From an uncultured archaeon (GTDB taxonomy: Archaea > Thermoproteota > Bathyarchaeia > Bathyarchaeales > Bathycorpusculaceae): DNA of 64,000 nucleotides. The stretch is taken from assembly GCA_963810275.1 (NCBI GenBank), contig CAWENF010000004.1, positions 1 through 64,000 of the forward strand. The letters run 5' to 3'. Positions within the stretch are counted from its first letter, which is position 1. Each line of letters opens with the position of its first letter. The position numbers and the translations under genes are program-made. The notes below the pieces were generated by a model that was not told where the DNA came from, did not search any database, and was given only the letters and a program-made list of their open reading frames with translations. Of this stretch, positions 1 through 64,000 are shown in pieces.

Positions 1-242
1 CGGGGGTTTGGTGTGTTATGGGTAAGACTGTTGAGTCATATGCACAGATTTTAGAGGATTGAGATTAACTGGAGGGATGGATCTCTGTGATTTGAGAAAA
101 AATTAGGTTTAGGTGATTCTAATGCGGTTCAGCAGTTTAGGACAATACTTCAAAGGACTTCACCTTGGTTAACAGCAGATAGCTTGCTTGCTATATCCAA
201 GAAATTCGTTTAAAAAATTATGGGTTAAATATGCATGTGTAG

Positions 243-341
243 TCAGCGTTTTCTTGGTTAGCAATTTTGCCTTTGCTTCTCTCTATGTTCGCTATTGCTA
301 TCGTAGTTAGGCATCGAAAAAATGTTAACCTACACAAATAA
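243..341 (+). pseudogene. Orphan C-terminal membrane anchor fragment (PEF-CTERM-like) of a secreted protein
   Basis: Manual translation SAFSWLAILPLLLSMFAIAIVVRHRKNVNLHK*: a TM helix plus basic tail. No start codon or upstream gene body. Confidence 0.55.
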
Positions 342-547
342 AAGAGGGGTGTGTGGGCGACATCGCCGCTACAGATCGTGTTCGAATCTCACCCCCTGAA
401 TAAACAATTACCAGCTAGGAAACGCAAAAAGCTCCCTAAAGGCTAAACATGCGATATTTCAATGGCCATTTAGAGTGTAGAAAATATTTGTTTTTTCATC
501 AAAGCTTATAGGGTTAAATGTTTCTTCTTTATTTGAACGTGGTATGG

Positions 548-772
548 ATGGTTGAGATAAAGGGAAGAAAGTTTACGGTACTTCTTCGAGAGGAACCTGA
601 AGGTGGCTACTCAGCACAGTGCCTTGAACTTCCCGGTGCGATAAGTGAAGGTGAAAATCGCAAAGAAGCCCTTGATAATATTAAAGAAGCCATAGAGGGC
701 TACGTAGAGGCTTTTCCTGAAGAGATTGACCAGCTTAAACGCAAAAAAGAGCTGGTGGAGATTACTGTCTGA
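548..772 (+). CDS. hicB: HicB family antitoxin
   Basis: FTVLLREEPEGGYSAQCLELPGAISEGENRKEALDNIKEAIEGY matches the HicB motif. Likely ATG at 548. Confidence 0.9.
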   Translation: MVEIKGRKFTVLLREEPEGGYSAQCLELPGAISEGENRKEALDNIKEAIEGYVEAFPEEIDQLKRKKELVEITV

Positions 773-979
773 GAAGCTCCCGTCTACGTTCTTGGTGCAC
801 AATAGTTAAAGTTCTGCATAGACATGGCTTCAAGGTTGTGGGTCAAAAGGGCAGTCACTTTTTTTCTTTCAGATGGCAAACATAAATTGACTGTACCGCG
901 ATATGACCCCATCAAGAAAGGCACCCTTCTATCTATCATTCAACAGTCAGGGCTCGCTAAAGAGAGAATTCTTGGTTAA
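765..979 (+). pseudogene. hicA: HicA family toxin, frameshifted
   Basis: Pieces in different frames: IVKVLHRHGFKVVGQKGSH and LSDGKHKLTVPRYDPIKKGTLLSIIQQSGL. One shift lies in the T-run near 859-865. Confidence 0.8.
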
Positions 980-999
980 GCATTTCAAAAAACCAGTAA

Positions 1000-1039
1000 G
1001 TCAAGAAACTTTGACACGGCTTAGTCAAGGAACTTGTAC
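1000..1039 (+). promoter_or_regulatory. Tandem GTCAA-N6-TTGAC sites upstream of a TATA box
   Basis: GTCAAGAAACTTTGAC (1000-1015) and GTCAAGGAACTTGTAC (1024-1039), then TTATAT at 1048 and ATG at 1079. Confidence 0.65.
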
Positions 1040-1078
1040 AATTAACGTTATATCACTTCTATACTCCTATAACTAAAC

Positions 1079-1573
1079 ATGGGTAGAATCGGCAAACCGT
1101 TGGCATTGATGCTTGTTCTATTGTTCATTCTATCCTTGGTTACGTTTCAGCCCTTAACCGTTAAAGCCGAAAAAACAATAGTTGTTCCCCAAGATTATCC
1201 CACAATCCAATCAGCAATAGGTAACGCAAGCTCGGGCCATACAATCTATATCAAAAGCGGAACATACTATGAAAGCCAACTCAACATTACAAAATCAATT
1301 AAAATTATTGGAGAAGATGCAAAAAATACATCAATCATAAACATTGACAAGCTCGGGTGGGAACCTACTCTTAGCCCCTTTCCGCCACCCGCCCCCAAGG
1401 TAATTCAAATCACGGCAGACAACGTAAAGATTTCAGGCGTAATGGCACAGCTAGACGCTAACGTTCCCAAGCCCGTTAAAAACGTGATACCGCTAATTAT
1501 AGAGGCATCCAAAACAGCACTAGTCCAATCAAACTTGCCCTGCTTATCTCTATGCCCCCGCATACTGAGATGA
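1079..1573 (+). pseudogene. Truncated secreted parallel beta-helix (NosD/pectin-lyase-like) protein
   Basis: Signal peptide followed by IVVPQDYPTIQSAI..IYIKSGTYYE..ITADNVKISG. Family similarity stops at about 1440. Confidence 0.7.
1405..1563 (-). pseudogene. Fragment of a small hydrophobic protein, possibly from a mobile element
   Basis: MRGHRDKQGKFDWTSAVLDASIISGITFLTGLGTLA abuts the truncation point of the + strand gene. Confidence 0.35.
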
Positions 1574-1823
1574 ATCTTGCAGACGAATTTGTCATAGTTC
1601 GTTTTGAGCATTACTGTATCAAACAATCACTTCTTAAGGGGTGTCAATATAACCGTTAACATGTAACAGGAGTATGCCTAAAGAACCGTTGATAAGATAA
1701 TTTGGTTCTTGACATAGAAGCTGTTAAATTATTGGAAGAAAAGACAAGGTAGGTCTTATCGATTTATTTCAACGCTTGATGTCGGGAAAAAGCGGTGTTT
1801 GTTTTGGGTAAATTTTAGGACAA

Positions 1824-2039
1824 TTACTGATACTTTCGCTTTTTTAACGCGAAATCAATAATAAAAACAATTAACAAAATAGCTCCAACAACGATTAGTC
1901 CTACCCAAATATAGGTTACCATGCTGCTGCTTAAACGATTGAAATCTCTGAATTTACTAACTAAACTAATAACAATTCCAGTAAGAAGAAGAATAATGCC
2001 AATTCTGCCAATAATCGTTCCATACCTCAAATTTTTCAC
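1824..2039 (-). CDS. Small two-TM membrane protein
   Basis: Two hydrophobic segments and a basic C-terminus. Confidence 0.6.
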   Translation of the reverse strand: MKNLRYGTIIGRIGIILLLTGIVISLVSKFRDFNRLSSSMVTYIWVGLIVVGAILLIVFIIDFALKKRKYQ

Positions 2040-2134
2040 CCACTAGATATCCGTCTGTCGCTATATCTTTAAATACTTAATGTAAAGCGAGACAAAGCGG
2101 CGTACGTTCGTTATTTCAAGTCACATACGTATAA

Positions 2135-2374
2135 TCAAGCATGCCCCTTTGGTGTCCGGCGTCGATGCGACCAAACGTGACGAAACGGAACCTTCAAAAC
2201 TTCGCCTTTTCTAACCCAGCGCTTCTGTGTCACGCCCACTCGAACCTGGCGTTTTCCATCTGAATATGCGCTGGTATGCAGAAAAGTGGTTTTCGCCCGA
2301 ACCTCCACTAACCCATCCTGAACGTCAGAGAGGACCTCCACAGGATAAATGCCCTTAAGGTAAAACTCAGTCAT
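2135..2374 (-). CDS. Hypothetical protein
   Basis: 79-aa ORF with an SD-like GGAG upstream. Family not recognised. Confidence 0.5.
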   Translation of the reverse strand: MTEFYLKGIYPVEVLSDVQDGLVEVRAKTTFLHTSAYSDGKRQVRVGVTQKRWVRKGEVLKVPFRHVWSHRRRTPKGHA

Positions 2375-2494
2375 GGAGTTTTCTCCTGCAGAGCTTCAGC
2401 CGTAAATAAGTCAAAATTACTTAGAATTGACGAAAATCTGCTTAAACATAAAAAGAAAGGGAAAAATGACGGTATAAATGAACGTAAATATGAG

Positions 2495-2569
2495 CGGGTC
2501 CGACGGGAATTGAACCCGCGACCCTCGGATTAAAAGTCCGATGCTCTAGCCTGACTGAGCTACGGACCC
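2495..2569 (-). tRNA. tRNA-Lys (anticodon UUU), intronless
   Basis: Reverse complement GGGTCCGTAGCTCAGTCAGGCTAGAGCATCGGACTTTTAATCCGAGGGTCGCGGGTTCAATTCCCGTCGGACCCG folds as a cloverleaf. CCA is not encoded. Confidence 0.97.
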
Positions 2570-2659
2570 GCCTTGTCTGTTGCGCTGATAGGAAACAACA
2601 ATGGGGTTTTTTAGTGTTTCGATTTTAAAATTGGAAAAGGGAAAAGTTTTGTGGGTTTT

Positions 2660-3037
2660 TTAGACTCGAAAAATTGTTTCCATAAGGATTTTGATTCTAT
2701 CGTGATTGTTTAGGATTGTTTGGATTGTTTTTCTACCTTTTTGAGTAAGCTTATAGACTCTTTTACGTTCCACCCAGGCGCCTTCGACAAGGTGGTTGCG
2801 TTCAAGCGAGTAGAGCAGTGAGTAAACGGTTCCAGAACTTACTAAGAAGCCGAATTTGTTGTGGATGTAGCTGATTACTTCGTAGCCGCTTATGGGGTCG
2901 TGTTGGAGTTTAGCCATGATTATTGTGTCTAGGAAGCTTTTAATGACTCTTTCATGCGTTTTTTTGATTATTCTGCCTTCTGATTTTTCTCCGTTTACGG
3001 TTATGGTTAATGCAACCACTTTTACGCGCCTAGTCAT
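2660..3037 (-). CDS. PadR family transcriptional regulator
   Basis: ISGYEVISYIHNKFGFLVSSGTVYSLLYSLERNHLVEG..RKRVYKLTQKG. Confidence 0.9.
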   Translation of the reverse strand: MTRRVKVVALTITVNGEKSEGRIIKKTHERVIKSFLDTIIMAKLQHDPISGYEVISYIHNKFGFLVSSGTVYSLLYSLERNHLVEGAWVERKRVYKLTQKGRKTIQTILNNHDRIKILMETIFRV

Positions 3038-3423
3038 TCTTATTATTGTTTATATATATTAAAATTGTTATAATAAATAATAAAAAGTTATAACTAAACC
3101 CAAAAATGTGGGTGGAATCGAGCCACTTTTCCTTCTCTCAAACGCCTCAATTTCTGAAAAACCACCTCGAACCGGTTGCATTAAACAGCCATAAAACCTC
3201 TGTAGCTTTTGTGGAGAATTGACATAAAAATGCGGCAAAAAAGTTCATGTGAACTTGAAAAGTTATCTGCTTCATATAGATAAACCTACACTTGGATGCG
3301 CTGTTTTGATTTGCACATTGCTATTTTTTTAACTCTAAACCCAGTTTTAATACTCGCCGATATATGTGCATGTTAACAAACGTTATCACTAATACTGTGC
3401 TACACACACAGCGGTGCTAAATA

Positions 3424-5071
3424 TTGATTTCATGGAAATACACGTTTAAGCGTTTAAATGAAGAATACGAAATCGCCACAAAAAAGAAGCAGGCTTTAGA
3501 TAACCTTTGCGCCAGCGGCAAAATATCTGAAGCCACCCGCGACTCGTTCACAGCTGACATTGTAAAAGCAATTGCAGAAATTGAACAACAACGCCATGAT
3601 CTTGGAGAAAAAATGCAGGCGAAAACCGCTGAACTTGAAGGGCAAATTAAAACTCTTGAAATGCTTTTGGCTAATTATGAAATTCAGCATGTAGTGGGCG
3701 AAATCGATGAGGAAATCTATAACAGAGAAATTGATCTTCTCGGAAGTACCCTTGAAAACACTCGAAACGAATTAGGTGTAGTCAAAGAAGCAGCAAGTCA
3801 ACTTGGTGTTCCCAAAGCAGTGGAAGCCCCCGCTCCAGCTATTGTTGTACCTGAAACAGCCGCCATAGTTGATTCTGCGTCAGTTGAATCAGTTCCCGTG
3901 GAAGTTCCGGTTGAAACTGCCACAATCGAATCCGCAGTCGTGGAAACAGTCACAGCCGAACCTACATCTGTTGAAACCGTGTCAATTGAGGCTCCGATCG
4001 AGAATGTTGTGGCTGAAGCCGAGTTAACAGAACCTGTTTTGGTGGAAGCAGCAGTTGAGGAAGCTCCTTTAGTTGAAGGTGCCTCTGAAGTGGTAATCGT
4101 TGAAGAAGCCGCTCCAGTTGAAACCCCCGTTGAAGAAGCTCCTACAGTCGAAGAATCAGCTCCCATAATTGAGCAAGCTGCACTAGTCGAAGAAGCCCCT
4201 GCAGTTGAGGAAACCTGCCAAGTCATTGAGACTTCAGCAATTGAGCCCACAATTGAAGAAACACCCATAATTGAGGAAGCTCCAGCTGTCGAGGTTGCCG
4301 AAGTTGAAAACTCAATCGAAGCTCCAATTGAAGAAGCCTCTGTAGAAGCTGCAATCATCGAAGAAACCCCAATGGTTGAGGAAGTTCCTGCAATAGAGGA
4401 AGCAGCCCCAGAAGTTGAAGAAGCCCCAGAGGTTGCCGTTGAGGAGACTCAGGTTGAAATCGTTGCTGAACCCGAAGAATTTGTCGCTGAAGTAGCCGTT
4501 GATGAATCATCTATCGAAATCCCAATGGAAGATGCCCCAGTTGAGGAAGCTGTTTCAGTTGTTGAGGAGCCTACAGTTGAGGTCGCCGCCGAAGAACCCA
4601 TTACCATCGAAGAAAACTTTGCCGAAGAAGCCCCTGCAGTTGAGGAAACCTGCCAAGTCATTGAGACTTCAGCAATTGAGCAAGCCAGCAATAGTGGAAG
4701 CTCCAGTTGAAGATGTCACAAATGAAGAAGCACTTTCTATTGACTATGCCCCTGTTGAGGAAGCAACCGAAGAAACCATCGAAGAAGCCCCAGCTGAAAT
4801 CTCCGAGCCCGAAGATGAAGAACCCGCAACTTCAGTTCCTCTTCAAAACTTTGAAGTCACCGAGCACTCCGCATCGGAAATCACCCTTGACAAAGCCATG
4901 GACCCAGTCGTGGAAGAAAATGTTTATCCACCTGTCATTGTGGGGGAGGACCACATAACGGCCCACCCTTCAGAAGCGCCCCAAGAGGCGCCTTCGGAAG
5001 TAGAAGCGGAAAACACCGCAGACCAAACCACCCCAACCGAAGAAAACGACGAAAACACCACAACTGAGTAA
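3424..5071 (+). CDS. CdvA-like coiled-coil protein with a long acidic E/A/P/V low-complexity tail (one frameshift near 4688)
   Basis: N-terminal ~125 aa coiled coil (LANYEIQHVVGEIDEEIYNREI). ORFs 3424-4710 and 4499-5071 join after removing one base. Confidence 0.7.
4188..4681 (+). repeat. 59-bp exact direct repeat (4188-4246 and 4623-4681)
   Basis: cgaagaagcccctgcagttgaggaaacctgccaagtcattgagacttcagcaattgagc occurs twice and encodes EEAPAVEETCQVIETSAIE. Confidence 0.9.
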
Positions 5072-5620
5072 GCTAATTTTTAGCTTCTCTTCTTTTTGTG
5101 TCTTATTTGTTTTAGTTTTATTGCGCTGCTTTTCTGTTGTTTTGTTTTTATATGGGTGGGTTTTTCTTTGGCGCCACAATGAGGTTTGTGTTTTGCGTTG
5201 CTTTTTTCGGGTTTACAGCGGCTCTTTGCACTGTGCGATGACGAGATTTTCTTTCACATTCCAACATACTTCTACGTTAAAATCGACGCCAGTGGAGCTG
5301 GCATCATGTATCGACTGCTTTTTTCTAACCAAGAATTTCACTAAAAGCAATCTATAGCTCAATTCAGTCCCGACCATAACATGGCTTATTCAGGCAAAGT
5401 TGTGCCGTATCTCGCTTATAAAAGAACCAAAACTGCCCCTATAAGCAATCTTCAAAAAAACAAAAAAAAAGAATGCTTTTTTCATAGCAAGAAAAATTAA
5501 AAAAACCCTCAAACATTTTCCAATACCAATCTACTGCTACTGACTACATGACAAAAAAATGCTACATAAAAAGTCCTTTTCATACTCAACATTTTAATTA
5601 TTCCACACCGATTCACTATC

Positions 5621-5869
5621 ATGCAACTAGCAGAAGTCGCCATCCTAATGAGAGAAATCGTGGACAGATGCCCTGGTCTAGACGGCGCCACCTTCACGCT
5701 ACTACCTCAAAAAGCCAAACCAACATACAGGGGATACAGCATAACCATCAAAGGAGTATTTTCCAGAGAAGACATCAGTGGCTTAAGGAAAATAGTTGAG
5801 GGGCACGACTTAGTTATGGACATCAAAACCGATTATGTAGTGGTTTACGAGACTAGAGGGTTCCGATAG
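5621..5869 (+). CDS. Hypothetical protein
   Basis: 82-aa ORF with globular composition and a TATA-like element upstream. Confidence 0.6.
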   Translation: MQLAEVAILMREIVDRCPGLDGATFTLLPQKAKPTYRGYSITIKGVFSREDISGLRKIVEGHDLVMDIKTDYVVVYETRGFR

Positions 5870-5994
5870 TTCTCTTCTATCAGAAGACCCTTAATAGTTG
5901 TTAAGCAATTATTACGTGAGGATGATTTATCTTTAGTCCAAAAAAACGAGCACCAAGAAACGCCAAAAACCGAGGCAAATCCGGAACTTACCCA

Positions 5995-6180
5995 ATGAAA
6001 ATCGGGGAAGAATACGAAGTAACAATTTTCGAAGTAGCCTCAAACGGTGAAGGCGTCGGGAAAATCAAAAACTACCCCGTCTTTGTAAGAAACGCTAAAC
6101 TCAACGAGCAGGTTAAAGTAAGGATAACTAACTTAGTTGCCGGATTCGTCGACGCAGAAATAGTCTCTTCTAACCCTTAA
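5995..6180 (+). CDS. Single TRAM-domain protein (RNA chaperone type)
   Basis: IGEEYEVTI..GEGVGKIKNYPVFVRNAKLNEQVKVRIT. Confidence 0.85.
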   Translation: MKIGEEYEVTIFEVASNGEGVGKIKNYPVFVRNAKLNEQVKVRITNLVAGFVDAEIVSSNP

Positions 6181-6329
6181 AAATATTCTAAACAATGACC
6201 TGTTTCGTATTGGGTTTTCTAATTTTATTTCTTGATGAACTTAATGTTTGATTGCTTTACCATACTCCTTGCCCTTGTGAACGCTCAATTGCTTAACTAA
6301 AAAAAGAAAAAAGATAAGAGGAGTTTGGT

Positions 6330-7941
6330 TTAGTAATCCAAGATTTTTTTAACAGCGTCGTTTTCCACTTCGTTAGCCAACGCTATACCTGTCACTTGCT
6401 GGGCAAGGATGCTTAAACTCATAAGGTCCCCTCTGTTCAGCAAGTTAAGGTTCCATTTGCGGTTGCCAGCCATTAACTGTTTCAAACCAACGCCAATCCT
6501 GTCTGTTAAATAGGTGTAGACGCCGATACTTTCCAGCGGAATCTCGCTGAATTGTTCACCATATTTAGCTTTAAGCTCCGGTGCTGCAATGAAGAATTTT
6601 TCTGGAGTTTCTCCGAATTTTGCTGCAAACTGGCGCGGCAATTTTCCATCAGCTGCAAGCCGTTTGAAGTATGCTGCTTTCATTGCTGCCGTGATTGGTG
6701 AGCGACCCATCAGAACAGCTTTAACCAGTGGACCGTTTCCAAAGTTGCTTAAAGCGATGGTTTTAAAGATGCTTGTTTCTTCAATGAAACCGCCTGCCAT
6801 AATCAAGTCAGGAACGTGTTTTCCTTTGCTTTTAAGTATCTGTGCACATTGCAGTACTAATGCTTGCAAGTATACTGTTGGGATACTCATTTCATCCATC
6901 ATGGGAACTGGACTCATGCCTGTTCCGCCGCCTGCTCCGTCAAAACTTAACGCGTCGATTTTTGCTTCAGAGGCAAATTTCATTGTGTATGCGACAGCTG
7001 AGGGGCGGTACGCGCCGGTTTTTAGGAAAACCTTTTTTGCACCTTGTTTACGTAGCCACTCAATGTCTTCTATGAAGGATTTTTCTTTTGGTATGCCGAC
7101 TCTACTGTGACGTTCAAAGGTGTGGAATACGCCGTCGCGGAAACGCTTGCTGTATTACTGGGTCTTCGGGGTCGGGGATTACTATGTAGCCACGTTTTTT
7201 GAGTAGAATGGCTTTCTGAAGGTCTTTGAGGCGAACTTCTCCGCCTATGGCTTTGGCTCCTTGCCCCCACTTGCGCTCTATGACGTTTACTTCTAGCTTT
7301 GATAGAGCATAAGTATCTATGCCAAGTCGTTGGTCTTCGACATTTGTCTGTACGATAACCTCCCCATTTTTTTTATCCCAGAACTTTCTAAAACAGTCAA
7401 TTCTTCGTTTAAGCTCTGGTGAATGGGTTAGTTTTTCATTTGTACATGATGCTTCAACATCCATACCTGCAATGTTTTCACCTATAATGATTGATACGCC
7501 GGCAAGTGCTGCTCCAACCGCTAATCCTTCCCAGTTTACGCGCGCTACTTCTGTTGAGCCGAAAGCGCCTGTTAGGATTGGGAGTTTATGCGGAACACCG
7601 CCCACAACTGTTTCTGTGTTTGCATTTGGAAATATGGCATCTTCAGAGGTTTCCGGTATTCCTTGGGCTTCTAAGAGGCCTGCTTGTATGTTGAAATGGG
7701 ACCAGTCTAACCCGAAGTCTTTGAGGGCTCCTGCGGTGCTTGTTCCGAATTGTTCTGGTTCTGGGTAGAGGGCTTCTCTGCCTCTGAATGCGGATAGGCT
7801 GATTTCGCAGAGTACTGGGCAATCGTGTATGCAGATTGGGCACATGCCGCTTAGAGTGCTTGTGTCTTTGACTCGCGTGTTTGTTCCTACGGTTGATTTC
7901 CCGTTTAGGTATGAACTATTTTTTTGTGTTCTTTCACTCAT
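6330..7941 (-). CDS. FMN-binding glutamate synthase family protein (one frameshift near 7139)
   Basis: SGMCPICIHDCPVLCE, ERKWGQGAKAIGGE, LKTGAYRP and DGAGGGTGMSP motifs. The two ORFs join after removing one base. Confidence 0.85.
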
Positions 7942-7982
7942 TTTTTTCCCAACTTTTTTTGTTAACGCTTAGTCATGGGTAT

Positions 7983-8056
7983 TACTAAGTATGACATTCC
8001 ATGTACGTGGTATGAATTATTTAACTTTTGTCAGATAACATGCTACCTAGTAGCAT
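7983..8056. promoter_or_regulatory. Three TAC-N3-GTA palindromes in a divergent promoter (putative RHH operator)
   Basis: TACTAAGTA at 7983, TACGTGGTA at 8004, ATGCTACCTAGTAGCAT at 8040-8056. Confidence 0.55.
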
Positions 8057-8101
8057 AAACATTTAAGTGTCATCTTTAGCGATATGTTAAACTGACTGCT
8101 A

Positions 8102-8281
8102 ATGAAAAAGAAGAAAATAGCAATCAGCATCGACCAAGGACTCTATGACTGGCTCAAAACTGAAGTAGATTCTGAAGAACGCACTTTCGCGTCAATGAGC
8201 CACGCAATCGAATACTGCATCGCCTACCTAAGAAAAGACAAAGATTTTGAACTTCTCAATAAAGCTAAAAAACACTCATAA
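8102..8281 (+). CDS. Ribbon-helix-helix (CopG/Arc-like) regulator, 59 aa, not in ORF track
   Basis: MKKKKIAISIDQGLYDWLKTEVDSEERTFASMSHAIEYCIAYLRKDKDFELLNKAKKHS*. Confidence 0.8.
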   Translation: MKKKKIAISIDQGLYDWLKTEVDSEERTFASMSHAIEYCIAYLRKDKDFELLNKAKKHS

Positions 8282-8372
8282 ACCACCAAAATTTCTCTTA
8301 TCAACAATTAATCTTAAGCGTCCACAAAATAGTTGACCCACCTTTAATTAAAAAATAAAAAATTTGGGAAGA

Positions 8373-9119
8373 CTAACAGTCGGTTTTTGCCAAAAGTTGT
8401 TGTAGCAACCTAATCGCCGCCCAAGCAGCCAAGGCACTAGTATGTGGGTTGTCTGGGTGGGGTTGGTTTGCAAATTGCAGTTTCATTTCGCCATAGCGCC
8501 ACTTCACGTTGATTTCATGAGTGTTGCGCGTAACTGCGGGGTCGCTGATTATTTTGACTTTCACTTGGACTGGTTTAACTGTTAACGCCAGAGTGGCTGC
8601 TACATTCATTTCGCGGGGAAATTGTCTTGCGGCTTCCTTTGCGGTTCCTTCATAAATGGTTTCTTCTTCTGTGTTAGAGTTGTTGAATGCTTTGGGGTTT
8701 TTGCGGCTGGTCAATGTGACTTCTTCTATCCCTGCGTGGGCTGCTGCGGAGATGGCGTCTAAGCCTCCGATAGCTCCTGCTGGAAAATGAACTTTTGGGT
8801 CTTCCGCGTTTAAGAGGAGCAATGCGCCTGTGCTCATTATGATTTTTTCTGCTTTTGACGCAACAAGTTTTTCGTAATAGTCACAGACTGCCTGCTGCCC
8901 GGCGGCTTCCACAATCACTTTGGGTTTTGAAGCAATTAACTCGTCTATGTTGCTTGCGATTTTAACCCGGAAGCTTAGTTGTTTTTTTAATTTCTGTGCT
9001 CTGGCGGCGTCAGTGTCAAAAACTACGAGTTCATCACAGACTACCACTTTTCGTTCGAACGCCTCTGCCAAAACGGTGCCAATGGCGCCGCAGCCAATTA
9101 AACCAACTTTTTTTACCAT
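8373..9119 (-). CDS. nadX: L-aspartate dehydrogenase
   Basis: GLIGCGAIG, VEAAG, GAIGGLD, FPREMNVAATL, NTHEI, NPHTSALAA. Confidence 0.9.
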   Translation of the reverse strand: MVKKVGLIGCGAIGTVLAEAFERKVVVCDELVVFDTDAARAQKLKKQLSFRVKIASNIDELIASKPKVIVEAAGQQAVCDYYEKLVASKAEKIIMSTGALLLLNAEDPKVHFPAGAIGGLDAISAAAHAGIEEVTLTSRKNPKAFNNSNTEEETIYEGTAKEAARQFPREMNVAATLALTVKPVQVKVKIISDPAVTRNTHEINVKWRYGEMKLQFANQPHPDNPHTSALAAWAAIRLLQQLLAKTDC

Positions 9120-9129
9120 AAAATTTCAC

Positions 9130-11601
9130 TCAGTATTCGGGTTTTATAATGACTTCGTATTGGGCTACTTGTCTGCCCTCACCAGCGCCGATTTGGATGG
9201 TCATAGCTTCGATTTTCAGGGTAGATTTGATGTCTGCTTCAGAAGTTTGGATTGCCTCCGCAGTTGCGTTCTCTTTGCATGTCACCGTGAGGTTCCTGAT
9301 GGGAGCGTTTAGTGGCTTCTTTTTTTCCGCTTTATCCCGTCGGATTTCACTCATAACCGCCGTAACCAAGTCACCGTCCCTCTCCGCCGCCTCATCCACA
9401 AGTGAAGCGTTAAATTTGGGCCACTCCGACACCTGAATACTCTCAAAACCCTTGTCATATTTGTACATATACTGATAAATCTCCTCAGTCATGTGCGGCA
9501 TCACAGGTGCCAAGAGTTGGAGCATGCGGTAGAGTACTTCGTAGAGCGTTTTTTGTGCTGCGGCGGTGTTGGTTTGTCCGTATGCTTCGGAGCGGTAGAG
9601 GCGGTCTTTTATGGCTTCGAGGTAGTAGTCGCAGAGTACGTGCCAGGTGAAATTGCGGATGTCTTCTATTGCGATGTTGAATTGGCATCGCTCGTAGGAG
9701 TCGGTTACTTTTTTGGTTATGTTCTCGGTTTTGCTAAGTATCCAGCGGTCGAGGAGTTGGTAGTCGGGTTCTGCTGACGTCTTGGGGTTGTAGTTAGCCA
9801 GAAGGTTAGATGCGAATCCTGAGGCGTTCCAGAGTTTGACGAGGAAACGTCTGCCATATTCCACATCCTGTACTCTGTAAGGAATGTCTGAGCCGGTTGC
9901 TCCGCCACCCGCGGCCCACTGTCGCACCGCATCTGCACCGTATTTGTCCAAAGTTTCAGGCGCCGCAGCATAATTTTTCAGGGACTTGCTCATTTTGCGT
10001 CCGTCTGCACCAAGCACCATGCCGTTGATTAAGACGCTATCAAACGGTCGCTCATCAAACAAGGCTAGGTGGCGCACCATCAAGTAGTACGCCCAAGTGC
10101 GGATAATATCTGTGCCGCTGGGGTGCACGCTTGCAGGGAACAGGTGCTTCCAGTCCGATCGATCGGGCCAGCCAGCGTGCACGGCGCAGGTGATTGAGCT
10201 GTCCATCCACGTGTCCATGACGTCTTGTTCGGGCTGGAAGGTTTTGCCGCCGCAGTCCGGACATGCATCTATGCGTGGAGCTTCGAGTTTGGGGTCTATG
10301 GGGACCCATTCGGGTTTCGAAACGATTAGGTGACCACAGCCTTTGCAGTACCACACCGGAATCGGCGTGGCGAATAATCTTTGTCTGCTGATGACCCAGT
10401 CCCAGTCCAGAGCTTTTGCCCAATCAATCAGACGATTCTTCATGTAATCCGGATACCAAAGAATTGCGTTGGCGTTCTTCTCCACTTTGTCGGTTAACTC
10501 CATGGTTTTCATAAACCACTGCTTAACTTCCAAAATTTCCACGGGAGCTTTGCAGCGGTCGCAAACGCCGACTTCATGCTGGATCTTCTCGCTCTTCTCC
10601 AACAACCCAGCTGCTTGGAGGTCTTCAACTATGGCTGCTCGGGCTTTGTTAACATAGAGCCCAGCATACTTGCAGTTGCCTGCATCGCTGATTTGCCCAT
10701 TCTGAGTTATGAGCCGAATCACGGGTAGCTTGTGTTTTATGACGGTTTTCACGTCTTCTTTGTCGCCGTAAGTACAAATCTGCATCACACCCGTCCCGAA
10801 AGATGGGTCGACGTGTTCGTCGGCTAAAATTGTGACTTCACGGTTCATCAGTGGCACATTGATTTTTCTGCCCACATATTTGCCGTAACGCTCATCCTTG
10901 GGGTTGACCTGGACAGCGACACAGGCGGGAATGAACTCGGGGCGCGAAGTGGCGATTAGAAGGTACTCTTCGCTGCCTGCAAGATAGAATTTGATGTAGT
11001 GAAGAAAGCCCTCTTTTTTGATGTGGTCCACCTCAGCGTCGGCTATGGCAGTTTCGTCTCTGGTACACCAGTTAACAGGGTGCGTACCCTGATACATGAA
11101 GCCCCTCTCGTAGAGTTCTATAAAGCTAAGCTGCGTGCGTCGCCAGTAGTCAGGGTCCATGGTCTTGTACTCGGTATTCCAGTCAATCGATGCGCCTAAC
11201 TTGAGAATGCCTTCTTTCATCATGCCAATGTACTTGTCAACAAGAGCCATGCACATGCCGCGAAACTGGTCAGGGGGCAAGTCGCGTTTCCGTATGTTGT
11301 TTGCTTTCTCCACTTGGATTTCTATGCCTAAGCCGTGGCAATCCCATCCCTGCGGGAATAGCACGTTGTAGCCTTGCATGCGTTTGAAGCGGGCAACCAT
11401 GTCAAAGTACGTCCAGTTCAAGACGTTGCCCATGTGGAGCTCGCCCGACGGGTAAGGCGGTGGAGTGTCGATGCTAAACGCCTGGCGGGTTTTATCTTTC
11501 CAATCATAGTGGTAGATGCCCATTTCTTCCCATTTGGCTTGCCATTTTGCTTCGATTTCGGTGAACTTGTAGTCTTTTGGCATAGGCTGCATGCAAATCA
11601 A
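9130..11601 (-). CDS. valS: Valine--tRNA ligase
   Basis: [35 protein letters not shown]. Confidence 0.97.
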
Positions 11602-11883
11602 TATCCTTGGTATATGTTTGCTTTTAGCAAGACTATGATAGAACCTAAAAACGTTATCCTGACTTGGAATATTGGTGAGTGGGGTTTTTGGAGTTTTTGG
11701 CTTGTATTTTTATTTTTATGTTTTTTTGGGCAACTCCTATAAGCAACCATGAATATATTAGTATATTATGATGTGTCTGAGTGGAGATTAAAACAGTAAA
11801 CAACTGTTTCACAATCGTTTCACCCAACTAACATATCACTCCACGAGTAGTATATACATACACAAAAAAGTGAGGTTAAAAAA

Positions 11884-12690
11884 ATGAAAAGTCGGAAAAT
11901 AATCACCCTCGCAACCATATCAGTGGTTACAGCAGCCCTGCTCGTTTCAACCGCAGCAGCAATGGGTCCCTTCGGCCACGGCTACAACCCCGTAACAGGC
12001 TATGGCGGCTATGTAGGCAGAGGCGGAATGATGGGCGGCTACTATGGATACAACACCGACCCCAACGGCGCTGTACCTCAAACATCCTACTATCAACCAG
12101 TTTACCCCTTCCAGTTCGGTGGATGCATGGGAGGATACGGCTGGAACCACGGCTACAACTACGCCGCACCCAATATCTACAACAGTGAACAAATCACCAT
12201 AACAACTGCAGAAACAATCGCACAAAACTATATTGCATCCATGAACAACCCCGACCTAACAGTAGCTCACGTAGAAGAATACCAATACAACTTCTACGTT
12301 CAAGTTGACGAGCAAGGCACAGGTAACGGAGCCTTCGAACTCCTCATCAACAAATACACCGGCAGCATCTACCCAGAAATGGGCCCCAACATGATGTGGA
12401 ACACTAAATACGGCATGATGAGAAGTGGAGCCTTAAGCGGAATCTTTGGAACTCCCACAGCGGAAATGACCCTAACAGCAGTCCAAGCCCAAACAACCGC
12501 GCAGCAATACTTAGACACATACTTAGCTGGAACCACCACAGGCGACATAGTAACCTTCTACGGATACTACACAATGGAAGTCGTCAACGGCACAACACCC
12601 TATGGCATGCTAAGCGTCAACGGCTACAGCGGACAAGTATGGTTCCACAACTGGCACGGCGTCTTCATAGCTGCGCTTGAAGTGGACTAA
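11884..12690 (+). CDS. Secreted protein with a Gly/Tyr/Met-rich N-region and two PepSY-like domains
   Basis: Signal peptide, GAFELLINKYTG..PEMGPNMMWNTKYG, FYGYYT..GMLSVNGYSGQVWFHNWHG. Confidence 0.75.
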   Translation: MKSRKIITLATISVVTAALLVSTAAAMGPFGHGYNPVTGYGGYVGRGGMMGGYYGYNTDPNGAVPQTSYYQPVYPFQFGGCMGGYGWNHGYNYAAPNIYNSEQITITTAETIAQNYIASMNNPDLTVAHVEEYQYNFYVQVDEQGTGNGAFELLINKYTGSIYPEMGPNMMWNTKYGMMRSGALSGIFGTPTAEMTLTAVQAQTTAQQYLDTYLAGTTTGDIVTFYGYYTMEVVNGTTPYGMLSVNGYSGQVWFHNWHGVFIAALEVD

Positions 12691-12762
12691 GCAGCCGTTT
12701 CTCTTTTTCCTTTTTTCTTTAAACTTAAATGGGGGATTAGAAGATTAGAATATGGGATTCAA

Positions 12763-13101
12763 ATGCCAAAAATGGACATGATCATATACAACTTACAAGC
12801 AGAAGTATCCAAAACCATGGCGCACCCCCTTCGCCTAGCAATACTACACCTGCTAAAAGAGGGTGAAAGAACAGTCAACGAATTAACCCAAGCAACAGGC
12901 GCAAGCCAATCAAACGTTTCACAACACCTCGCTCATATGAGGCAGCGAGACATAGTTCGAACCCGAAAAGAAGGTTCAAACATCTACTACCGCGTCGCAA
13001 GCCCAAAAATCAGCCAAGCCTGCGACATGGTCCGAGACGTCCTCATAGAACAACTTACCCAAAAACAGGAACTAGCAAAACTCAACATAAAAGGAGATTA
13101 A
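12763..13101 (+). CDS. ArsR/SmtB family regulator
   Basis: KTMAHPLRLAILHLL..VNEL..SQSNVSQHLAHMR..RKEGSNIYY. Confidence 0.92.
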   Translation: MPKMDMIIYNLQAEVSKTMAHPLRLAILHLLKEGERTVNELTQATGASQSNVSQHLAHMRQRDIVRTRKEGSNIYYRVASPKISQACDMVRDVLIEQLTQKQELAKLNIKGD

Positions 13102-13108
13102 TAAAAAC

Positions 13109-13273
13109 ATGTTTGGCTGTGGATGCTGCGGAGGCTCAAGAGAAGAGCGTCAACCGCAGAGAACAACACCCCCGCCGCCTCAGGTGGTTATGGTTCCGTG
13201 CAGCTACTGCAAAACCCTGTTTCCCCTATCTGCCACCTATTGTCCACACTTCGGCGCAAGAAGAGTTGCGTAA
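13109..13273 (+). CDS. Small Cys-rich zinc-ribbon protein, 54 aa, not in ORF track
   Basis: MFGCGCCGGSREERQPQRTTPPPPQVVMVPCSYCKTLFPLSATYCPHFGARRVA*, with SD AAGGAG at 13091-13096. Confidence 0.7.
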   Translation: MFGCGCCGGSREERQPQRTTPPPPQVVMVPCSYCKTLFPLSATYCPHFGARRVA

Positions 13274-13313
13274 CTGCTAAAAACAGCGCGGACGACAAAT
13301 ACTATGTGATTCT

Positions 13314-14024
13314 ATGCGAAAAACCCTTTTGCCCATGCTTTTTGTACTTACGCTCATGAGTGCGATGGCTTTACCGGTTTACGCCGCAACCTATACCGCT
13401 GGCGTGTCGATTGGTGACTACGTCAAGTACGGAAACTTTGCAGGCGAAGGTGCAGGCAATGAGATATTCAACGATATCAGTTACCAGCAGTTCGAAGTCA
13501 CGGCTGTTTCAGGTCAAGACGTAACTTTGCTTTCGACTGGGCAGTACAAAGACGGTTCTGCGGTTCCCGGTGACGGTACATCTGCAGTCTGGAATGTCGC
13601 GGCTGGAACACGAGATGGCGTCGCAGAAACACAAGGGCCTATCATCGCAGCCAACCTAAACCAAGGTGACGCTATTCCACCCGAAAACACCTACACAGTT
13701 AACGCCACTGAAGACAGAACATACCTTGGCGTGGTGCGCTCGGTGAATACACTTACCGTTTCGGTTGAAACGCCCGATTACAGCACCCAGTTATCCTACG
13801 TTTACGATAGGGCTTCAGGGATGCTTCTGGAGGCTTCGTCACAGACAACTACTCAGTCCGAAACTTCAGGATACTCATATAGCGTTATTGAAACCAACAT
13901 TTTTGGAGAGGATTCTACCCCTTCAAACGGTGATTCTACAGTATTCTACCTCGCCATATGTAGCCATTGTGATTATTGTGGTTGTGTTGGTGTGGTTTTG
14001 CTGTTGAACCGCAAAAGGTTGTAG
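13314..14024 (+). CDS. Secreted protein with a C-terminal membrane anchor (anchor apparently frame-disturbed)
   Basis: Signal peptide, GVSIGDYVKY, YVYDRASGMLLE, YSVIETNIF. Hydrophobic tail is split over frames. Confidence 0.75.
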   Translation: MRKTLLPMLFVLTLMSAMALPVYAATYTAGVSIGDYVKYGNFAGEGAGNEIFNDISYQQFEVTAVSGQDVTLLSTGQYKDGSAVPGDGTSAVWNVAAGTRDGVAETQGPIIAANLNQGDAIPPENTYTVNATEDRTYLGVVRSVNTLTVSVETPDYSTQLSYVYDRASGMLLEASSQTTTQSETSGYSYSVIETNIFGEDSTPSNGDSTVFYLAICSHCDYCGCVGVVLLLNRKRL

Positions 14025-14114
14025 ATTGCTTTCCAACGTTTTTTCCTTGTCTTCCAGTTGCCCCCGAGGCACCCAGTAGGCTGGCGCGTACATTTTTAGG
14101 TTTCAAATCCAATA

Positions 14115-14633
14115 TTGTTTACAGAGAAGCAAATGACCGCATATTCACCAACAAAACAAGGCAACCGAACAAAGAAAGCGGCTTTTCCTTCCCCAAAAAT
14201 CTTATTCGCCATTATTGTGGTTCTTGTGTTGGCGGTTGCCGTTATAGCTTGGCAAGCCCCCGCCATATCCAAGTTCTTTGAAGACACAGGCAACTCCGAA
14301 TACACCACACTCAGTCTATTCGCAGGTGTCTCCCAAACCTACCATAACGGAGTAGACTTCTACACGTTTAGCTACAAACTCTCAGCAAGCGACACCACTG
14401 AATTGTTCTATGTGACGCGAAACGCAGAGGCATCTCGCTCTTACCCCGCCGTTGCAGGTGCTGTTTTCTCGGATTTAGGCGTAGAAATGAAGGTTTCCTC
14501 GGTCACGTCAGAACTGTTGGTTCTACTGGTTAAGCCTCTTCCCGAACTTAAGCGCTCGGGCGCAAAACCTATATTCTTTAAATTTGCCTTTCTATTTTTC
14601 AGTTCTTGGGGAGCTGGGAAACGACCCTGCTGA
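14115..14633 (+). CDS. Membrane-anchored hypothetical protein (true stop likely near 14550)
   Basis: N-terminal TM helix and beta-rich domain. The annotated tail runs into the riboswitch promoter, suggesting a frameshift. Confidence 0.6.
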   Translation: MFTEKQMTAYSPTKQGNRTKKAAFPSPKILFAIIVVLVLAVAVIAWQAPAISKFFEDTGNSEYTTLSLFAGVSQTYHNGVDFYTFSYKLSASDTTELFYVTRNAEASRSYPAVAGAVFSDLGVEMKVSSVTSELLVLLVKPLPELKRSGAKPIFFKFAFLFFSSWGAGKRPC

Positions 14634-14693
14634 GAGGACAGTACCTTCTGTCGACCCTGCGAACCTGAACCAGGTAATACTGGCGGAGGGAAA
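14603..14693 (+). ncRNA. TPP riboswitch
   Basis: GGGGAGC..GCTGAGAG-GACAG/CTGTC-GACCC..GAACCTGAA-CCAG GTAATA CTGG-CGGAGGGA contains all canonical THI-box elements and sits upstream of thiT. Confidence 0.93.
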
Positions 14694-14700
14694 AAACCAA

Positions 14701-15266
14701 GTGCAAACTAAAAAATATCAAACCCATAAACCCAACCGACTAAACTAGTTTTTTGAACCCCCTTTTAGAAACCCAAGAATCTTGGCTGAAATGGCAATCT
14801 TCACCGCGTTGGCCACAACATTAAGCTATAATTGTTTATCATGTAATGCCTCAAGGTGGCTCAATCACATTCGCTTCAATGGTTCCAATCATTTGGTTGG
14901 CGCTGCGAAGAGGCCCAAAAGTCGGAGTTACTCGCGGTGCTCTATGGATGCATCCAGTTCATAATTTTGCCCTATGCCATTGCTCCATTGCAGAGTGTTG
15001 TTGGATTACCTGTTGGCGTTTGGTGTCTTGGGGTTAGCTGGTTTTTTCCGAAAATACCCTGTCTCGGCGCCGCAGTAGCTGTATGCAAGTTTTGTCCTGA
15101 GCTTCATTTCAGGTGCGTCAACTGGGCGCCAATATATGCTCCAGACATTGACCCCTACATTTACTCCTCAGTTTACAACGGAAGCTACATGGTGCCTGAA
15201 CTTATCATAACCGTATTCGTAGTCTTCCTGCTTCAGGCAAGTAAAGCGTTGAGGGCTTATCTTTAA
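14701..15266 (+). CDS. thiT: Energy-coupled thiamine transporter ThiT (several frameshifts)
   Basis: ILAEMAIFTALA, MPQGGSITFASMVPI, LLDYLLAFGVLGLAG and YSSVYNGSYMVPE are spread across frames. Confidence 0.85.
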
Positions 15267-16264
15267 TGGGTAAACTCGCCGCTGAAGACCTGCAGAAAAT
15301 GCTCAAATGCATCAAATCCGACGAGAGGGTGTTGGTGCCGCCTATGATTGGCTATGACTAGGGGTTCACCGCATGCGAACATTATCTGGTTGTTGCCTCA
15401 GACCCCTGCACAGGCGTCCCTGAAGACTGGTTCGGCTGGCTCCTCATTAACTACGCCGCATCCGACTTGGCGCTTTCAGGCGCTAAACCAGAATTCTGCA
15501 CAATCACCCTGATAGGTCCATCCCCCACCGAACCCGACCGCTTCCAAAAAGTGATGACGCAAACCTGCGAGCGCAGCAGACGAGCTGGGCATCGCCATAG
15601 TTCGCGGGCACACAGGTATGTACGACAGCCTAAACGATTTGTTGGGCGTCTGCACCGTCTACGGCACTGTTGAGGCAAGGGCGGTTGATTACTTCTGGTG
15701 GCGCAAAGGCCGGAGACCTGATTTTGTGCACTAAAGCCCCTTGGCATAGAAACTATCACAAACTACGCTCTTGCCCACCTGAGTTGGCATAAAAGCTTTT
15801 TGGTGCGGCAAAACACTGCAGAATATTCACGTCTTGTCGCTATGCAGAGCTGCGTAAAGGAGGCACAAACACTGACGCAAATCAATGGTGTGCATGCAAT
15901 GCATGACGCAACCGAAGGAGGTTTTGTATCAGCGTTAAACGAATTGGCGGTGCATCCGGGGTCGGGGTTGAAAGTGGAGTGGGAAAAAATCCCTATCCCT
16001 CAAGAAGCGTTGACGTTACAGCATCACTTCAGCCTCAGCGATGAGCAGTTGCTTTCGATGTCTTCCACCGGCACCATTCTTGGTGCAGTTAATCCCGAAG
16101 CAAAAACCAAAGTCGCTCAAACGCTTGAAAAACTCGGTTTAACTGCATACTTCATCGGCGAATTCAAAAAAGAAAAACAAAACCTGCTCATTATAGGCGG
16201 AGCGAAATAGGCTTTTCCATCCGCAGCCGACGACCCATACACTGCAATGATGGCTACTTCTTAA
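15266..16264 (+). CDS. AIR synthase (PurM/ThiL/HypE-fold) family protein (frameshifts and one in-frame TAG)
   Basis: MGKLAAEDL..PPMIGYD, SDPCTG, NYAASDLALSGA, GHTG, AMHDATEGG, STGT. Start overlaps the thiT stop (TAATG). Confidence 0.8.
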
Positions 16265-17133
16265 GGTCATTTAGCATATACTGGACGATTTCTTCTGCGA
16301 TATTAGCTTTGGAAACTGCTTGTAGTCCCTTCCAGCCAGGCTGACTGTTCACGTCCACAATGCAGGGACCGTTTGGTCCTTCAAGGATATCTACGCCTGC
16401 AACTATACATCTAACTGCCTTTGAGGCTTTAACCGCGAGCTCTTTGTATTCGTCGCTGATTTCTGTTGGCGCTGGGTGTGCTCCTCTGCTGTAGTTTGTT
16501 TTCCAACATGTGGCTACCCTTCGCATTGAGGCAATGACTTGGTCTCCAAGCACAAAGGCGCGGATATCACTAAAGCCATGCTCGACGATATTCCTGCATG
16601 TAGATGACGCCATGATGGAACGTGATGGCTTTGAAGATGGTGTCAGCTACGTCCACGTCGTTTACTCTTGTTGCACCTTGCCCCGCTGCCGAAGATTGGT
16701 TTGACAACTACGTCGCCTCCGAGTTCATGGAAATATTTGAGGGCTTCATTTACGCTCTCCGTTGCCAGCGTGCGGGGGACAGGGATGCCTACGTCTTCAA
16801 GCAGGGAAAGAATGTCGTATTTGTCTACGCAGTGCTCAATCGCTGTAGGCGGGTTAACCATGTAGAAGCCTTTGCGCTCCATCTTGTAGAGCATGTCCAT
16901 GCGGAACACCAACTCCTCAAGGCTGAACCGCGTCCGATGGGGCGAATAATTAGGGCGTCAAGGTCGTCTAGTATGCTTGTTTCTGCAACTTTAAAGTAGG
17001 GTTTGTAAGATAACCTAGCGACTAGTCGAGGGAAAGTGAAGCACTCATAGGGGATGTCTCGTTTGGTCAATGCATCGCGGACTTGGCTACTGCTCCACGC
17101 TTCGGGGTTGCGCGTCATGATGCCGAATTTCAT
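16254..17133 (-). CDS. RimK-family ATP-grasp alpha-L-glutamate ligase (MptN-like), frameshifted
   Basis: IIRPIGRGS, HCVDKY, PVPRT, VVKPIFGS, DIRAFV, AGVDILE, DVNSQPGWKGLQ. Confidence 0.85.
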
Positions 17134-17221
17134 TAAGGTCTATCCATTGCGTTAGAAAATGCTGAGGGTTTGAGTTCTTAAAGCTTCTGGGACAAACATG
17201 AAACAATAATACAGAAAATTG

Positions 17222-17714
17222 TTACTCTTTCATATTGGTTGGAAAGAGGCGTATCTGCACTTCTTTGTTTCTACCGATTAACTCGCCGATTAATGTACCC
17301 ACCGAGAGGCAGATGACAAGAGTTGTTACAGCAAAGAACTGATCGCCCCAAGCTTCCACCAAAGCGCCTAAACCGTATCTGTTGCCGAGCAAGATAATAG
17401 CCGCCCAGATGCCAAACCCGATTATTGAGATACCCATGAAAATGAATGTCAGCCGCTTTGAAATCGAAAGTGCCGACGGAGTAACTCTGATAAATCCGAT
17501 ACAGCCAATCGGAGCCAAAATCGCCAAACCAAAAACGCAGTTTTCCCAGCATCCAGCCCCGACGTCAACCCAAGCACCGCCGAAGCAACACCTAAAACCA
17601 AGCTGCAAGCATCAACCAGTACCCTTTTTTAGTTGTGATGCCTGGTACCTCGGGTTCAGGTTGGCGTTTGGCTTTGGGTTTCTGTTTAGGCTTAGATTTG
17701 GAGGGGTTTGGCAT
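17222..17714 (-). CDS. Multi-pass membrane protein, frameshifted
   Basis: Reconstructed MPNPSKSKPKQKPKAKRQPEPEVPGITTKKGYWLML.. joins ORF 17222-17608. Confidence 0.6.
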
Positions 17715-17949
17715 GAAGAATAATCTGCCAACTCAACACATATTAACGTTTCACGTGGTTTAGGGTACGTTGGGGGTTGGTTCAGTTCCGTGGGCTTGAT
17801 GGGTTTTGGCGGCTTAGTGGCTGTATTTCTTGTTTGGCTTCGCATGACCATCAATCGACTTGACAACTTGGCTTATGGTCCTTTTCAAAAACTCATTTAA
17901 TAGATCTAGAAAATAGAGGGTACAACAAATTCAGGAAGAGAGAAAAAAA

Positions 17950-19236
17950 TTGAAAACCAAAATCCTTGGAAAATCAGTACACACGCTATAGACAAAGAAA
18001 GTCTCTAAACCCATTGTGGCGTGCTTAACCATGCTGTTTTTGGTCAGCACGGTTTCTGTGCTTGCCTTTAGAGAGACAGCACAAGGTACAACGACCTTGG
18101 CTCTGCACACGCATTCAGCTGGCAAGGTCTTCCAGGCATGAGCTGGGACAGTAAACCTCAAAGATTCCTCAACGATAACGGGTACGGAAATAACGAAATG
18201 GAATTCTGGAACTGGTTCTGGACCGACATGGCCACTAATCTCAAAGACTGCCCCAACGTAATCTTTGAAGCATGGAACGAACCAGGCTGGAACGGCGATG
18301 ACACCGAACCCATCCCCGCAGGATAAATGACTTACTTACAAACCATGTACAACGCAATTCGCAACAATGCAGATTCAAACAACATCATCATGATGCAGTG
18401 GAGAATGGGGTGACAACCAAACGGCTACGGCGCAACACTAAGCTGGGCATCAGACATCAACAATGCTATTCAACTAACTAACCTCGTCTACACCACATAC
18501 TTCTACTAATACGCGCCCACCGACCTAAGCGACTACTGGGCAAAAGATTACGCAACCCTGAAATCGCAGATTCAAACAGCCATAAACGGCATGGGAGTCA
18601 CTGCACCTCTTGTCATTAACGAGGAAGGCTCATGCCTAACCATCTCGCCAAACAAGCAAAACGACTTGACTTGGTGGACAAACCTCGAGTTGGTTCAACG
18701 TGACCCTTAACGTCGGCGCAGGCGCCTACTACTGGCTTTCCGACAGCGGTTTTGGCGGCGTTTACAATGGCGAATCCCATCTAAGCAGCGATTACAGCCC
18801 CAACGCTATGGGACAAGCCTAAATAAATGCATACAATGGAGCCACCAGAAACATTCCAACGCCAACAGCTACTCCTTCACTTGCTCCTCAGGAGAAAGCT
18901 ACGGCGATACCTGCCCCAACGGTTACACCTACAACACCTACAACTGCACCAACCGCTATGCCAACAATAACTCCGACACAAACCACCCAATCCTAACCCC
19001 AATTCAAAAGCCAACCACACAGCCAACACCCGACCAAACCCAAACATCCTCCCGGACATCCCAACCTTCAGTAAACCCAACCCCAACATAGGGCACCACC
19101 TACTCTGAGGACGCTACATCGCTACATTCACTCCTGTACCAACAGAAAAAGCTCCTAATCGAACATCCTTCTGGCACAGATGGTTCTGTGGTTTGGTTGG
19201 CCACATTTCCATGTTTGGTTCAACCAATTCTACTAA
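17950..19236 (+). pseudogene. Secreted GH5-like glycoside hydrolase pseudogene with a Pro/Thr linker
   Basis: Signal peptide, PNVIFEAWNEP (acid/base) and PLVINEEG (nucleophile). Multiple in-frame stops, frameshifts and an apparent internal deletion. Confidence 0.8.
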
Positions 19237-19277
19237 ACCAACCCCCAATCTTCTTTTTTTATCAAAAGCTTTTTTAG

Positions 19278-19316
19278 GTAAAACATAAAGCAGACCCGTA
19301 ATACAAATGTAATACA
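19278..19316 (+). promoter_or_regulatory. GTAATACA direct repeats (putative RHH operator)
   Basis: GTAAAACA 19278-19285, GTAATACA 19298-19305 and 19309-19316 (11-bp period), just before the TTG start at 19327. Confidence 0.6.
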
Positions 19317-19326
19317 GTGAACAATT

Positions 19327-20256
19327 TTGGATATCATAAACGTCCGTTTACCCGACAAAGTCATATGGGAAGTAGATAAACTCGCCAAGAAACATGAATT
19401 AACCCGCTCCGAAGTCATGCGCCAAGCCCTAACCATCTATCTGCATTTAATAGAAAACGTCGGTAGCCTACTCCGACCAATAGCCTTCCAAGTCAAACCA
19501 GCACAACTCTCATACATGCGTAGGGGCGATGTTTCCATCATCAAACTTCCTACGGGCCACGCCATTGTTTCAGGTTCTACTTCCTCAGGTGCAGTTGGTC
19601 CTAAAGAACTTGACCAAGTCAAAGTAGACGGCAAAATACTTGGCAAGTTTCTGGCGCGGGTTGCATTGATGGATGTGGCGGCAACGGGTGCTTTCCCAGT
19701 TCAACTTTCATTAACGTTGGGTGTGGAGAAGGAACCCACAGGCAATCAGATAATTGAAGGCATCAGCCGCGAAGCCCGAACCATAGGTCTAGACCCCAAC
19801 ATGGTGTTGCTGGAAAACACCGAGGACAACTTCCAAACATGCCAAACCGGTGTAGGTTTAACCGTGGTGGGCTTAGCAAACGAGGATGAACTCCGCATCG
19901 GCAAAACCTTGCCCGGTGACTTGATTGTAGCAGTTGGTAGGCCCAAAGTCGGCCAAGAAGTAATTGCAGCGGAGGCACACGGCGAAATTGCTGACCTAAA
20001 AAATATCTCCCAACTCGCCCAGCGAAAATACGTCCACGATATTGCAGCAGTAGGGGGGTTTGGCATCGCCAGCGAGGCAAAGATGATGGCTTACGGCGTC
20101 GGCAGGCAAGCAAAACTATTGGATGTAGCGGGGTTGGATTCGGCTAAAACGGCGGGTCCGGCAACCGTAGTGTTAGTGACAATTGATAGAGAGCGGCTGG
20201 AAGATTTAGAGGCGCTTATCCCAAAACCAATCAACGTGGTGGGTGAAATACTCTAA
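19327..20256 (+). CDS. Fusion of an RHH DNA-binding domain and a CblS (alpha-ribazole kinase)-like AIR-synthase-fold domain
   Basis: N-terminal IINVRLPDKVIWEVDKLAKKHELTRSEVMRQAL, then SSGAVGPKELD, ARVALMD, TEDNFQTCQTGVG, GRPKVG, KTAGPAT. Confidence 0.8.
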   Translation: MDIINVRLPDKVIWEVDKLAKKHELTRSEVMRQALTIYLHLIENVGSLLRPIAFQVKPAQLSYMRRGDVSIIKLPTGHAIVSGSTSSGAVGPKELDQVKVDGKILGKFLARVALMDVAATGAFPVQLSLTLGVEKEPTGNQIIEGISREARTIGLDPNMVLLENTEDNFQTCQTGVGLTVVGLANEDELRIGKTLPGDLIVAVGRPKVGQEVIAAEAHGEIADLKNISQLAQRKYVHDIAAVGGFGIASEAKMMAYGVGRQAKLLDVAGLDSAKTAGPATVVLVTIDRERLEDLEALIPKPINVVGEIL

Positions 20257-20732
20257 GCCACATGTTTATCCAGAAGGTGTCCGTTGCGGTCGATTTCGCC
20301 TCTACGAATCCGCGTCGTGGAAATCGGGCGGTGATTCTCTGCTGGAACCAAAGCGACCGTGACTATTTTCAGCTTTGCAACCTGTGCCTGTTGACGTTTT
20401 TGGTTTATGGCCTCGCCCACATGTGCAGTTTCTTCACTAACAACTAATGCGTCAAAGTTTTTTGTCATCATCAACCCCAACGGGTCGTTTAGTGGGACAA
20501 TCTCTGCTCTTTGGTCCAAGCGCTGATCTTTTAAGTAAACCTCTAGGTCCCGCCTGCGTTGACTGTACGAGGCGGTTTTGTGAGGTTTACCCATTTGGGC
20601 CACGAACTCGTCTGAAGTTAAGCCGATGACGACTTTTTCTCCCACTTCAAAAGCTTTTCCTAAGAGGGCTCTGTGTCCCCTATGCAGTTGGTCGAAAGTT
20701 CCGCCGACAGCCACTTTTTTGAATCTCGTCAT
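20253..20732 (-). CDS. coaD: Phosphopantetheine adenylyltransferase (archaeal type)
   Basis: VGGTFDQLHRGH, LVVSEET, ISTTRIRRGEID. Confidence 0.92.
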   Translation of the reverse strand: MTRFKKVAVGGTFDQLHRGHRALLGKAFEVGEKVVIGLTSDEFVAQMGKPHKTASYSQRRRDLEVYLKDQRLDQRAEIVPLNDPLGLMMTKNFDALVVSEETAHVGEAINQKRQQAQVAKLKIVTVALVPAENHRPISTTRIRRGEIDRNGHLLDKHVA

Positions 20733-21661
20733 TTTATCAGTCTAGCGCCCTGGAAATCAATTCTGCTGTTAAACACTTGTTCTTTTGGCAGTATCTGCTT
20801 AAAAGCTTCCTCCACCCCGTATGCATGTTGCTCATGTACAACAGCATGCACTGCCTCGCCAATCATATTCTGAGCGGCACCAACCGCACCTGCCTGCTCG
20901 GCGGCTTTTATGAGTTTGCGGACGTTTTCTGTGGAGTATCCTGACTTCTCCGAAAACAGTTTGCACTGCGCTAAAAAATTCTCCAAAATAGGCTTAGTCA
21001 AAATTGCTCCGAGAGTTTTTTTGCCTTCACAGTTGATTTTTTCTTTTTTCTCGGGTGAGGTGAATACGGGTTTTTTTGGGATAAGTGAGGGGCAGTAGCC
21101 GATCACCATTACGAGGCTTGGTGATATGGGGATGCGGTCTGTTTTGCAGAATCCGGGTGCTCCGGGTTTGGTTACGAGGATGAGACCGCTTCCAGAAGTT
21201 AGCGAGCTGACTGTGCCCAGTCCTGTTTGGCACTGTATTTCAGCAACGTGGGCAGCTTGTCCAATTTGGTTGTAAGTCAGCGGCAAATTTGTGGCTTCTT
21301 TGAGCGCTAACCCAGCTGTTAGAGCGCCGCCTGCACTGGTTCCGAAACCCATGCCAATGGGCACCTCGATTTGGTGCTCAACTTTGACAGTGTAATTTTC
21401 GTCGGTTTTATCGAGAAGTGTTTTTATGATGTGCCTGGTGGTTTTAGCTTGAGTTGTTTTTCCGTTAATCCATACCGAAACAGAGTTCTTTTTTGTTTCT
21501 TCGACTGTGACAGTAGTGTAAACTCCTCTCTCGAGGCCGAAGCCGCCACCGATTGAACCCATCCTGTTCAAGTCTGCTATTGGATTGCCTGCTTTGGAGT
21601 CGTGGATTTGAAAAAAGCTGGAGATAGCTCCTGGTGCAAATGCTTTTGCGCTTTTTATCAC
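20729..21661 (-). CDS. pok: Pantoate kinase (GHMP family)
   Basis: AFAPGAISSFF, GSIGGG, PIGMGFGTSAG, AHVAEI..TGLGTV, AQNMIGEAV. Confidence 0.88.
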   Translation of the reverse strand: MIKSAKAFAPGAISSFFQIHDSKAGNPIADLNRMGSIGGGFGLERGVYTTVTVEETKKNSVSVWINGKTTQAKTTRHIIKTLLDKTDENYTVKVEHQIEVPIGMGFGTSAGGALTAGLALKEATNLPLTYNQIGQAAHVAEIQCQTGLGTVSSLTSGSGLILVTKPGAPGFCKTDRIPISPSLVMVIGYCPSLIPKKPVFTSPEKKEKINCEGKKTLGAILTKPILENFLAQCKLFSEKSGYSTENVRKLIKAAEQAGAVGAAQNMIGEAVHAVVHEQHAYGVEEAFKQILPKEQVFNSRIDFQGARLIK

Positions 21662-22419
21662 AGTTTTTCACTTATTCGGGGATTCAGACTGGTGCTATTC
21701 CTTAAACTAGGAAACGCCCTGTAACATGCTTTTATAATTGGTGGTCCTGCAAGAAGCACAAATGGGACTTCTGTGGCAAATGTCCAAACGAATAGTGGGA
21801 TAATGTATATTGCTGCAAAAGGCGCTCCGAAGTAGTTAAGGAAGAATGGACTGACCGCCCAGACAGTTACAGAGAGCAAAGCTGCGCCTACAAGTTGGCC
21901 GAGTACAGCGCCTATGGCGTAACTTCTCCATTCTTTGTATCGGATGGATACTGCTGCTATTACTGTAAGGCTTAAGACGATTGTTAATACAAAAGTTAGC
22001 AGAAATGCTTCAGAGGATAACCCCGTGAAAGCGACGAAGTCAGGGAGAAAAACTATTGCTGGAACAAGTAAGCCAATTGCAGCGATTGTTACGCCTATTA
22101 GGGCTTTTTTTAGGCTGATGTTTCTACATGCTATGTAGCCGATTAAAAAGAACACGATAAAGTTTGCCGGTACCCCTGCAGATAGGCTTAAGGCGGGGAT
22201 GCCGTGGATAGCCATGTCCCGTATGAAGATGCCGATTGCCGCGCTTAGTCCGCCGACCCATGGGCCGTAGAGCACGGCGAAAACGGCTGGTATCACTACA
22301 GCGGGCAGAAAGCCGACTCCTAAGAAATTGAATCCTGCAGTTAATATTCCAAATGCAGCGTAAAGTGCTGCGCTGATTGCTATGACAACTATATCGAATG
22401 TTTTGAAGTGAGTGTTCAA
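21658..22419 (-). CDS. ECF transporter S-component
   Basis: IAISAALYAA, PAVVIPAVFAVLYGPWVGGLSAAIG; multi-TM; first gene of the CoA operon. Confidence 0.8.
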   Translation of the reverse strand: MNTHFKTFDIVVIAISAALYAAFGILTAGFNFLGVGFLPAVVIPAVFAVLYGPWVGGLSAAIGIFIRDMAIHGIPALSLSAGVPANFIVFFLIGYIACRNISLKKALIGVTIAAIGLLVPAIVFLPDFVAFTGLSSEAFLLTFVLTIVLSLTVIAAVSIRYKEWRSYAIGAVLGQLVGAALLSVTVWAVSPFFLNYFGAPFAAIYIIPLFVWTFATEVPFVLLAGPPIIKACYRAFPSLRNSTSLNPRISEKL

Positions 22420-22615
22420 TATGGTTCCCTTTGAATTCAGGATAACGTTTGTGATAAACTGCTTCGTTTAAGCATTCCGTTTATAACATTTAAACGTGAT
22501 TAAACAGTAAAAACAGTCTTATACTCTGATCTTTTTTATTGAGCAGAAAGTTGCGAACTTCTTTCTTTGGTGAACTCAAACTTTCTATTGAAAGAAGAGA
22601 AGAAAAATAACTTTG

Positions 22616-22936
22616 TTATTTCTTGTGGCGTTTTATGCGGTCTTGCCTTTGCTCTTTTTTGCGCCAATCCCGTTTACGCTGAGTCTGCATAGAGAAGCGC
22701 TCATGGCGTGGAGCATCAACCTGGCGGAACCGCGAAACATTCATGTAGAAGACTTCAGTGTCAATTTTGCCTTCGTTTAAATCCATAATGTTCTGGTTTA
22801 GCTCAACTTTTGCTTGGTTGTCACGTGCCTTGTCAAAGGATTCCTCGTAAACAAGGTAGGCAGCGTGGAAGGGGAAATTTTCGGGGTCATCGATTAAAAG
22901 TTTTTGTGGACTTTGTGTGTTTGGTTGTTCGGTCAT
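22616..22936 (-). CDS. Hypothetical protein with a basic C-terminus
   Basis: ORF from ATG at 22936, followed by T-rich terminator-like sequence. Confidence 0.7.
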   Translation of the reverse strand: MTEQPNTQSPQKLLIDDPENFPFHAAYLVYEESFDKARDNQAKVELNQNIMDLNEGKIDTEVFYMNVSRFRQVDAPRHERFSMQTQRKRDWRKKEQRQDRIKRHKK

Positions 22937-23123
22937 TTTGATCGCTTTAGATAGGCAATGATTGTTTTTCACCCTTTTATAGGTGTGCCTTATGGGACGC
23001 TGTCTTTAAGCGGTTTTAGTTCCAGCCTTGCTTAGGGTATGATTGGTTTCGATTGCTGTGCAATAGTTTTCGTATTGGATTAACAAAAGCGAGAAAAAGA
23101 AGAAATCAAGGATTATTGCGGGT

Positions 23124-23294
23124 TCAAAGGAAACTGCGTTGGTAGCAGTCTTCATGCCGAATTGCGATGCATTTTCGGGTTGCTACTTGTTGTCCTTCAC
23201 AGATGGGTTTGTGACAGATGGGGCAGACAAGGTTGCCTTTCTTTTGAATTCGAATTAGATGCCGATGAGTTAGTACATAATGGTTTAGTGCCAT
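23124..23294 (-). CDS. Small LIM-like zinc-finger protein, 56 aa, not in ORF track
   Basis: MALNHYVLTHRHLIRIQKKGNLVCPICHKPICEGQQVATRKCIAIRHEDCYQRSFL* has CxxC..HxxC, with BRE/TATA upstream. Confidence 0.7.
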   Translation of the reverse strand: MALNHYVLTHRHLIRIQKKGNLVCPICHKPICEGQQVATRKCIAIRHEDCYQRSFL

Positions 23295-23341
23295 ATTCAC
23301 TCACATGAACCCATGGTTTTTCTACGGTTAAAACGGTTTTT

Positions 23342-23445
23342 ATCAAGGGTTCTGGACTAAGGGTTGGTCTAATTTCCTTGACTAACTAAAAACAAACCTG
23401 AACTTACCATGCTGAGATGTTTTTTGCTTGTCAAGATTTCTTGAC
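23342..23445 (-). promoter_or_regulatory. GTCAA-N6-TTGAC site cluster (one pair plus a single site)
   Basis: Sites at 23342-23357, 23367-23382 (25-bp period) and 23430-23445 (GTCAAGATTTCTTGAC). Confidence 0.65.
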
Positions 23446-23652
23446 TACCATTTTTTCTATGCAAAAAGCTTGCAAAGTTCATTTTCTGAAGTGTGCTTAA
23501 CTTGTTTTGCCTTTATGTGGGTGGGGCACAAGTTGACAACCCTTTTTTCCTTAATTTTTTCCCAAAAAACCCCAAAAGTATTTTTGGCAAACTGTACTTG
23601 CCCAAGCGAATGCTTTTTGTTTGTTTGCTTTGCATACTATTGTCAGTGAAAA

Positions 23653-24540
23653 TTGGTGCCGCTACTATCCAGGTTTGACCCATGGCGTTCCAGCCTCTGC
23701 ACATGCCCAGCAAAGCTGACGTTTAACCCATATACGGGCTGCACCCATGGCTGCCTCTATTGCTACGCCACCAGCTACGTAAAAAAACACGGCGACTGCC
23801 ACCCCAAAAAAGACTTTCTACAAGCCCTGCGACGAGAAACATCAAGACTCAGGGGCGAAACGATTTCGCTTTGCAACTCCTCCGACCCTTACCCCACCAT
23901 TGAAGCCTCCGAGGGTCTGATGCGCCGGTGCCTTAAGGTGCTCTCGGATTGCGATTGCAGAATTCAAATCATAACCAAAAGTGACCTCGTCACCCGTGAC
24001 GACGACCTGCTAACAAAGGTACCCTCAACGGTGGCATTGACGATAACCTCACTCGAATACCAACTCGCCAGCGTTCTTGAACCCAACGCGCCAGCGCCGA
24101 GCCGACGTATCCGAGCCGCAGCCGACCTCCACAAGGCAGGCATACCAGTGTCAGTGCGAATCGACCCCCTAATCCCCGGGATAAACGACCACCCCCAGCA
24201 ACTCATAGCGGAGTTGGCAGAGGTAGGCGTTAAGCATGTAACCGCATCCACCTACAAAGCCAAACCCGACAACTGGGCACGGCTTGCAGCAGCATTCCCC
24301 AAAGAGATGGAAGTTCTCAAACCTCTGTACTTCTCAAAAGGTGCGCGGGTAGCAGGCAACGTGCTTCTGCCCAAAGATTACCGTTTCAAGCTGCTCAAAG
24401 GGGTGAGGGATTGTGTGGAGGCGCATGGGATGCGGTTTAGCGTATGCCGCGAAGATTTAGCGGAGTTGAACACGGCGGCATGCGACGGGTCATGGATGAT
24501 GCCACAACAGGAGGAGGCAAAACAACGCAGACTCGAGTAA
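23653..24540 (+). CDS. Radical SAM protein, spore photoproduct lyase-like family
   Basis: NPYTGCTHGCLYCYA, SDPYPTIE, ITKS, VRIDPLIP. Confidence 0.88.
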   Translation: MVPLLSRFDPWRSSLCTCPAKLTFNPYTGCTHGCLYCYATSYVKKHGDCHPKKDFLQALRRETSRLRGETISLCNSSDPYPTIEASEGLMRRCLKVLSDCDCRIQIITKSDLVTRDDDLLTKVPSTVALTITSLEYQLASVLEPNAPAPSRRIRAAADLHKAGIPVSVRIDPLIPGINDHPQQLIAELAEVGVKHVTASTYKAKPDNWARLAAAFPKEMEVLKPLYFSKGARVAGNVLLPKDYRFKLLKGVRDCVEAHGMRFSVCREDLAELNTAACDGSWMMPQQEEAKQRRLE

Positions 24541-25628
24541 TCTTCCTAGCAGATTTCGACTACTTCTTTGCCCAGTGCGAGGAGCTGCGAAACCCCTCAA
24601 TCAAAGACAAACCCATCGTAGTCGGCGTCTACTCGGGCAGGACAGAGGACAGCGGTGCAGTCTCAACAAGTAACTACATCGCCCGCGAGTACGGCGTCAA
24701 ATCTGGGTTGCCTTTGTTCATGGCGAAACGCAGGCTGGAAGGCACAGACGCCGTGTTCTTCAAAGTCGACCACGAATACTACGAGCAAATCAGCAACCGC
24801 ATCATGAACATTTTCCGCACCTACGCCACCTCAATAGAGCAAGTCAGCATCGACGAAGCCTACTTGGACCTGACAGAGCAAGTGGAAGGCAGCTACGAGA
24901 AAGCACGGGTGTACGCGGAGAAAATCAAATCCGACGTGAAGGCGCAGGTTGGCATCTCATTAACCATAGGCGTAGGCCCAAACAAGCTTGTGGCTAAAAT
25001 TGCCTGTGACAGCCAAAAACCCGACGGCTTAACCATCGTGCGCCCTGAAGAATCAGTGGAGTTTTTGGCGCCGATGCCCGTGAACCGCCTGCTCGGGGTG
25101 GGCAAGAAGACCACTTTACGCATGGAGCAAATGGGCATAAAAACCATCGCTGACCTCGCAAGCCACGACTGCCAAGTCCTAATCGAAGTGTTTGGCAAAG
25201 CTTTGGGCTTATACTTCCATAACGCTGCCAACGCTGTGGATAATTCGCCCGTTCAGGAAAGCGGCGAGGCGGAATCTATTAGCAAAATCGGAACGCTCAA
25301 GCAAGACACCCACGACTTGGAATTTATAATGCAGAAATGCGAGGAACTAACTGATATAGTGTTTCGCGAGGTAGCGGAGAAAGGTTACAGTTACAAAACA
25401 GTGTCGATTTACATGGTCCACGTGGATTTGTCCAGCAAAACCCGTTCAGTGACGCTTGAGCAACCTGCTAAAGACAAAGAAACAATTCTGCGTAACGTGC
25501 GGATGCTTTTCGATAAATTCCTCTATGAGTCGCCAATGGAAATCCGTCGCGTCGGCGTCAAAGTCTCCTCTTTTAACAAAGAAGAACCCCGACAGAAATC
25601 ATTGATGAGCTTTTTTGGCTCCGCCTAG
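24492..25628 (+). CDS. dinB: DNA polymerase IV (Y-family, Dbh/DinB); start uncertain
   Basis: LADFDYFFAQCEE, SNYIAREYGVKSG, SIDEAYLD, GVGPNKLVAKIA, KPDG, C-terminal PIP-like QKSLMSFF. Confidence 0.95.
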   Translation: MDDATTGGGKTTQTRVIFLADFDYFFAQCEELRNPSIKDKPIVVGVYSGRTEDSGAVSTSNYIAREYGVKSGLPLFMAKRRLEGTDAVFFKVDHEYYEQISNRIMNIFRTYATSIEQVSIDEAYLDLTEQVEGSYEKARVYAEKIKSDVKAQVGISLTIGVGPNKLVAKIACDSQKPDGLTIVRPEESVEFLAPMPVNRLLGVGKKTTLRMEQMGIKTIADLASHDCQVLIEVFGKALGLYFHNAANAVDNSPVQESGEAESISKIGTLKQDTHDLEFIMQKCEELTDIVFREVAEKGYSYKTVSIYMVHVDLSSKTRSVTLEQPAKDKETILRNVRMLFDKFLYESPMEIRRVGVKVSSFNKEEPRQKSLMSFFGSA

Positions 25629-25678
25629 ATTGGGAAGGTTTTTCTTTCCCAGCAGGAACTATTATTTGGTGAACTTTT

Positions 25679-26260
25679 TTGTCTAAGCACAAGTTGCCTC
25701 CAGACCAACACGCAACTGATCATCTTTTGCGTTGGGGCACGGAGCACCCCGGCATCACGGCATCTAACCCTCAGTTTAGTCTTGCCACTTGGACTTTGAC
25801 GGTAAACGGTGAAGTCGAAAACCCCGTTAAGTTGAACTGGCAAGACTTCCTTGCATTGCCCCAGACTGAGTCGACTAGCGATTTTCACTGTGTGGAAGGC
25901 TGGAGTGTGCTGGATTGCCGCTGGACAGGCGTCAAAATCACTGACATCGAGCAGCTTGTTAAGCCAAAACCCGATGCTAAGGCAGTTACGTTTGAATGCG
26001 CCGACGGCTACATTACTTCACTCTACCTTGAGGAGTTGGCGGGCGACGACGTGCTGCTTGTGCACAAATTGAACGGCAAAGTGTTGGAGGCGGGCTGGGG
26101 TTTCCCAATGCGCCTCATCGTTCCGCAGAAGTACGCATACAAAAGCGCCCTTTGGGTTGTGCAATTGCGATTCACCAAAAACAAGGAGCTGGGGTTCTGG
26201 GAGAAGCGGGGCTACAGCGACAGCGCAGACGTTTGGCGTAACGACCGCTTTAGACATTAG
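25679..26260 (+). CDS. Molybdopterin-dependent oxidoreductase (sulfite oxidase-like)
   Basis: DFHCVEGWS, GFPMRLIVPQKYAYKSALW, GFWEKRGY. Confidence 0.9.
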   Translation: MSKHKLPPDQHATDHLLRWGTEHPGITASNPQFSLATWTLTVNGEVENPVKLNWQDFLALPQTESTSDFHCVEGWSVLDCRWTGVKITDIEQLVKPKPDAKAVTFECADGYITSLYLEELAGDDVLLVHKLNGKVLEAGWGFPMRLIVPQKYAYKSALWVVQLRFTKNKELGFWEKRGYSDSADVWRNDRFRH

Positions 26261-26405
26261 CTGGGTTAGCGTTTAATTCAGCCGCGCTGTGGTTGTGTTG
26301 CTGTTTACAAAAGCGTATTTGCATCTGTTGGTGTTTTTGAGTAATTCAATAAGGTTTATTAGATAATTGTGATACTTTGTTGGCTCTCTAATAGGAGCAG
26401 ATGAT

Positions 26406-26519
26406 ATGTCACAAAACAGCAGCTTAGAGTTGGCTAAAAAAGCCCTTAACGACGAAGAGGCTGCGGCTGAGCTGAAACGCAAAGAAGCCCAAGAAGCACT
26501 CTACTTAACCAGAGTATAA
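26406..26519 (+). CDS. Putative 37-aa helical microprotein, not in ORF track
   Basis: MSQNSSLELAKKALNDEEAAAELKRKEAQEALYLTRV*, with SD GGAG and an upstream TTTATTA box. Confidence 0.5.
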   Translation: MSQNSSLELAKKALNDEEAAAELKRKEAQEALYLTRV

Positions 26520-26587
26520 CTCGCGATTTATCGGTTGAATTCTTTTATAGCAGTCCACAATCCGTCTATATAAACGGATGAATCAGC

Positions 26588-27040
26588 ATGGAATACACCG
26601 AAACATCTCTTGGCAGAATCTTCATACTCAGACTTCACCAAAACGACACAATCCACGAAGCCGTGGAGAAATTCGCCAAAGAAAAACAAATTCAAAACGC
26701 CATGTGCTTCTTTTTGGGCGGCGCTGAGGCAGGCAGCAAACTCGTCGTCGGACCCAAAGACGGCAAGGCATTGCCTCCGGAAATTCTACTCACCCAGCTT
26801 ATAGGTGTGCATGAGGGCTTCGGCGTAGGCACGCTGTTCCAAAATGAGCAGGGCAACTATAAACTTCACATGCATGGGAGCTTTGGCAGAAACGACGCCC
26901 CAGCCAACGCCGTAACGGGCTGCGTCCGAGCGGGTGTGCAAGTGTGGACAATTGGAGAAGTCGCCATCTTTGAGCTTAAAGGCTCCTCTGCAATGCGCAA
27001 GAAAGATGCTGCAACTGGTTTTGAAATGCTCGAATGCTAA
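26588..27040 (+). CDS. PPC domain (DUF296) protein
   Basis: GRIFILRLH, GVGTLF, LHMHGSFG, GE motif. Confidence 0.88.
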   Translation: MEYTETSLGRIFILRLHQNDTIHEAVEKFAKEKQIQNAMCFFLGGAEAGSKLVVGPKDGKALPPEILLTQLIGVHEGFGVGTLFQNEQGNYKLHMHGSFGRNDAPANAVTGCVRAGVQVWTIGEVAIFELKGSSAMRKKDAATGFEMLEC

Positions 27041-27041
27041 G

Positions 27042-28766
27042 TTAGCCTAGAAAGCGAACTAAGAAGATACGATAACCCATCCATCCGTAGAAATCTCCCC
27101 AGAACGGCTGGTCAGTTGGGTCGCCAAAACGCCCAGTTTCGGAAATCATCTCCCGGACCTGCTCGTAAGTTAGCGTTGTATTGAAGAATTCGGCGTTTTC
27201 TCCAAAGTCATAGATAATTATGTATTTGACGTTACGTTCAACACAGAGGTTTGTAAATTCTGTTATGTTAAAATCAGGTTTGAAGGCGTCAACTGCGAGG
27301 GAGGGGTACTGCCAAACTTGGTCGCTTGACATGTTGGCGGGAAGGTAGAAGCGGAACATGTCTTGACTGAGTAGGTTAAAGCTGCATACAAGCACCGCAG
27401 ACTGGTTAGCGTCAAGGTGTCCTGATAGGTACGCGGTGGCTTCCTGCACTGGGATATGAATTTGGTCGCGAACCGTCATCTGATACGACTCGTAACTCGC
27501 ATAAGCCACGGCCCCTGCAATAAGCAAAATGAATGCGACGGATGCGGCTTTCTTGTATTTGCGCACGTTTATTTCGGGTTCTTTAAGTTGCCACACTTTA
27601 ACTTTGCCGTATAGATACCAAATAAAACAAGTGGCGGATATGGCAAGAATCGGGAACAGCGGCGTGACGTAGCGCCACTGCCTGTTGGGTATGAACGTGA
27701 AAAATGCGAAGATAACAAGGAACCATGTGAGGAGGAAGATGTCATTTTTGTTTCTGCGGTATGCAAACATGCCTAGTCCAAACAAGCCTAGTATCATTAT
27801 GGGCAGGGTGATGGGGTGGACATCTATGTTTTCAAAGGGCCATGTCATTTCCACAATGTAGTAGATAGGCAGGGGCTGGAAGCGGTTGCTGTAGGCTGGT
27901 CGGTCTTGTCCGCCTTCGCTCATGACGTACTGAATGGTTTCGAATTTGGTTGTGCCGTTGTAGTGATAGATAATTGCGAACCAAGGGACTACCACCAGCA
28001 CCACGATTATGATTATTACTGCGAATTTGGCGAGGTTTAGTTTTAGTCGTTTTCTTGCCAGAAACAGTATGCTAAGCAGCATCGCCAAGGCGGCAACAAT
28101 GATTTGGTACTTCGCCAGCACCCCAATCCCCAAGGCCAAACCGCTGAGCAGAAGCGCACTTTTACTGCCCTGATTGTTAAGCCAACTGTAAAACGCAAAC
28201 ATCGCCAACGTAAAGAAAAATATGAGCATGGTTTCAAGCATGGTAACGCGGGACAGCCAGAAGAAACCCGGCATCGTACTCAGCAGCACAGCGGCGATTA
28301 GAGCGTGTTTTTCTCCGTAAACTCGTTTAGTGAATTCAAACACCAACCAAATACTGAGCACGGCAAACAAAACAGCGATGGAGCGCCCCGCAATTTCTGA
28401 AACACCCAGTACACCAAAAGCGCCCGTGGTGAGTAAGTCAAACAGCGGCGGATAGTACCCGTAGGTGGTTATGTAGAACTGAGTGTGCCCCTCAATTAGC
28501 AGCTTGGCGCCTTGAAGGTGGGGCATTTCGTCCCACTGCACCGACATGTACCCCAAACTGTAGCTAGCAGCCACCGCAAAAACCAGCATGAACAAAAGCA
28601 ACAATAGGCGGATTTTGTGGCGCTGCAAAAAACCATTGCCGTATTTGTAAAGTTGCCTGATGCATGTTTGAGCTATGAGGAGCATCCCCGTTTTTAAGTG
28701 AAAAATAGAGGTTGGGCCAAATATTAGAGTTTGTGAAAAACCCACATGAGCGTTTAGGTAGAGCAT
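27042..28766 (-). CDS. GT-C fold glycosyltransferase (family 39/ArnT-like); start likely further downstream
   Basis: WDEMPH, YYPPLF, MLET, LAKY, RYVTPLFP; many TM helices. Confidence 0.88.
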   Translation of the reverse strand: MLYLNAHVGFSQTLIFGPTSIFHLKTGMLLIAQTCIRQLYKYGNGFLQRHKIRLLLLLFMLVFAVAASYSLGYMSVQWDEMPHLQGAKLLIEGHTQFYITTYGYYPPLFDLLTTGAFGVLGVSEIAGRSIAVLFAVLSIWLVFEFTKRVYGEKHALIAAVLLSTMPGFFWLSRVTMLETMLIFFFTLAMFAFYSWLNNQGSKSALLLSGLALGIGVLAKYQIIVAALAMLLSILFLARKRLKLNLAKFAVIIIIVVLVVVPWFAIIYHYNGTTKFETIQYVMSEGGQDRPAYSNRFQPLPIYYIVEMTWPFENIDVHPITLPIMILGLFGLGMFAYRRNKNDIFLLTWFLVIFAFFTFIPNRQWRYVTPLFPILAISATCFIWYLYGKVKVWQLKEPEINVRKYKKAASVAFILLIAGAVAYASYESYQMTVRDQIHIPVQEATAYLSGHLDANQSAVLVCSFNLLSQDMFRFYLPANMSSDQVWQYPSLAVDAFKPDFNITEFTNLCVERNVKYIIIYDFGENAEFFNTTLTYEQVREMISETGRFGDPTDQPFWGDFYGWMGYRIFLVRFLG

Positions 28767-28780
28767 TGTGCAAGTGATTT

Positions 28781-29548
28781 ATGCATAAGCTATATTTCCC
28801 TAAAAAGCCAGTTAGGCTTGGGATACCGCTTGAGAGGCAAACACTGGTGAAAGAGCTTTCGATTCTGCTGCCCGCCTACAACGAAGCTACACAGATACAG
28901 CTGTGCATCCGCCAAGTCCAAGCACATGTCAGCCAGTTCTGCGACAGCTTCGAAATCGTGGTTTCCGAAGACGGCAGCTCTGATGGCACAGACAGGATTG
29001 TTGCCAAATTAGCCCAAACTGACCCGACACTGGTGCTTTTGCATTCGCCTAACCGCCTTGGCAAAGGTAGAGCCATAAAAAACGCCGTTGATGCCGCCAA
29101 GGGTAGAATTGTTGCTTTTATGGATGTCGATCTGGCCACCGACCTCGATTGTTTGCCCAAACTCTATGATGTGGTCTTGCAGACGGGGGGCATGGCAATT
29201 GGTAGTCGCCACGTCAAAGGTGCCCAGGTACAGCGTCACGCTACTCGCACGCTGTTTAGCTTAACTTTTAATTTGTTTGTGCGTATCCTCTTTTTCGATG
29301 GCGTACGTGACCATCAGTGCGGCTTCAAAATCATGAAAAGGAGCGTAGCCAAAGCGGTTTTGGACAAGTCGAAATCTGATGGCTACTTTTTTGACACAGA
29401 AATGATAATCTTGTGCAAGAAATTGGGCTACCCCGTCACCGAAGTCCCAGTAGTTTGGACAGAGAAAAACAAGGGCTCCAAAGTCAACCCCTACCGCGAC
29501 AGCACTAAAATACTGCGTGACATGGTGCGTTTCCGGTTTAGCCTTTAA
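28781..29548 (+). CDS. GT2 dolichyl-phosphate hexose transferase-like
   Basis: LPAYNE, EDGSSDGT, GKGRA, FMDVD, DHQCGFK, FDTE. Confidence 0.9.
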   Translation: MHKLYFPKKPVRLGIPLERQTLVKELSILLPAYNEATQIQLCIRQVQAHVSQFCDSFEIVVSEDGSSDGTDRIVAKLAQTDPTLVLLHSPNRLGKGRAIKNAVDAAKGRIVAFMDVDLATDLDCLPKLYDVVLQTGGMAIGSRHVKGAQVQRHATRTLFSLTFNLFVRILFFDGVRDHQCGFKIMKRSVAKAVLDKSKSDGYFFDTEMIILCKKLGYPVTEVPVVWTEKNKGSKVNPYRDSTKILRDMVRFRFSL

Positions 29549-30228
29549 AGACTGCGGCTTCTAAACTTTTTTAGCATACGGCTAAACCGCTGAACCTGCT
29601 GCTGGGCATTCAAAAAATACGGCACAGCACCACCATGCGCAGAACATTTTCCTTCAACAATGGCTCTTGCGATGGCGTCCAAGGTTGGCTCTTCTGCGTT
29701 AATTTCTGTGTAGCCGCACCCAATTTGCGGACCATAATGCGCATCGGTTCCACCGATCCTTGACAAACCAAACCGCTGCGCCGCCTCCTCAGCTTTCCGA
29801 ACGCTTCTTTTGAACGGAAAGGCTCGGGCGTTTATGGTTTCAATTGCGTCAAAGTCGTTGCTGACGTTTTCGCGAAGACAGCCTTTGAAGTAAACGTAGG
29901 GGTGGCATGCTATGGCGATTCCACCTGCCTTGTGAATACGCTTTACGGTTTCGGAGGCGCTTAAGCCTCGTGGGATGGGTTCGGAGATGTTTAGGGCGAC
30001 TATGTGGCCGTCTGCGCTGGAAACCTCCATGCCGGGGATAATCAAAAAGTCTGTTTCTTGGGCGATTTTGTATGCACCCGCAAGATAGTTGTGGTCTGTG
30101 ACCGCTACGGCGTTTAAGCCTCGGCGTTTAGAATAAAAAACAAGGTCTTTGGGTGTGATTATGCTGTCGCTGGAGTAGGTCGTGTGAACATGGAGGTCAG
30201 CTCTAATCAGCAACGCAGCTTTCCTCAC
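29545..30228 (-). CDS. PHP domain metallohydrolase
   Basis: DLHVHT, VTDHN, GMEVS..GH, ACHPY, GGTDAH. Confidence 0.9.
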   Translation of the reverse strand: MRKAALLIRADLHVHTTYSSDSIITPKDLVFYSKRRGLNAVAVTDHNYLAGAYKIAQETDFLIIPGMEVSSADGHIVALNISEPIPRGLSASETVKRIHKAGGIAIACHPYVYFKGCLRENVSNDFDAIETINARAFPFKRSVRKAEEAAQRFGLSRIGGTDAHYGPQIGCGYTEINAEEPTLDAIARAIVEGKCSAHGGAVPYFLNAQQQVQRFSRMLKKFRSRSL

Positions 30229-31931
30229 TTGCAGAGTTTCTCTCGAACCTTGGCGAGTTGCTCATCAAGTTGGTTGTCGTCTAAATCAATTTTCTTGAAC
30301 ATTGGTTGGGGCTTTTGGATTTTGTGTCCTGCCTCAACCGGTACCAGTGCGTCGCTCCACTTCTGCTGCTCAACATTGCCCTCTAAGTTCAGCATCTCCC
30401 AAAGCTGCTGAGCTGTCCTTGGCATAAACGGCGCTGAAACCACCACTATCGCTTTAACAACCTGTGCCGCCACGTAGAAAACAGTGCCTGCTTTTTCCCT
30501 GTCGGTTTTCATGAGGTTCCAAGGCTCCTTCGTATTGAGGTACTGGTTCCCAGTGCGGCTAATCGCAATGAGTGTGTTGGCTGCGGATTGAAGCCAGCCG
30601 TCCTCGATTTGTTTTGCAGACTCTTCAACCCGCACTTTGATGCAGTCTAAGACGGCTTGGTCGTCGGCTTCCATTTTGACTGGTTGGGGGATGGTGGCGT
30701 CGAATTTGCTGTTTATAAACGACAGTGTGCGGTGTATGAAGTTGCCAAAGGTGTCGTTTAGGTCGGCGTTGATTTTTTCTCGGAACATTTCCCACGTAAA
30801 GTTGGTGTCTTTGCTCTCTGGTCTGGTGGCGATTAGGAAGAACCGCCAGTAATCCACTGGGTACATTTCGAGTGCTTCGTCTATCCAGATGCCGACTTTT
30901 TTGCTTTTGGAGGCTTTTTGTCCACGGAACTGGAGGAATTCGGTGGCGGAGACGTTTGTGGGCAAGTTGTAGCCTTCCCCCGACGCCAATAGTAGCGATG
31001 GGAGAATTATTGTGTGGAATGGAATGTTGTCTTTACCCACAAAATACAAGGTCGTGGCGTTTTTATTTAACCAGTAATCTTTCCATTTCTCTGGCTGCCC
31101 AAGCCGCTGCGCCTCCTCGATGGTGGCGGAAATATAACCCATGACTGCCTCAACCCAGACGTAGACGGTTTTGCCCTCAGCGCCAGCGAAGGGCGCAGGG
31201 ATACCCCAGTCAACGTCTCGGGTGACCGCCCGGGGTTTAAGGCCATCTTTAATCCAGTTAAGACTGAAACATTTGACGTTGGAGGGCAGGTGAGGATTAT
31301 TCTCGATGTAATCTATAAGCGGCTTCTCCAGTTTTGATAAGTCAATGTACCAATGCCTTGTGTTTTTCACTACGGGCTTGGTTTTGCATATCGTGCAGTA
31401 AGGCTCAATGAGATTGGTTGGTTCGAGGAGTTTGCCGCAGCTGTCACACTGGTCACCCCGCGCCTTCTCGCACCCGCAGAATGGGCATTTGCCTTCGACG
31501 TAGCGGTCGGGCAAAAAGCGTTGGTCATGCTCGCAATAGAGCATCTGAGTTTCCTCTGAGAAAATGTAGCCGTTACGTTCAATTTTAAGCAGGGTTTTCT
31601 GCACGAATTCCTTGTGCACTGGACTCTCGGTAGATGTGTAATTGTCAAAGCTTGCATCCCATCGCTGGAAGAGGTCGGCTACGCGGGCGTGGTTACGCTC
31701 TGTTAAGGCTTTGGGGGTTATACCTTCTTTTAGGGCGGCGACTTCCATGGGGGTGCCGTGTGTGTCGGAACCGCTGACCATAAATGTGTCTGCGCCGGCG
31801 AGGCGGTAGTAGCGGGCGGTTACGTCAGCGGATAGTACTGAGCCGACTAGGTTACCTAGGTGGGGTATGGCGTTGATGTATGGCCATGCGGATGTGACGA
31901 GGACTTTTTGCGGCAAAGCTGTGTTCTCCAA
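30225..31931 (-). CDS. metG: Methionine--tRNA ligase
   Basis: AWPYINAIPHLGN, Zn knuckles, YVWVEA, GKDNIPFH, KASKS. Confidence 0.96.
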   Translation of the reverse strand: MENTALPQKVLVTSAWPYINAIPHLGNLVGSVLSADVTARYYRLAGADTFMVSGSDTHGTPMEVAALKEGITPKALTERNHARVADLFQRWDASFDNYTSTESPVHKEFVQKTLLKIERNGYIFSEETQMLYCEHDQRFLPDRYVEGKCPFCGCEKARGDQCDSCGKLLEPTNLIEPYCTICKTKPVVKNTRHWYIDLSKLEKPLIDYIENNPHLPSNVKCFSLNWIKDGLKPRAVTRDVDWGIPAPFAGAEGKTVYVWVEAVMGYISATIEEAQRLGQPEKWKDYWLNKNATTLYFVGKDNIPFHTIILPSLLLASGEGYNLPTNVSATEFLQFRGQKASKSKKVGIWIDEALEMYPVDYWRFFLIATRPESKDTNFTWEMFREKINADLNDTFGNFIHRTLSFINSKFDATIPQPVKMEADDQAVLDCIKVRVEESAKQIEDGWLQSAANTLIAISRTGNQYLNTKEPWNLMKTDREKAGTVFYVAAQVVKAIVVVSAPFMPRTAQQLWEMLNLEGNVEQQKWSDALVPVEAGHKIQKPQPMFKKIDLDDNQLDEQLAKVREKLCK

Positions 31932-32040
31932 CCAAATCGGTTGTTGTCGTCCTATTTAAAATCGTTTGAGGCTTGGTTGGTTTTTAGGTTGTTTTGAATA
32001 ATGTCTTTTGCGCCTCCCTATTTTACTATTAATCTGATTT

Positions 32041-32056
32041 TTCTGAATATTCAGAA
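32041..32056. promoter_or_regulatory. Perfect 16-bp palindrome (putative operator)
   Basis: TTCTGAATATTCAGAA lies immediately upstream of a TTTATTT box. Confidence 0.6.
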
Positions 32057-32102
32057 GAGTTTATTTGTGCTCCAGTCCTTTATACCCAACTGTGACCCAG
32101 AA

Positions 32103-32360
32103 ATGTCTTGTTGTGGAGACGACACTTGCAGAATAGACTCAGTAATTACAATGGACCAAAAAGGTCAAATCGTCTTACCAAAAGACCTGCGAGAAAAAGC
32201 CAACATCAAACCCAACGAAAAACTCGCAGTAGTAGCCTGCGAAACAAACGGTGAAGTCTGCTGCATCACCCTCATAAAAGCAGACCGCTTAGTTGGCGCC
32301 GTCACCAAAACACTAAGACCCCTCCTAAAACCCTTAACTCAGAAAGAGGAAAAAACCTAA
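32103..32360 (+). CDS. AbrB-family Cys-rich regulator (HgcAB-associated protein-like)
   Basis: MSCC..CRIDSVITMDQKGQIVLPKDLREKA..GEVCCITLIKAD. Confidence 0.8.
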   Translation: MSCCGDDTCRIDSVITMDQKGQIVLPKDLREKANIKPNEKLAVVACETNGEVCCITLIKADRLVGAVTKTLRPLLKPLTQKEEKT

Positions 32361-33190
32361 TGAAAGACAAAAAAATCAAAAAAATAGTTAGAAACCGATA
32401 CGCCAAAGTAGCAAAAACCAGCTGCTCCTGTTGTGCCTCAAGCATAAGCTGCTGCTCCGCCCCATCTACAGGCGCACAAGTAAGCAAACTTGTAGGCTAT
32501 AGCCAAGAAGAAATGAATTCAGTTCCAGAAGGCGCCAACTTAGGGCTAGGATGCGGTAACCCAACTGCCGTGGTATCGCTCAAACTGGGTGAAAGAGTCC
32601 TCGATTTAGGCTCTGGTGCGGGTTTCGACTGCTTTTTGGCAGCAAAAAAAGTTGGCGAGCAAGGCAAAGTGATAGGTGTAGACATGACACCTGAAATGCT
32701 CGATAAAGCCAGAGCAAACGCCGCCAAAGGCAAATATACAAACGTTGAATTTCGCTTGGGCGAAATTGAAAACCTTCCTGCCGCCGACAACTCCGTTGAC
32801 GTCATAATCTCGAACTGCGTAATTAACCTCTCCATAAACAAGAAACGTATTTTCGAGGAGGCCTACCGAGTGTTGGCCACAGATGGTCGATTGATGGTTT
32901 CCGATATTGTATTGTTAAAGCCGCTGCCAGTAGCAATCAAGAATAACGTTGAGGCATACGCTGGGTGCATTGCTGGCGCTGAACTTAAAGACCTCTATCT
33001 AAAGTACATCGCAGACGCAGGGTTTAGTGACGTGGAAGTGCTTGAAGAGAAGACATATCCGCTTGAGTATATAATTAGCGAAGATGCTTTCAAGGGAACT
33101 CTTGACAAATTGGACGTTTCCAAAGAAGAGCTCAAAGCGACTGCTAACTCAATTGTAAGCATCAAAGTTTCAGCATCCAAAAAGCCTTAA
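32360..33190 (+). CDS. arsM: Arsenite S-adenosylmethyltransferase
   Basis: LGLGCGNP, LDLGSGAGFD, ISNCVINLS, GCIAGA, N-terminal CC motifs. Confidence 0.93.
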   Translation: MKDKKIKKIVRNRYAKVAKTSCSCCASSISCCSAPSTGAQVSKLVGYSQEEMNSVPEGANLGLGCGNPTAVVSLKLGERVLDLGSGAGFDCFLAAKKVGEQGKVIGVDMTPEMLDKARANAAKGKYTNVEFRLGEIENLPAADNSVDVIISNCVINLSINKKRIFEEAYRVLATDGRLMVSDIVLLKPLPVAIKNNVEAYAGCIAGAELKDLYLKYIADAGFSDVEVLEEKTYPLEYIISEDAFKGTLDKLDVSKEELKATANSIVSIKVSASKKP

Positions 33191-33594
33191 GCCGATGTGT
33201 AACAAAGCGTTCCCAAAAAACCTAACTTCCAGCGCCATCCGCTGAAACGTCAGTCCAAACACCACCCTGCCCCAAACCCAGACTTCTTTCTGGCGACAAA
33301 ACCTTATCCAATCCTCTTCTAGTTTTCACTCCATTATATTGCTAAATACGTTTTTATTTGACAACAAACTCAAACAAATGTTTAGTGCCCTTGTCTACAT
33401 CTTCAAAGTCCATAAAAACGTTTATATGTATGGTGTGCAGCATCTGTTTGTGCTCTTAGAAAAGTTTGGAGAACCCTTTTTCGACGTTGGCAACCCCAGC
33501 ATCGGAGGAAATGCAGGATTGAAAAACACCCCCCTAAATCAAAATCACAGTATTCATTTTAGTTTCAGGCTAAATTTATGGGAGAACTAAAAAC

Positions 33595-36500
33595 TTGACA
33601 AATACACAAAAAATATCAAAAGACGATGTTCACAATCTACTTAAAACCTTCTTTGCAGAAAAAGGATTAGTCCGCCAGCATCTCGACAGCTATAACGAGT
33701 TCATCGACCATGGACTTCAAGAAGTTGTCGACGAAGTTAACGAAATCCCCATCGAAGTGCCCGAAAGCCCCTACAAAGTTAAACTCGGCCAAATATGGGT
33801 CATTGACCCACAAAGCCGCATCACCGGTCCGTATGCAACCGAAGTAGACGGTACAAAACACGAAATCTACCCTATGGAAGCACGACTAAGAAACTTGGCG
33901 TACTCCGCACCAATCGCGCTTGAAATGACCCCCATCATTGACGGTCGCGAACAAGACACTGAACTAGTATACATCGGAAACATACCCGTTATGCTGAAGA
34001 GCAAACTTTGTTTCCTCAGCCAACTCAGCCGCGAGGAACTCATCGCTGCCGGCGAAGACCCAGATGATCAAGGCGGATACTTCGTCGTCAACGGCTCTGA
34101 ACGCGTTATTGTAGCTATGGAAGACCTTGCACCAAACCGTGTTATCGTCGACATTGACGATAAAGGCACCAGTCCAATTTATCAAGCTAAAATCTTCTCA
34201 ACAACAGTCGGCTTCAGAGCAAGAATCGAGCTCAAACTCAAGTCAGACGACGCAATCTACGTCACTATGCCCGGAGTCCCAACAGAAATCCCGTTCGTCG
34301 TCATCATGCGCGCTCTGAGCATGGAAAAAGACATCGATATCGCCGAAGCCGTATCCCTAGACAGCGACATCCAAGCCCACCTCGGCGCATCCTTCGAAAA
34401 AGCCATCGGCGTCGACACACCCCAAGATGCTATTCTCTTCATCGGCAACCGTGTTGCCCACGGACAAGTTGAAGAATACAGGCTCCAGAAAGCAGAAACC
34501 GCTCTAGACAAAAACTTCTTGCCGCACTTGGGCAGAAGCGACAAAAACCGCCGTGAAAAAGCCATTTTCCTCGGAGAAATGGCATATCGAGTCATCCAAC
34601 TTAAAATGGACAGGCGTACACCAGACGACAAAGACCACTTCAAAAATAAACGTCTAAGACTCGGGGGTCCCCTACTTGCAGACCTTTTCCGTGTTTCCTT
34701 CCGTAACTTGACACGCGACATTAAGTACCAGCTTGAACGAATAGGCGTTAAAGGGCCAATAATCACCGTGTCAGCCGCTGTCCGACCCGGAATAATAACT
34801 GAGCGTTTCCAGCATGCACTCGCCACAGGCAACTGGGGCAGAGGTAGAGTCGGCATTACCCAGCTACTGGACCGCACAAACTACATCTCAACCCTAAGCC
34901 ACCTCAGAAGGCTCCAGTCCCCCCTTTCCAGAAGCCAGCCGAACTTCGAAGCCAGAGACTTACACCCAACTCATTGGGGACGCTTATGCCCCAACGAGAC
35001 ACCTGAAGGCTCAAACTGTGGTCTCGTAAAAAACCTAGCATTATCAGCATCAATCGCCGTCGGAGTAAACCCTGACCGCATCCGCCAGTTGCTCTTCGAA
35101 ATGGGCACAGTCCCAGCATACGAAGCTACCAACGAACTACGCATTAACGGCGCAAAAGTATTCGTCGACGGAAACATCATAGGTTACTGCAACGACCCAC
35201 AGGAAATGGTGCAAAGTTTCCGCCAGAAACGCAGAGCAAACGAAATCTCAACAGAAGTCAACATAACCTATTTTAGCCGCGACCAAACCGAAACTGCGGA
35301 AGTCCACGCAAACTGCGACGAAGGACGCGTCAGACGCCCACTCATCATCGTAGAAAACGGCGTACCAAAACTTCAACCTAAGCACTTCGAGAAAATCGGC
35401 TCAGGCGAATGGACATGGGAAGACGTCATCAAAAACGGCTTAGTCGAGTACCTCGACGCTGAAGAAGAGGAAAACGCCTACATCGCATTAGACTACGGCG
35501 AAATTAAACCCCAAACATCACACTCCGAAATCGCCACATACACAATCCTTGGCATCTGCGCCTCAACAATCCCCTACCCCGAACACAACCAGTCACCACG
35601 TAATTCATACCAATCAGCAATGGCTAAACAGGCCCTTGGTGTGTACGGCACAAACTTCCACCATCGTGTCGACAGCCGCAGTCACATCCTGCACTACCCA
35701 CAAGTCCCCTTGGTGCAAACAGAAAACATGGATGTCATGGGCTACAAACAACGCCCGACAGGTCAAAACTGCGTTGTCGCAGTCTTGAGCTTCGAAGGCT
35801 ACAATATGGAAGATGCTATCATATTCAACAAAGCCTCAATTGAACGCGGACTAGCACGCAGCACATTCTACCGAATCTACGAAGCCGAATGTCGACAATA
35901 CTTCGGCGGACTCAAAGACAAATTCACAGTCCCCGAAGCAGGCACCCGAGGCTACAGAGGCGAACAATACTACCGCCTACTCGAACCAGACGGAATCATC
36001 AGCCTCGAAAGTCAAGTGGTCGGTGGAGATGTCTTAATTGGCAGAATCAGCCCGCCCCGTTTCCTTGAGGAATACAAGGAATTTGAAGTCAAAGGTCCCA
36101 GCATGCGCGACACATCGGTTGACATGCGCCCCAGCGAAACAGGGACCGTAGATGGCATATTTATCACCGAATCAGGCGAAGGTAGCCAACTCGTCAAAGT
36201 CCGAGTCAGAGACCAACGTGTCCCTGAACTGGGTGATAAATTCGCTTCACGTCACGGACAGAAAGGAGTCATCGGCTTAATCGTTCCACAAGAAGACCTT
36301 CCATTCACAGAGGAAGGCATGGTTCCAGACCTAATCATCAATCCACACGCTATTCCTAGCCGTATGACCATCGGGCAGTTCATCGAATCACTTGCAGGCA
36401 AAGCAGCTGCAGCACGGGGAAAACCAGCTGACGGCACACCATTTAGCAACGAAGGACCAGACGAAGTACGCAAAAACCTCGTCAAACTCGGATTCAGCCA

Positions 36501-36969
36501 CACGGGTAGTGAAGTATTCTACAACGGCACATCAGGCGAGAAATTCGTTGCCGACGTCTTCGTAGGTATAGTTTACTACCAGAAACTGCACCACATGGTT
36601 GCAGACAAGATTCACGCCCGCGCTCGTGGTCAAGTACAGATGCTTACACGCCAGCCAACTGAAGGCCGCGCCAGAGGCGGTGGTCTTAGATTCGGAGAAA
36701 TGGAGCGCGACTGCCTCATCGGACACGGTGCAGCTATGCTACTACGCGACAGATTGCTGGAGGAGTCGGACAAATACACACTATACATATGCGAGAACTG
36801 CGGACAAATCGCATACTTTGACATGAAGCAACGCCGCTACGTCTGCAAAATCTGCGACGAAAAAGCCAAGATTGCCCCAGTAATCGTCTCATACGCTTTC
36901 AAGCTTCTCTTACAGGAACTTCAAAGTCTATGTATCACCCCCAAACTAAAACTCAAGGAGAAAGCCTAA
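33595..36969 (+). CDS. rpoB: RNA polymerase subunit B (Rpo2), unsplit
   Basis: GDKFASRHGQKG, YYQKLHHMV, GLRFGEMERD. Confidence 0.99.
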   Translation: MTNTQKISKDDVHNLLKTFFAEKGLVRQHLDSYNEFIDHGLQEVVDEVNEIPIEVPESPYKVKLGQIWVIDPQSRITGPYATEVDGTKHEIYPMEARLRNLAYSAPIALEMTPIIDGREQDTELVYIGNIPVMLKSKLCFLSQLSREELIAAGEDPDDQGGYFVVNGSERVIVAMEDLAPNRVIVDIDDKGTSPIYQAKIFSTTVGFRARIELKLKSDDAIYVTMPGVPTEIPFVVIMRALSMEKDIDIAEAVSLDSDIQAHLGASFEKAIGVDTPQDAILFIGNRVAHGQVEEYRLQKAETALDKNFLPHLGRSDKNRREKAIFLGEMAYRVIQLKMDRRTPDDKDHFKNKRLRLGGPLLADLFRVSFRNLTRDIKYQLERIGVKGPIITVSAAVRPGIITERFQHALATGNWGRGRVGITQLLDRTNYISTLSHLRRLQSPLSRSQPNFEARDLHPTHWGRLCPNETPEGSNCGLVKNLALSASIAVGVNPDRIRQLLFEMGTVPAYEATNELRINGAKVFVDGNIIGYCNDPQEMVQSFRQKRRANEISTEVNITYFSRDQTETAEVHANCDEGRVRRPLIIVENGVPKLQPKHFEKIGSGEWTWEDVIKNGLVEYLDAEEEENAYIALDYGEIKPQTSHSEIATYTILGICASTIPYPEHNQSPRNSYQSAMAKQALGVYGTNFHHRVDSRSHILHYPQVPLVQTENMDVMGYKQRPTGQNCVVAVLSFEGYNMEDAIIFNKASIERGLARSTFYRIYEAECRQYFGGLKDKFTVPEAGTRGYRGEQYYRLLEPDGIISLESQVVGGDVLIGRISPPRFLEEYKEFEVKGPSMRDTSVDMRPSETGTVDGIFITESGEGSQLVKVRVRDQRVPELGDKFASRHGQKGVIGLIVPQEDLPFTEEGMVPDLIINPHAIPSRMTIGQFIESLAGKAAAARGKPADGTPFSNEGPDEVRKNLVKLGFSHTGSEVFYNGTSGEKFVADVFVGIVYYQKLHHMVADKIHARARGQVQMLTRQPTEGRARGGGLRFGEMERDCLIGHGAAMLLRDRLLEESDKYTLYICENCGQIAYFDMKQRRYVCKICDEKAKIAPVIVSYAFKLLLQELQSLCITPKLKLKEKA

Positions 36970-36970
36970 G

Positions 36971-39900
36971 ATGGCACAAACGGAAGAATTAATCCACAAA
37001 GTAGTAGATGAAATCTCGTTCGGCTTAATCTCACCCAAAGACCTCAGAAAACAATCTGTCGTAGAAATCCAAACTCCAGACACTTACGACGAAGACGGCG
37101 CACCCATCACTGCCGGCCTAATGGACGGCAGACTGGGCACACTTGAACCCCGCCAACGTTGCAAAACATGCGGCAACACCGCGATCCGTTGCCCCGGACA
37201 CTTCGGTCATATCGAACTAGCCGTACCAATCGTACACATTGAATTCACTAAAATCATCTTTGACCTCCTCAAATCCACCTGCCGGACGTGCGGACGCATT
37301 CTTCTCAGAGAAGAAGAAGCCAAAAAAGCATGCCAAAAAATTGAAAGATACAACGAGCTTTTGGGTGCAATTCCCGATGAAGTTTACAAAGAAATCATGA
37401 CTGACATCAAAGCCAAACAGTGTCCGTACTGCGCCGCAGCCCAATTCAAAATCACGTTTGAGAAGCCAACTAAATTCATCGAACAGACCGAATCAGGTTC
37501 TGAGCCGCTTACACCAAGCATGATTCGCGAACGCCTTGAACGTATCAGCGATGAAGACTTGGAAGTTTTGGGCTTCAACCCCAAAGTCGCACGGCCTGAG
37601 TGGATGGTTCTTCAGGTTTTGCCTGTTCCGCCAGTATATGTGCGTCCCTCAATCACTCTCGAATCAGGTATCCGTAGTGAGGACGACTTAACTCACAAAC
37701 TGGTTGACATCATCCGCATTAACCAGCGTCTCAAGGAGAACATGGAGGCAGGCGCCCCAACGCTTATCATCCAAGACCTCTCCGAGCTGCTCCAGTACCA
37801 CGTTACCACCTATTTTAACAACGAGGCCTCAGGTATTCCACCTGCACGCCACAGAAGCGGCAGAGCGCTAAAAACGATTAGTCAACGCTTAAAGGGTAAG
37901 GAAGGCCGATTTAGAAGCAATCTTTCAGGCAAACGTGTCGACTTCAGCGCCCGCACTGTAATCTCACCTGACCCTAACTTGGATATTAACGAGGTCGGTG
38001 TCCCCCGCGACGTAGCCATGCGCCTTAGTGTTCCAGAGAAAGTCACAGCTTGGAACCTTGAGGAAATGAAAAAACTCGTCGTCAACGGACCCGAAACCTA
38101 CCCAGGTGCGCTATACATAATTCGCCCAGATGGTAAACGTATTCGCCTCGAATTCGTCGTAGACCGCACAAAAATCGCTGAAGCAGTCGAACTCGGCTTC
38201 GTAGTTGAGCGCCACCTCAAAAACGGCGACATCGCAATCTTCAACCGTCAGCCCTCACTTCACCGCATGTCCATCATGGCCCACTACGTTAGAGTTCTGC
38301 CATACAAGACTTTCCGCATGCACCTCTGCGTCTGCCCACCATACAACGCAGACTTTGACGGCGACGAAATGAACCTCCACGTCCCACAAAGTGAGGAAGC
38401 CCGAACCGAGTCTTTGCTGCTTATGCAGGTGCAAGACCAAATTCTCTCACCTAGATTTGGCGGTCCAATCATCGGCGCCATCAGAGACTTCATTACAGGA
38501 GCATACTATTTCACTAAACGCGGTAACTACCTTACCCGTGGACAAGCTGATCGCATTCTAACAACCACTAGCTACCAAGGTGATTTGCCTGAACCCGAAA
38601 TCAAAGATCCCGAACCTCTTTGGTCAGGTAAACAAATCTTTAGCCTCTTCCTCCCTGAAACCTTGAACTACGTCCTTAAAGCCAATATTTGCCAAGGATG
38701 CAACAAATGCGAAGAAGAACTATGCAAACACGACGCCTATGTGGTCGTCAGAAATGGCCAACTCGTCAGCGGCATTATTGACCGTCGCAGCATCGGTTCA
38801 GAGCAGTCAGAAAGTTTGCTTCACAGAATTATAAAAGACTACGGCACACAGGCAGGCAGAGAATTCCTAAACAACATTACTCATATGCTCAAAACCTTCA
38901 TTTCGTTACGAGGCTTCAGCTACACCTATGACCAACTTGTCCTCTCGCCCCGCGCTCGCAACCGTATGGCAAAAACCATGGAACGAACTCAGAAGAAAAT
39001 CGATGAGCACATCGAAAACTTCCGAAACGGTACCCTGCCACGACTCCCCGGTCAGACCATGGAAGAATCCTTTGAGATTTACGTAATGCATGAGCTATCA
39101 ACCGCTCGTGACGAGTCAGGTAAGATTGCAGATGACGACTTTACTTTAGAGAACGCAGGCATCGTCATGACCCGTACAGGAGCAAGAGGCAGCAGTCTAA
39201 ACATCGGCCAGATGGCGGCTTGTGTCGGTCAGCAGTCAGTCCGTGGCAAACGTATCTTAAGAGGATACGCAGGACGCGCTCTGCCACACTTTGTTGCAAA
39301 CGATCCTCGCCCAAAAGCAAGAGGTTTTGTCTACAACAGTTACCAAACAGGCTTGGACGCAATAGAGTTCTTCTTCCACGCTATGGGTGGCAGGGAAGGT
39401 CTCGTCGACACAGCGGTCCGTACGCAGCAGAGCGGCTACATGCAGCGCAGGCTCATCAACGCACTTGAACACATCAGGCTTGAATACGACAGCACAGTTC
39501 GTGACAGCGCAGGCGACATTATCCAGTTCCGCTACGGCGAAGACGGCGTGGACCCTGCTAAAAGCGATCACGGCAAAGCAGTCAACGTCAGACGACTCAT
39601 TGACCAAGTTCGTTTAGGTGAAGAGAAAGGCGCCGAACCAGCCTCATTTGACTTTGTCAAGAAGCAACTCAAAAGTGTCGAAGGGCAAATTACTCCAATT
39701 CTGCTAGCACAGCTTAAACAGGGCTTCCAAAAATACAAACTCAGCGAGAAAGGCGTTGAGAAAGCCGTTACGATAACTGCCCAGCAGTACAAACGCGCTT
39801 TGATGGAGCCAGGCGAAGCAGTCGGTATCGTCGCAGCTCAATCAATCGGTGAGCCCGGCACTCAGATGACTCTTAGAACTTTCCACTATGCGGGTGTCAA

Positions 39901-40807
39901 AGAACAAAACGTTACCTTAGGTTTGCCTCGACTAATCGAAATTGTGGACGCCCGCAGAATTCCATCTACCCCAATTCAAACAATCTACCTAAATGGAGAT
40001 CACGGTAAAAGCAAAGAAGCCGCAGTCGAAGTAGCACGCAATATTATCTACACCAGTGTCGAGAACATTGCGTCAGCAATCTACGAAGACCCCGTCCGCG
40101 AAGAAATCATCATTGAAATCAGTAAACAAATGATGGACGACCGCAACATAACTATGGATGAACTCCGTGAACGCCTCGAGCTGCAAAACGCGACAGTTAC
40201 AATTACCGACACAACAGTTGAAATCAAACCCAAGAAAGTCGAACAAATTAAGCGTATGATGACTAAAATCCCAGGCTACCAAGTAAAAGGTGTTCCAGAC
40301 ATCAAACGTGTCTTGGTTACTGAGGAAAGCGGCGAATGGGTTATCCGTACTGACGGTTCTAACCTTGCAAAGGTATTGGAAGTTGAAGGCGTCGATACAT
40401 CACGCACAACCACCAACAACATCCACGAAATTGCCAAGACATTGGGCGTTGAAGCCAGCCGCAACGCACTGGTTAACGAAGCTAAAGGTGTGCTCGAAGA
40501 CCAAGGCTTAGACGTTGACGTCCGTCACGTGATGCTTGTTGCAGACATGATGACTACCACCGGAGACGTTCAGCAAATCGGTCGCCACGGCATCAGCGGC
40601 AAAAAAGCCAGTGTTCTTGCCCGCGCCGCATTCGAAATCACGGTTCCAAATATCGTTGAAGCAGCAGTGAAAGGTGAAAGTGATCCCTTAGCTGGAGTAA
40701 CAGAAAACGTTATAGTTGGGCAATCCATACCAATCGGCACAGGCTTAGTAGAACTCTACATGTCAACTTTCGAACGTCAAAGTAAAGATGGAGGAAAAAC
40801 AGAATAA
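36971..40807 (+). CDS. rpoA1: RNA polymerase subunit A, with A' and A'' fused in one ORF (Rpo1)
   Basis: NADFDGD catalytic motif and the A'' motif GEPGTQMT occur in the same 1278-aa ORF. Confidence 0.98.
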   Translation: MAQTEELIHKVVDEISFGLISPKDLRKQSVVEIQTPDTYDEDGAPITAGLMDGRLGTLEPRQRCKTCGNTAIRCPGHFGHIELAVPIVHIEFTKIIFDLLKSTCRTCGRILLREEEAKKACQKIERYNELLGAIPDEVYKEIMTDIKAKQCPYCAAAQFKITFEKPTKFIEQTESGSEPLTPSMIRERLERISDEDLEVLGFNPKVARPEWMVLQVLPVPPVYVRPSITLESGIRSEDDLTHKLVDIIRINQRLKENMEAGAPTLIIQDLSELLQYHVTTYFNNEASGIPPARHRSGRALKTISQRLKGKEGRFRSNLSGKRVDFSARTVISPDPNLDINEVGVPRDVAMRLSVPEKVTAWNLEEMKKLVVNGPETYPGALYIIRPDGKRIRLEFVVDRTKIAEAVELGFVVERHLKNGDIAIFNRQPSLHRMSIMAHYVRVLPYKTFRMHLCVCPPYNADFDGDEMNLHVPQSEEARTESLLLMQVQDQILSPRFGGPIIGAIRDFITGAYYFTKRGNYLTRGQADRILTTTSYQGDLPEPEIKDPEPLWSGKQIFSLFLPETLNYVLKANICQGCNKCEEELCKHDAYVVVRNGQLVSGIIDRRSIGSEQSESLLHRIIKDYGTQAGREFLNNITHMLKTFISLRGFSYTYDQLVLSPRARNRMAKTMERTQKKIDEHIENFRNGTLPRLPGQTMEESFEIYVMHELSTARDESGKIADDDFTLENAGIVMTRTGARGSSLNIGQMAACVGQQSVRGKRILRGYAGRALPHFVANDPRPKARGFVYNSYQTGLDAIEFFFHAMGGREGLVDTAVRTQQSGYMQRRLINALEHIRLEYDSTVRDSAGDIIQFRYGEDGVDPAKSDHGKAVNVRRLIDQVRLGEEKGAEPASFDFVKKQLKSVEGQITPILLAQLKQGFQKYKLSEKGVEKAVTITAQQYKRALMEPGEAVGIVAAQSIGEPGTQMTLRTFHYAGVKEQNVTLGLPRLIEIVDARRIPSTPIQTIYLNGDHGKSKEAAVEVARNIIYTSVENIASAIYEDPVREEIIIEISKQMMDDRNITMDELRERLELQNATVTITDTTVEIKPKKVEQIKRMMTKIPGYQVKGVPDIKRVLVTEESGEWVIRTDGSNLAKVLEVEGVDTSRTTTNNIHEIAKTLGVEASRNALVNEAKGVLEDQGLDVDVRHVMLVADMMTTTGDVQQIGRHGISGKKASVLARAAFEITVPNIVEAAVKGESDPLAGVTENVIVGQSIPIGTGLVELYMSTFERQSKDGGKTE

Positions 40808-41109
40808 TGATAGACATAGATAAAGCATTAGCGTCAGCAGTGAAAACTGGTAAGGTATCCTTCGGAGCCAACACCGCATTGCAGAACGCCAAAACCGGCA
40901 AAGCTAAGATGATAGTTTTAGCTTCAAACTGTCCAAAAGACATAAAAGAACAAGTTGAGTACTATGGAGAAATCTCCAAAGTCCCCGTTATTACATACAA
41001 AGGCACTTCAATTGACCTCGCTGAAGTCTGTAGCAAACTCTTCATCATCTCCGCTATGAGTATACGGGAAACAGGGGACTCTGAAATTCTCAAAGTAATC
41101 GATCAATAA
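40807..41109 (+). CDS. rpl30e: 50S ribosomal protein L30e
   Basis: VKTGKVSFG, ASNCP, GDSEIL; expected operon position. Confidence 0.96.
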   Translation: MIDIDKALASAVKTGKVSFGANTALQNAKTGKAKMIVLASNCPKDIKEQVEYYGEISKVPVITYKGTSIDLAEVCSKLFIISAMSIRETGDSEILKVIDQ

Positions 41110-41136
41110 AAATGGTAAAGGGAGGAGAAAAGTAAA

Positions 41137-41574
41137 CTGACATCTGGCATAAAGATTACCTGCGACGAAATGCGCTACATAGCCCTCTTTGAAAGCATAA
41201 GTGGAGCCAGCGTCAAAGACTGCATAATCGACGAAGAACAGGAACGAGCCATCTTCATAGTCAACCAAGGTCAAGTCGGCGTAGCGATAGGTAAAGGTGG
41301 ACGCAATATCCACACTCTTGAACGCATGACCGGCAAGAAACATGAAATCATTGAGTTCAGCGAGGACCCAGCTACATTCATGAAAAACGCTCTTAAACCT
41401 GCTGCAGTCAGAGAAATCCGCGTTAGCGAACGCACCGACGGTAAAAAGATGGCCGTAATAACTGTTAACCCTAAAGACAAGGGTGTCGCGATAGGTAAGA
41501 ACGGCAAGAACGCCGAGCGTTTGCGCTTTTTGGCAAAAAGGTACTTTGACATTCAGAACGTAAGCATCACCTAA
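41137..41574 (+). CDS. nusA: Archaeal NusA (KH domains); probable CTG start at 41137
   Basis: AIGKGGRN and AIGKNGKN. In-frame upstream (L)TSGIKITCDE follows GGAGG. Confidence 0.93.
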   Translation: MTSGIKITCDEMRYIALFESISGASVKDCIIDEEQERAIFIVNQGQVGVAIGKGGRNIHTLERMTGKKHEIIEFSEDPATFMKNALKPAAVREIRVSERTDGKKMAVITVNPKDKGVAIGKNGKNAERLRFLAKRYFDIQNVSIT

Positions 41575-42030
41575 GCCTACGCCGCACTGTCGGTTTGGCT
41601 AGGCGATGAAACGTCATTGAACGCAATATCATAGTAACAAGCCTGTTTCCTAAACCGTGAATTAGCTCTCTACTGTTTTAGCACGTGCCAGGTGATGTCG
41701 CTTTTTTTCATTTTACTCTTTTACATAATTAAACACATATGACGCAGTATCAAACACCTATTTTTAGCTGAAAATCTGAATTATTCGATTAATAAATATC
41801 ATTAAATGTGCCATTCAAGACCAGTTTTTCACTGTAGGTTTTGGATTTACAAAGTCTCCTGAAATAATGTTTTTTTTCCATAAACGAAGCAAATATCCAG
41901 TATTGTTTCCGTCTGTTTACCTTTTGTCAGCAATGTCTTATGAAATCTATACCTGACACATTTGAAAAAGAGGAAAGTTTAATACAAAAACACCTGCTAT
42001 TAACATTAGCTTGAAAGGTCGATAATTCAA

Positions 42031-42507
42031 ATGAAAACTGCGACAGTAATTTGGATTATTTTTGCAAGTATTTTTATAGGTATTTTCATAGTAGCAGGGC
42101 TCATATATTTTGAAGTGCCTTCCAAATTCGTGAATCCATTAAATGATGGGAATATAGTAATTAATTATCAGACAGAAAAAGTATCTCAGTATGAAGGCAG
42201 CTACATTATAGAACCAAAAGTTGGTTATACATTTTTGAAAGTGGACCTTTTTGTAGAGAACAATGGATACAACGAATTTTATTCAGGTTGTTTGAGTGAT
42301 TTGTCCTTAAATGCAGATAATGTAGAATATCATTGTTGTTCTCGGGTATCACACAATAATTACAATTTTCTTCCAACTACATTATCAAAGGGTGGTTCTT
42401 GGAATGGAACCATTGTGTATGAAATTCCAGCATATACATTAGAGTATTATTTGTATGTTAACGATCATTTGACTGATTATAAAATTGTGTTTAACTGTTT
42501 AGATTAG
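42031..42507 (+). CDS. Membrane-anchored DUF4352-like Ig-fold protein, AT-rich
   Basis: N-terminal TM, PKVGYTFLKVDLFVENNG, LSKGGSWNGTIVYEIP. Confidence 0.7.
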   Translation: MKTATVIWIIFASIFIGIFIVAGLIYFEVPSKFVNPLNDGNIVINYQTEKVSQYEGSYIIEPKVGYTFLKVDLFVENNGYNEFYSGCLSDLSLNADNVEYHCCSRVSHNNYNFLPTTLSKGGSWNGTIVYEIPAYTLEYYLYVNDHLTDYKIVFNCLD

Positions 42508-42691
42508 AGTGTATTTTGTCTGCTACGAATCCTTTCAGACGACGGTCAAACGTCTTGATCGCCGTAGCGATGGCCCCTTAAGGGTACCACGCACTCCTCC
42601 TCGACACAACGACAACTGGTCACCGAACAATTTGACCATCTATAAAAATATTAAAATAAATTCATTAAAAAAAGGAAAAAGCATCGTGCCT

Positions 42692-43081
42692 CTATACATG
42701 TAAAGTTACTTCTATGTTAGCACTTAAGGGAACATCGAAAGAGTTGCCATATAAGTAAAAGTCGGCATACGATGTAGCTACAATAATTGTAAATTCCATC
42801 GTAGAGTTCCAACTACCAGACGTAGTATCTTCATTTAGTGAAATTACAGCAGTTCCATTATCTTTTGTATTGACCCAACTAGTTTTAGCGGTAGCATCTT
42901 TCGGATTTGTTCCCTCGTAGAGCATAACATCAGCATCTCTGACAGGGTTACCTGTTGAATCCACAACTTTGACAAATACTTGGGCTTCTCTTGGTGTCAT
43001 AGCAGCAAGAACAGGTGCAACAATCGCAATCACTACTGAAATCGCCAGAAGTGCAGTAAGAGCTATTCCTATTTCTTTCAT
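42692..43081 (-). CDS. Secreted protein with a transthyretin-like/carboxypeptidase-regulatory domain
   Basis: Signal peptide, VKVVDSTGNPVRDADV, TKDNGTA. Confidence 0.65.
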   Translation of the reverse strand: MKEIGIALTALLAISVVIAIVAPVLAAMTPREAQVFVKVVDSTGNPVRDADVMLYEGTNPKDATAKTSWVNTKDNGTAVISLNEDTTSGSWNSTMEFTIIVATSYADFYLYGNSFDVPLSANIEVTLHV

Positions 43082-43463
43082 CTATTCACCCTCTAAGACG
43101 ATATTTCTCTAGTAATTGCCTATGCATTAAAGTGATATTCCAGAAATGGTAGTATATCTATTAGCTAATCTGAAATATCCTAAATCTATGCGGCAAATTC
43201 TCCTCGAGTTCGATATGCACTTAATCGCAATTTAGAAATCAACTGGTTCAGTTGAATGATTTAGGATTAGGCTGATCAGTAAAGAATTTTCTTTAAGGCA
43301 ATCGCCCAATAAATTAACTTTTTCAGGCACAGTAGAAACCCCTAATTCGCAATAAAAAAGAAAGGGATAAAAATTGCGAGAGATTTCGCCATTTTTCTCC
43401 GTTTTAGTTAAATAAGAGACTAATCCACTACTATTTTCTAACAATAGAGGCAAATAATTAATC

Positions 43464-45383
43464 ATGCTTATCCAGGAACTTATTGTCGAGAACTTTATGA
43501 GTTATGAGTACGCTCGCGTGCCATTTAAATCGGGCGTCAACATAATTGGGGGACCGAATGGTGCAGGCAAATCTAGTCTGCTACTTGCCATATCGGTGGG
43601 TTTGGGGCAGACCAGCACCGAGCGCAGCCGCAAACTTAGCGACCTAATCCGATGGGGCCAAGACCAAGCCCGCGTCACACTCATTTTAGATAATCAAAAA
43701 CAGGGTGCAAGAAGACCTGAACAAAAATACAACAAAGACCATCTCTTCCTAACACGGTTTTTGCGCAGAGACGGCAAATACTGGTTTGAACTCGAAAACA
43801 AAGTCGCCAGCAAACAGGACGTGGAACGCTTGTTGGGCAAGTTCGGTGTGGACCCAAACAATATGCTAATCATAATGCACCAGAATATGGTGGAACAGTT
43901 TAGTGTGCAAAGTAACGTCACCAAACTTCACATGGTAGAAGAAGCCGTGGGTTTGGAGCCTTTCCGCGAGAACGTTGTGCAAGCAAAAACAAAACTAACT
44001 CGCATCCTCACTCAGGAGGAATCTGTTGGGAAACTGCTTGAGCAGGCAGAGCAGACACTCAACTACTGGCGCGAGCAGTACGAGAAGTTTCAGGAGAAAA
44101 AGCAGCTTCAACTCAAACGACGTTTTCTTGACCGCGAATTATTATGGGCTGAGGTGGAACGACGAGAAACCATCGTAAAGGCGTTGCAGACTAACCATAA
44201 CAAGACGCAGGTTGCATTGGCTAAAATCGAGGACGAACGACAATCCCTAATTGGTGAGTTGGACGGGCACCAGACCCAGCAGAAGACGCTTCGCAGCCAA
44301 ATGCGGGGCTTGTTTGATGAGCGGCTGGATTTGGAGAGAAGAATCGCTCAGAACCAGTCGCAGTTTTCGCTCGTGGAGCAGTTGATATCCGAAGCCGAGA
44401 TGCTTGAAAAAGTCGTTGACACCAGCCTGTTTAAGCTGCTACGGGTTGATAGCCTGCGCGAAATGCTTGAGGTATCTCAAAAGCAAATAAAGACAACAAC
44501 AGAACAGATTCAGGATAACCAGTCCAAACTCCAAAAGCTGGAAACAAACACCGATAAAATTGCCGCTTACTCACTGGATAAACGGGTAACCATTGCCCTT
44601 TTAAATTTCCGCCGCGACCGAGCAGTAAAAGACCGTGAAAACACCGAAAAACAGCTAAAAGAGGTGCAGGACAACCTTGCCGCTGCAGTTGCAAAAGCAC
44701 AGGAATCGGGCGAACGCATAGCAGTGCTAAAATCCACCTCTGAAATCCAGGAGGAAATGGGCTTAACCGATGGCCACCTTCAAGCGTTGCAGGGTGTATC
44801 GGAGGAGATTGAGCGCCAATATGAGTCATACTCCAAACTGTATTTGGAGCTTAAGGAGAAGGCGCAGTTGGTGGCTGAGAACCGCGAGAAGACTCTTGAG
44901 GAAGTGAAGACTCGGTTTGTGGCTTGGCGCAGTGTTATGGAAAACCTCATTGACCGTGTGAATGTGGAATACCAGCGCATAATGAGCCAAACCCTTGCCA
45001 CAGGCGAGGTGTTACTGTCGAACCCTCAGGACATCGAAACTGCCGGGCTAGAAATCTATGTTGGCTTCAAAGGTAGCAAACCAGTCGCGTTGGACGCCTA
45101 CACGCAGAGTGGCGGTGAACGTACAACCGCTACCATGGGCTTTCTACTTGCTTTACAGCAGCATGTGCGTAGTCCCTTCCGAGCAGTGGACGAATATGAC
45201 ATCCACATGGACCCCAAAAACCGGGAAATGATAGCCAAAGTCCTTGTAGCAATTATTAAAGACGCTGCCTCGCAGTACGTCGTCATCACGCCCAGCCAAA
45301 TAACATTTGCCCAACGCGACGCAAACGTCATAACAGTGCAGAACTTGGAGGGCAAATCCGCAGTGCGCGAGGTGGTCAACTAA
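43464..45383 (+). CDS. Short SMC-family ATPase, SMC5/6-like (coalescin-type)
   Basis: ENFMSY, GPNGAGKSS, Q-loop MHQN, coiled coils, QSGGERT..LLALQ..SPFRAVDEYDIHMDPKNRE. Confidence 0.88.
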   Translation: MLIQELIVENFMSYEYARVPFKSGVNIIGGPNGAGKSSLLLAISVGLGQTSTERSRKLSDLIRWGQDQARVTLILDNQKQGARRPEQKYNKDHLFLTRFLRRDGKYWFELENKVASKQDVERLLGKFGVDPNNMLIIMHQNMVEQFSVQSNVTKLHMVEEAVGLEPFRENVVQAKTKLTRILTQEESVGKLLEQAEQTLNYWREQYEKFQEKKQLQLKRRFLDRELLWAEVERRETIVKALQTNHNKTQVALAKIEDERQSLIGELDGHQTQQKTLRSQMRGLFDERLDLERRIAQNQSQFSLVEQLISEAEMLEKVVDTSLFKLLRVDSLREMLEVSQKQIKTTTEQIQDNQSKLQKLETNTDKIAAYSLDKRVTIALLNFRRDRAVKDRENTEKQLKEVQDNLAAAVAKAQESGERIAVLKSTSEIQEEMGLTDGHLQALQGVSEEIERQYESYSKLYLELKEKAQLVAENREKTLEEVKTRFVAWRSVMENLIDRVNVEYQRIMSQTLATGEVLLSNPQDIETAGLEIYVGFKGSKPVALDAYTQSGGERTTATMGFLLALQQHVRSPFRAVDEYDIHMDPKNREMIAKVLVAIIKDAASQYVVITPSQITFAQRDANVITVQNLEGKSAVREVVN

Positions 45384-46208
45384 TGACGTCAAAAGAATCG
45401 CATGAGAAGCGTGTGGGCAAAGAGCGCCTGCAAGTTATCATCGACATGTGCACTGCGATTGAAACCCGTCAAGTTGATCCCTTCACGCTAAACGTTGACG
45501 ACATCATCGGTGTGGTGCAACAATATTTTCCTCACTGGAACCATCTTGAGGAGCTTAAACTCGACGCCGAAGCACTCCACCACCTTGCGTCTGTAGTGAA
45601 GATACAGAGCGAATGGGTTAAGCACCGCTCTACCTCACTCTACACCGACCCTTTTCTGCTGGAAGAGAAAGATTCGCCAGACCAGCAAGCAAGGAATGCT
45701 TGACGTGTTCGCCTCCGCTTGGACACCTCTGGTGGAGTCTGAGCAGCTCACCCTAAACGCTTTGTCGCAGGGTCTGTTGTACTGGGAGGCACTGCCGCCT
45801 TTGGGCAACCGCTGGAAAGACATCAACGTCTCCGCAGTGGATGCGGGGCAAGTTAGCCGCGATGAGTTGGTTAAGCAGCGGGTGTTGGGCGAACGCGAAT
45901 TCGGCGAGGAACTTGACTGCTACTGGCGCCAACTTAAAGACAAAGCGGCTGAGCACGGCGGAAAAATAGCGTATTGGGATTTTATCGGTGCTGCCACGTA
46001 TGAGGAGACGGTTCAACGTGCTTTTCTCACAGCTTTCCTAGTAACATATGGGTATGCCACGCTGGAAGTTGACAGACTCGAAGAAACTATCACAATCATT
46101 CCACTGGAAACCCCCAGAACCGAAGCCCTATCTGTGCAGTCAACCTCCGTCCCAATTGCGGTCTCGGTGGAGGACTATCAGAACTGGAGAGAAGGAAAAC
46201 AATCATGA
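45383..46208 (+). CDS. Kleisin-like (ScpA/Nse4-like) protein, one frameshift near 45668
   Basis: N-terminal VDPFTLNVDD and C-terminal wHTH YWDFI..TVQRAFLTAFLVTYGYATLE. ORFs join as EEKIRQTSKQGMLDV. Confidence 0.65.
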
Positions 46209-46816
46209 GTACCCGCAAAAAAGGAGTATATGCAGGCAAAATCAAAAAAGCCACTCAGATGCTGTTCTATAAGCGCCACGCTAAACCTGGCGTGAAGGGC
46301 TGGGAACTCCACAAGGCGCTGGGCAGCGATTACCCTAAGGTGCTTGACGTCTTGGATGATTACCTAAAACCGATGGATTTGCAGGTTAAAACCGTTTTTG
46401 AGGAGGAAAAAACCCCCGAGAAGCCATCGATGGAAGAGCTAGATACAGCCCGTTTCTTTATCGCCCTACGCGACGTGGCTACAAAGGACAAGTTGATGGG
46501 CTGGCGAGTTGATGACCTCGCAGGCTTAGCAGTCACAATAAGCTACATAGTCGCTAAAAAGGGTCAGGCGCCAAGAAAAGACGTCGAGAAGCTGTTGAGT
46601 GAGAAAATCGCTAACTGGAAAGTCGGCTTAAACCTTGACCGCTACATCCGAAACGGCTACCTATCTCAAGACGACAAAGGGCAACTGTATTTGGATTGGC
46701 GCACGCGGGCTGAGGTGGACCAGAAGAAACTGATTGACATGCTGCTTTCGGCCGAAAAACAGGGTTCTGCTAACGAGGCGGATGCCGGCTCCTCTGGTTT
46801 GGGCGCTGAAGACTAA
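46205..46816 (+). CDS. Tandem winged-helix kite-like (ScpB/Nse1/Nse3-like) protein
   Basis: 203 aa with two WH-like repeats and LDRYIRNGYL..LYLDWRTRAEV. Start overlaps the upstream stop (ATGA). Confidence 0.65.
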   Translation: MSTRKKGVYAGKIKKATQMLFYKRHAKPGVKGWELHKALGSDYPKVLDVLDDYLKPMDLQVKTVFEEEKTPEKPSMEELDTARFFIALRDVATKDKLMGWRVDDLAGLAVTISYIVAKKGQAPRKDVEKLLSEKIANWKVGLNLDRYIRNGYLSQDDKGQLYLDWRTRAEVDQKKLIDMLLSAEKQGSANEADAGSSGLGAED

Positions 46817-46908
46817 GCGCTTTTTTTGTTTCTTTTCTTCTCAAAAAATATAACATGATAAATTTTAAATATATTTATGAACAGCTTAGGCTTAAGCAGG
46901 CTCACTAA

Positions 46909-47490
46909 ATGGCTAAAACTTGGACAAAAAACGACCTAATCTTAGGAGTAATCCTCCCCATAATCGTAGTCTTCGTAATCGTGCTAATCTCAAAAATCCC
47001 CTCCCTAATCGGCGGCGAACCCGGCTTAGCCATCGGGTTAACCATGGAACTCCTCGAGTTAGTCGTCATAGTTGGCGTTCCCCTATCTTTGGGGCTTTTG
47101 TGGAACCAGTGGGCAGGTGGAGCAAGCGGTTTCCTCATGGGCACTTTCTATGCACTCTACTGGCAAAACAGCTTTCACGGCATACCAGGTTCAGGCACCG
47201 TTCTGTTAGCCTACATCTTAAGCCCCATGCTAATTGGCTACATGGCAGGCTCCCTAAACCACCGCTCCGACAACTTCAAACGCGTTTTAATCTCCAGTGT
47301 AGTTGCTTCAACCATCGGCGGATTTGTGCTCTTTGGAATTTTTCAGATGTCAACAGCAAATGTTGTTACTGGCTGGGATGGGCTGGCCTTGACTGTCTTG
47401 GCTAGAATTATCGCTGCATTGCTAACAGCTGTGGTGGTCAAAATTTTCTTCTGGTATGGGATGGGTGCTCAAAAACATCCAGTTTCTTGA
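46909..47490 (+). CDS. Multi-pass membrane protein (ECF S-component-like)
   Basis: About 6 TM helices; LGLLWNQWAGGASGFLMG. Confidence 0.7.
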   Translation: MAKTWTKNDLILGVILPIIVVFVIVLISKIPSLIGGEPGLAIGLTMELLELVVIVGVPLSLGLLWNQWAGGASGFLMGTFYALYWQNSFHGIPGSGTVLLAYILSPMLIGYMAGSLNHRSDNFKRVLISSVVASTIGGFVLFGIFQMSTANVVTGWDGLALTVLARIIAALLTAVVVKIFFWYGMGAQKHPVS

Positions 47491-47510
47491 CTTCGAGGAA
47501 AGTGGTTTGT

Positions 47511-47672
47511 TTGGAAAAAATATTTTGTGACAAAAAAACATGCATTAATTATAAGAATGGTTACTGTTATTTGAAAAATCCTGAAAAAGTCGGTACAGAC
47601 TGCCTTGAATACAAGGATGCCTTAGATTTTCTTAGGCTAAAAGCGGATGCAGTACGAGGTACTCTTGGCTAA
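47511..47672 (+). CDS. Small four-Cys metal-binding protein
   Basis: IFCDKKTCINYKNGYCYL..DCLEY; TTG start after GAGG. Confidence 0.55.
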   Translation: MEKIFCDKKTCINYKNGYCYLKNPEKVGTDCLEYKDALDFLRLKADAVRGTLG

Positions 47673-47685
47673 ATGTCTTTTGCAT

Positions 47686-48171
47686 TTATTTTTGGTTTAT
47701 TGTTGTGGGTTCAGCAAAATACTTTGTTATCCACGTTTTGATTTCTTCCCTTGCTTTTCGGAAAGCTGCGAGCTTTTCTTCTTCGGAGCCCTCCACCTCT
47801 GAAGGATCAACAAAGCCGTGAACGATGTAATTTTTGGTTTTATGCAGCCTCGAAGTGATAATGGCGGGTTTTCCTACGGTCATGGGCGAGTTGCACAGGG
47901 CACAAAGTGTTTTAGCGCTGCTTTTACACACGGAGACGGCGAGATCAATTTCGGTCTCTCCGAATTCATCGATGCTTTTGGAGTACTGTTTCGAAATGTC
48001 CATGCCTATTTCTGCCATAACTGTCACGGCGAGGGGGTTGATTTGCGTGGGGCTGGTCCCAGCGCTGTACACGTTGTATTTGTCGCCAAAAACGTGGCGC
48101 AGAAGACCTTCTGCCATTTGAGAACGGGCAGAGTTGTGAGTGCAGATGAAGAGGATTTTGGTTTTACTCAA
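47686..48171 (-). CDS. arsC: Arsenate reductase, LMW-PTP family
   Basis: LFICTHNSARSQMAEG, SAGT, DP motif. Confidence 0.9.
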   Translation of the reverse strand: MSKTKILFICTHNSARSQMAEGLLRHVFGDKYNVYSAGTSPTQINPLAVTVMAEIGMDISKQYSKSIDEFGETEIDLAVSVCKSSAKTLCALCNSPMTVGKPAIITSRLHKTKNYIVHGFVDPSEVEGSEEEKLAAFRKAREEIKTWITKYFAEPTTINQK

Positions 48172-48180
48172 CGCTCATGC

Positions 48181-48462
48181 CTATGCTTTAGGCTTTAATT
48201 TGTCGATTAATGCTTTCGTTTCTTGTTCATCGGGGTGCGTGATGGCGCCAGCGGGGCAGATGGTTTCACACCCGTGGCAGAATACTACGCAGCGGTTGGG
48301 GTTTACTACAGTGCGTTTTTTTCCGTTTTGTTCTTCGGTTCGGAAGGCTTTGGTGTGGCAGAACTCTACGCATTTGCCGCAGGCGGTGCATTTAGCGGCG
48401 TCGATTTGGGGGTCCCATGGGATTTGGTTGCGGGGGATTCCTTGGTAGTGTGTTTCTGTCAT
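48181..48462 (-). CDS. 2[4Fe-4S] ferredoxin
   Basis: CTACGKCVEFC and CVVFCHGCETICP. Confidence 0.9.
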   Translation of the reverse strand: MTETHYQGIPRNQIPWDPQIDAAKCTACGKCVEFCHTKAFRTEEQNGKKRTVVNPNRCVVFCHGCETICPAGAITHPDEQETKALIDKLKPKA

Positions 48463-48482
48463 GTGTTTTTCACACACCTACA

Positions 48483-48518
48483 ATATTCATAACAACTTTT
48501 AAATATTGTTATAAATAT
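48483..48518. promoter_or_regulatory. Inverted repeat flanking the TATA box, putative ArsR operator
   Basis: ATATTCATAACAA-cttttaaata-TTGTTATAAATAT; 12 of 13 positions are complementary. Confidence 0.65.
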
Positions 48519-48520
48519 AT

Positions 48521-48856
48521 GTGAAAACCATGCCGTTAACAACCCAAAACCTAAGCCGCTTCAAAGCCAACATCCACCACGCCTTGGCCGACCCTATACG
48601 TCTCGAAATTCTCGCTTACCTTCGAGACGGCGAAAAATGTGTCTGTGAAATAGTGCCACATCTGGGTCTCGTTCAGCCTCTCGTTTCGAGGCACCTAAAA
48701 ATTCTCAAAGATGCTGGAGTGGTTAGCTGCCGAAAAGATGGAACAAAACGAATGTATGCCATAGTAGACCAACGAATATTCAATGCCATCGATGCATTAA
48801 CTCCGGAGCTAATGAGTGGACTGACAAAAGCAAAATTAGAAAATGTAATTCGCTAA
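48521..48856 (+). CDS. arsR: ArsR family repressor
   Basis: ALADPIRLEIL, EKCVCEI, SRHLKILK; divergent from ferredoxin-arsC. Confidence 0.9.
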   Translation: MKTMPLTTQNLSRFKANIHHALADPIRLEILAYLRDGEKCVCEIVPHLGLVQPLVSRHLKILKDAGVVSCRKDGTKRMYAIVDQRIFNAIDALTPELMSGLTKAKLENVIR

Positions 48857-48913
48857 AATGCAGCTGTCTGAGTATTTACATAACATTAACCGTTAGAAAA
48901 GGATGTAAAAAAA

Positions 48914-50197
48914 ATGAAAAAACAAATAATAAGTATCTTATGTTTGGCTATTATTGTATCTCCAATTTTCATGCAGATTGATGCCGTATCAAGTTACTCA
49001 GTCGATGATTGGCCTATGTTTCGAGGCAACCTCAATCACACTGGGGCTTCGTCTACGGCGCCTGCAACAACAAGCGATGTGCTTTGGCAATTAGATATGG
49101 GTATACCATTAGGTTCATCTGTTGCAATCGTTGATAGCAAAATTTATGTCGGAACAAACGCTGGCTCTGTCTATTGTATAGATGCAGCTGATGGCACTCA
49201 AGAATGGAAGATTAGCCTTAGTCAGTCATATCAAGCAGCTATAAGCTCCTCAATCGCGGTTGATAATAGTAAACTTTACTTTGGCTGCTATAATGGTGCA
49301 GTTTACTGTCTTGATGCAGAAACAGGTGAACAAATATGGTACTATGGAACCGATGACAGCATTCAGTCTTCGCCCGCAGTAGCAACCGGTCGAGTTTATA
49401 TTGGTTCTTGGGATGGAAAGGTATACTGTTTTGATGCAGATAACGGCTCTAAGTTATGGAATTACACTACAGGCGCCCTAGTAGACTCATCCCCCGCCGT
49501 TGTTGACGGTAAAGTGTATGTTGGCTCAGCTGATAGTAACGTGTATTGCTTAAGTGCAGATACAGGGGAAAAAATCTGGAGTTACGCAACAGGAAGCGTT
49601 ATACAATCTTCTCCCGCAGTTGTCGACGGCAAAGTCTACATCGGTTCTCATGACAATAATGTCTATTGCTTAAACGCTATAACTGGAGAAAAAATTTGGA
49701 GTTATCAAGAAAATGGATTGGTAGATTCTTCACCTGCTGTAGTTAATGGATATGTCTACGTCGGCTCGGGCGTGTTAGAAGATAACACTGATAAAAACGT
49801 CTACTGTTTAAACGCAGATACTGGCGAGAAAGTCTGGGAATACGAAACATATGACGGCGTTTATTCATCTCCAACTGTTGTTGGTAGTTATCTCTACGTC
49901 GGTGGCTGGGACAGTAACCTTTACTGCTTAAACGCTACAACTGGACAAAGTATATGGATATTTACAACTGGTCATAGCATAAGTGCTTCGCCATCAGTAT
50001 CAAATGGTGTTGTATACATTACTTCCTGGGACCATTATATCTATGCATTAGGAACACAAGTAAAATCAAATGCCTCTACTGAAATACCGTTTTGGGCAAT
50101 AGGTCTTGGGATAGTGGTTGTTGCAGCTGTGGCTGCGGCTTTAGCCTTTAATTTTGTAATTCGCAAGAAGCCGAAAACTGAGGAACCAAAAAGGTAA
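48914..50197 (+). CDS. PQQ-like beta-propeller surface protein with a C-terminal TM anchor
   Basis: Signal peptide, WPMFRG, about 8 repeats of SSPAVVDGKVYxGSxDxxVYCLxAxTGxxIW. Confidence 0.92.
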   Translation: MKKQIISILCLAIIVSPIFMQIDAVSSYSVDDWPMFRGNLNHTGASSTAPATTSDVLWQLDMGIPLGSSVAIVDSKIYVGTNAGSVYCIDAADGTQEWKISLSQSYQAAISSSIAVDNSKLYFGCYNGAVYCLDAETGEQIWYYGTDDSIQSSPAVATGRVYIGSWDGKVYCFDADNGSKLWNYTTGALVDSSPAVVDGKVYVGSADSNVYCLSADTGEKIWSYATGSVIQSSPAVVDGKVYIGSHDNNVYCLNAITGEKIWSYQENGLVDSSPAVVNGYVYVGSGVLEDNTDKNVYCLNADTGEKVWEYETYDGVYSSPTVVGSYLYVGGWDSNLYCLNATTGQSIWIFTTGHSISASPSVSNGVVYITSWDHYIYALGTQVKSNASTEIPFWAIGLGIVVVAAVAAALAFNFVIRKKPKTEEPKR

Positions 50198-50279
50198 CTT
50201 CGCTATATTCATCTTTTTTATTTTTGTTAGGCTATTCGAAAGGTAAAGAAAATCCAAAGATAAAAAGGCAGCTTAAAGC

Positions 50280-51287
50280 TTAAGCCCTTAGCGGCGCCAG
50301 ATACACAATGATTGCCAGAGCCGCCAGTAGAGTTGCCAGAAGGATTATGGAGTAGGTGGAGCGGCGTCTTGCTTCACCTTTTTTGTAGTAGCCGCTTGGC
50401 GACACCCCCATGATGCGCAACATAAGCGTGCAGCCGAACTCAAGTCCGAAAAGGTAAACTAATGTCAAAATTAAAGCACCAAAAAATGCAATTTCGTTAA
50501 GATTTGCGAGTTCTATACCTGCGACGGTTGCGGGGGGAACCAGCGCCACGGATATGACAACGCCCAGCAGATTCTCGGGTAACGCCACGCGGAAAGCCAA
50601 CCCCGCCGACACGCCGATGACTAAGGCAATGAACACATCCAGTATACTGACTTGGGAGCGTATTGCGATTTGCTCGTTGGATATCGGAACCGAAATGAAC
50701 TGCTGCGCCACAAACGTCGCCAGTGCGGACAGCACAACAACCAGAACTATAAGCACTAACACGGTGAATTGGCTTGTCAGAAGCTTTTTTGGTTTGCCCA
50801 AATTCCCGTTAACAGCTATGGCGTTGACGGGTCCAAGCATGGGGGGTATGAGCATACCGCCGATAATGATAACCACATTGTTTAGCAGTAGCCCAGCTAA
50901 TGCGATAAGTGTTGCAAGCGCCGTCATAGCCACCAAATCCACGCGTAGCCGCGTATAGCGGTTAGTGCTCTCAACCAGCTTCTCAGTGGGGTTAGGCGCT
51001 GACTGAGACTTTGAGGCTTTTTCTTTGAGTCTATCCATAAAACTCGAAGTTACGCCCTCAACAGCCAGCAGACTTATCATGTTTTTCTTCTGGCGTAAAT
51101 CAACAGCTGGCGTAACATGATCCAAGGTTTTTTCTGCTAATTCGTCGGGAACCAGCGCAGAGTAGCTACTGCATTCTTCCCCCTCAACGTCCACGCTTGT
51201 ATGCACGTAGAGTAAGCCAAGGTCTTTTAGGGTTTCTTCAATCAGCGGCGCCTCTTTTTGAATGACGATAACTTCGATTTTTTTCAA
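50280..51287 (-). CDS. TIGR00341/DUF389 family membrane protein
   Basis: IIGGMLIPPMLGP, LLGVVISVALVPPA. Confidence 0.85.
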   Translation of the reverse strand: MKKIEVIVIQKEAPLIEETLKDLGLLYVHTSVDVEGEECSSYSALVPDELAEKTLDHVTPAVDLRQKKNMISLLAVEGVTSSFMDRLKEKASKSQSAPNPTEKLVESTNRYTRLRVDLVAMTALATLIALAGLLLNNVVIIIGGMLIPPMLGPVNAIAVNGNLGKPKKLLTSQFTVLVLIVLVVVLSALATFVAQQFISVPISNEQIAIRSQVSILDVFIALVIGVSAGLAFRVALPENLLGVVISVALVPPATVAGIELANLNEIAFFGALILTLVYLFGLEFGCTLMLRIMGVSPSGYYKKGEARRRSTYSIILLATLLAALAIIVYLAPLRA

Positions 51288-51518
51288 AAAACATCACTAA
51301 AGAAGCTGGAAGTTTAATGACCAGAAATACCAAAATAGGACTCTCAAAGTAACATATATTTTTTTTCTTATAGTAGTGACCTGGTGGCTCTGCTTCCAAC
51401 ATACTAACTACAATAAGTAGGGAAGGGGAAGAATGTGCAATGGACAACAGAAGGCAGGCGAAATTGCTGTTTATAATACTAAAAAGATAAAACACACCCC
51501 AAACCCATACCGTAACTG

Positions 51519-54416
51519 ATGCAACCCCAAACCCCAAACGTTTACGCATTGCTCGCCAAACCTGTGCGGGACGCAGCCGCCCAACAGGGCCTAGTAGCGC
51601 CCACGTTGCCCCAAACCAAAGCCTTCCCACATATCCTCAACGGTGAAAACGTCTTGCTGATTGCGCCAACGGGCACAGGAAAAACCGAAGCCGTAATACT
51701 CCCAATTCTATCCAAACTGGTAGAACAGAAAGCGGAAAGCCCCCAACCCATCGGTATTCAGCTCCTTTACATCACTCCGCTGCGCGCCCTAAACCGCGAC
51801 ATGCTACGGCGGCTTATGCACTGGGGACAACAACTCAGCATCGGCGTGGAGGTCAGGCATGGTGACACCGAACAAAAAATCAGGCGCCTACAAGCCAAAA
51901 AACCACCCCAAATCCTCGTAACTACACCTGAAACCCTCCAAGCGATTCTTCCCGGACAGCAAATGCGCCGACACCTCAAAAATGTACAATGGGTGGTTGT
52001 GGACGAAGTTCACGACTTAGCTGGCAGCAAACGAGGCGCACAACTCTCGCTGGGACTGGAGCGGCTACGTATGGCAACGGCGAGTGAGTTCCAGCGCATC
52101 GGACTTTCAGCCACAATCGGCAACCCAAAAGAAATCGCCGCTTACCTTGCTGGAAGCCGCCGCAGAATCGCCGTCGTCAAAGTCTCAACAGAGAAGTGCT
52201 ACCGCTACACCGTAGAGTTCCCCACGCCAACAGACGCAGACTACGATTTAGCCGCCAAACTCGATGCTTCACCCGAAGCAGCAGCACGCATACACCGCAT
52301 CCTCGAACTTGTTGACTCGCACGTTTCCACATTAATTTTCGTTAACAGCCGCACGGTCGCCGAAGTACTCGGTCACAAACTGGCAACGCTGGGACGAGAG
52401 GATATTGCAGTGCATCATGGCTCTATCTCAAAAGAGGAACGTATCCAAATCGAGGACCAATTCAAAGCTGGGCAACTAAAAGCCATCATCTGCACGAGTA
52501 CGCTGGAGCTGGGTATCGACGTGGGGCAGGTGGATTTGGTGGTGCAGTACATGTCACCCCGCCAAGTTAGCAGTCTTGTTCAGCGGGTTGGACGAAGCGG
52601 ACACAGTCTTGGGCGTGAGTCAGAGGGTGTAATCGTAACGGTGTATCCTGACGATATGCTTGAGGCGTTGGCGTCAGTTAAGAACGCTAAAGCGGGGCTG
52701 GTGGAACCCATTGGGATGCATACTGGCGCGTTGGATGTTTTGGCGCATCAAATTGCTGGCACCCTGATGGATAGCGGGGACCCCCTAACCGTAGCGGAAA
52801 TAGGCACTCTCGTGCGCAGAAGCAGCCTCTACCGCCGCTTCTCCAAAACCCAGTTTTTGGACCTACTGCGCTTTTTAGACAGCCTCAACCAAATAAGATT
52901 AAACGAAGACGAGACAGTTTTGACTAAAACCAGAAAAACCCGACCCTACTACTATGAAAACCTATCAATGATACCAGATGAACGCCGCTACCCCGTCATA
53001 AACGTCATATCTGATTGCAAAATCGGCACTCTCGGAGACGAATTCATGGCTCTCCACGCCCGAATCGGATTGAGTTTTATCATGAAGGGCAAGGTTTGGC
53101 GTATTGTGCAGATCGAGGAGGAAGTGGGCATTGTTCATGTGGTGCCGTCTGAGGATCCGTTGGCGTCGGTTCCGGGTTGGGACGGCGAACTACTGCCTGT
53201 GTCTTTTGATTTGGCGCAACAAACCGGTAAGGATAGAGAAAAAATCGCTGCCACACTAAACCAGACGGGCTCAATGGAAGTAGCGTCGGAGATATTGTCT
53301 AAAGAGTTAGGTTCAGATAAAGCCAGCATGCAAAACGCCATCGCTGAAATACACGAACAAATCCAAAACAGTGCTCCTCTGCCCACACAAAACCACATTG
53401 TTTTAGAAGTCTATGACCGCTATCTCGTCGTACACGCCTGTTTTGGCGAACTTGTAAACAAAGCCTTGGGCGGAGTCTTCGACGCAGTGCTCTCTGAGCG
53501 GGAATTGATAAGCGGTTGGTGGACAGACGGCTACCGCATCCTAATTGAAGCCCCCAAAAAACTTAACAAATACGAACTCGCCAAGCTACCCGAAACACTC
53601 TTCAACCTATCCGACGATTTATTCGATGCCGCTTTCAACCGCTATCTTGACGCTAAATTCCCGTTTGGGTACAAAATGAAGTTTGTGGCAGAACGCTTCG
53701 GCGCCCTCCCACGGGGTAAAACGATGAGTTACCAGCGCCAAGCCGAACTCAAATCTCGTTTCGACAACACACCTATTCACCGCGAAACCATCCGCGAGGC
53801 GCTCATGGAAAAAGTTGACCTTGAAAAAGCCAAACAAGTCCTACACGGCATATCAGCAGGTAAAATCAAAGTCTCCACCTACCTAAGCCTCGAGAAGCCC
53901 TCACCATTAGCGTACCACATTTTGTCACGTTACAGTGAAGTCACCGAACTCAAGGCGCCCGAAAAAGTCATAGTGGACAACATTGGCAAACTTAAAATGG
54001 CTATAGACGCTCGAGAAGTCAAGCTGCTATGCATGAAGTGCGGCGAATGGACGACAACGCAGAAAATCCGTGACCTTCCCGAGGAACCCTGCTGCGGGAA
54101 CTGCGGATCAGGACTTTTGGCGCCTTTGTACCGCAGCCAAGACCTCGCTCACCTGCAGGATTCTTTGAAGCGACGGCGGGACGCTAAAGAGCTAACACCC
54201 GAAGAACTAAAAGAGCTTAGCCAAGCACGACGCAAAGCGGATTTGTTTTTAAGTTACGGCAAACAGGCGGCTCGTGCGATGCAGGTTAAGGGCGTGGGTC
54301 CAGAGACGGCGTCGCGAATACTGGGCAAGATGCATCCCGACGAGGATACGTTCTATTTGGATTTGCTTAAGGCAAAGATTCAGTTTTTGCGAACAAGAGA
54401 ATACTGGGATAAATAG
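51519..54416 (+). CDS. lhr: Lhr-family SF2 helicase
   Basis: APTGTGKTE, TPLRALNRD, DEVH, TSTLELGID, QRVGRSGH; C-terminal Zn finger and HhH. Confidence 0.93.
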   Translation: MQPQTPNVYALLAKPVRDAAAQQGLVAPTLPQTKAFPHILNGENVLLIAPTGTGKTEAVILPILSKLVEQKAESPQPIGIQLLYITPLRALNRDMLRRLMHWGQQLSIGVEVRHGDTEQKIRRLQAKKPPQILVTTPETLQAILPGQQMRRHLKNVQWVVVDEVHDLAGSKRGAQLSLGLERLRMATASEFQRIGLSATIGNPKEIAAYLAGSRRRIAVVKVSTEKCYRYTVEFPTPTDADYDLAAKLDASPEAAARIHRILELVDSHVSTLIFVNSRTVAEVLGHKLATLGREDIAVHHGSISKEERIQIEDQFKAGQLKAIICTSTLELGIDVGQVDLVVQYMSPRQVSSLVQRVGRSGHSLGRESEGVIVTVYPDDMLEALASVKNAKAGLVEPIGMHTGALDVLAHQIAGTLMDSGDPLTVAEIGTLVRRSSLYRRFSKTQFLDLLRFLDSLNQIRLNEDETVLTKTRKTRPYYYENLSMIPDERRYPVINVISDCKIGTLGDEFMALHARIGLSFIMKGKVWRIVQIEEEVGIVHVVPSEDPLASVPGWDGELLPVSFDLAQQTGKDREKIAATLNQTGSMEVASEILSKELGSDKASMQNAIAEIHEQIQNSAPLPTQNHIVLEVYDRYLVVHACFGELVNKALGGVFDAVLSERELISGWWTDGYRILIEAPKKLNKYELAKLPETLFNLSDDLFDAAFNRYLDAKFPFGYKMKFVAERFGALPRGKTMSYQRQAELKSRFDNTPIHRETIREALMEKVDLEKAKQVLHGISAGKIKVSTYLSLEKPSPLAYHILSRYSEVTELKAPEKVIVDNIGKLKMAIDAREVKLLCMKCGEWTTTQKIRDLPEEPCCGNCGSGLLAPLYRSQDLAHLQDSLKRRRDAKELTPEELKELSQARRKADLFLSYGKQAARAMQVKGVGPETASRILGKMHPDEDTFYLDLLKAKIQFLRTREYWDK

Positions 54417-54475
54417 CTGGGTTTGTGCGATAAGGATTTTAAGGTTTCAACCCGTTTACTGTTAAGGAACCTTTC

Positions 54476-55201
54476 ATGTCCATCAAAGTTGTCCTCTTCG
54501 ACATGTTCGATACACTTATGCTTATTGAGAAAGACCACGAATTTTACCAGCCTGCTCTTCAACGCGCCCACCACTACCTACAAAACCATGGTGTGACAGT
54601 GGCTTACGAGCGGTTCCAAGCAGTATACATAGAGGAGCGAGACAAGCTCTATGCCCAAGCGGACGCCAAACTTGAGGAACCCCACTTTAACGTCCGCTTC
54701 GCCAAAACGCTACAGAAACTCGGCTACAACTATGACGACCAAGACCCTGTTGTGGCTGCGGCGACTTGCGAGTTCGGCGATGAATTCAGCAAATACGTTA
54801 AAATAGACGAGAACGCAGCTGCCACGCTCGAGGTGCTTAGCGGCAAGTTCCGGCTGGGTTTAGTCTCAAACTTTGCCATCCCCGAAACTGTAGATAAACT
54901 CCTAAAAGTCGCCGGCATCTACCGCTACTTTGATGTCCTTGTGGTTTCGGGGGCAGTTAACAAACGCAAACCCCACCCCCGAATATTCCAAGCTGCTCTT
55001 GAACCCTTGGGTGTTGAGGCGGCAGAGGCAGTTTTTGTAGGTGACACTGTGGACGCTGACGTGGAAGGCCCTAAAGCAGTCGGCATGCACGCCATCTACA
55101 TTGAACGTCGAACCCAGAAAATAGAAAAGTCAGTCCCTGACAAAATAATCAAAACGCTTTCAGAGTTGCCTTTGGCAATTAGTAGCTTAACTGAAAATTA
55201 G
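54476..55201 (+). CDS. HAD-superfamily hydrolase
   Basis: FDMFDTL, VSN, KPHPRIF, VGDTVDADV. Confidence 0.92.
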   Translation: MSIKVVLFDMFDTLMLIEKDHEFYQPALQRAHHYLQNHGVTVAYERFQAVYIEERDKLYAQADAKLEEPHFNVRFAKTLQKLGYNYDDQDPVVAAATCEFGDEFSKYVKIDENAAATLEVLSGKFRLGLVSNFAIPETVDKLLKVAGIYRYFDVLVVSGAVNKRKPHPRIFQAALEPLGVEAAEAVFVGDTVDADVEGPKAVGMHAIYIERRTQKIEKSVPDKIIKTLSELPLAISSLTEN

Positions 55202-55530
55202 AATACGCTTGATTTCTTATCTGAGTTTTTCCCTATGAGTTTTAGGAGTTCTCGATGGGTTTGGAGGTAATCCATGCCTTTTTGGGTGATTTCGTATATT
55301 TCTTTGTCGTGGATGACTATTTGGGTGATTAGTTCTTTCTTTATAAGAAAATCGAGGTAACCGTTTAGTAGGGTGTAGCTTAGGTTTGCTTGGTACATGA
55401 TCTGAGTTTTGAGGGCGCCTTTTTTTGAGATTTCAAGCATTTTGGCAATTATGCTTACTTGATCTCTTCTGTGACGTTTTGTATCGAGCAAATCCTGTGT
55501 GCACCGATATATGCCAAATCGTACGGACAT
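55198..55530 (-). CDS. Winged-helix DNA-binding protein (archaeal HTH_45-like)
   Basis: RRDQVSIIAKML..KTQIMYQANLSY..YEITQKG. Confidence 0.88.
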   Translation of the reverse strand: MSVRFGIYRCTQDLLDTKRHRRDQVSIIAKMLEISKKGALKTQIMYQANLSYTLLNGYLDFLIKKELITQIVIHDKEIYEITQKGMDYLQTHRELLKLIGKNSDKKSSVF

Positions 55531-55663
55531 TACTTATATATTTTTCATTAGATATAATATGGCTAAGCAAAAGCATGATCTATTTTTTAATGTGTCTATA
55601 TATAATGGATTTTCCCTGTTCATATTATGAAGAAAACCTTTAGTAATAATAAATGGTGAAAAA

Positions 55664-56161
55664 ATGTTAATTGGCACAGTATCTGACTCACACGACAACC
55701 TTCCCCTTATTGACCGAGCAGTCCAAATTCTAAACATCTACAAAACAGACTTGGTACTACACGCAGGCGACTACGTCTCACCCTTCACAATTTCCCACTT
55801 TGCCAAACTCAACTGCCCCTTAATCGGCGTGTTCGGAAACAACGATGGCGACCACGCATTTTTAAAACAACGCTTCAGCGAAACCAAAAATTGTACGCTA
55901 CATGAACGGTTCACAACCCTAAACGTAGAAGGCTACAAAATCGCTCTGCTGCACGGACACGAAACTGAACTTTTAAACACTATAATCGAAGCAGGAACTT
56001 TCAACGCCGTCGTACATGGTCATAGCCACAACAAAGGCATTTCTCAAGTAGGAAAAACATTGACAGTGAACCCTGGCGAACTTTGTGGGTACCTCACTGG
56101 AAAATCCACTGTTGCAGTGCTGGATACCTCTAGAAACGTAGCCCAAATTGTTGAACTTTAA
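55664..56161 (+). CDS. YfcE/MJ0936-family metallophosphoesterase
   Basis: SDSHDN, HAGD, GNND, HGHSH, NPG. Confidence 0.92.
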   Translation: MLIGTVSDSHDNLPLIDRAVQILNIYKTDLVLHAGDYVSPFTISHFAKLNCPLIGVFGNNDGDHAFLKQRFSETKNCTLHERFTTLNVEGYKIALLHGHETELLNTIIEAGTFNAVVHGHSHNKGISQVGKTLTVNPGELCGYLTGKSTVAVLDTSRNVAQIVEL

Positions 56162-56386
56162 AGCTGTGTTTCTGTAAAGTTTCAGTCACATAGCTTTATG
56201 TAAACAGCATACCCTTACGGACCACAGTAGCATTTGGAGAATGGCTGTTTCGGTTCGAAACCTTGAAAACAAAAAGGCAAAATGACTGTTGAGAAAGCTG
56301 CACACATGAGTGGGCATAAAGTTAATAAGCTTGTTGAAGAAGCAAATCGCACGAACAGGAATGACCCTAAGAAGGTTCTAAATGAT

Positions 56387-56656
56387 TCATGGGTTTTCCC
56401 ACGTCTCGATAAGCGCTACCACGGCTTTGGCCCTAGCTGAGTCGCTGAAGCGGTACATATGTACGCGGCCGTACACCCGCACCTCCAGTATCCCTTCGGT
56501 TTCCAAAATTTTTAGGTGCTCCGCGGTTGCTGAGTAGTTCATATTTATTTTGCTAGCGATTTTTGAAACGTTTAGCTGTTGCAAAGTGTAGATTAACTTA
56601 AGAATTCTCATGCGGGGCTTAGACGAGAAGACCTCTTCAATCTCCACGCCCAGCAC
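56387..56656 (-). CDS. Small winged-helix protein coupled to cdc6
   Basis: FSSKPRMRILKL..LNVSKIA..HLKILETEGIL..GRVHMYRF. Confidence 0.85.
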   Translation of the reverse strand: MLGVEIEEVFSSKPRMRILKLIYTLQQLNVSKIASKINMNYSATAEHLKILETEGILEVRVYGRVHMYRFSDSARAKAVVALIETWENP

Positions 56657-57851
56657 CTTTCTCTCTTTCCAGATTCGCCGCCATTTCCCGCTCCAACTCC
56701 ACAGATGGAATCGTGGGTAAACTAATGCGGTTAGTGCGTCCTCGCGACTCCGAAGCGCCTACTTCAGTTTTTAAAACCCCGAGTTTGTCAAGATACTGTA
56801 CGTAATTCCAGATTTGCGTGTGACTTTTAGTGGACTCCTCAAATTCCTCGCAGACTACACCATAAGCTTTCTCTGCTTCGCCAATGCTGACGTAGGCTTC
56901 AGGGTTCTCTTTAAAGTACCGTGCGATTGCGAGCAGGAATAGTTTTTCGTGGAAACTCAACGAGGCGAGTTCGCTGCGACGCAGTGTGGGGACAATGGCT
57001 GAGACTGCGTTTCGGACGCATTCAGCCGCCACCGCCGATAAGTCGGCTGCATCGGCGTATTTACCCGCTCGCCATAACAACTCGATGCCGAAGCGTGCGT
57101 TGCCCGTCTCCGAGTGTGCCAACTCAGCCACCAAATCTACCACGTCATCGTCTACTGTGCCCAACTCGAACGCTAAAGCGACGCGACAGTTTAGGATATC
57201 AATAAGCTGGGGTTTGCCATAGCGTTCCAACCGGATGATACTTCTTTGCAGTGTACTTTGGGCGCTTTCGTCAAGCTTCCTAATAGCCTCCAAGTTGCGC
57301 ATGATAAAAATGAACGAGAGGCGCTGAGGTTTGCCCTGCCGCATCTCTGACAGCCTCGTCAACTTGTAAACCGCGTCTGAGCCTTCTTTTTCGATTAGGC
57401 TGTCAAACTCGTCCAGCGCAAGAACCATCGTTGCCTCTTCCTCATCAAGCACTTGCATTAGAGTGCCCATGATTTCTTCAGCACCATATCCGCGTGCAGG
57501 GAAGTTTGGGCGAAACACAGAAACCGCTCTATGCATAATGGGCTGCAGGGCGCCGCGAAATTCGCGACAATTAACATGTACATAATTAAATTTTTGTCCT
57601 CTACGTCGAGACTGCGAAGTCAGATCTGCACCGAAATGCTGCGCCAACGCCGTTTTGCCTGTACCAACATCACCCGTCAAAATCACTCGTTGCGCCATAC
57701 GGTCGGGACAATGCAATACGAACCCGAAAAACTCCATTAGAAGACGTTGTTCTTTTTCGCGGTGCGGCAGCTCTGCTGGAATGTAGTTTATGTCCAGTTT
57801 CGATTCATCTTTGAATACAGTTTGGCGCGCTGCCACTTTTATGGTCTCCAT
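56637..57851 (-). CDS. cdc6: Orc1/Cdc6 family AAA+ protein
   Basis: YIPAELPHRE, GDVGTGKT, VNC, LDEFD, GNARFGI, C-terminal WH. Confidence 0.93.
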   Translation of the reverse strand: METIKVAARQTVFKDESKLDINYIPAELPHREKEQRLLMEFFGFVLHCPDRMAQRVILTGDVGTGKTALAQHFGADLTSQSRRRGQKFNYVHVNCREFRGALQPIMHRAVSVFRPNFPARGYGAEEIMGTLMQVLDEEEATMVLALDEFDSLIEKEGSDAVYKLTRLSEMRQGKPQRLSFIFIMRNLEAIRKLDESAQSTLQRSIIRLERYGKPQLIDILNCRVALAFELGTVDDDVVDLVAELAHSETGNARFGIELLWRAGKYADAADLSAVAAECVRNAVSAIVPTLRRSELASLSFHEKLFLLAIARYFKENPEAYVSIGEAEKAYGVVCEEFEESTKSHTQIWNYVQYLDKLGVLKTEVGASESRGRTNRISLPTIPSVELEREMAANLEREKGAGRGD

Positions 57852-58205
57852 GATAGCTGTTGCAGTTTGGTTATTTTACGTTTTGGAATTCAAGAACCTT
57901 TTAGGCTTAGCAACCCCAGATTAAGGTGGGGTGTAACCTTTATAACTGCAACAGCTGAATTGATGAAGCAAACAGGCAAACCCTTTACATGTGATACGGC
58001 TATGTATACGATGTTTGATTGGGTCCCAGAGATTTTGTCGCTTACCCTGAACAATCCAAGCTAAGGTAACGAGTAACCCGCCCCGCAACCCTAATCTACC
58101 ATGTTTTGGTATCTACAAAACGTTTCTAGACCGTCAAATTTGAGTGTGATTTCTAAACAAAACACTAATAAATGAATACTGCAATCCATATTTTCCGACA
58201 CAGCA

Positions 58206-58772
58206 ATGATACCGAAATATTTCTTTTTCACAAAAGGTGTTGGTAAACACAAAGAACAACTCCAATCATTCGAACTCGCACTACGCGACGCAGGCATCCA
58301 GCATTGTAACCTAGTCAGCGTGTCCAGTATCGTGCCTCCAGGCTGCAAACTTGTCACCCGCGAAAAAGGACTAGAAATGATTCACCCAGGCGAAATCACC
58401 TTTGTGGTCATTGCACGTAACGCAACTAACGAACCTCACCGTCTGGTAGCTTCCTCTATCGGCGTAGCTATTCCATCTGGCAAAAACCAGTACGGCTACC
58501 TGTCTGAGCACCACAGCTTTGGACAAACCGACGAAACAGCAGGCGACTACGCTGAAGACCTCGCAGCCACAATGTTAGCCACTACAATGGGCATTCAATT
58601 CGATCCCGAAACAGCATGGGATGAACGCAAAAAAATCTTCAAAACCACCGGTTTAATCATAAAAACCGACAACACCACCCAATCTGCTGCAGGCGACAAG
58701 AATGGACTTTGGACCACCACAGTTGCAGCAGCGGTACTTGTTCCTCCAGAAAACGGAGAAATAAAAGATTAA
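58206..58772 (+). CDS. pdaD: Pyruvoyl-dependent arginine decarboxylase
   Basis: [29 protein letters not shown]. Confidence 0.93.
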
Positions 58773-58789
58773 AAAGAAAAGACAAACTA

Positions 58790-58818
58790 AGCAAGTCTTT
58801 GGGACTTGCTAATTTTCT
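58790..58818 (+). terminator. Hairpin plus T-tract after pdaD
   Basis: AGCAAGTC-tttgg-GACTTGCT followed by aattttct. Confidence 0.5.
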
Positions 58819-59011
58819 CAGCCTTTAATATATCGTTTTCTTGTAGCTGTTTATTCTTTCAAATTCCATACATAAATATGCTGGAAATTCTTTTGACCTA
58901 TGAAAGGTTCCATTGCTCGATGCTTTTACACCGTCTTTTTTGTTTCCTTGGCAGTGAAGCGGGGATTAATACAATCCAAAGATGATACATACAAAATAAC
59001 TGGTATTCTTG

Positions 59012-59797
59012 TTAATTTAAATGGAAGAATGATTCCAATCTTGAGTTTTCGGCTTTCTTCAGTACTTTTGCGCATTCTTTGGGGTTTAAGGCTTTAAACT
59101 CCAGTCCCATCTGTTCTAGTATCCGTTGCACGTCTTTACCTAGCGCTGGCGCCACGAGGACTGCGCGAACCGGCTTTGTGGCTTTCGCTTTAATCGGCTC
59201 AATGTACTTTGCCAATTGGAGGGCTGCTTCTTTAGATGCAGTTCTGCGCTTCACCTCGACGATTACAAGTTTGCCGTTCTTATCTTCGCCGTATATGTCT
59301 ACGAAGCCGGGTTCCACATGCTTCTCCCAGCTAATCGGCTTAAACCCTTCCTCAAGCAGCGACGGCTTAAGCAGAATCGCCCTGTGCATGTCATCTTCAC
59401 TGGCGTGCAACGTAAATTCGCCGCTGTCTTGAAGATTTAGAGCGGTTACTCCAATGATGGTTTTAAATGTGACTTTTACGCTTTCGCGGGGCTTCTGGCG
59501 AACCCCATGAACTTCAAGTGTGCCATCTTTGATTTCTACATGGAACACGCTGCCGCTGGGCTGCCAATTCACCGGTTCATACCCTACAGGGCGATGCACA
59601 AGCAGGCTGCCATCAGATTTCACAATTAGCAGCCGTTCACCATACTCTAACGTCGAGTTTGCCCGACCAGCATAAACCACTCTGCACTCGCCAGCAACCA
59701 CCAGTGTTCTGCGTTGCGCAATCGTTTTTTCGATGTTTACTGCTGCTTCAGCTAACTCGGGATGTGTTAAACATGCAACTTTGTTGCTTACCGCCAA
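59012..59797 (-). CDS. nucS: Endonuclease NucS (EndoMS)
   Basis: YAGRA, KSDGSLLVH, PVNWQP, VDIYGED..IVEVKR, QLAKY; likely TTG start at 59797. Confidence 0.93.
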   Translation of the reverse strand: MAVSNKVACLTHPELAEAAVNIEKTIAQRRTLVVAGECRVVYAGRANSTLEYGERLLIVKSDGSLLVHRPVGYEPVNWQPSGSVFHVEIKDGTLEVHGVRQKPRESVKVTFKTIIGVTALNLQDSGEFTLHASEDDMHRAILLKPSLLEEGFKPISWEKHVEPGFVDIYGEDKNGKLVIVEVKRRTASKEAALQLAKYIEPIKAKATKPVRAVLVAPALGKDVQRILEQMGLEFKALNPKECAKVLKKAENSRLESFFHLN

Positions 59798-59858
59798 ATT
59801 GATGCGCCACCTATTTAGGATGCATTGAGGGTACATAAGATTTCTTGAGGTAAACAAG

Positions 59859-60410
59859 TTGTCGGCTTGGATCCAGAAGCGGGGCGTAATGGAACGTTAC
59901 GACGCAACATCGGAGGGTTACGATGAGCTCTACGGGGCGGAGCAGAAACGAAAATTCCAAAAAGCCTTGGAGCATGCAGATGCGAAAGGCAAGGCGGTTC
60001 TGGACGTGGGGTGTGGCAGCGGCTTGTTCTTCAGTAACGTAGCGGGGCAAGCCCAGTTGGTGGTTGGAGTCGACGTTTCTCGTGGTCTTCTAAAAAAAGC
60101 CAAAATGCATAGTCGTGGCTTTGGCGATGTCGAAGTGATTTTGGCGGATGCTGATCATTTGCCATTCCGAGCTGAGTTTTTCGGCGCAGTTTTTGCTTTT
60201 ACTGTTTTGCAGAATATGCCTAAACCCGAAGAAACATTGAGTGAGTTCAAGCGGGTTTCCTCAGTGGGGCGCCCAGTTGTAGTGACAGGCCTGAAAAAAG
60301 CGTTCGAACTGACAAAATTCATGGACATCCTCGAAACAAGCGGTATGAAGCTTGCAGCGTTTGTAGACGAGGACGCCATTAACTGTTATATCGCAACATT
60401 AACCGCTTAA
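59859..60410 (+). CDS. Class I SAM-dependent methyltransferase
   Basis: YDELY, VLDVGCGSG, ADADHLPF. Confidence 0.9.
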   Translation: MSAWIQKRGVMERYDATSEGYDELYGAEQKRKFQKALEHADAKGKAVLDVGCGSGLFFSNVAGQAQLVVGVDVSRGLLKKAKMHSRGFGDVEVILADADHLPFRAEFFGAVFAFTVLQNMPKPEETLSEFKRVSSVGRPVVVTGLKKAFELTKFMDILETSGMKLAAFVDEDAINCYIATLTA

Positions 60411-61682
60411 CAGCTGTACATCCGCCACTTGGCCTGTATCTGCCCAAACCCCCACAGCTGCCATGTTCAATCCGCCCGTGTAGTTTGTTTCCAAATTCAT
60501 CAAAATATACCAATATGGGACAAGCGCCACCGAGTACCCTCGCGGATGCGGCAGCATCTCAACCGAAACCGTGTCTGCTGCTGTGAAGCCGCTGATTTCC
60601 GTGCCGTTAAGTATCCAAATCAAGGTTTTAAGGTGGTCTTTTGCGATTTGGACGGCTTGGTTTTGCTCGACATTTGCTTCGGTGTTGGCTACTGTGAACA
60701 GAAAGTATCCGTCAGTTACTGCCGATAAGACGCTGTCATCAAATGTCATGCGGAGGCTTTTAGAGTTGAAGTCCACATCTTCTTTGGTGTACATCCATAG
60801 GAATTCTGCAGCAGTGCCTTGCAAGGTGATTTGCAGTTTCAGGTCTCCTGCGGTTACGGTTGTGAGTTCGCCGTCGGTGGCGTTTACCGTGTTAAGGAGG
60901 CTTAGCATTTCGGATAAATATTTGTCTCTGCTGTAGGCAATGTATCTGTCAAGGGCTGCTTTAGCGGCTTCTAACGTGTCACTGGGTGGATTTTCTGTTA
61001 ACTGAGGGCTGGATTGGGCTGCGACAAGCTGGTATCGGCTGAGATGGTTCTCTCTGAAACGCAAACTAACATCCAAATTGCCATATGGGCTTACAAACGA
61101 GTACCTGAGCACCTCTTCGGCTACCTCAAAGTCGCCCCTATACTCCAACGTGTTGCTGAGGAGTGAAATCTTGTACTGGTTAGTATCAAGCAGCACTACG
61201 TCACGCAGCAGGTCGGCGATTTTGCCCGCGCCGATACCCCACGAAAGCAACTGTTGGTTCTCCGCTTCGACTCGTCTCTGTTCCTCACCCATCCTTGCCA
61301 TCTCACTGTACTGGTAGAAACCAAAACTTGACAGCAACAGCACAATAATCATAAGCGCTGCAAAGGCGGCTTTCCATTTGCGTGCCAGCTTTTTAGGGCG
61401 GCGCCTTTCCAATTCAGGCGCTTCCTGCACACCCTTCATGGCCTGCACGGTGGCTCTGCCAAAACTCGACAACATGTATTGCCCAATTTCTGTTTTCGTT
61501 AACAGTTCTCCGAGACTTTCAAGGTGGTATGTTAAGTGGCTACTGGATATTCCGAGTTGCTCAACGATTTCCATAAAAGTCATGGGTTTGTCGTTTAGCA
61601 TGCGTAGGATGCGGCGGCGCACTGGGTGTTTCAGGGATTTGAACATGATGGAGTAGATTTCTTCTTCGTTGCTGTTACCCAT
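60399..61682 (-). CDS. Membrane-anchored regulator: ArsR-like wHTH, one TM and a large extracytoplasmic domain
   Basis: FKSLKHPVRRRILRML..SSHLTYHLESL, TM at about aa 105-123, then about 300 aa. Confidence 0.8.
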   Translation of the reverse strand: MGNSNEEEIYSIMFKSLKHPVRRRILRMLNDKPMTFMEIVEQLGISSSHLTYHLESLGELLTKTEIGQYMLSSFGRATVQAMKGVQEAPELERRRPKKLARKWKAAFAALMIIVLLLSSFGFYQYSEMARMGEEQRRVEAENQQLLSWGIGAGKIADLLRDVVLLDTNQYKISLLSNTLEYRGDFEVAEEVLRYSFVSPYGNLDVSLRFRENHLSRYQLVAAQSSPQLTENPPSDTLEAAKAALDRYIAYSRDKYLSEMLSLLNTVNATDGELTTVTAGDLKLQITLQGTAAEFLWMYTKEDVDFNSKSLRMTFDDSVLSAVTDGYFLFTVANTEANVEQNQAVQIAKDHLKTLIWILNGTEISGFTAADTVSVEMLPHPRGYSVALVPYWYILMNLETNYTGGLNMAAVGVWADTGQVADVQLLSG

Positions 61683-62014
61683 GGCCCGATTCCGTTTTGT
61701 AATATGGAGTTTGGGTGTATAAAATTTGCTAAAGAAACGATGCTTCGAAATCTATGTATTCAGATCCTTCTTGAGCTTTGGGGTAGTTAATTTGAGGTAT
61801 GTAACGCTCTATTGTATGTTAGCATCCGTTTTACGGGCTTTTTGGCGCTTGCTCCCCTGTTTGTTGTCCTTATTGTATTCTGAGGTTTCTGAGGTTTTTG
61901 GGTAGGATTCTGGAAAAGTTTAATATGGGCTAAACGCGAAGGGAACATAAGTCAAGTCCAAGTGACCATTGTGCAATGATTCGGGCTTGACCAAGAAAAT
62001 GGGAGCTGGGGAAA

Positions 62015-62338
62015 ATGAACCTAAAGCTATACGCAATCAAAAACATTAGCTGCCCTCGACTTGAGCAAATTCAGCTTGTAGTAGTTGACCTAGACAAAAG
62101 CAAACATTACCCTCTCAACTTCGTCTGCGTGCTGCCAAGGTACTTCCGGATCTTGGAGAAACGTAGCAGCAAATTTGCCAAGCTATTCGGAGAAAGAAGC
62201 TTGCTAACCGCCAAAAAACTATTGGTGAATGCTCAGTCTGAAGAGGCAGACCCAGAAATCCAAACAGTGATACAACGTCGAATAAAAGACATAGACGCCA
62301 AAAATAACACTGCACCAGCGCAATGTGCAATGCAGTAA
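62015..62338 (+). CDS. Hypothetical protein
   Basis: 107-aa ORF with BRE/TATA at about 61913-61925 and an SD-like GGGAG. Confidence 0.75.
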   Translation: MNLKLYAIKNISCPRLEQIQLVVVDLDKSKHYPLNFVCVLPRYFRILEKRSSKFAKLFGERSLLTAKKLLVNAQSEEADPEIQTVIQRRIKDIDAKNNTAPAQCAMQ

Positions 62339-62504
62339 CCGTTTCTGAAGGTTAGTTTGCCTCTAAATCTTTGGGTTTAGAGGTTACTTCTAATTTTTTG
62401 TTTGAAACAAAATCAGTTAGCTTATTCTCCTGCTTGGCACACGCAACATTAGTTACCGCAAACACCCGCTCACATTAGATACACATACCCGATTCCATCT
62501 GTAT

Positions 62505-62545
62505 GTCAAGAAACGTTGACAAGGGCTAAGTCAAGAAATCTATAC
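62505..62545 (+). promoter_or_regulatory. Tandem GTCAA-N6-TTGAC sites
   Basis: GTCAAGAAACGTTGAC (62505-62520) and GTCAAGAAATCTATAC (62530-62545), then TTTATG at 62554. Confidence 0.6.
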
Positions 62546-62608
62546 AAGAACACTTTATGGCCAAACCTAACCTAAGAGAAAAATGGTCCTTAACGCTCTT
62601 AGTGTGTG

Positions 62609-63817
62609 CTATTTGATTGAAAGAAGTAGGGAAATGAGATATTTGTTTTCAACTAAGCCGTAGCTGCCTTTCTTAGCTGACATCTCATCATATTTTTCCA
62701 CTCCATCAGGCTTCAAACCGGGTGCCGAAATTGCGAAAGGCACGGGATCGCGGCTGTGCGTGCGCAATTCGATGGGCGTAGAGTGATCTGGCAGCACGGC
62801 AATTGCGTAGGGTTCAGTCATGCCATCCATGATTCTGCCTATGCAGCGACGATCAAGGTCTTCGATTGTTTTGACTTTAAGCTTGACGTCGCCAACATGC
62901 CCTGCCTCATCAGGCGCCTCCACATGCACAAAAACCAAGTCCTTGGTTTTTAGCGCTTCTATGGCGGCGTCAGCTTTGCCCTCATAGTTAGTATCAAAAA
63001 GCCCTGTAGCGCCCTCGACTGTTATGATTTCCATACCCGCGTAGGAACCAATGCCCTTAACTAAGTCAACAGCGGAAATCACAGCGGATTCTACTCCGTA
63101 CTTTTCTTTAATCGTGGGCATAGATGGTTTTTTACCACCTCCCCAAAACCAAATCAGATTCCCAGGATTTTTTGCTTCCATTTCTCGTGCAATGTTGACG
63201 GGGTGCTCACGTAAAATCTCACGTGAACCAACAATCATGTCTTGGAGCATTCTGGCATCTTTTTCCGCCCGTTCCGTAGTTGCCTTTGGTAAAACATCCG
63301 AAATTGGTAGACCTCTCGCGTCATGAGGTGGCACGCACTGGATCTCTTCAGGATGAGGGAAATCTCGCAGAATAAGGAAATGGCGGTAATCTAAACCTAC
63401 GTAGAACTCGATTTTGCCTTTATGGTGGTAGACTTTTTTTATGGCTGCTATGAGTTCGGCGGCTTCCTCGGTAGAGATGTGCCCAGCGGAGTAGTCTGCA
63501 ATGGCTTGTTTTTCTTCAGTGATGAGGTTGCATCTGAACGCCGAATCGTTTGGACCCAAATCTATCCCCCGTGACGGCACTTCCAAGGGCCCGCGACCAG
63601 TGTTGTATATACGTGGGTCGTAGCCTAAAACTGAGCAGATGGCTGTGTCGGAGCCAGGTGTGCACTCGTCGGGCACGTTTCTGATTAGGCCGCTTCTGCC
63701 TTTGGCTGCGATGGCGTTCATGTTGGGTTTAGATGCTGCTTGGAGAGGCGTTTTATTATCTAACTCAGCTATAGGGTAGTCGGACATGCCGTCGCCAACC
63801 ACTAGTATATATTTCAC
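62609..63817 (-). CDS. apgM: Cofactor-independent phosphoglycerate mutase
   Basis: GDGMSD, KTPL, PGSD, HVEAPDEAGH, PDHSTP..HSRDPVP. Confidence 0.93.
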   Translation of the reverse strand: MKYILVVGDGMSDYPIAELDNKTPLQAASKPNMNAIAAKGRSGLIRNVPDECTPGSDTAICSVLGYDPRIYNTGRGPLEVPSRGIDLGPNDSAFRCNLITEEKQAIADYSAGHISTEEAAELIAAIKKVYHHKGKIEFYVGLDYRHFLILRDFPHPEEIQCVPPHDARGLPISDVLPKATTERAEKDARMLQDMIVGSREILREHPVNIAREMEAKNPGNLIWFWGGGKKPSMPTIKEKYGVESAVISAVDLVKGIGSYAGMEIITVEGATGLFDTNYEGKADAAIEALKTKDLVFVHVEAPDEAGHVGDVKLKVKTIEDLDRRCIGRIMDGMTEPYAIAVLPDHSTPIELRTHSRDPVPFAISAPGLKPDGVEKYDEMSAKKGSYGLVENKYLISLLLSIK

Positions 63818-64000
63818 TGCAATTCACCATTCGTGTTGTCAGATTAAGGCAGTCCCGTATTTATCTGCTATCCATCGCTCATACCCTACCATAAGTTTGG
63901 GCTGACGACTACTTATGAGACTTCAGCAGTAGGTTGAATTTTGATTTGTAATTAGTAACTCTTTTTATGCTCGGTTTATCGTGTATTGCTTAATGAGTAA

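Follow-up and report, generated by a model that had tools for sequence, protein, structure and literature searches.

The window, the whole 64,000-nt stretch of DNA that was analyzed (GCA_963810275.1, CAWENF010000004.1:1-64000), comes from an uncultured archaeon of the Bathyarchaeia. It carries three promoter modules, each consisting of two inverted-repeat boxes followed by a TATA-like word, together with a lone palindrome and the gene of a candidate regulator, P0001. The consensus box, GTCAAGAAAnnTTGAC, is a 16-bp palindrome (GTCAAG-N4-CTTGAC), and the right half of the proximal box may degenerate to TTTAC or TATAC. An earlier note had reported the tandem boxes, the lone palindrome, and the three TATA-like words; their letters and positions were confirmed exactly. 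The features are as follows.

1000 to 1015, plus strand: site 1 distal box, GTCAAGAAACTTTGAC, 27.0 bits
1024 to 1039, plus strand: site 1 proximal box, GTCAAGGAACTTGTAC, 16.8 bits, starting 24 nt past the distal start
1048 to 1053, plus strand: site 1 TATA-like word TTATAT, 8 nt past the proximal box and, start to start, 31 nt ahead of the ATG at 1079
1079 to 1573, plus strand: site 1 gene, signal-peptide protein with a beta-helix (NosD/pectate-lyase-like) start, 164 aa, probably truncated
23124 to 23300, minus strand: site 3 gene, 58-aa CxxC...HxxC zinc-finger-like protein
23326 to 23333, minus strand: site 3 TATA-like sequence TTTTAACC (TTTTAA), 8 nt past the proximal box
23342 to 23357, minus strand: site 3 proximal box, GTCCAGAACCCTTGAT, 10.8 bits, weak
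23367 to 23382, minus strand: site 3 distal box, GTCAAGGAAATTAGAC, 18.7 bits
23430 to 23445, no strand: lone perfect palindrome, GTCAAGATTTCTTGAC, 25.5/19.6 bits, 63 nt upstream of the site 3 distal box
60399 to 61682, minus strand: candidate factor P0001, 427 aa, with an ArsR/SmtB-type winged helix at residues ~6 to 86 and a membrane helix within residues 101 to 147
62505 to 62520, plus strand: site 2 distal box, GTCAAGAAACGTTGAC, 24.9 bits
62530 to 62545, plus strand: site 2 proximal box, GTCAAGAAATCTATAC, 21.4 bits
62554 to 62559, plus strand: site 2 TATA-like word TTTATG, 8 nt past the proximal box
62583 to 62663, plus strand: site 2 ORF, 26 aa, with its ATG 53 nt past the start of the proximal box (the canonical distance)

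The box motif is real and occurs far above chance. Within the window, GTCAAGRAA was found 8 times against 1.52 expected, a count reached by none of 100 shuffles; six copies fall within the sites noted earlier, and the other two (44124 and 47483) lie inside ORFs. The minimal form GTCAA-N6-TTGAC with ≤1 mismatch showed a weak excess in the window (7 versus 2.72, with 2 of 100 shuffles reaching 7). Genome-wide (2.26 Mb), perfect palindromes numbered 16, compared to 1 to 5 in five Markov-1 simulations, and palindromes with ≤1 mismatch showed no excess (86, compared to 77 to 105 in five simulations). A 14-position consensus matched at ≥13 positions yielded 20 sites in this genome versus 0 to 2 for four control patterns, and a PWM trained on relatives alone yielded 36 oriented matches of ≥16 bits versus 3 with the reversed matrix. 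The earlier note had named three outcomes that would refute its idea (background frequency, variable spacing to TATA, and lack of conservation in orthologous promoters); all three were checked and none was seen. A genome-wide regulon is thus supported, with about two dozen promoters (~25 genes) headed by the module in this genome.

The geometry of the module is also fixed, as had been proposed from the three loci. Among 106 oriented boxes having a TATA-like word nearby (TATA type TTTTAT), that word lies at exactly +8 in 70 and at +7 to +9 in 94, TATA boxes being predicted from sequence and distance to the start codon. The distance from box start to first start codon peaks at 52 to 56 nt (34 of 90), ~30 nt past TATA, and the mRNA leaders of module genes are predicted to be short or absent. 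Box start-to-start steps are 24, 34 to 35, or 44 to 45 nt, which correspond to helical-turn increments. In genus g1, to which this genome belongs, 54 of 59 box pairs are spaced at 23 to 25 nt and 5 at 32 to 36 nt; in other genera, 2 pairs are spaced at 24 to 25 nt, 24 at 34 to 36 nt, and 9 at 43 to 45 nt. No pairs were found at any other distance of ≤120 nt. The palindrome and the 10-bp-quantized distances lend indirect support to one-face dimer binding. No box overlaps or lies 3′ of TATA, and the proximal box abuts the BRE. Mean information across 26 modules was 1.29 bits in the proximal box, 0.94 in TATA, and 0.17 to 0.21 in the flanks, so that selection acts on the boxes and leaves the flanks free. 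When TATA-like words ahead of roughly called gene starts were profiled across the genome to grade promoter strength, no clear peak emerged.

The module is conserved in a restricted part of the class. The box was found in 17 of 18 other g1 genomes with 0 control matches, and the tandem form in 34 of 61 genomes (this one included), again with 0 control matches. In a scan of 301 genomes from across the class, genomes with more than one box were confined to genera g1, g17, g18, g19, g24, and g37, that is, the genus itself and five further genera of the order; elsewhere in the class the box is almost absent. Conservation in orthologous promoters, which the earlier note had also put forward as a check, holds at site 3, where the module is kept in all 11 orthologous loci while the flanks have diverged; a weak third box lies further upstream in 2 of the 11. 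The site 3 proximal box is the weakest of the boxes noted earlier (10.8 bits) and is credible solely because the same arrangement is kept in these orthologous promoters.

The genes behind the module encode largely secreted or surface proteins (~70 to 80% have signal peptides). Signal-peptide-like starts were found in 8 of 11 first ORFs in this genome versus 552 of 2,615 genome-wide (Fisher P = 3.6e-4), in 46 of 58 cluster loci, and in 64 of 90 loci across relatives. Unrelated families share the module: beta-helix (NosD-like) proteins, a family with PEF-CTERM-like tails, the CxxC protein, a polyferredoxin-type membrane protein, small membrane proteins, and, in some genomes, regulators (a double winged-helix protein at 4 loci, a DtxR-like gene, and a Tfx-like gene). 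The site 1 gene has a 289-aa paralogue behind a module of identical type (contig C21, 214542). The site 2 promoter looks orphaned, without an evident gene to regulate: its 26-aa ORF overlaps the 3′ end of a convergent phosphoglycerate-mutase-like gene (62609 to 63817, minus strand), the module is absent from this place in 9 of 9 relatives, and synteny breaks there. Contigs from three RNA libraries cover parts of 60594 to 61666, 61979 to 62251, and 63271 to 63539 at ≥99%, and none covers 62412 to 62679; starts and strand are not shown by these contigs and DNA carry-over is possible, so the observation is neutral.

We interpret the boxes, with a probability of roughly 0.6, as putative sites at which a single dimeric, sequence-specific transcription factor binds. 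By analogy with known archaeal systems, this factor is probably an activator. Ptr2 of Methanocaldococcus jannaschii and TrmBL1/TGM of Thermococcales activate from palindromes just upstream of BRE/TATA, and paired sites occur; those factors are soluble members of the Lrp and TrmB families with other motifs and metabolic target genes. As in archaeal ArnR-box/UAS-type modules, which have inverted-repeat boxes of 13 to 17 bp, the 16-bp palindromes described here lie at a fixed position directly upstream of BRE/TATA, the TATA being predicted. In Sulfolobus acidocaldarius, the archaellin (flaB/arlB) promoter has two ArnR/ArnR1 boxes of the sequence TCGAC-N5-GTCGA (~15 bp), which lie between −43 and −84 on the upstream side of the BRE and are both required for binding (PMC6396743, PMC10117864). 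The two systems thus share a pair of inverted-repeat boxes upstream of the BRE but differ in box sequence and in scale, with ~25 to 35 promoters per genome here and one to three for ArnR.

The factor itself may well be the membrane-anchored ArsR-type winged-helix family formed by P0001 and its paralogue on contig C27, an assignment to which we give slightly less than even odds. P0001 matches Pfam HTH_5 (35.9 bits, cut-off 22) and HTH_20 (35.6 bits, cut-off 27), its sequence matches in the PDB include 1y0u and 6j0e, and Foldseek aligned its first ~90 residues with SmtB, HlyU, CzrA, CadC, and YodB (TM-score of 0.64 to 0.75 on the target). The predicted structure (pLDDT 82.4) comprises the winged helix, one long helix at residues 101 to 147, and beta-rich outer domains; this ~280-residue outer region is predicted to be extracytoplasmic with tandem PepSY-like domains. 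Foldseek matched the outer region to the YpeB C-terminal domain (5boi; E = 2.3e-8) and a vibriolysin chain (3nqy_A; E = 1.6e-4), folds that we take to be PepSY, and Pfam PepSY gave no match in P0001 at E values up to 0.1. All 22 aligned family sequences share the residues LTYHL..LG of the recognition helix without variation.

P0001 shares the HTH_5 domain and fold of the ArsR/SmtB metalloregulators, but those are small and soluble, whereas in P0001 the winged helix is followed by a membrane helix and an outer region of 280 residues. Its predicted topology, with a cytoplasmic DNA-binding domain, one membrane helix, and an outer sensor, is that of ToxR and CadC, bacterial membrane-bound one-component regulators that have an OmpR-type winged helix and act at sigma-70 promoters. 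When compared by architecture, the P0001 model does not show the ArnR-family arrangement of HTH, HAMP, sensor, and two C-terminal membrane helices: ArnR has cytoplasmic HAMP and sensor domains before two C-terminal membrane helices, whereas P0001 is modeled with one membrane helix directly after the winged helix and a PepSY-like region outside. P0001 would thus resemble ArnR in its mode of action, and on architecture we do not place it in that family.

Among seven candidates tested, P0001 alone tracks the motif at the genus level. Judged on the listed matches with their query spans (all but 50 of the matches), full-length relatives of P0001 occur in all 24 motif-rich genomes, and at the genus level in 6 of 6 motif-bearing genera versus 0 of 23 others. 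The family also often has boxes in its own promoters, with a box of ≥14 bits within 600 nt upstream of 14 of 75 loci, downstream of 3 of 75, and inside none of the genes, the chance expectation being ~0.006 per 350 nt. P0001's own promoter (61683 to 62504) has no box match of ≥9 bits, nor do any of the 18 entries of its clade in a quick family tree have a promoter box.

The six other candidates failed the presence test. The double winged-helix/Cys protein (C26, 49684 to 50604), a paralogue of which is the regulon member at 4 loci, is missing in 6 of 7 g37 genomes, whereas many genera without the motif have it. The 58-aa CxxC protein was found in just 8 of 16 g1 genomes searched and nowhere else, and a 156-aa winged-helix protein (contig C12) is present in 55 of 61 genomes, motif bearing or not. 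PadR (2660 to 3037 in the window), which the earlier note had offered as a possible factor, did not track the motif in a five-genome screen, and the same was true of HTH_45 (contig C21) and Tfx-like (contig C2) proteins.

It nonetheless remains a serious, if not the favored, possibility that some other protein binds the boxes and that the P0001 family is a mere regulon member sharing their phyletic range. The seven candidates came from a larger regulator set, and the double winged-helix, DtxR-like, and Tfx-like genes carry the module as well. Since the distribution of the main target family over genera is the same as that of the P0001 family, such a pattern is not peculiar to regulators; because the genera are related, the association of P0001 with the motif may reflect as few as two independent events. 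Nine genomes (G047, G016, G006, G018, G196, G153, G217, G229, and G293) have the family and only 0 or 1 exact boxes. In G016 and G047, the two of the nine included in the alignment, the recognition helix is the same as in the other aligned family members. The idea that motif-poor genomes with the family hide a variant regulon was rejected: with 1 mismatch allowed, they have 0 to 6 sites compared to 0 to 5 in family-free genomes, and in the five of the nine that were searched (G153, G217, G229, G293, and G016) such sites are no commoner than in family-free genomes. Against another factor stand the failure of the other candidates and the persistence of box-like sites 123 to 131 nt ahead of the P0001-family gene in 3 of 4 motif-poor g17 genomes, which have almost no other boxes; a factor that binds an operator at its own gene should show this, whereas an ordinary target should not.

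If a P0001-type protein is the factor, its outer PepSY-like domains would sense an envelope signal and couple it to surface-proteome expression. On the main reading of the boxes, whichever protein binds them, one dimer would sit on the proximal box, 8 nt from TATA and abutting the BRE, and a second on the box one to three helical-turn steps upstream, the two being held in fixed rotational register by the helical-turn spacing. By analogy with ArnR, the bound factor would activate by aiding the recruitment of TFB/TBP to the neighboring BRE/TATA. The fullest form of this model, in which the P0001-type family reads GTCAAGAAAnnTTGAC directly, controls its own genes, and turns on the entire surface proteome of one Bathyarchaeia branch (beta-helix proteins and archaeosortase-type PEF-tail proteins), the system being gained or lost as a package, is tentative, and we hold it with distinctly less than even confidence. 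If true, an envelope-sensing one-component system would tether about two dozen promoters to the membrane, the site of export of their products, and the two boxes would have been re-spaced by whole helical turns in a lineage-specific manner.

Repression is a less likely reading, in which the boxes are operators and a proximal dimer, stabilized by the upstream dimer, blocks TFB from the BRE, silencing the surface-protein genes until a signal releases it. Activation is argued from the upstream position, and a repressor could equally act at the BRE, which the proximal box touches in ending 8 nt before TATA. The best candidate, P0001, has the ArsR/SmtB fold, and members of that family are mostly repressors; boxes upstream of P0001-family genes fit negative autoregulation as well as positive. 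However, most archaeal repressors act at or downstream of TATA, where none of the boxes lies, and the second box, 24 to 45 nt further upstream, could not occlude the core promoter. The two ArnR inverted repeats at −43 to −84, likewise upstream of the BRE, activate (PMC6396743).

Passive copying of a promoter with an expanding paralogous family, or a mobile repeat, with no regulon signal, is highly improbable: several copies in this genome do sit in paralogous clusters (C3, 72.9 to 75.1 kb; C21, 212 to 223 kb; C17, 41.9 kb), three have near-identical leaders, and the orphan site 2 lies where the genome has been rearranged, but similarity between copies is limited to ~50 to 80 nt with flanks lacking information, unrelated genes bear the module, orthologous promoters keep the boxes in diverged surroundings, spacing shifts between genera in exact 10-bp steps, and no tRNA or other integration mark was found beside the C3 cluster. 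The idea that this cluster is an integrated element was dropped, no tRNA having been found beside it.

To our knowledge, nothing is known of transcription control in the Bathyarchaeia, which are abundant and uncultured. Literature searches found no paper joining Bathyarchaeia with the TATA box, none on topic among the titles listed for a Bathyarchaeota regulon, and nothing on the box motif. A defined cis-element with a ~25-gene regulon outlines a cell-surface proteome, and the candidate factor's ~95-residue soluble domain is testable on 41-bp DNA without culturing. The 10-bp-quantized spacing is a natural experiment on how two archaeal dimers face the basal machinery.

Of 7 aligned members of the main target family, 5 show a VPEF, VPEL, or IPEF motif followed by a helix and an R/K tail; NCBIfam PEF-CTERM models matched 0 of 7, and a strict regular expression for PEF-type tails found just 5 in this genome. 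Archaeosortase C pairs with PEF-CTERM (PMC5244752). An exosortase/archaeosortase signature (TIGR04178, 51.2 bits, cut-off 23) lies on contig C19 at 137225 to 138010.

Re-reading of the sequence found three paired 16-bp palindromes (boxes) and a single palindrome exactly where the earlier note had placed them.

1000-1039 (+): paired boxes, site 1
62505-62545 (+): paired boxes, site 2
23342-23382 (-): paired boxes, site 3
23430-23445: single palindrome

At all three sites the distal and proximal box starts are 24-25 nt apart and 8 nt lie between the proximal box and a TATA-like word, in agreement with the claimed period and TATA spacing. The proposed unit, GTCAA-N6-TTGAC, held only in extended form: with one mismatch it was unconvincing on its own within the window and not in excess in the genome (86 occurrences; simulated, 77-105), whereas the longer unit GTCAAGAAAnnTTGAC was informative. 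GTCAAGRAA occurs 8 times in the window versus 1.5 expected, a count reached by 0 of 100 shuffles. Across the genome (2.26 Mb, 28 contigs), perfect palindromes number 16 versus 1 to 5 in simulations, and sites with at least 13 of 14 fixed positions number 20 versus 0 to 2 for four control patterns, above the background frequency that the note had set against its regulon. The genome scan that it had proposed, performed with a position weight matrix trained on other genomes only, returned 36 oriented hits of ≥16 bits, compared to 3 with the reversed matrix. At ≥13 bits there were 39 regions, ~27 of them intergenic; the 12 inside long ORFs are probably chance matches. We estimate the probability that a factor-binding regulon exists at about 85 to 90%.

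The module comprises a distal and a proximal box, 8 nt, and the TATA-like word, with the consensus GTCAAGAAAnTTTGAC-TnnnCTTA-GTCAAGAAnnnTTTAC-nAnAAnnC-TTTTAT in 26 distinct modules from relatives. The proximal box carried a mean of 1.29 bits of information, TATA 0.94, and the 8-nt gap between them 0.72, whereas the flanks carried just 0.17 to 0.21 bits; the distal box was left out as evidence because it was fixed in the search pattern. A TATA-like word was present between +4 and +11 for 106 of the 282 oriented boxes in all loci collected. The fixed position relative to TATA that the note had claimed was borne out, with the word at exactly +8 in 70 of these 106 boxes and at +7 to +9 in 94. For ORFs of ≥40 amino acids, the first start codon peaked 52 to 56 nt from the box start (34/90), which is ~28 to 32 nt past the TATA start and matches the expectation for mRNAs with little or no leader. 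Adjacent strong boxes stood at quantized distances from each other, both in the window's genus (g1) and in other genera.

Distances between adjacent strong boxes (part of the g1 pairs came from a pattern restricted to 6- to 11-nt spacers)
g1, 59 pairs: 23-25 nt, 54; 32-36 nt, 5; 43-45 nt, 0; other distances up to 120 nt, 0
Other genera, 35 pairs: 23-25 nt, 2; 34-36 nt, 24; 43-45 nt, 9; other distances up to 120 nt, 0

A wider pattern allowing 6- to 32-nt spacers listed 65 matches, all with spacers of 8 to 9, 17 to 20, or 27 to 29 nt, and the loci from module clusters and from CxxC-protein genes were picked regardless of spacing. Binding of two protein dimers in fixed rotational register predicts such one-helical-turn steps. 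Two dimers would occupy the module in register, with the proximal dimer beside the BRE, and would help or hinder TFB/TBP. We consider activation the probable outcome and repression a less likely one, by analogy with ArnR/ArnR1 of Sulfolobus acidocaldarius, the closest studied case. Two reports (PMC6396743, PMC10117864) describe ArnR/ArnR1 as membrane-bound helix-turn-helix activators of surface structures that require a pair of 15-bp inverted repeats located upstream of the BRE, between -43 and -84. This kind of element is already known; a literature search at the level of search results returned no match to the motif, the regulon, or the 10-bp re-spacing between genera.

The scan of related Bathyarchaeia that the note had suggested found the exact 16-mer in 17 of 18 further genomes from the genus, with up to 21 copies each and no hits for the reversed control; a first draw of other genera gave 0/12. 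The tandem form was present in 34 of 61 genomes of the genus, the window's genome included (control, 0). Over the class (301 genomes searched), the 16-mer is patchy.

Genomes with the box, by genus
Window's family: g1, 12/14; g17, 2/6; g18, 1/1; g19, 3/3; g24, 1/1
Second family: g37, 7/7, with up to 36 copies
Remaining genera, single hits only: g7, 1/4; 77 further genera, 3/224

In the window, ATG codons lie 29 to 31 nt past the TATA start at site 1 (ATG 1079) and site 2 (ATG 62583), and a GTG start (23300) lies 33 nt past it at site 3. The site 1 target is a 164-amino-acid signal-peptide beta-helix fragment whose longer paralogue on contig C21 has the same module before the gene, as do relatives with MGKIGKT-type starts. 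Directly upstream of site 1, a HicB-like antitoxin domain (518-772, +) scores 25.5 bits, below the Pfam cut-off of 27. Site 3 precedes a gene for a 58-amino-acid CxxC protein. Conservation in orthologous promoters, raised in the note, was complete here: all 11 orthologous loci, drawn from 8 other genomes, have the box pair 59 to 100 nt upstream of the gene, and sequence farther upstream is unrelated. The pair is followed by AAAAACGC and a TTTTA-type TATA in nine loci; the exceptions, L098 and L099, have GAAAACGC and ATTTTAC or TTTTAGC instead. Site 2 points at a convergent gene, toward its 3′ end. None of the 9 relatives compared has the module at the corresponding position, and synteny with relatives breaks off just upstream of ORF 60399-61682. 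We read site 2 as an orphaned or decaying promoter; it may instead serve a small protein or antisense RNA, and just a 26-amino-acid ORF, its ATG at the canonical distance, lies downstream.

First ORFs after modules in the window's genome mostly have an N-terminal signal peptide or membrane helix (by one automatic rule, 8/11 versus 552/2,615 ORFs genome-wide; P = 3.6e-4). The corresponding figure was 46/58 at cluster loci (from eight other genomes, with two loci added from this genome) and 64/90 across all relatives. The families are mutually unrelated and include NosD/pectate-lyase-like beta-helix proteins, PKD/Ig proteins, and a 534-amino-acid Fer4_5 polyferredoxin-type membrane protein. In large-cluster genomes, every gene of a co-oriented series is preceded by a module of its own. 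Members of a further family (250 to 300 amino acids) share the conserved start IPKPSVPEF and end in VPEF/VPEL, a hydrophobic helix, and basic residues. This tail looks like a PEF-CTERM sorting signal; PEF-CTERM is recognized by archaeosortase C according to one report (PMC5244752). NCBIfam models confirmed none of these tails; the genome encodes a protein with an exosortase/archaeosortase signature. Three near-identical leaders of ~55 nt (GTATTTGTAACATTAACAAG...), each 3′ of a module (C3 74355, -; C17 41875, +; C21 220383, -), lead into the gene of a small membrane protein, MxLTKxYRxLSLLSISLFAIAIIGGYITLSQA. At C21 217346-219999 (L041), adjoining beta-helix ORFs (268, 272, and 332 amino acids) look like pieces of longer genes; these and the truncated-looking window ORF 1079-1573 may reflect pseudogenes or misassembly within surface-protein clusters.

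Seven factor candidates were compared with the motif distribution, either in those 61 genomes or in five of them, and six failed to match it. The remaining candidate factor is P0001.

60399-61682 (-): ORF encoding P0001

Its winged helix is ArsR type (Pfam HTH_5 and HTH_20 above cut-offs), and one long helix contains a hydrophobic stretch. In the predicted structure (pLDDT 82 overall, outer region included), Foldseek aligned the N-terminal 90 residues with SmtB, HlyU, and CzrA, and the outer region with the C-terminal domain of YpeB and with a vibriolysin chain (3nqy_A). P0001 was kept out of the ArnR family because its domain order differs; the same level of literature search gave no match to such a winged-helix/membrane/PepSY-like protein. 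Among the matches listed, full-length relatives (E below 1e-90; G232 counted by a contig-edge piece) were present in each of the 24 motif-rich genomes and all six motif-bearing genera, versus 0 of 23 other genera, where the matches are separate N- or C-terminal pieces only. Many ORFs of ~360 to 400 amino acids, in these genomes and also in motif-free genus g14, match only residues ~150 to 427, the outer PepSY-like region; this putative sensor domain may be joined to different N-terminal domains.

Among 75 P0001-family loci from public genomes, a box of ≥14 bits lies 70 to 180 nt before the gene in 14, behind it in 3, and inside it in none. In genera other than g1, 10 of 19 loci have such a box. 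In three of the four g17 genomes nearly devoid of other boxes, a box-like GACAAGAAAT(C/A)TTKAC (TTGAC in the G217 variant) lies 123 to 131 nt before the gene. Box-bearing promoters sit in a few clades of a quick tree (17/82 rows; 0/500 shuffles as clustered). One of the 80 closest relatives, L208, comes from a record titled as an alphaproteobacterial MAG and falls inside the Bathyarchaeia clade; its bin is probably mislabelled or mixed.

Against P0001, nine genomes contain the family and 0 to 1 boxes, a relaxed pattern revealed no further sites in such genomes, and no boxes were found upstream of the window's copy or of its whole clade. The main target family occurs in the same genera as the P0001 family and, within g17, only in the two motif-bearing genomes; because the genera are kin, there are few independent events. 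We rate the P0001 family as a possible reader of the boxes, at slightly less than even odds. Motif-poor g1 genomes keep the target family, and its promoters there bear another conserved element, AAATCTGCTnTTT ... TTTAATTGTT ... GCTTTTAT, 60 to 110 nt before the start codon (L243, L244, and L250 in G196; L257 in G016), which suggests that this surface-protein family was rewired to a different factor in those members.

Boxes also precede regulator genes. A DtxR-like gene follows two boxes 45 nt apart (L132:9244-10112, G157) and a Tfx-like DNA-binding gene follows a single box (L119:13801-14372, G040); therefore, other regulators may stand below this factor in a cascade. A protein of 237 to 330 amino acids that combines an N-terminal Cys motif with two winged helices is module driven, with a perfectly palindromic proximal box, in four genomes of the genus (L022, L032, L033, L039); the window's genome holds only a box-less paralogue (C26 49684-50604). 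Elsewhere in the window, a PadR-family gene (2660-3037, -) adjoins a tRNA-Lys (TTT) gene called by Rfam and ARAGORN (2494-2569, -), and a TPP riboswitch, here in an archaeal genome, lies at 14597-14709 (+), scoring 63.0 bits versus an Rfam gathering score of 54.3.

Follow-up and report, generated by a model that had tools for sequence, protein, structure and literature searches.

What does a kinase-like domain do when it is joined to a DNA-binding domain? The question is raised by a single gene in a stretch of 64,000 nucleotides (hereafter the window) from an uncultured archaeon of the Bathyarchaeia. The answer favored here, with a probability of roughly 70%, is that the gene encodes an autoregulated transcription factor in which a pseudokinase serves as the sensor, and which controls the supply of cobamide lower ligands, likely by feedback repression.

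Enzyme-derived sensor domains are already known in vitamin regulators. As for cobamides, to our knowledge the regulation of their metabolism in archaea is poorly known, and archaea are without B12 riboswitches. Bathyarchaeia are abundant in sediments and soils; consequently, their exchange of cobamides is of ecological interest. The genome that contains the window has two CobS genes, a CobT-like gene, and 14 proteins with B12-binding domains. A search of this genome (92.6% complete) for the cobalamin riboswitch RF00174 found none; the same search was positive in 7/14 control genomes, all bacterial, and in 0 of 4 archaeal controls.

A ribbon-helix-helix domain joined to a PurM-like body

The regulator gene (19327-20256, plus strand, stop codon included) is an intact ORF that starts with TTG and encodes 309 aa. 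The position of its start codon, ATG or TTG, is common to the regulator orthologs. An earlier reading of this DNA, made from the letters alone and called here the sequence-only reading, gave a span from 19278 onward, which includes the promoter; the ORF itself begins at 19327. A homolog search returned 1210 regulator homologs, the best 120 of which are at least 78% identical and full length, and the 43 orthologous loci come nearly all from MAGs labeled Bathyarchaeota or Bathyarchaeia.

The sequence-only reading described the protein as an N-terminal ribbon-helix-helix (RHH) domain joined to an alpha-ribazole-kinase-like domain, and both halves are borne out, the first by Pfam RHH_1 and the second by homology to a family named CblS. 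The RHH domain spans aa 4-39 (19336-19443, plus strand) and matches PF01402 RHH_1 with E 7.3e-7 and 29.4 bits, against a cut-off of 20.5. It is followed by a predicted flexible linker, aa 46-60 (19462-19506, plus strand), and then by the CblS-like PurM-superfamily domain, aa 61-309 (19507-20253, plus strand), which is assigned by homology and Foldseek and is proposed to be the ligand sensor. Within this domain, aa 71-155 match the Pfam AIRS N-terminal domain (PF00586) with 32.6 bits against a cut-off of 24. The translation also contains DVAATGAFP (D116-P124; 19672-19698, plus strand), which fits the DX4GAXP signature of the PurM superfamily.

The AlphaFold2 monomer model, built from a 59-sequence alignment, has a mean pLDDT of 94.8 and a pTM of 0.83. 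It consists of helices 10-22 and 27-45 (pLDDT 88-97), a low-confidence linker (two blocks with pLDDT 60 and 73; residues 49-51 fall under 50), and a compact PurM-like body. The N-terminal part has the RHH topology of an extended N-terminus plus two helices; the strand, which needs a partner chain, is unassigned in the monomer. Foldseek against the PDB ranks SelD (3u0o) first with 8e-15, and then PurL, ThiL, PurM, and HypE to ~1e-11, with TM scores of 0.5-0.6. Sequence-based searches are less telling: NCBIfam has no specific model for the regulator and gives weak ThiL and SelD similarities, a PDB sequence search with the protein found nothing relevant, the corresponding profile reached E 0.007 to PurM, and the RHH alone gave weak RHH matches in the PDB (E ≥ 0.28, a designed protein excepted).

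Is the kinase domain still a kinase?

An exhaustive profile-free search with the enzyme-like domain gave 465 representatives. Most of them are stand-alone proteins of ~250 aa, 30-50% identical over aa 65-308 and matching the C-terminal domain of the regulator with E values down to 1e-53; few are fused to an RHH. The stand-alone members from Firmicutes are named alpha-ribazole kinase in NCBI and UniRef, and the label CblS is taken here from these names; others are named AIR synthase related protein or selenophosphate synthase. No curated CblS model was found in Pfam or NCBIfam.

The consensus of the stand-alone proteins contains ACDSxGGIGxK, GSTEEN, PVGSKGI, and KSAGP, in agreement with the motifs that the sequence-only reading had named. 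That reading held three of these motifs to be altered in the regulator, as is indeed the case: ACDSxG has become GSTSSG (with T85), GSTEEN has become ENTEDN (with E166 kept), and PVGSKG has become AVGGFG. The Lys of PVGSKG is also variable among the stand-alone members.

To compare residues, 33 stand-alone kinases were aligned with 18 RHH-fused proteins. The Asp of ACDSxG is present in 33/33 of the former versus 0/18 of the latter, and in the window its place is taken by the codon of Thr85 (19579-19581, plus strand). The 33 kinases have 35 positions that are at least 90% conserved, of which the fused proteins have lost four: C84, D85, E116, and S164. S164 occurs in 0/18 fused forms, while position 116, a Glu in 33/33 stand-alone kinases, is mostly Asp in them. 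The earlier suggestion of a possible pseudokinase, for which an alignment at this Asp had been named as the check, gains from these counts.

What would the missing residue have done? In the PurM superfamily, a second Asp ligates Mg-ATP. An hhalign comparison with the ThiL of the same genome pairs D68 with the GDD loop and T85 with the Asp in the kTDm strand, at a probability of only 43.6%; a catalytic role of the lost Asp is suggested by this weak ThiL profile alignment together with background on PurM-superfamily active sites. The GDD loop of ThiL contacts the ribose-phosphate of ADP, according to PMC6416309. Judged by its residues, the C-terminal domain of the regulator is a probable pseudokinase.

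The fused proteins also appear to have a common history. In a maximum-likelihood tree of 50 domains, from which the truncated fused protein P0198 was left out, a branch with support of 99/94 has the 17 fused rows on one side, an arrangement compatible with a single fusion event.

Could the protein instead be both enzyme and regulator, in the manner of regulators that retain an enzyme activity, its RHH acting on transcription and its C-terminal domain still phosphorylating alpha-ribazole or a similar riboside? The fused forms keep most of the other kinase-conserved positions, including S86, G88, G91, K93, D96, E166, T174, and G277-P278. Moreover, the regulator was found in 15/151 genomes of a family-level sample, and although eight of the 15 have a stand-alone kinase encoded on the opposite strand at a distance of 0.6-0.7 kb, the remaining 7/15 are without one, as is the window's own genome by tblastn; in such genomes the kinase function might have to reside in the regulator. 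Against this stand the Asp that separates all the kinases from all the fused proteins, the further loss of C84, E116, and S164, and the grouping of the fused forms in a single clade. Ten genomes have an intact kinase beside the fused gene and two more have a PfkB kinase there, which looks like a division of labor. A bifunctional protein is therefore considered quite unlikely, and a pseudokinase that serves as a sensor is preferred.

The promoter and its predicted operator

If the protein binds DNA, where would it do so? Its own promoter offers a candidate site. A TATA-like box, AAAACATAAA (19280-19289, plus strand), was read by eye in the orthologous promoters, where an AAAgCATAAa / AAGGATAAGAG element is conserved at an equal distance from the start codon. 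Between this box and the start codon lie two copies of GTAATACA, at 19298-19305 and 19309-19316, at a distance of 29 to 12 nt from the start codon, with the 11-bp period that the sequence-only reading had described at the gene's own start. Each copy has a 7-bp palindromic core, GTAnTAC, which reads GTAATAC in both. The cores are the two predicted operator boxes, neither with a strand: box 1 (19298-19304) comes from the motif model and a pattern search, and box 2 (19309-19315), 11 bp after box 1, from counts in ortholog promoters.

Is this repeat a matter of chance? In the window alone the count of GTAATACA is not significant: a third copy is found at 7151 on the minus strand, and the three copies compare with 1.18 expected and with at least 3 in 11/100 shuffles. 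The exact tandem pair is unique in the 2.26-Mb genome, where one further site, on contig C3, differs by 1 mismatch. A motif model made from 43 regulator promoters has the consensus nGTAnTACAAnTGTAnTACAGTG at about -30. With at most 2/12 mismatches at the 11-bp spacing, the operator is found in 23/43 orthologous promoters versus 0/41 control windows and 0.4% of shuffles. The other 20/43 promoters are more degenerate, with at least 3 mismatches at this spacing, and some of them have GTrnCAC variants or a 10-bp spacing. Operator boxes also occur in distant clades, as GTATTACatatGTAATGC in the P0124 clade, whose regulator is 42% identical, and as GTAACACatttGTGTCAC in genome G275.

These data bear on the most skeptical explanation, namely that there is no regulatory role at all, the RHH having been appended for structural reasons or in the manner of an antitoxin, and the repeat being a coincidence. 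The RHH does resemble, weakly, the HicB-like, VapB, and RelB antitoxin families (Pfam/NCBIfam, E 0.002-0.05), and the window count of the repeat does not stand out alone. However, the position and the sequence of the operator are conserved across orthologs and distant clades, no toxin partner was found, and the protein is kept at full length in the best 120 of its 1210 homologs; such an explanation is extremely improbable. The expectation that the motif would recur in orthologous and in cobamide promoters held on both counts, in the 23/43 regulator promoters above and in the cobamide-linked operons of relatives described below. With a conserved operator between the TATA-like box and the start codon, autoregulation, as first proposed by the sequence-only reading, is the predicted outcome.

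A second predicted operator in front of a transporter gene

Are there other targets? A search of the whole genome for GTANTACNNNNGTANTAC with at most 1 mismatch returned two places only, the regulator's own promoter and C3:65229-65246. The reversed pattern, used as a control, matched about as often, so that the locations, and not the count, carry weight. The C3 site lies 50-70 nt upstream of the gene for a 193-aa membrane protein with the six-helix fold of an ECF S-component. This protein has no Pfam or NCBIfam family, and none of its 489 homologs has a name beyond hypothetical or uncharacterized membrane protein. In an order-level sample of 121 genomes, the transporter orthologs found (9/9) have TGTATTACnnnTGTmTTACA, with a conserved GCTTTTAT element about 10 bp downstream of it.

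A scan of the own genome with the motif model scored the regulator site at 27.6 bits and the transporter site next, at 16.5, and a reversed-genome control reached 18.7. The transporter site is within this noise; consequently, its assignment rests on conservation across genomes. The position weight matrix was abandoned as a means of defining the regulon from the own genome alone, as only the regulator's own site stands out. The homology of the 193-aa transporter to CblT-like ECF-S proteins was also considered and rejected (hhalign not significant, probability 2.7%), and the neighbors of the transporter gene in the own genome are unrelated to cobamides. In G092 and G120, sites of the GTANTACNNNNGTANTAC type lie upstream of pairs of an AbrB-type antitoxin and a PIN-domain protein; they read GTAsTAC and were set aside as an unrelated operator or chance.

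The transporter is present in 8/151 genomes of the family-level sample, and six of these are among the seven regulator genomes that have no kinase. Two genomes, G587 and G603 (83% and 89% complete), have the transporter, with no regulator found and no operator upstream of it; in G052 the regulator is present and the transporter was not found.

Gene neighborhoods in relatives

In relatives the regulator has other neighbors. In five genomes (G017, at locus L034, and G026, G018, G060, and G104) it is divergent from an ECF-S gene (PF12822), which is followed by an intact stand-alone kinase, and the operator sits in the 80-90-bp gap between the divergent genes; 5 further genomes have a kinase at the same spacing from the regulator. 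This pairing of the fused gene with ECF-S is a feature of relatives and is absent from the window's genome. In G425 and G275 the fused gene is beside an ECF-S gene and a PfkB-family kinase.

A gene for lower-ligand activation comes into view in other lineages. In G590, from a sister genus, the order is the regulator, the operator with GGCTTTTAT, an archaeal cobT, and the 193-aa transporter; this cobT is 60% identical (E 6e-170) to the CobT-like ORF of the own genome, which itself precedes CobS. In the P0124 clade, made of basal fused forms from metagenomes, the regulator is divergent from a peptide gene, CbpB, and cobT, and GTATTACatatGTAATGC lies between. Here CbpB is a radical SAM/SPASM protein (TIGR04163, 553.6 bits) and cobT is of the bacterial type (TIGR03160, 457.6 bits). 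An exact operator is also present in G084, from the window's own genus, upstream of a peptide and CbpB pair that is homologous to the P0124 pair (46% identical, E 5e-129). The archaeal stand-alone kinase and its ECF-S partner, for their part, adjoin CobY-like, CobS, CbiZ, CbiB, and CobD genes at one locus (L104) and BtuFCD-like genes at two others (L105 and L102).

How do these observations sit with the salvage role that the sequence-only reading had assigned to the locus? The link to cobamides stands, given the operator at the S-component transporter and, in relatives, at ECF-S plus kinase, at cobT plus transporter, and at CbpB plus cobT. The genome scan for the tandem operator, named earlier as the way to find the target genes, led to the S-component transporter on another contig. 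The neighbors of the regulator in the window are coenzyme A genes and not B12 genes. They encode PPAT, pantoate kinase, and an ECF-S-like protein. Farther away in the window, ORFs at 14.8-16.3 kb were examined as a second transporter-kinase pair and dismissed; one encodes a transporter of the ThiT type and the other a PurM-like protein of a different kind, both are disrupted, and neither matches the CblS or CblT-like profiles.

The coenzyme A genes raise a further possibility: the protein may be a transcription factor with another ligand, such as the free lower-ligand base, the complete cobamide, or a non-cobamide metabolite, for example a coenzyme A precursor. The synteny of these genes beside the regulator is kept in 37/43 loci, the 193-aa transporter has no family assignment that points to its substrate, and no PDB sequence match was found that could serve as a map of the CblS ligand site. 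However, the genes are convergent with the regulator and share no promoter with it, and neither the genome pattern search nor the motif-model scan found an operator at them. The synteny is also absent in family f7, G425, G275, and the P0124 clade, where the regulators still adjoin ECF-S plus kinase (f7), ECF-S plus PfkB (G425/G275), and CbpB plus cobT (P0124). Finally, established pathway knowledge suggests that the regulated routes share one product, alpha-ribazole phosphate. The coenzyme A link was therefore put down to synteny only, and a ligand other than alpha-ribazole or its phosphate seems unlikely.

Proposed mechanism

How could such a regulator work? The domain architecture, the lost motif residues, the conserved operator, the co-occurrence, and the gene linkage are observed; how the protein binds DNA and assembles, what ligand it takes, and in which direction it regulates are inferred. 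In the preferred scheme, a copy of a CblS-family enzyme would have been fused to a ribbon-helix-helix and would have lost an Asp of the metal/ATP site. RHH dimers would then read the two palindromic GTAnTAC boxes, which are one helical turn apart and thus would present themselves on one face of the DNA. At the own promoter, the location of the operator between the TATA-like box and the start codon means that binding should block initiation, and its occupancy would result in autorepression.

The promoters of the transporter, of the cblT-like genes, and of cobT would have this module read from the other side. There the operator ends ~10 bp upstream of the TATA-like box, beside the expected BRE, and a position next to this TFB-recognition element allows either occlusion or recruitment. 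Where the genes are divergent, a single operator and a single AT-rich element may be shared by the two directions.

What would be sensed? The dead kinase domain keeps most of the residues conserved in its family, so that it plausibly still binds the riboside; by binding the substrate or the product of the kinase, it would make DNA binding depend on how much activated lower ligand is supplied. The cobT route and the cblT plus kinase route share the product alpha-ribazole phosphate. Because both regulated routes converge on it, this compound is the favored feedback signal, or else alpha-ribazole; the ligand is probably alpha-ribazole or alpha-ribazole 5'-phosphate. Ligand-dependent feedback repression is the most likely regulatory logic, and activation at the transporter promoter is conceivable.

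Perspectives

Searches of the literature consulted yielded no RHH-CblS or RHH-AIR-synthase regulator, no protein regulator of archaeal cobamide lower-ligand genes, and nothing on TIGR04163. The protein offers a testable candidate for an archaeal regulator, for which both the operator (a pair of GTAnTAC boxes at 11-bp spacing) and the set of target genes are defined. It may also show how a kinase becomes a sensor in nature, through gene duplication, fusion to a DNA-binding domain, and the loss of one Asp in the active site. In addition, its family flags candidates for lower-ligand salvage, namely the 193-aa S-component family, the PfkB kinases, and the CbpAB peptide system.

The last of these invites speculation. 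CbpA is a conserved 26-50-aa peptide that ends in ...GGL[TS]HY.M..D.SPF and is paired with CbpB (TIGR04163); the cbpA-cbpB pair lies behind the operator in two lineages that are far apart, and in one of them cobT follows directly. Do these genes belong to a protein-based archaeal lower-ligand regulon that is read via alpha-ribazole phosphate, and in which cbpA-cbpB makes or tailors the lower-ligand base or its precursor? The idea is a long shot, well on the improbable side. If true, cbpA-cbpB would be a peptide-derived route into the chemistry of cobamide lower ligands.

Comparison with known systems

The nearest enzyme is CblS, the alpha-ribazole kinase that in Firmicutes acts with the transporter CblT, as given in PMC6167548 and PMC6461909. 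The likeness resides in the C-terminal 245 aa of the regulator, with 30-50% identity to the family named alpha-ribazole kinase, of which the archaeal stand-alone members are found in cobamide clusters together with a paired ECF-S gene. The regulator differs in its added RHH, in the loss of D85, C84, E116, and S164, in its separate clade, and in its proposed function, which by its sequence would be sensing and not phosphorylating.

Another PurM-superfamily protein is, by the title of its PDB entry, part of a DNA-bound transcription complex: SEPHS1, in the Zincore complex (PDB 9hjt, Foldseek rank 36). It is eukaryotic and without a fused DNA-binding domain, unlike the regulator.

Regulators of the NikR type have an N-terminal RHH and a larger C-terminal domain that oligomerizes and binds the ligand, and their operator consists of two spaced sites. 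By analogy, the regulator would share the RHH, the larger C-terminal domain, and the two-site operator; however, the C-terminal domain of NikR binds metal, whereas that of the regulator is a PurM-like pseudoenzyme, with boxes 11 bp apart.

In bacteria, the feedback control of cobamide transport and synthesis genes is the task of the cobalamin riboswitch. This element (RF00174) is RNA-based and senses the finished cofactor; its physiological job is the same as that proposed for the regulator.

A parallel in logic is found in ThiR and RbkR, archaeal vitamin regulators in which a DNA-binding domain is joined to a homolog of a pathway enzyme and which control transport or biosynthesis genes. The regulator described here has the same construction, and its operator lies upstream of its own gene and of transport and biosynthesis genes for the same vitamin. 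It differs in the DNA-binding fold (RHH), in the enzyme superfamily (a PurM-like kinase), and in the vitamin (the cobamide lower ligand), and it is a member of neither the ThiR nor the RbkR family, with which it nonetheless shares its logic.

Genes associated with the operator

The genes found behind the predicted operator of the fused regulator, two GTAnTAC boxes 11 bp apart, include a pair made of a conserved short peptide, with the C-terminal end ...GGL[TS]HY.M..D.SPF, and, downstream of it, the radical SAM/SPASM enzyme CbpB (family TIGR04163). This arrangement occurs in G084, a genome of the same genus as that of the window (contig C18, about 152.6–154.1 kb; loci L112 and L133), and in the P0124 clade, a basal clade of fused regulators from metagenomes, where the pair lies directly upstream of cobT. 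Further coordinates recorded for this observation are 5740–5892 in locus L117 and about 2720–2800 in locus L134, both on the minus strand. Among 401 genomes of the phylum, the enzyme was found in three; genome G263 has the pair with no evident operator pair.

Another candidate is a 200-aa ORF situated 52 bp downstream of the putatively regulated 193-aa transporter (about 63.9–64.5 kb on contig C3 of the window's own genome; 5946–6548, minus strand, in excerpt L140). It matches no Pfam family. Because its position relative to the transporter is kept in six of nine ortholog loci, the two genes may be co-transcribed.

Sites of the form GTAsTAC-N4-GTAsTAC were also found in genomes G092 (contig C1; about 1035–1052 in locus L113) and G120 (contig C6; about 1109–1126 in L114), directly upstream of gene pairs encoding an AbrB-type antitoxin and a PIN-domain protein. 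They resemble the operator pattern, yet they are probably part of these adjoining toxin-antitoxin loci.

Genes flanking the regulator

Convergent with the regulator is an archaeal coenzyme A operon (window 20253–22419, minus strand), which comprises a pantetheine-phosphate adenylyltransferase (NF001985, 183 bits), a pantoate kinase, and a 253-aa ECF S-component-like membrane protein. This synteny is retained at 37 of the 43 orthologous loci, and no operator was found at the operon.

On the plus strand, at window 14776–16255, a ThiT-type thiamine S-component gene is split among three frames, and the adjacent PurM-like gene, of the 332-aa type, carries several in-frame stops; either gene decay or assembly indel errors could account for this. 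In Bathycorpusculum (locus L030), neither gene is disrupted, and they follow immediately downstream of the regulator, which is itself preceded by a glycoside-hydrolase-like protein of 699 aa whose tail is rich in Thr and Pro. Upstream of the window's regulator, at about 17900–19100, are short ORF fragments and a coding-like Thr/Pro-rich stretch, both of which look, by eye, like portions of that protein.

Neighbors of fused regulators and of cobamide genes

In two distant lineages, the fused regulator adjoins both an ECF-S gene and a PfkB-family (ribokinase-like) kinase, the latter at 4566–5480 in locus L108 and at 3278–3793 in L109 (both minus strand). Neither locus shows a stand-alone CblS-like kinase, and the PfkB-family proteins may be non-orthologous replacements of the riboside kinase. 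Finally, a PF01902 protein (Diphthami_syn_2, ATP-pyrophosphatase-type) is encoded at loci L104, L102, and L108 and, by sequence likeness, at L103, L106, L107, and L111; it is a repeated neighbor of archaeal cobamide salvage genes and also adjoins one fused regulator.

Follow-up and report, generated by a model that had tools for sequence, protein, structure and literature searches.

A Bathyarchaeia operon encoding an SMC5/6-related ATPase of about half the canonical length with kleisin and kite partners

An operon in an uncultured archaeon of the class Bathyarchaeia (a stretch of 64,000 nucleotides, contig CAWENF010000004.1, hereafter the window) raises the question of which branch of the SMC superfamily a half-length ATPase partnered by kleisin and kite subunits belongs to, and how such a complex might work on shortened arms. 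Four plus-strand ORFs make up the operon (43464–45383, 639 aa; 45383–45703, 106 aa; 45696–46208, 170 aa; 46205–46816, 203 aa), the SMC and kleisin genes meeting in a TAATG overlap (45381–45385) and the kleisin and kite genes in an ATGA overlap (46205–46208). The ORF list and the sequence agree with an earlier note on this DNA, which had described a 639-aa SMC ATPase of about half canonical length coupled in this way to a kleisin-like and a tandem winged-helix gene. One extra A shifts the kleisin frame by +1, and the two middle ORFs are therefore a single kleisin gene. Upstream, a TTAAATA-like stretch lies ~55 nt 5′ of the SMC start codon and AGAGG ~14–18 nt 5′ of it, and this region possibly holds a promoter and a ribosome-binding site. 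The features are as follows.

43082..43463, + strand: upstream intergenic region, AT-rich as read from the sequence (GC 0.38 over 42001–44000)
43464..45383, + strand: SMC5/6-related SMC-type ATPase, 639 aa (Pfam SMC_N 1.2e-33, residues 3–625)
43464..43955, + strand: N-terminal half of the head, aa 1–164 (Walker A aa 30–37, Q-loop aa 138–142)
43956..44414, + strand: predicted ascending arm helix, aa 165–317 (AF2, block pLDDT mostly 84–93)
44415..44444, + strand: predicted arm tip loop, aa 318–327, 10 residues, at the hinge/hook position (AF2 pLDDT <50)
44445..44990, + strand: predicted descending arm helix, aa 328–509 (AF2; conserved breaks at aa 416–424 and 442–447)
44991..45380, + strand: C-terminal half of the head, aa 510–639 (SGGERT signature, Walker B/D-loop AVDEYDIHMDPKNR)
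45383..45703, + strand: N-terminal piece of the kleisin, family-like to the extra base at ~45668, then a short out-of-frame tail and a stop
45668..45670, + strand: frameshift site, AAA versus AA in relatives (DNA alignment with three relatives)
45671..46208, + strand: C-terminal piece of the kleisin in the +1 frame (ORF from 45696), Nse4_C-like winged helix
46205..46816, + strand: kite, 203 aa, tandem winged-helix of the Nse1/Nse3/MAGE type (AF2 pLDDT 73)

The ATPase motifs are intact (GPNGAGKS, MHQNM, SGGERT and AVDEYDIHMDPKNR), and the head motifs that had been singled out earlier (QSGGERT, LLALQ and SPFRAVDEYDIHMDPKNRE) are all found in the 639-aa ORF. Among its PDB matches, SMC6 and SMC5 chains take all of the first ten places (2.3e-27 to 2.1e-24), the best values being 2.3e-27 for SMC6 and 6.6e-26 for SMC5; Pyrococcus Smc (2.2e-24) and Rad50 (~1e-9) rank lower. 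Searches by phmmer with the head alone gave 36–68 bits (N-terminal half) and 38–72 bits (C-terminal half) against rows of SMC5/6 length, and 20–36 and 30–40 bits, respectively, against six canonical SMCs of the same order. The D-loop region reads DE[FY]D[VI]H[ML]DP.NR in the archaeal clade and DEFDVFMD..NR in SMC6; it reads DEINQGMDP.NE in SMC5 and DE[VI]DAHLDA.H in canonical SMC. An ITP motif after Walker B was considered as a mark of SMC5/6 and set aside, as the canonical SMCs of the order also carry it. Among family models, the protein scores 163.7 bits to TIGR02169 (cut-off 729.4) and 127.6 bits to TIGR02168 (cut-off 567.35).

A tree calculated under LG+C20 by quick search (67 rows, 320 columns; SH-aLRT supports) sets canonical SMC apart (96) and recovers an SMC5/6-like clan at 95, in which a eukaryotic SMC5 plus SMC6 group (89) is sister to a 36-row archaeal clade containing the window protein (88), the archaeal and eukaryotic groups lying together within a 56-row clade (99). 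Under LG+F+G4 (full run, with bootstraps) the outgroup, the genome's own Rad50-like protein, attaches by a very long branch inside SMC6; with canonical SMC as the root instead, the archaeal clade meets SMC5/6 at a node supported by only 51.4/49. Canonical SMC was sampled as six proteins of the order, SMC1–4, MukB and RecN being left out, and both trees separate it from the window clade; the exact sister position of the archaeal clade to eukaryotic SMC5/6 appears to be model-dependent. Head phylogeny had been proposed as a check on the SMC5/6 relationship, and by PDB ranking, phmmer and the trees the window heads group neither with Rad50 nor with canonical SMC.

The kite has no match at the sequence level in Pfam or the PDB, and its assignment comes from the AF2 model. 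Foldseek ranks chains of Nse1, MAGE-G1, MAGEA4 and Nse1–Nse3–Nse4 entries first (5.8e-5 to 3.2e-4), and the model also matches JetB (2.7e-4) and MukE. VIA-align gives Z of 10.7 for MAGE-G1, MAGEA4 and MAGE-A3, 10.5 for a chain of an Nse1–Nse3–Nse4 entry, 9.1–9.4 for MukBEF/MukEF entries and 8.2 for ScpB, the margin over generic winged-helix proteins being small (SarX at 9.7 versus MAGE at 10.7). In the Atlas, the named clusters closest to the kite are those of MAGE/NSE3 (score 0.92). The predicted fold is closest to that of Nse1/Nse3/MAGE, in keeping with the resemblance already seen in the tandem winged-helix gene, whose terminal LYLDWRTRAEV motif is present.

For the kleisin, Pfam Nse4_C matches the C-terminal piece at 1.7e-4 (22.2 bits, under the cut-off of 26 bits) and 17 of 18 orthologues (best 8.3e-6), although the scores of two of these proteins, at 22–24 bits, both lie under that curated cut-off. 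The best PDB match of the kleisin profile is EID3, a human Nse4 paralogue, in human SMC5/6 entry 9lwi (E 0.011), and in the Atlas a cluster of eukaryotic proteins with Nse4_C scores 0.91. Weakly but consistently, the kleisin thus appears Nse4-like, and the kleisin-like reading of the middle gene holds on matches that fall below thresholds. Partners devoid of kleisin and kite folds, an outcome that the earlier note had named as contrary to its proposal, were not what emerged: an Nse4_C signal and a MAGE/Nse1-type fold were found.

The most unusual part of the ATPase is the region between the head halves. These are 321 residues apart, and AF2 predicts an arm ~150 residues long whose two helices are joined by the 10-residue loop 318–327, confidence in the heads being low (pLDDT 40–60 in parts). 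No hinge is present in this model, no PF06470 match was obtained and the centre has no G/P-rich block; Pfam SMC_hinge is of no use as a test in this clan, being missed at E≤0.01 by a eukaryotic SMC6 (P0248) as well as by P0251 and P0246. The 639-aa protein contains no cysteine and hence neither a CxxC motif nor a zinc hook. The apex had been described as lacking both hinge and CxxC hook; loop and cysteine count bear this out, and the predicted hairpin takes the place of the normal hinge that would have spoken against the description. Conservation among 18 orthologues (mean share of the commonest residue) is high in the head (0.84 in its N-terminal and 0.78 in its C-terminal half) and in the head-proximal parts of both arm helices (0.83 for aa 165–235, 0.76 for aa 412–509, where the invariant residues of the descending helix include A412, G416, I428, S446 and E447), drops to 0.45 in the distal part of either helix and reaches its lowest value in the protein, 0.33, at the arm tip, residues 317–329 corresponding to 12–59 residues in the orthologues. 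The poor conservation and varying length of the tip argue against a specific tip-to-tip interface. A paired-copy prediction (two copies of residues 250–395) gave a median score of 0.40 against a mark of 0.42, with controls at 0.00, and speaks neither for nor against pairing.

The short SMC is no artefact: it is the natural length and the norm of the class. The best 120 database relatives measure 627–649 aa; the gene occurs in 36 of 41 genomes of the order, with frames of 640–762 aa where uncut by a contig end or internal stop and a conserved length of 638–690 aa across the order, and it was matched in 266 of 301 genomes of the class. Its partners travel with it. Among 31 relatives of the order the kleisin is found in all and the kite in 30, the remaining locus stopping at a contig end, and among 80 Thermoproteota loci the kleisin is found in 70, with kleisin and kite directly downstream in 65.

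Operons of this composition have precedents. Yoshinaga and Inagaki 2021 (PMC8665677) and van Hooff, Raas, Tromer and Eme (bioRxiv 10.1101/2024.01.07.573240) have published SMC5/6-related SMC–kleisin–kite operons from TACK and Asgard archaea, the latter describing the operon as SMC, Nse4-related kleisin and Nse1/3-like kite, and Yoshinaga et al, 2022 (PMC9389158) belongs to the same literature; the earlier note was right that the family is not wholly new. The lineages named by Yoshinaga and Inagaki (Bathyarchaeota, Thaumarchaeota, Verstraetearchaeota and Crenarchaeota; PMC8665677) correspond to the labels of the loci collected here (Bathyarchaeota/Bathyarchaeia, Thaumarchaeota/Nitrososphaeria, Methanomethylicia and Thermoprotei). 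Lineages, three-gene operon and a coexisting canonical SMC set all match the window, and with no difference in kind we class the window operon as a member. It very probably encodes the form that the published archaeal SMC5/6-related complex takes in Bathyarchaeia, consisting of SMC ATPase, Nse4-type kleisin and Nse1/Nse3-type kite; the three-subunit, SMC5/6-related system put forward in the earlier note is supported, none of the outcomes named against it having occurred. The half-length, hinge-less ATPase itself goes unmentioned in the main texts on these archaeal complexes that were searched, supplements apart, where the word hinge is confined to general introductions. Yoshinaga and Inagaki took out coiled-coil columns by hand (PMC8665677).

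Three other accounts of the locus compete with this assignment. The operon could be decaying in this strain, with the frameshift at 45668–45670 a true mutation, the kleisin split or unmade and the complex non-functional. The assembly does carry the extra base, as the earlier note had suspected (an indel at 45668, which alignment with three relatives resolves to one extra A in the run), and broken copies of operon genes occur in other MAGs: an SMC in two pieces with two TAA inside one (G011), degraded extra fragments (G010), an SMC in two frames (G206) and a C-terminal SMC fragment alone, adjoining its kleisin (G322). Yet neither the SMC nor the kite gene of the window is broken, both sharing 87% identity with the nearest relative, and the kleisin is a single frame of 269–288 aa, free of the extra A, in all 31 relatives examined. 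None of the public sequencing runs contained half or more of the sampled words; two of four runs cover the site, and both of their contigs lack the extra base, with 1–3 other letter differences from the window over 159–309 bases. One-base errors in short A runs are a common fault of assemblies. We therefore regard decay as unlikely. The extra A most likely arose in assembly, or else as a mutation that is very recent and private to the strain, and we do not count it as a feature of the system; if it is real, the strain has no intact kleisin.

An SMC-based defence against plasmids or phages, of the Wadjet/MksBEFG or Lamassu kind, could be argued from the JetB and MukE matches of the kite model and from generic ATPase matches in PADLOC (mad3 4e-24, LmuB 4e-18, JetC 2.7e-5). 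A Pfam scan of the neighbouring genes, in agreement with the earlier note, returned no JetD/MksG-type nuclease or other effector, and no mobile-element genes: the neighbours encode DUF4352, DUF7382/Ig-like, LMW phosphatase (ArsC-like), ferredoxin and ArsR regulator proteins, plus a 193-aa membrane-like ORF without family assignment. Kleisin and kite have no PADLOC match, the ATPase reaches only 63.9 bits with LmuB, far below its 163.7 with TIGR02169, and the SMC is highly conserved and near-universal in the class while its chromosomal contexts vary between relatives, all of which leaves defence very improbable. Scarcely less improbable is a repair tether of the Rad50/RecN/ASRP type, in which two rods joined at their tips would hold DNA ends together, with no relation to the two genes downstream. 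RecN, Rad50 and ASRP (ClsN/Sph) combine heads with a shorter coiled coil and no SMC hinge, and a protein of ~640 aa with a short arm and no hinge resembles the build of RecN and ASRP; a CxxC-bearing paralogue without adjoining kleisin or kite genes also falls in the same clade. Most ASRPs carry a zinc hook, according to PMC8665677. The window SMC, similar in build, has no cysteine with which to form such a hook, and it scores far under the cut-offs of the ASRP (NF045487, 57.9 against 300), best Rad50 (74.3 against 700) and RecN (TIGR00634, 24.4 against 407.85) models; its kleisin and kite partners are translationally coupled and co-conserved in the 65 of 80 loci across the phylum.

Returning to the SMC5/6-related complex, a working scheme can be drawn by analogy with the solved SMC5/6, Smc–ScpAB and MukBEF structures. 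Two copies of the ATPase would engage head-to-head on ATP; one kleisin would link the two copies, binding one at its neck and the other at its cap, and a kite dimer would sit on the kleisin, all together clamping DNA atop the heads. The kleisin-binding neck and the joint would be carried by the conserved head-proximal 70–100 residues of both arm helices, and the variable distal arm, ~22 nm in all, would end in a plain loop, so that a hinge-sealed SMC ring could not close. The complex may then take the form of an open V that heads and kleisin hold together, or of a rod whose tips are loosely joined.

The same genome encodes other SMC-family proteins. Its canonical SMC (1184 aa, contig C14) scores 700 bits to TIGR02169 and has ScpB just downstream, no ScpA being found with the Pfam ScpA model; its Rad50-like gene carries CPLC. 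A search of this genome, which is 92.6% complete, returned one SMC5/6-like gene in addition to the canonical SMC. Elsewhere, nested within the short-form clade, is a paralogue that has long arms and a centred CxxC motif; this C(D/E)(K/R)CG form lies away from kleisin and kite genes, and at least one genome encodes it in addition to the short operon. The centre of a further protein (P0179) is homologous to the SMC hinge, so hinge-bearing relatives exist. We tentatively suggest, as a possibility that we would not yet favour, that the hinge-less short form is the standard SMC5/6-related build across Thermoproteota, a head-and-kleisin clamp on 22-nm arms with no sealed ring, and that its tip is plastic: the hinge would have been lost along with two thirds of the arm, and one Bathyarchaeia sub-lineage would have re-lengthened its arms and gained the C(D/E)(K/R)CG zinc-hook-like motif. 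Nothing relevant on a zinc hook in SMC5/6-related, archaeal SMCs stood among the literature matches listed. If this is true, hinge, hairpin and hook would form a natural series inside one SMC lineage.

Comparison with better-known complexes shows what the archaeal version shares and what it dispenses with. The window heads best match chains of eukaryotic SMC5/6 (7qcd, 7tve, 8i13, 9lwi) and have a D-loop signature in common with it, as do the partners an Nse4_C-type C-terminus and a MAGE/Nse1-type fold. Eukaryotic SMC5/6 has two SMC subunits, whereas the single SMC gene of the operon presumably yields a homodimer and not an SMC5/SMC6 heterodimer; there is one kite gene where the eukaryotic complex has two, and the arm spans ~150 residues, with no hinge, against ~350. 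Smc–ScpAB (TIGR02169; Pyrococcus Smc 5xei) likewise combines ABC-type SMC heads, kleisin and kite, but the window SMC lacks the hinge, scores far under the TIGR02169 cut-off and belongs to a separate clade. Another natural SMC clade without a hinge, here compared by description only, comprises the ocean-metagenome "hinge-less" homologues, described as a bacterial clade branching in Actinobacteria, with neither kleisin nor kite discussed (PMC12153180); this was the one pertinent paper among the literature matches listed for hinge-less SMCs.

The window operon adds one more copy of a published operon type, and its middle gene probably contains an assembly error. No eukaryotic SMC complex is less well understood than SMC5/6, for which the archaeal relatives offer natural minimal models; a short-armed, hinge-less, presumably homodimeric version with three subunits asks which activities (DNA clamping, translocation, loop extrusion) need a closed ring and long arms. 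Hosts in culture or with complete genomes, such as Ca. Methanosuratincola, carry the operon, and the question is therefore testable.

The operon is compact, its ATPase stop overlapping the kleisin start (TAATG at 45381-45385) and the stop of the 170-aa kleisin ORF overlapping the kite start (ATGA at 46205-46208):

43464-45383, plus strand, SMC-type ATPase ORF, 639 aa
45383-45703, plus strand, kleisin ORF, N-terminal piece, 106 aa
45696-46208, plus strand, kleisin ORF, C-terminal piece, 170 aa
46205-46816, plus strand, kite ORF, 203 aa

All sequence motifs quoted in the earlier note were found in the window, whose genome comprises 28 contigs and 2.26 Mb and is 92.6% complete; public records name close homologues of the 639-aa protein Candidatus Bathyarchaeota. 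The 5′ neighbours are rpoA, L30e, a NusA-type KH protein and then two small secreted or membrane-like ORFs (DUF4352; DUF7382/Ig-like), and the 3′ neighbours a membrane-like ORF without assignment, an LMW phosphatase, a ferredoxin and an ArsR regulator; as claimed previously, no nuclease is found among them on either side. PADLOC returned generic ATPase matches only for the ATPase and zero matches for the kleisin and kite. We also observe that rpoA, usually split into A′ and A″ in archaea, is here a single unsplit 1278-aa frame (36971-40807), followed by L30e (40807-41109) and the NusA-type KH protein (41170-41574), and that 47686-48856 holds a small arsenic/redox-type cluster:

within 47686-48856, minus strand, LMW phosphatase, ArsC-like
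within 47686-48856, minus strand, 4Fe-4S ferredoxin
within 47686-48856, plus strand, ArsR-family regulator, divergently transcribed

The ATPase matches Pfam SMC_N over almost its full span (1.2e-33, residues 3-625), and SMC is its nearest NCBIfam family, yet far under all cut-offs. In a search of all PDB chains, SMC6 and SMC5 take the first ten places (2.3e-27 to 2.1e-24), followed by Pyrococcus Smc heads (2.2e-24) and Rad50 (~1e-9). The two head halves were also scored separately.

Scores of the ATPase against NCBIfam families (bits, then cut-off)
TIGR02169 (SMC): 163.7, 729.4
Rad50: 74.3, 700
ASRP: 57.9, 300
RecN: 24.4, 408

Scores of the head halves (N-head, then C-head, bits)
SMC5/6-length rows: 36-68, 38-72
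six canonical SMCs of the same order: 20-36, 30-40
the genome's Rad50-like protein: 18, 3

The protein keeps its ATPase motifs intact (GPNGAGKS, MHQNM, SGGERT, AVDEYDIHMDPKNR), and the residues after Walker B differ by group, reading DE[FY]D[VI]H[ML]DP.NR in the archaeal clade, DEFDVFMD..NR in SMC6, DEINQGMDP.NE in SMC5 and DE[VI]DAHLDA.H in canonical SMC of the order; this stretch bears out the mixture of SMC5-like and SMC6-like signatures that had been read in the head. An ITP motif was dropped as a mark of SMC5/6, canonical SMC having ITP too.

The head-domain phylogeny proposed in the earlier note was built from 67 rows of a set of 93, omitting five representatives without a C-head match, five with a partial N-head and 16 short forms (the ~640-aa hinge-less ATPases of this clade) removed by thinning. 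The rows comprise the window protein, 33 short representatives, six long ones (relatives with longer arms), 19 proteins of 1024-1328 aa (nine of them named: five SMC5, one SMC6 and three from fungi or yeast named without a subunit), one Odinarchaeota protein, six canonical SMCs and the Rad50-like protein. Under LG+C20 (a quick search, with SH-aLRT support only), canonical SMC is separate (96) and the remaining rows unite in a single clan (95); the 36-row archaeal clade with the window protein (88) has eukaryotic SMC5 plus SMC6 (89) as its sister, both lying inside a 56-row clade (99). With LG+F+G4 and 1000 bootstraps, the 36-row clade (93.6/97) and canonical SMC (100/100) are again recovered, the Rad50-like row joins within SMC6, and the node uniting the archaeal clade with SMC5/6 reaches only 51.4/49. 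Canonical SMC thus stands apart in both trees and the exact SMC5/6 sister node is model-dependent; the heads therefore agree with the published SMC5/6 placement, without adding strong evidence of their own that the two groups are exact sisters.

The genome also encodes a canonical SMC of 1184 aa that scores 700 bits against TIGR02169, and ScpB lies directly downstream. The gap of ~850 bases between these two genes (contig C14, 92320-93167) has the length expected of a kleisin gene; no Pfam ScpA match accompanies this set at E <= 0.001.

The kleisin of the operon is weakly Nse4-like by sequence. Against Pfam Nse4_C (cut-off 26 bits), the C-terminal piece in the window scores 22.2 bits and the closest orthologue with an unbroken gene 23.9; the model matches 17 of 18 kleisin orthologues (best 8.3e-6). 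The best PDB chain for the 18-sequence kleisin profile is EID3, which we take to be an Nse4 paralogue, in the human SMC5/6 entry 9lwi (E 0.011), and in the Atlas the closest named clusters carry Nse4_C, one of them eukaryotic (score 0.91). These modest matches agree with one another and with the earlier description of the second gene as kleisin-like.

The split of this gene could reflect either a fault of the assembly or a mutation that arose very recently. Aligned at the DNA level with three relatives, the window carries one extra A in the run 45668-45670, the indel already suspected there; the first frame follows the family sequence 5′ of the extra A and the +1 frame follows it 3′. In all 31 relatives with loci read (19 from the same genus, 12 from other families of the order) the kleisin is a single frame of 269-288 aa. 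The extra base is missing from the contigs of both public runs that cover the site (two of four runs, with one contig each, at depths of 4.4 and 6 and with 1-3 other differences from the window), so that the break is private to this assembly. The split is hence most likely an assembly fault, and we consider it unlikely that the extra A is a true mutation.

The kite shows no match to Pfam or PDB at the sequence level. Its AF2 model (pLDDT 73) contains two winged-helix domains. In Foldseek, chains from the Nse1, MAGE-G1, MAGEA4 and Nse1-Nse3-Nse4 complex entries score best (5.8e-5 to 3.2e-4), with Pyrococcus ScpB and JetB at 2.7e-4 and MukE at 2.7e-3. VIA-align ranks MAGE-G1, MAGEA4 and MAGE-A3 first (Z 10.7, second domain, rmsd 2.3-2.5), then a chain of the Nse1-Nse3-Nse4 entry 7dg2 (Z 10.5, both domains) and 7tve_C from a yeast SMC5/6 core structure (Z 10.4, both domains), ahead of the generic winged-helix regulator SarX (Z 9.7), MukBEF and MukEF entries (Z 9.1-9.4) and ScpB (Z 8.2); the closest named Atlas clusters are MAGE/NSE3 (0.92, 205 shared features). 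The predicted kite fold of the 203-aa protein is secure on this model, and its likeness to Nse1/Nse3, noted previously from the sequence, is upheld in that Nse1/MAGE chains lead the structure matches; a kite of Nse1/3 flavour is thus likely, by small margins.

The ATPase gene is widespread, occurring in 36 of 41 genomes of the order (E <= 1e-20; frames of 640-762 aa for matches uncut by a contig end or internal stop) and in 266 of 301 genomes of the class (E <= 1e-40; 166 of 189 when only high-quality genomes are counted, 97 of 109 by genus). Among the class matches listed (150 of 388), frames are mostly ~620-760 aa, shorter ones being split or cut genes. Among 1.84 billion representatives, 127 reach E <= 1e-30, the full-length ones mostly of 540-690 aa. 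With a long relative as query, we fetched 80 loci from named genomes (labelled Bathyarchaeota/Bathyarchaeia, Nitrososphaeria, Thaumarchaeota, Methanomethylicia/Methanomethylicota, Hecatellales, Geothermarchaeales, Thermoprotei and a few others); a kleisin directly follows the SMC gene in 70 and kleisin plus kite in 65, a contig end cutting four of the five kleisin-only loci. The short form with both partners is therefore the usual build across Thermoproteota. Broken copies occur in other genomes: in G010, fragments of a second SMC copy lie downstream of an intact operon (contig C16, 1408-2584, minus strand; internal TAG, TGA and TAA stops, at most 84% identity to the window C-terminal head), and the SMC gene is broken in G011 (two pieces, two TAA within one) and G206 (two frames).

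The ATPase was said to carry neither a hinge nor a CxxC hook, and we reach the same result. Only 321 residues separate the head halves, a G/P-rich block is absent from the centre, and the protein has no cysteine whatsoever. In an AF2 model built from an 18-row alignment (mean pLDDT 76.6, ~90 in the arm, heads poorly resolved), arm helix 1 (residues 165-317) is joined by a 10-residue tip loop (318-327, pLDDT <50) to a return helix (328-509) that is briefly interrupted at 416-424 and 442-447. Across 18 orthologues, the mean share of the commonest residue is 0.78-0.84 in the heads and 0.76-0.83 in the head-proximal arm, falling to 0.45 in the distal arm and 0.33 at the tip, where the stretch varies from 12 to 59 residues. 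This variability argues against a specific dimer interface at the tip; the conserved head-proximal arm would fit a kleisin-binding neck and joint.

The arm tip differs between relatives of the ATPase. In P0179 (982 aa), at the base of the 36-row archaeal clade, the central block is homologous both to the hinge that Pfam recognises in the related protein P0214 (iE 5e-10) and to the middle of a fungal row of the SMC5 clade (1e-4), which argues that a hinge was once present in the lineage and lost in the short forms. Judged from sequence, short forms would thus descend from hinge-bearing ancestors by one or several losses; the short P0180, which branches beside P0179 with weak support in both trees, bears on their number. 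A different tip is seen in long representatives P0136, P0137 and P0149 (1016-1047 aa), which carry C(D/E)(K/R)CG exactly at the coil centre and nest among short forms with P0128 and P0131 (100 under LG+C20, 100/100 under LG+F+G4). The motif recurs in the cut representative P0188 and at three named Bathyarchaeota loci, complete CxxC long forms measuring 1016-1067 aa:

L057, 1657-4860, long CxxC form
L059, 2941-6057, long CxxC form
L060, 1-2424, long CxxC form

Motif and central position suggest, by analogy with Rad50 and ASRP, a zinc hook. No kleisin or kite adjoins the CxxC gene at these three loci; the L057 genome has a short operon and a long CxxC form together, and a CxxC paralogue was not found with the query used in the window's own genome. 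The best NCBIfam ASRP alignment of P0136 falls in its CxxC-bearing centre (residues 341-676; 85 bits overall, profile 137-443 of 593), which could reflect coiled-coil likeness alone or mean that the inserted arm has an ASRP-like origin.

Archaeal SMC homologues of Crenarchaeota, Verstraetearchaeota, Thaumarchaeota and Bathyarchaeota are described in the main text of Yoshinaga and Inagaki (PMC8665677) as adjoining SMC5+6, in trees from which coiled-coil columns had been taken out; the term "SMC5/6-related SMC in Archaea" appears in Yoshinaga et al. 2022 (PMC9389158), and van Hooff et al. (bioRxiv 10.1101/2024.01.07.573240) describe an SMC5/6-related complex in which the kleisin is Nse4-related and the kite Nse1/3-like. 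Main-text passages of these three papers contain general descriptions of "hinge" only, leave a missing hinge unmentioned, and hold nothing relevant under "shorter" or "truncated" on the archaeal SMC5/6-related SMC; supplements may record lengths. "Hinge-less" SMC homologues of a bacterial ocean clade are reported in a 2025 paper (PMC12153180), so SMC-family proteins that lost their hinge in nature are already in print for another lineage. The finding of the earlier note is real and was correctly read, the operon being an ordinary member of the published archaeal SMC5/6-related complexes, and the absence of a hinge is a genuine trait of the family as a whole that has been under-described.
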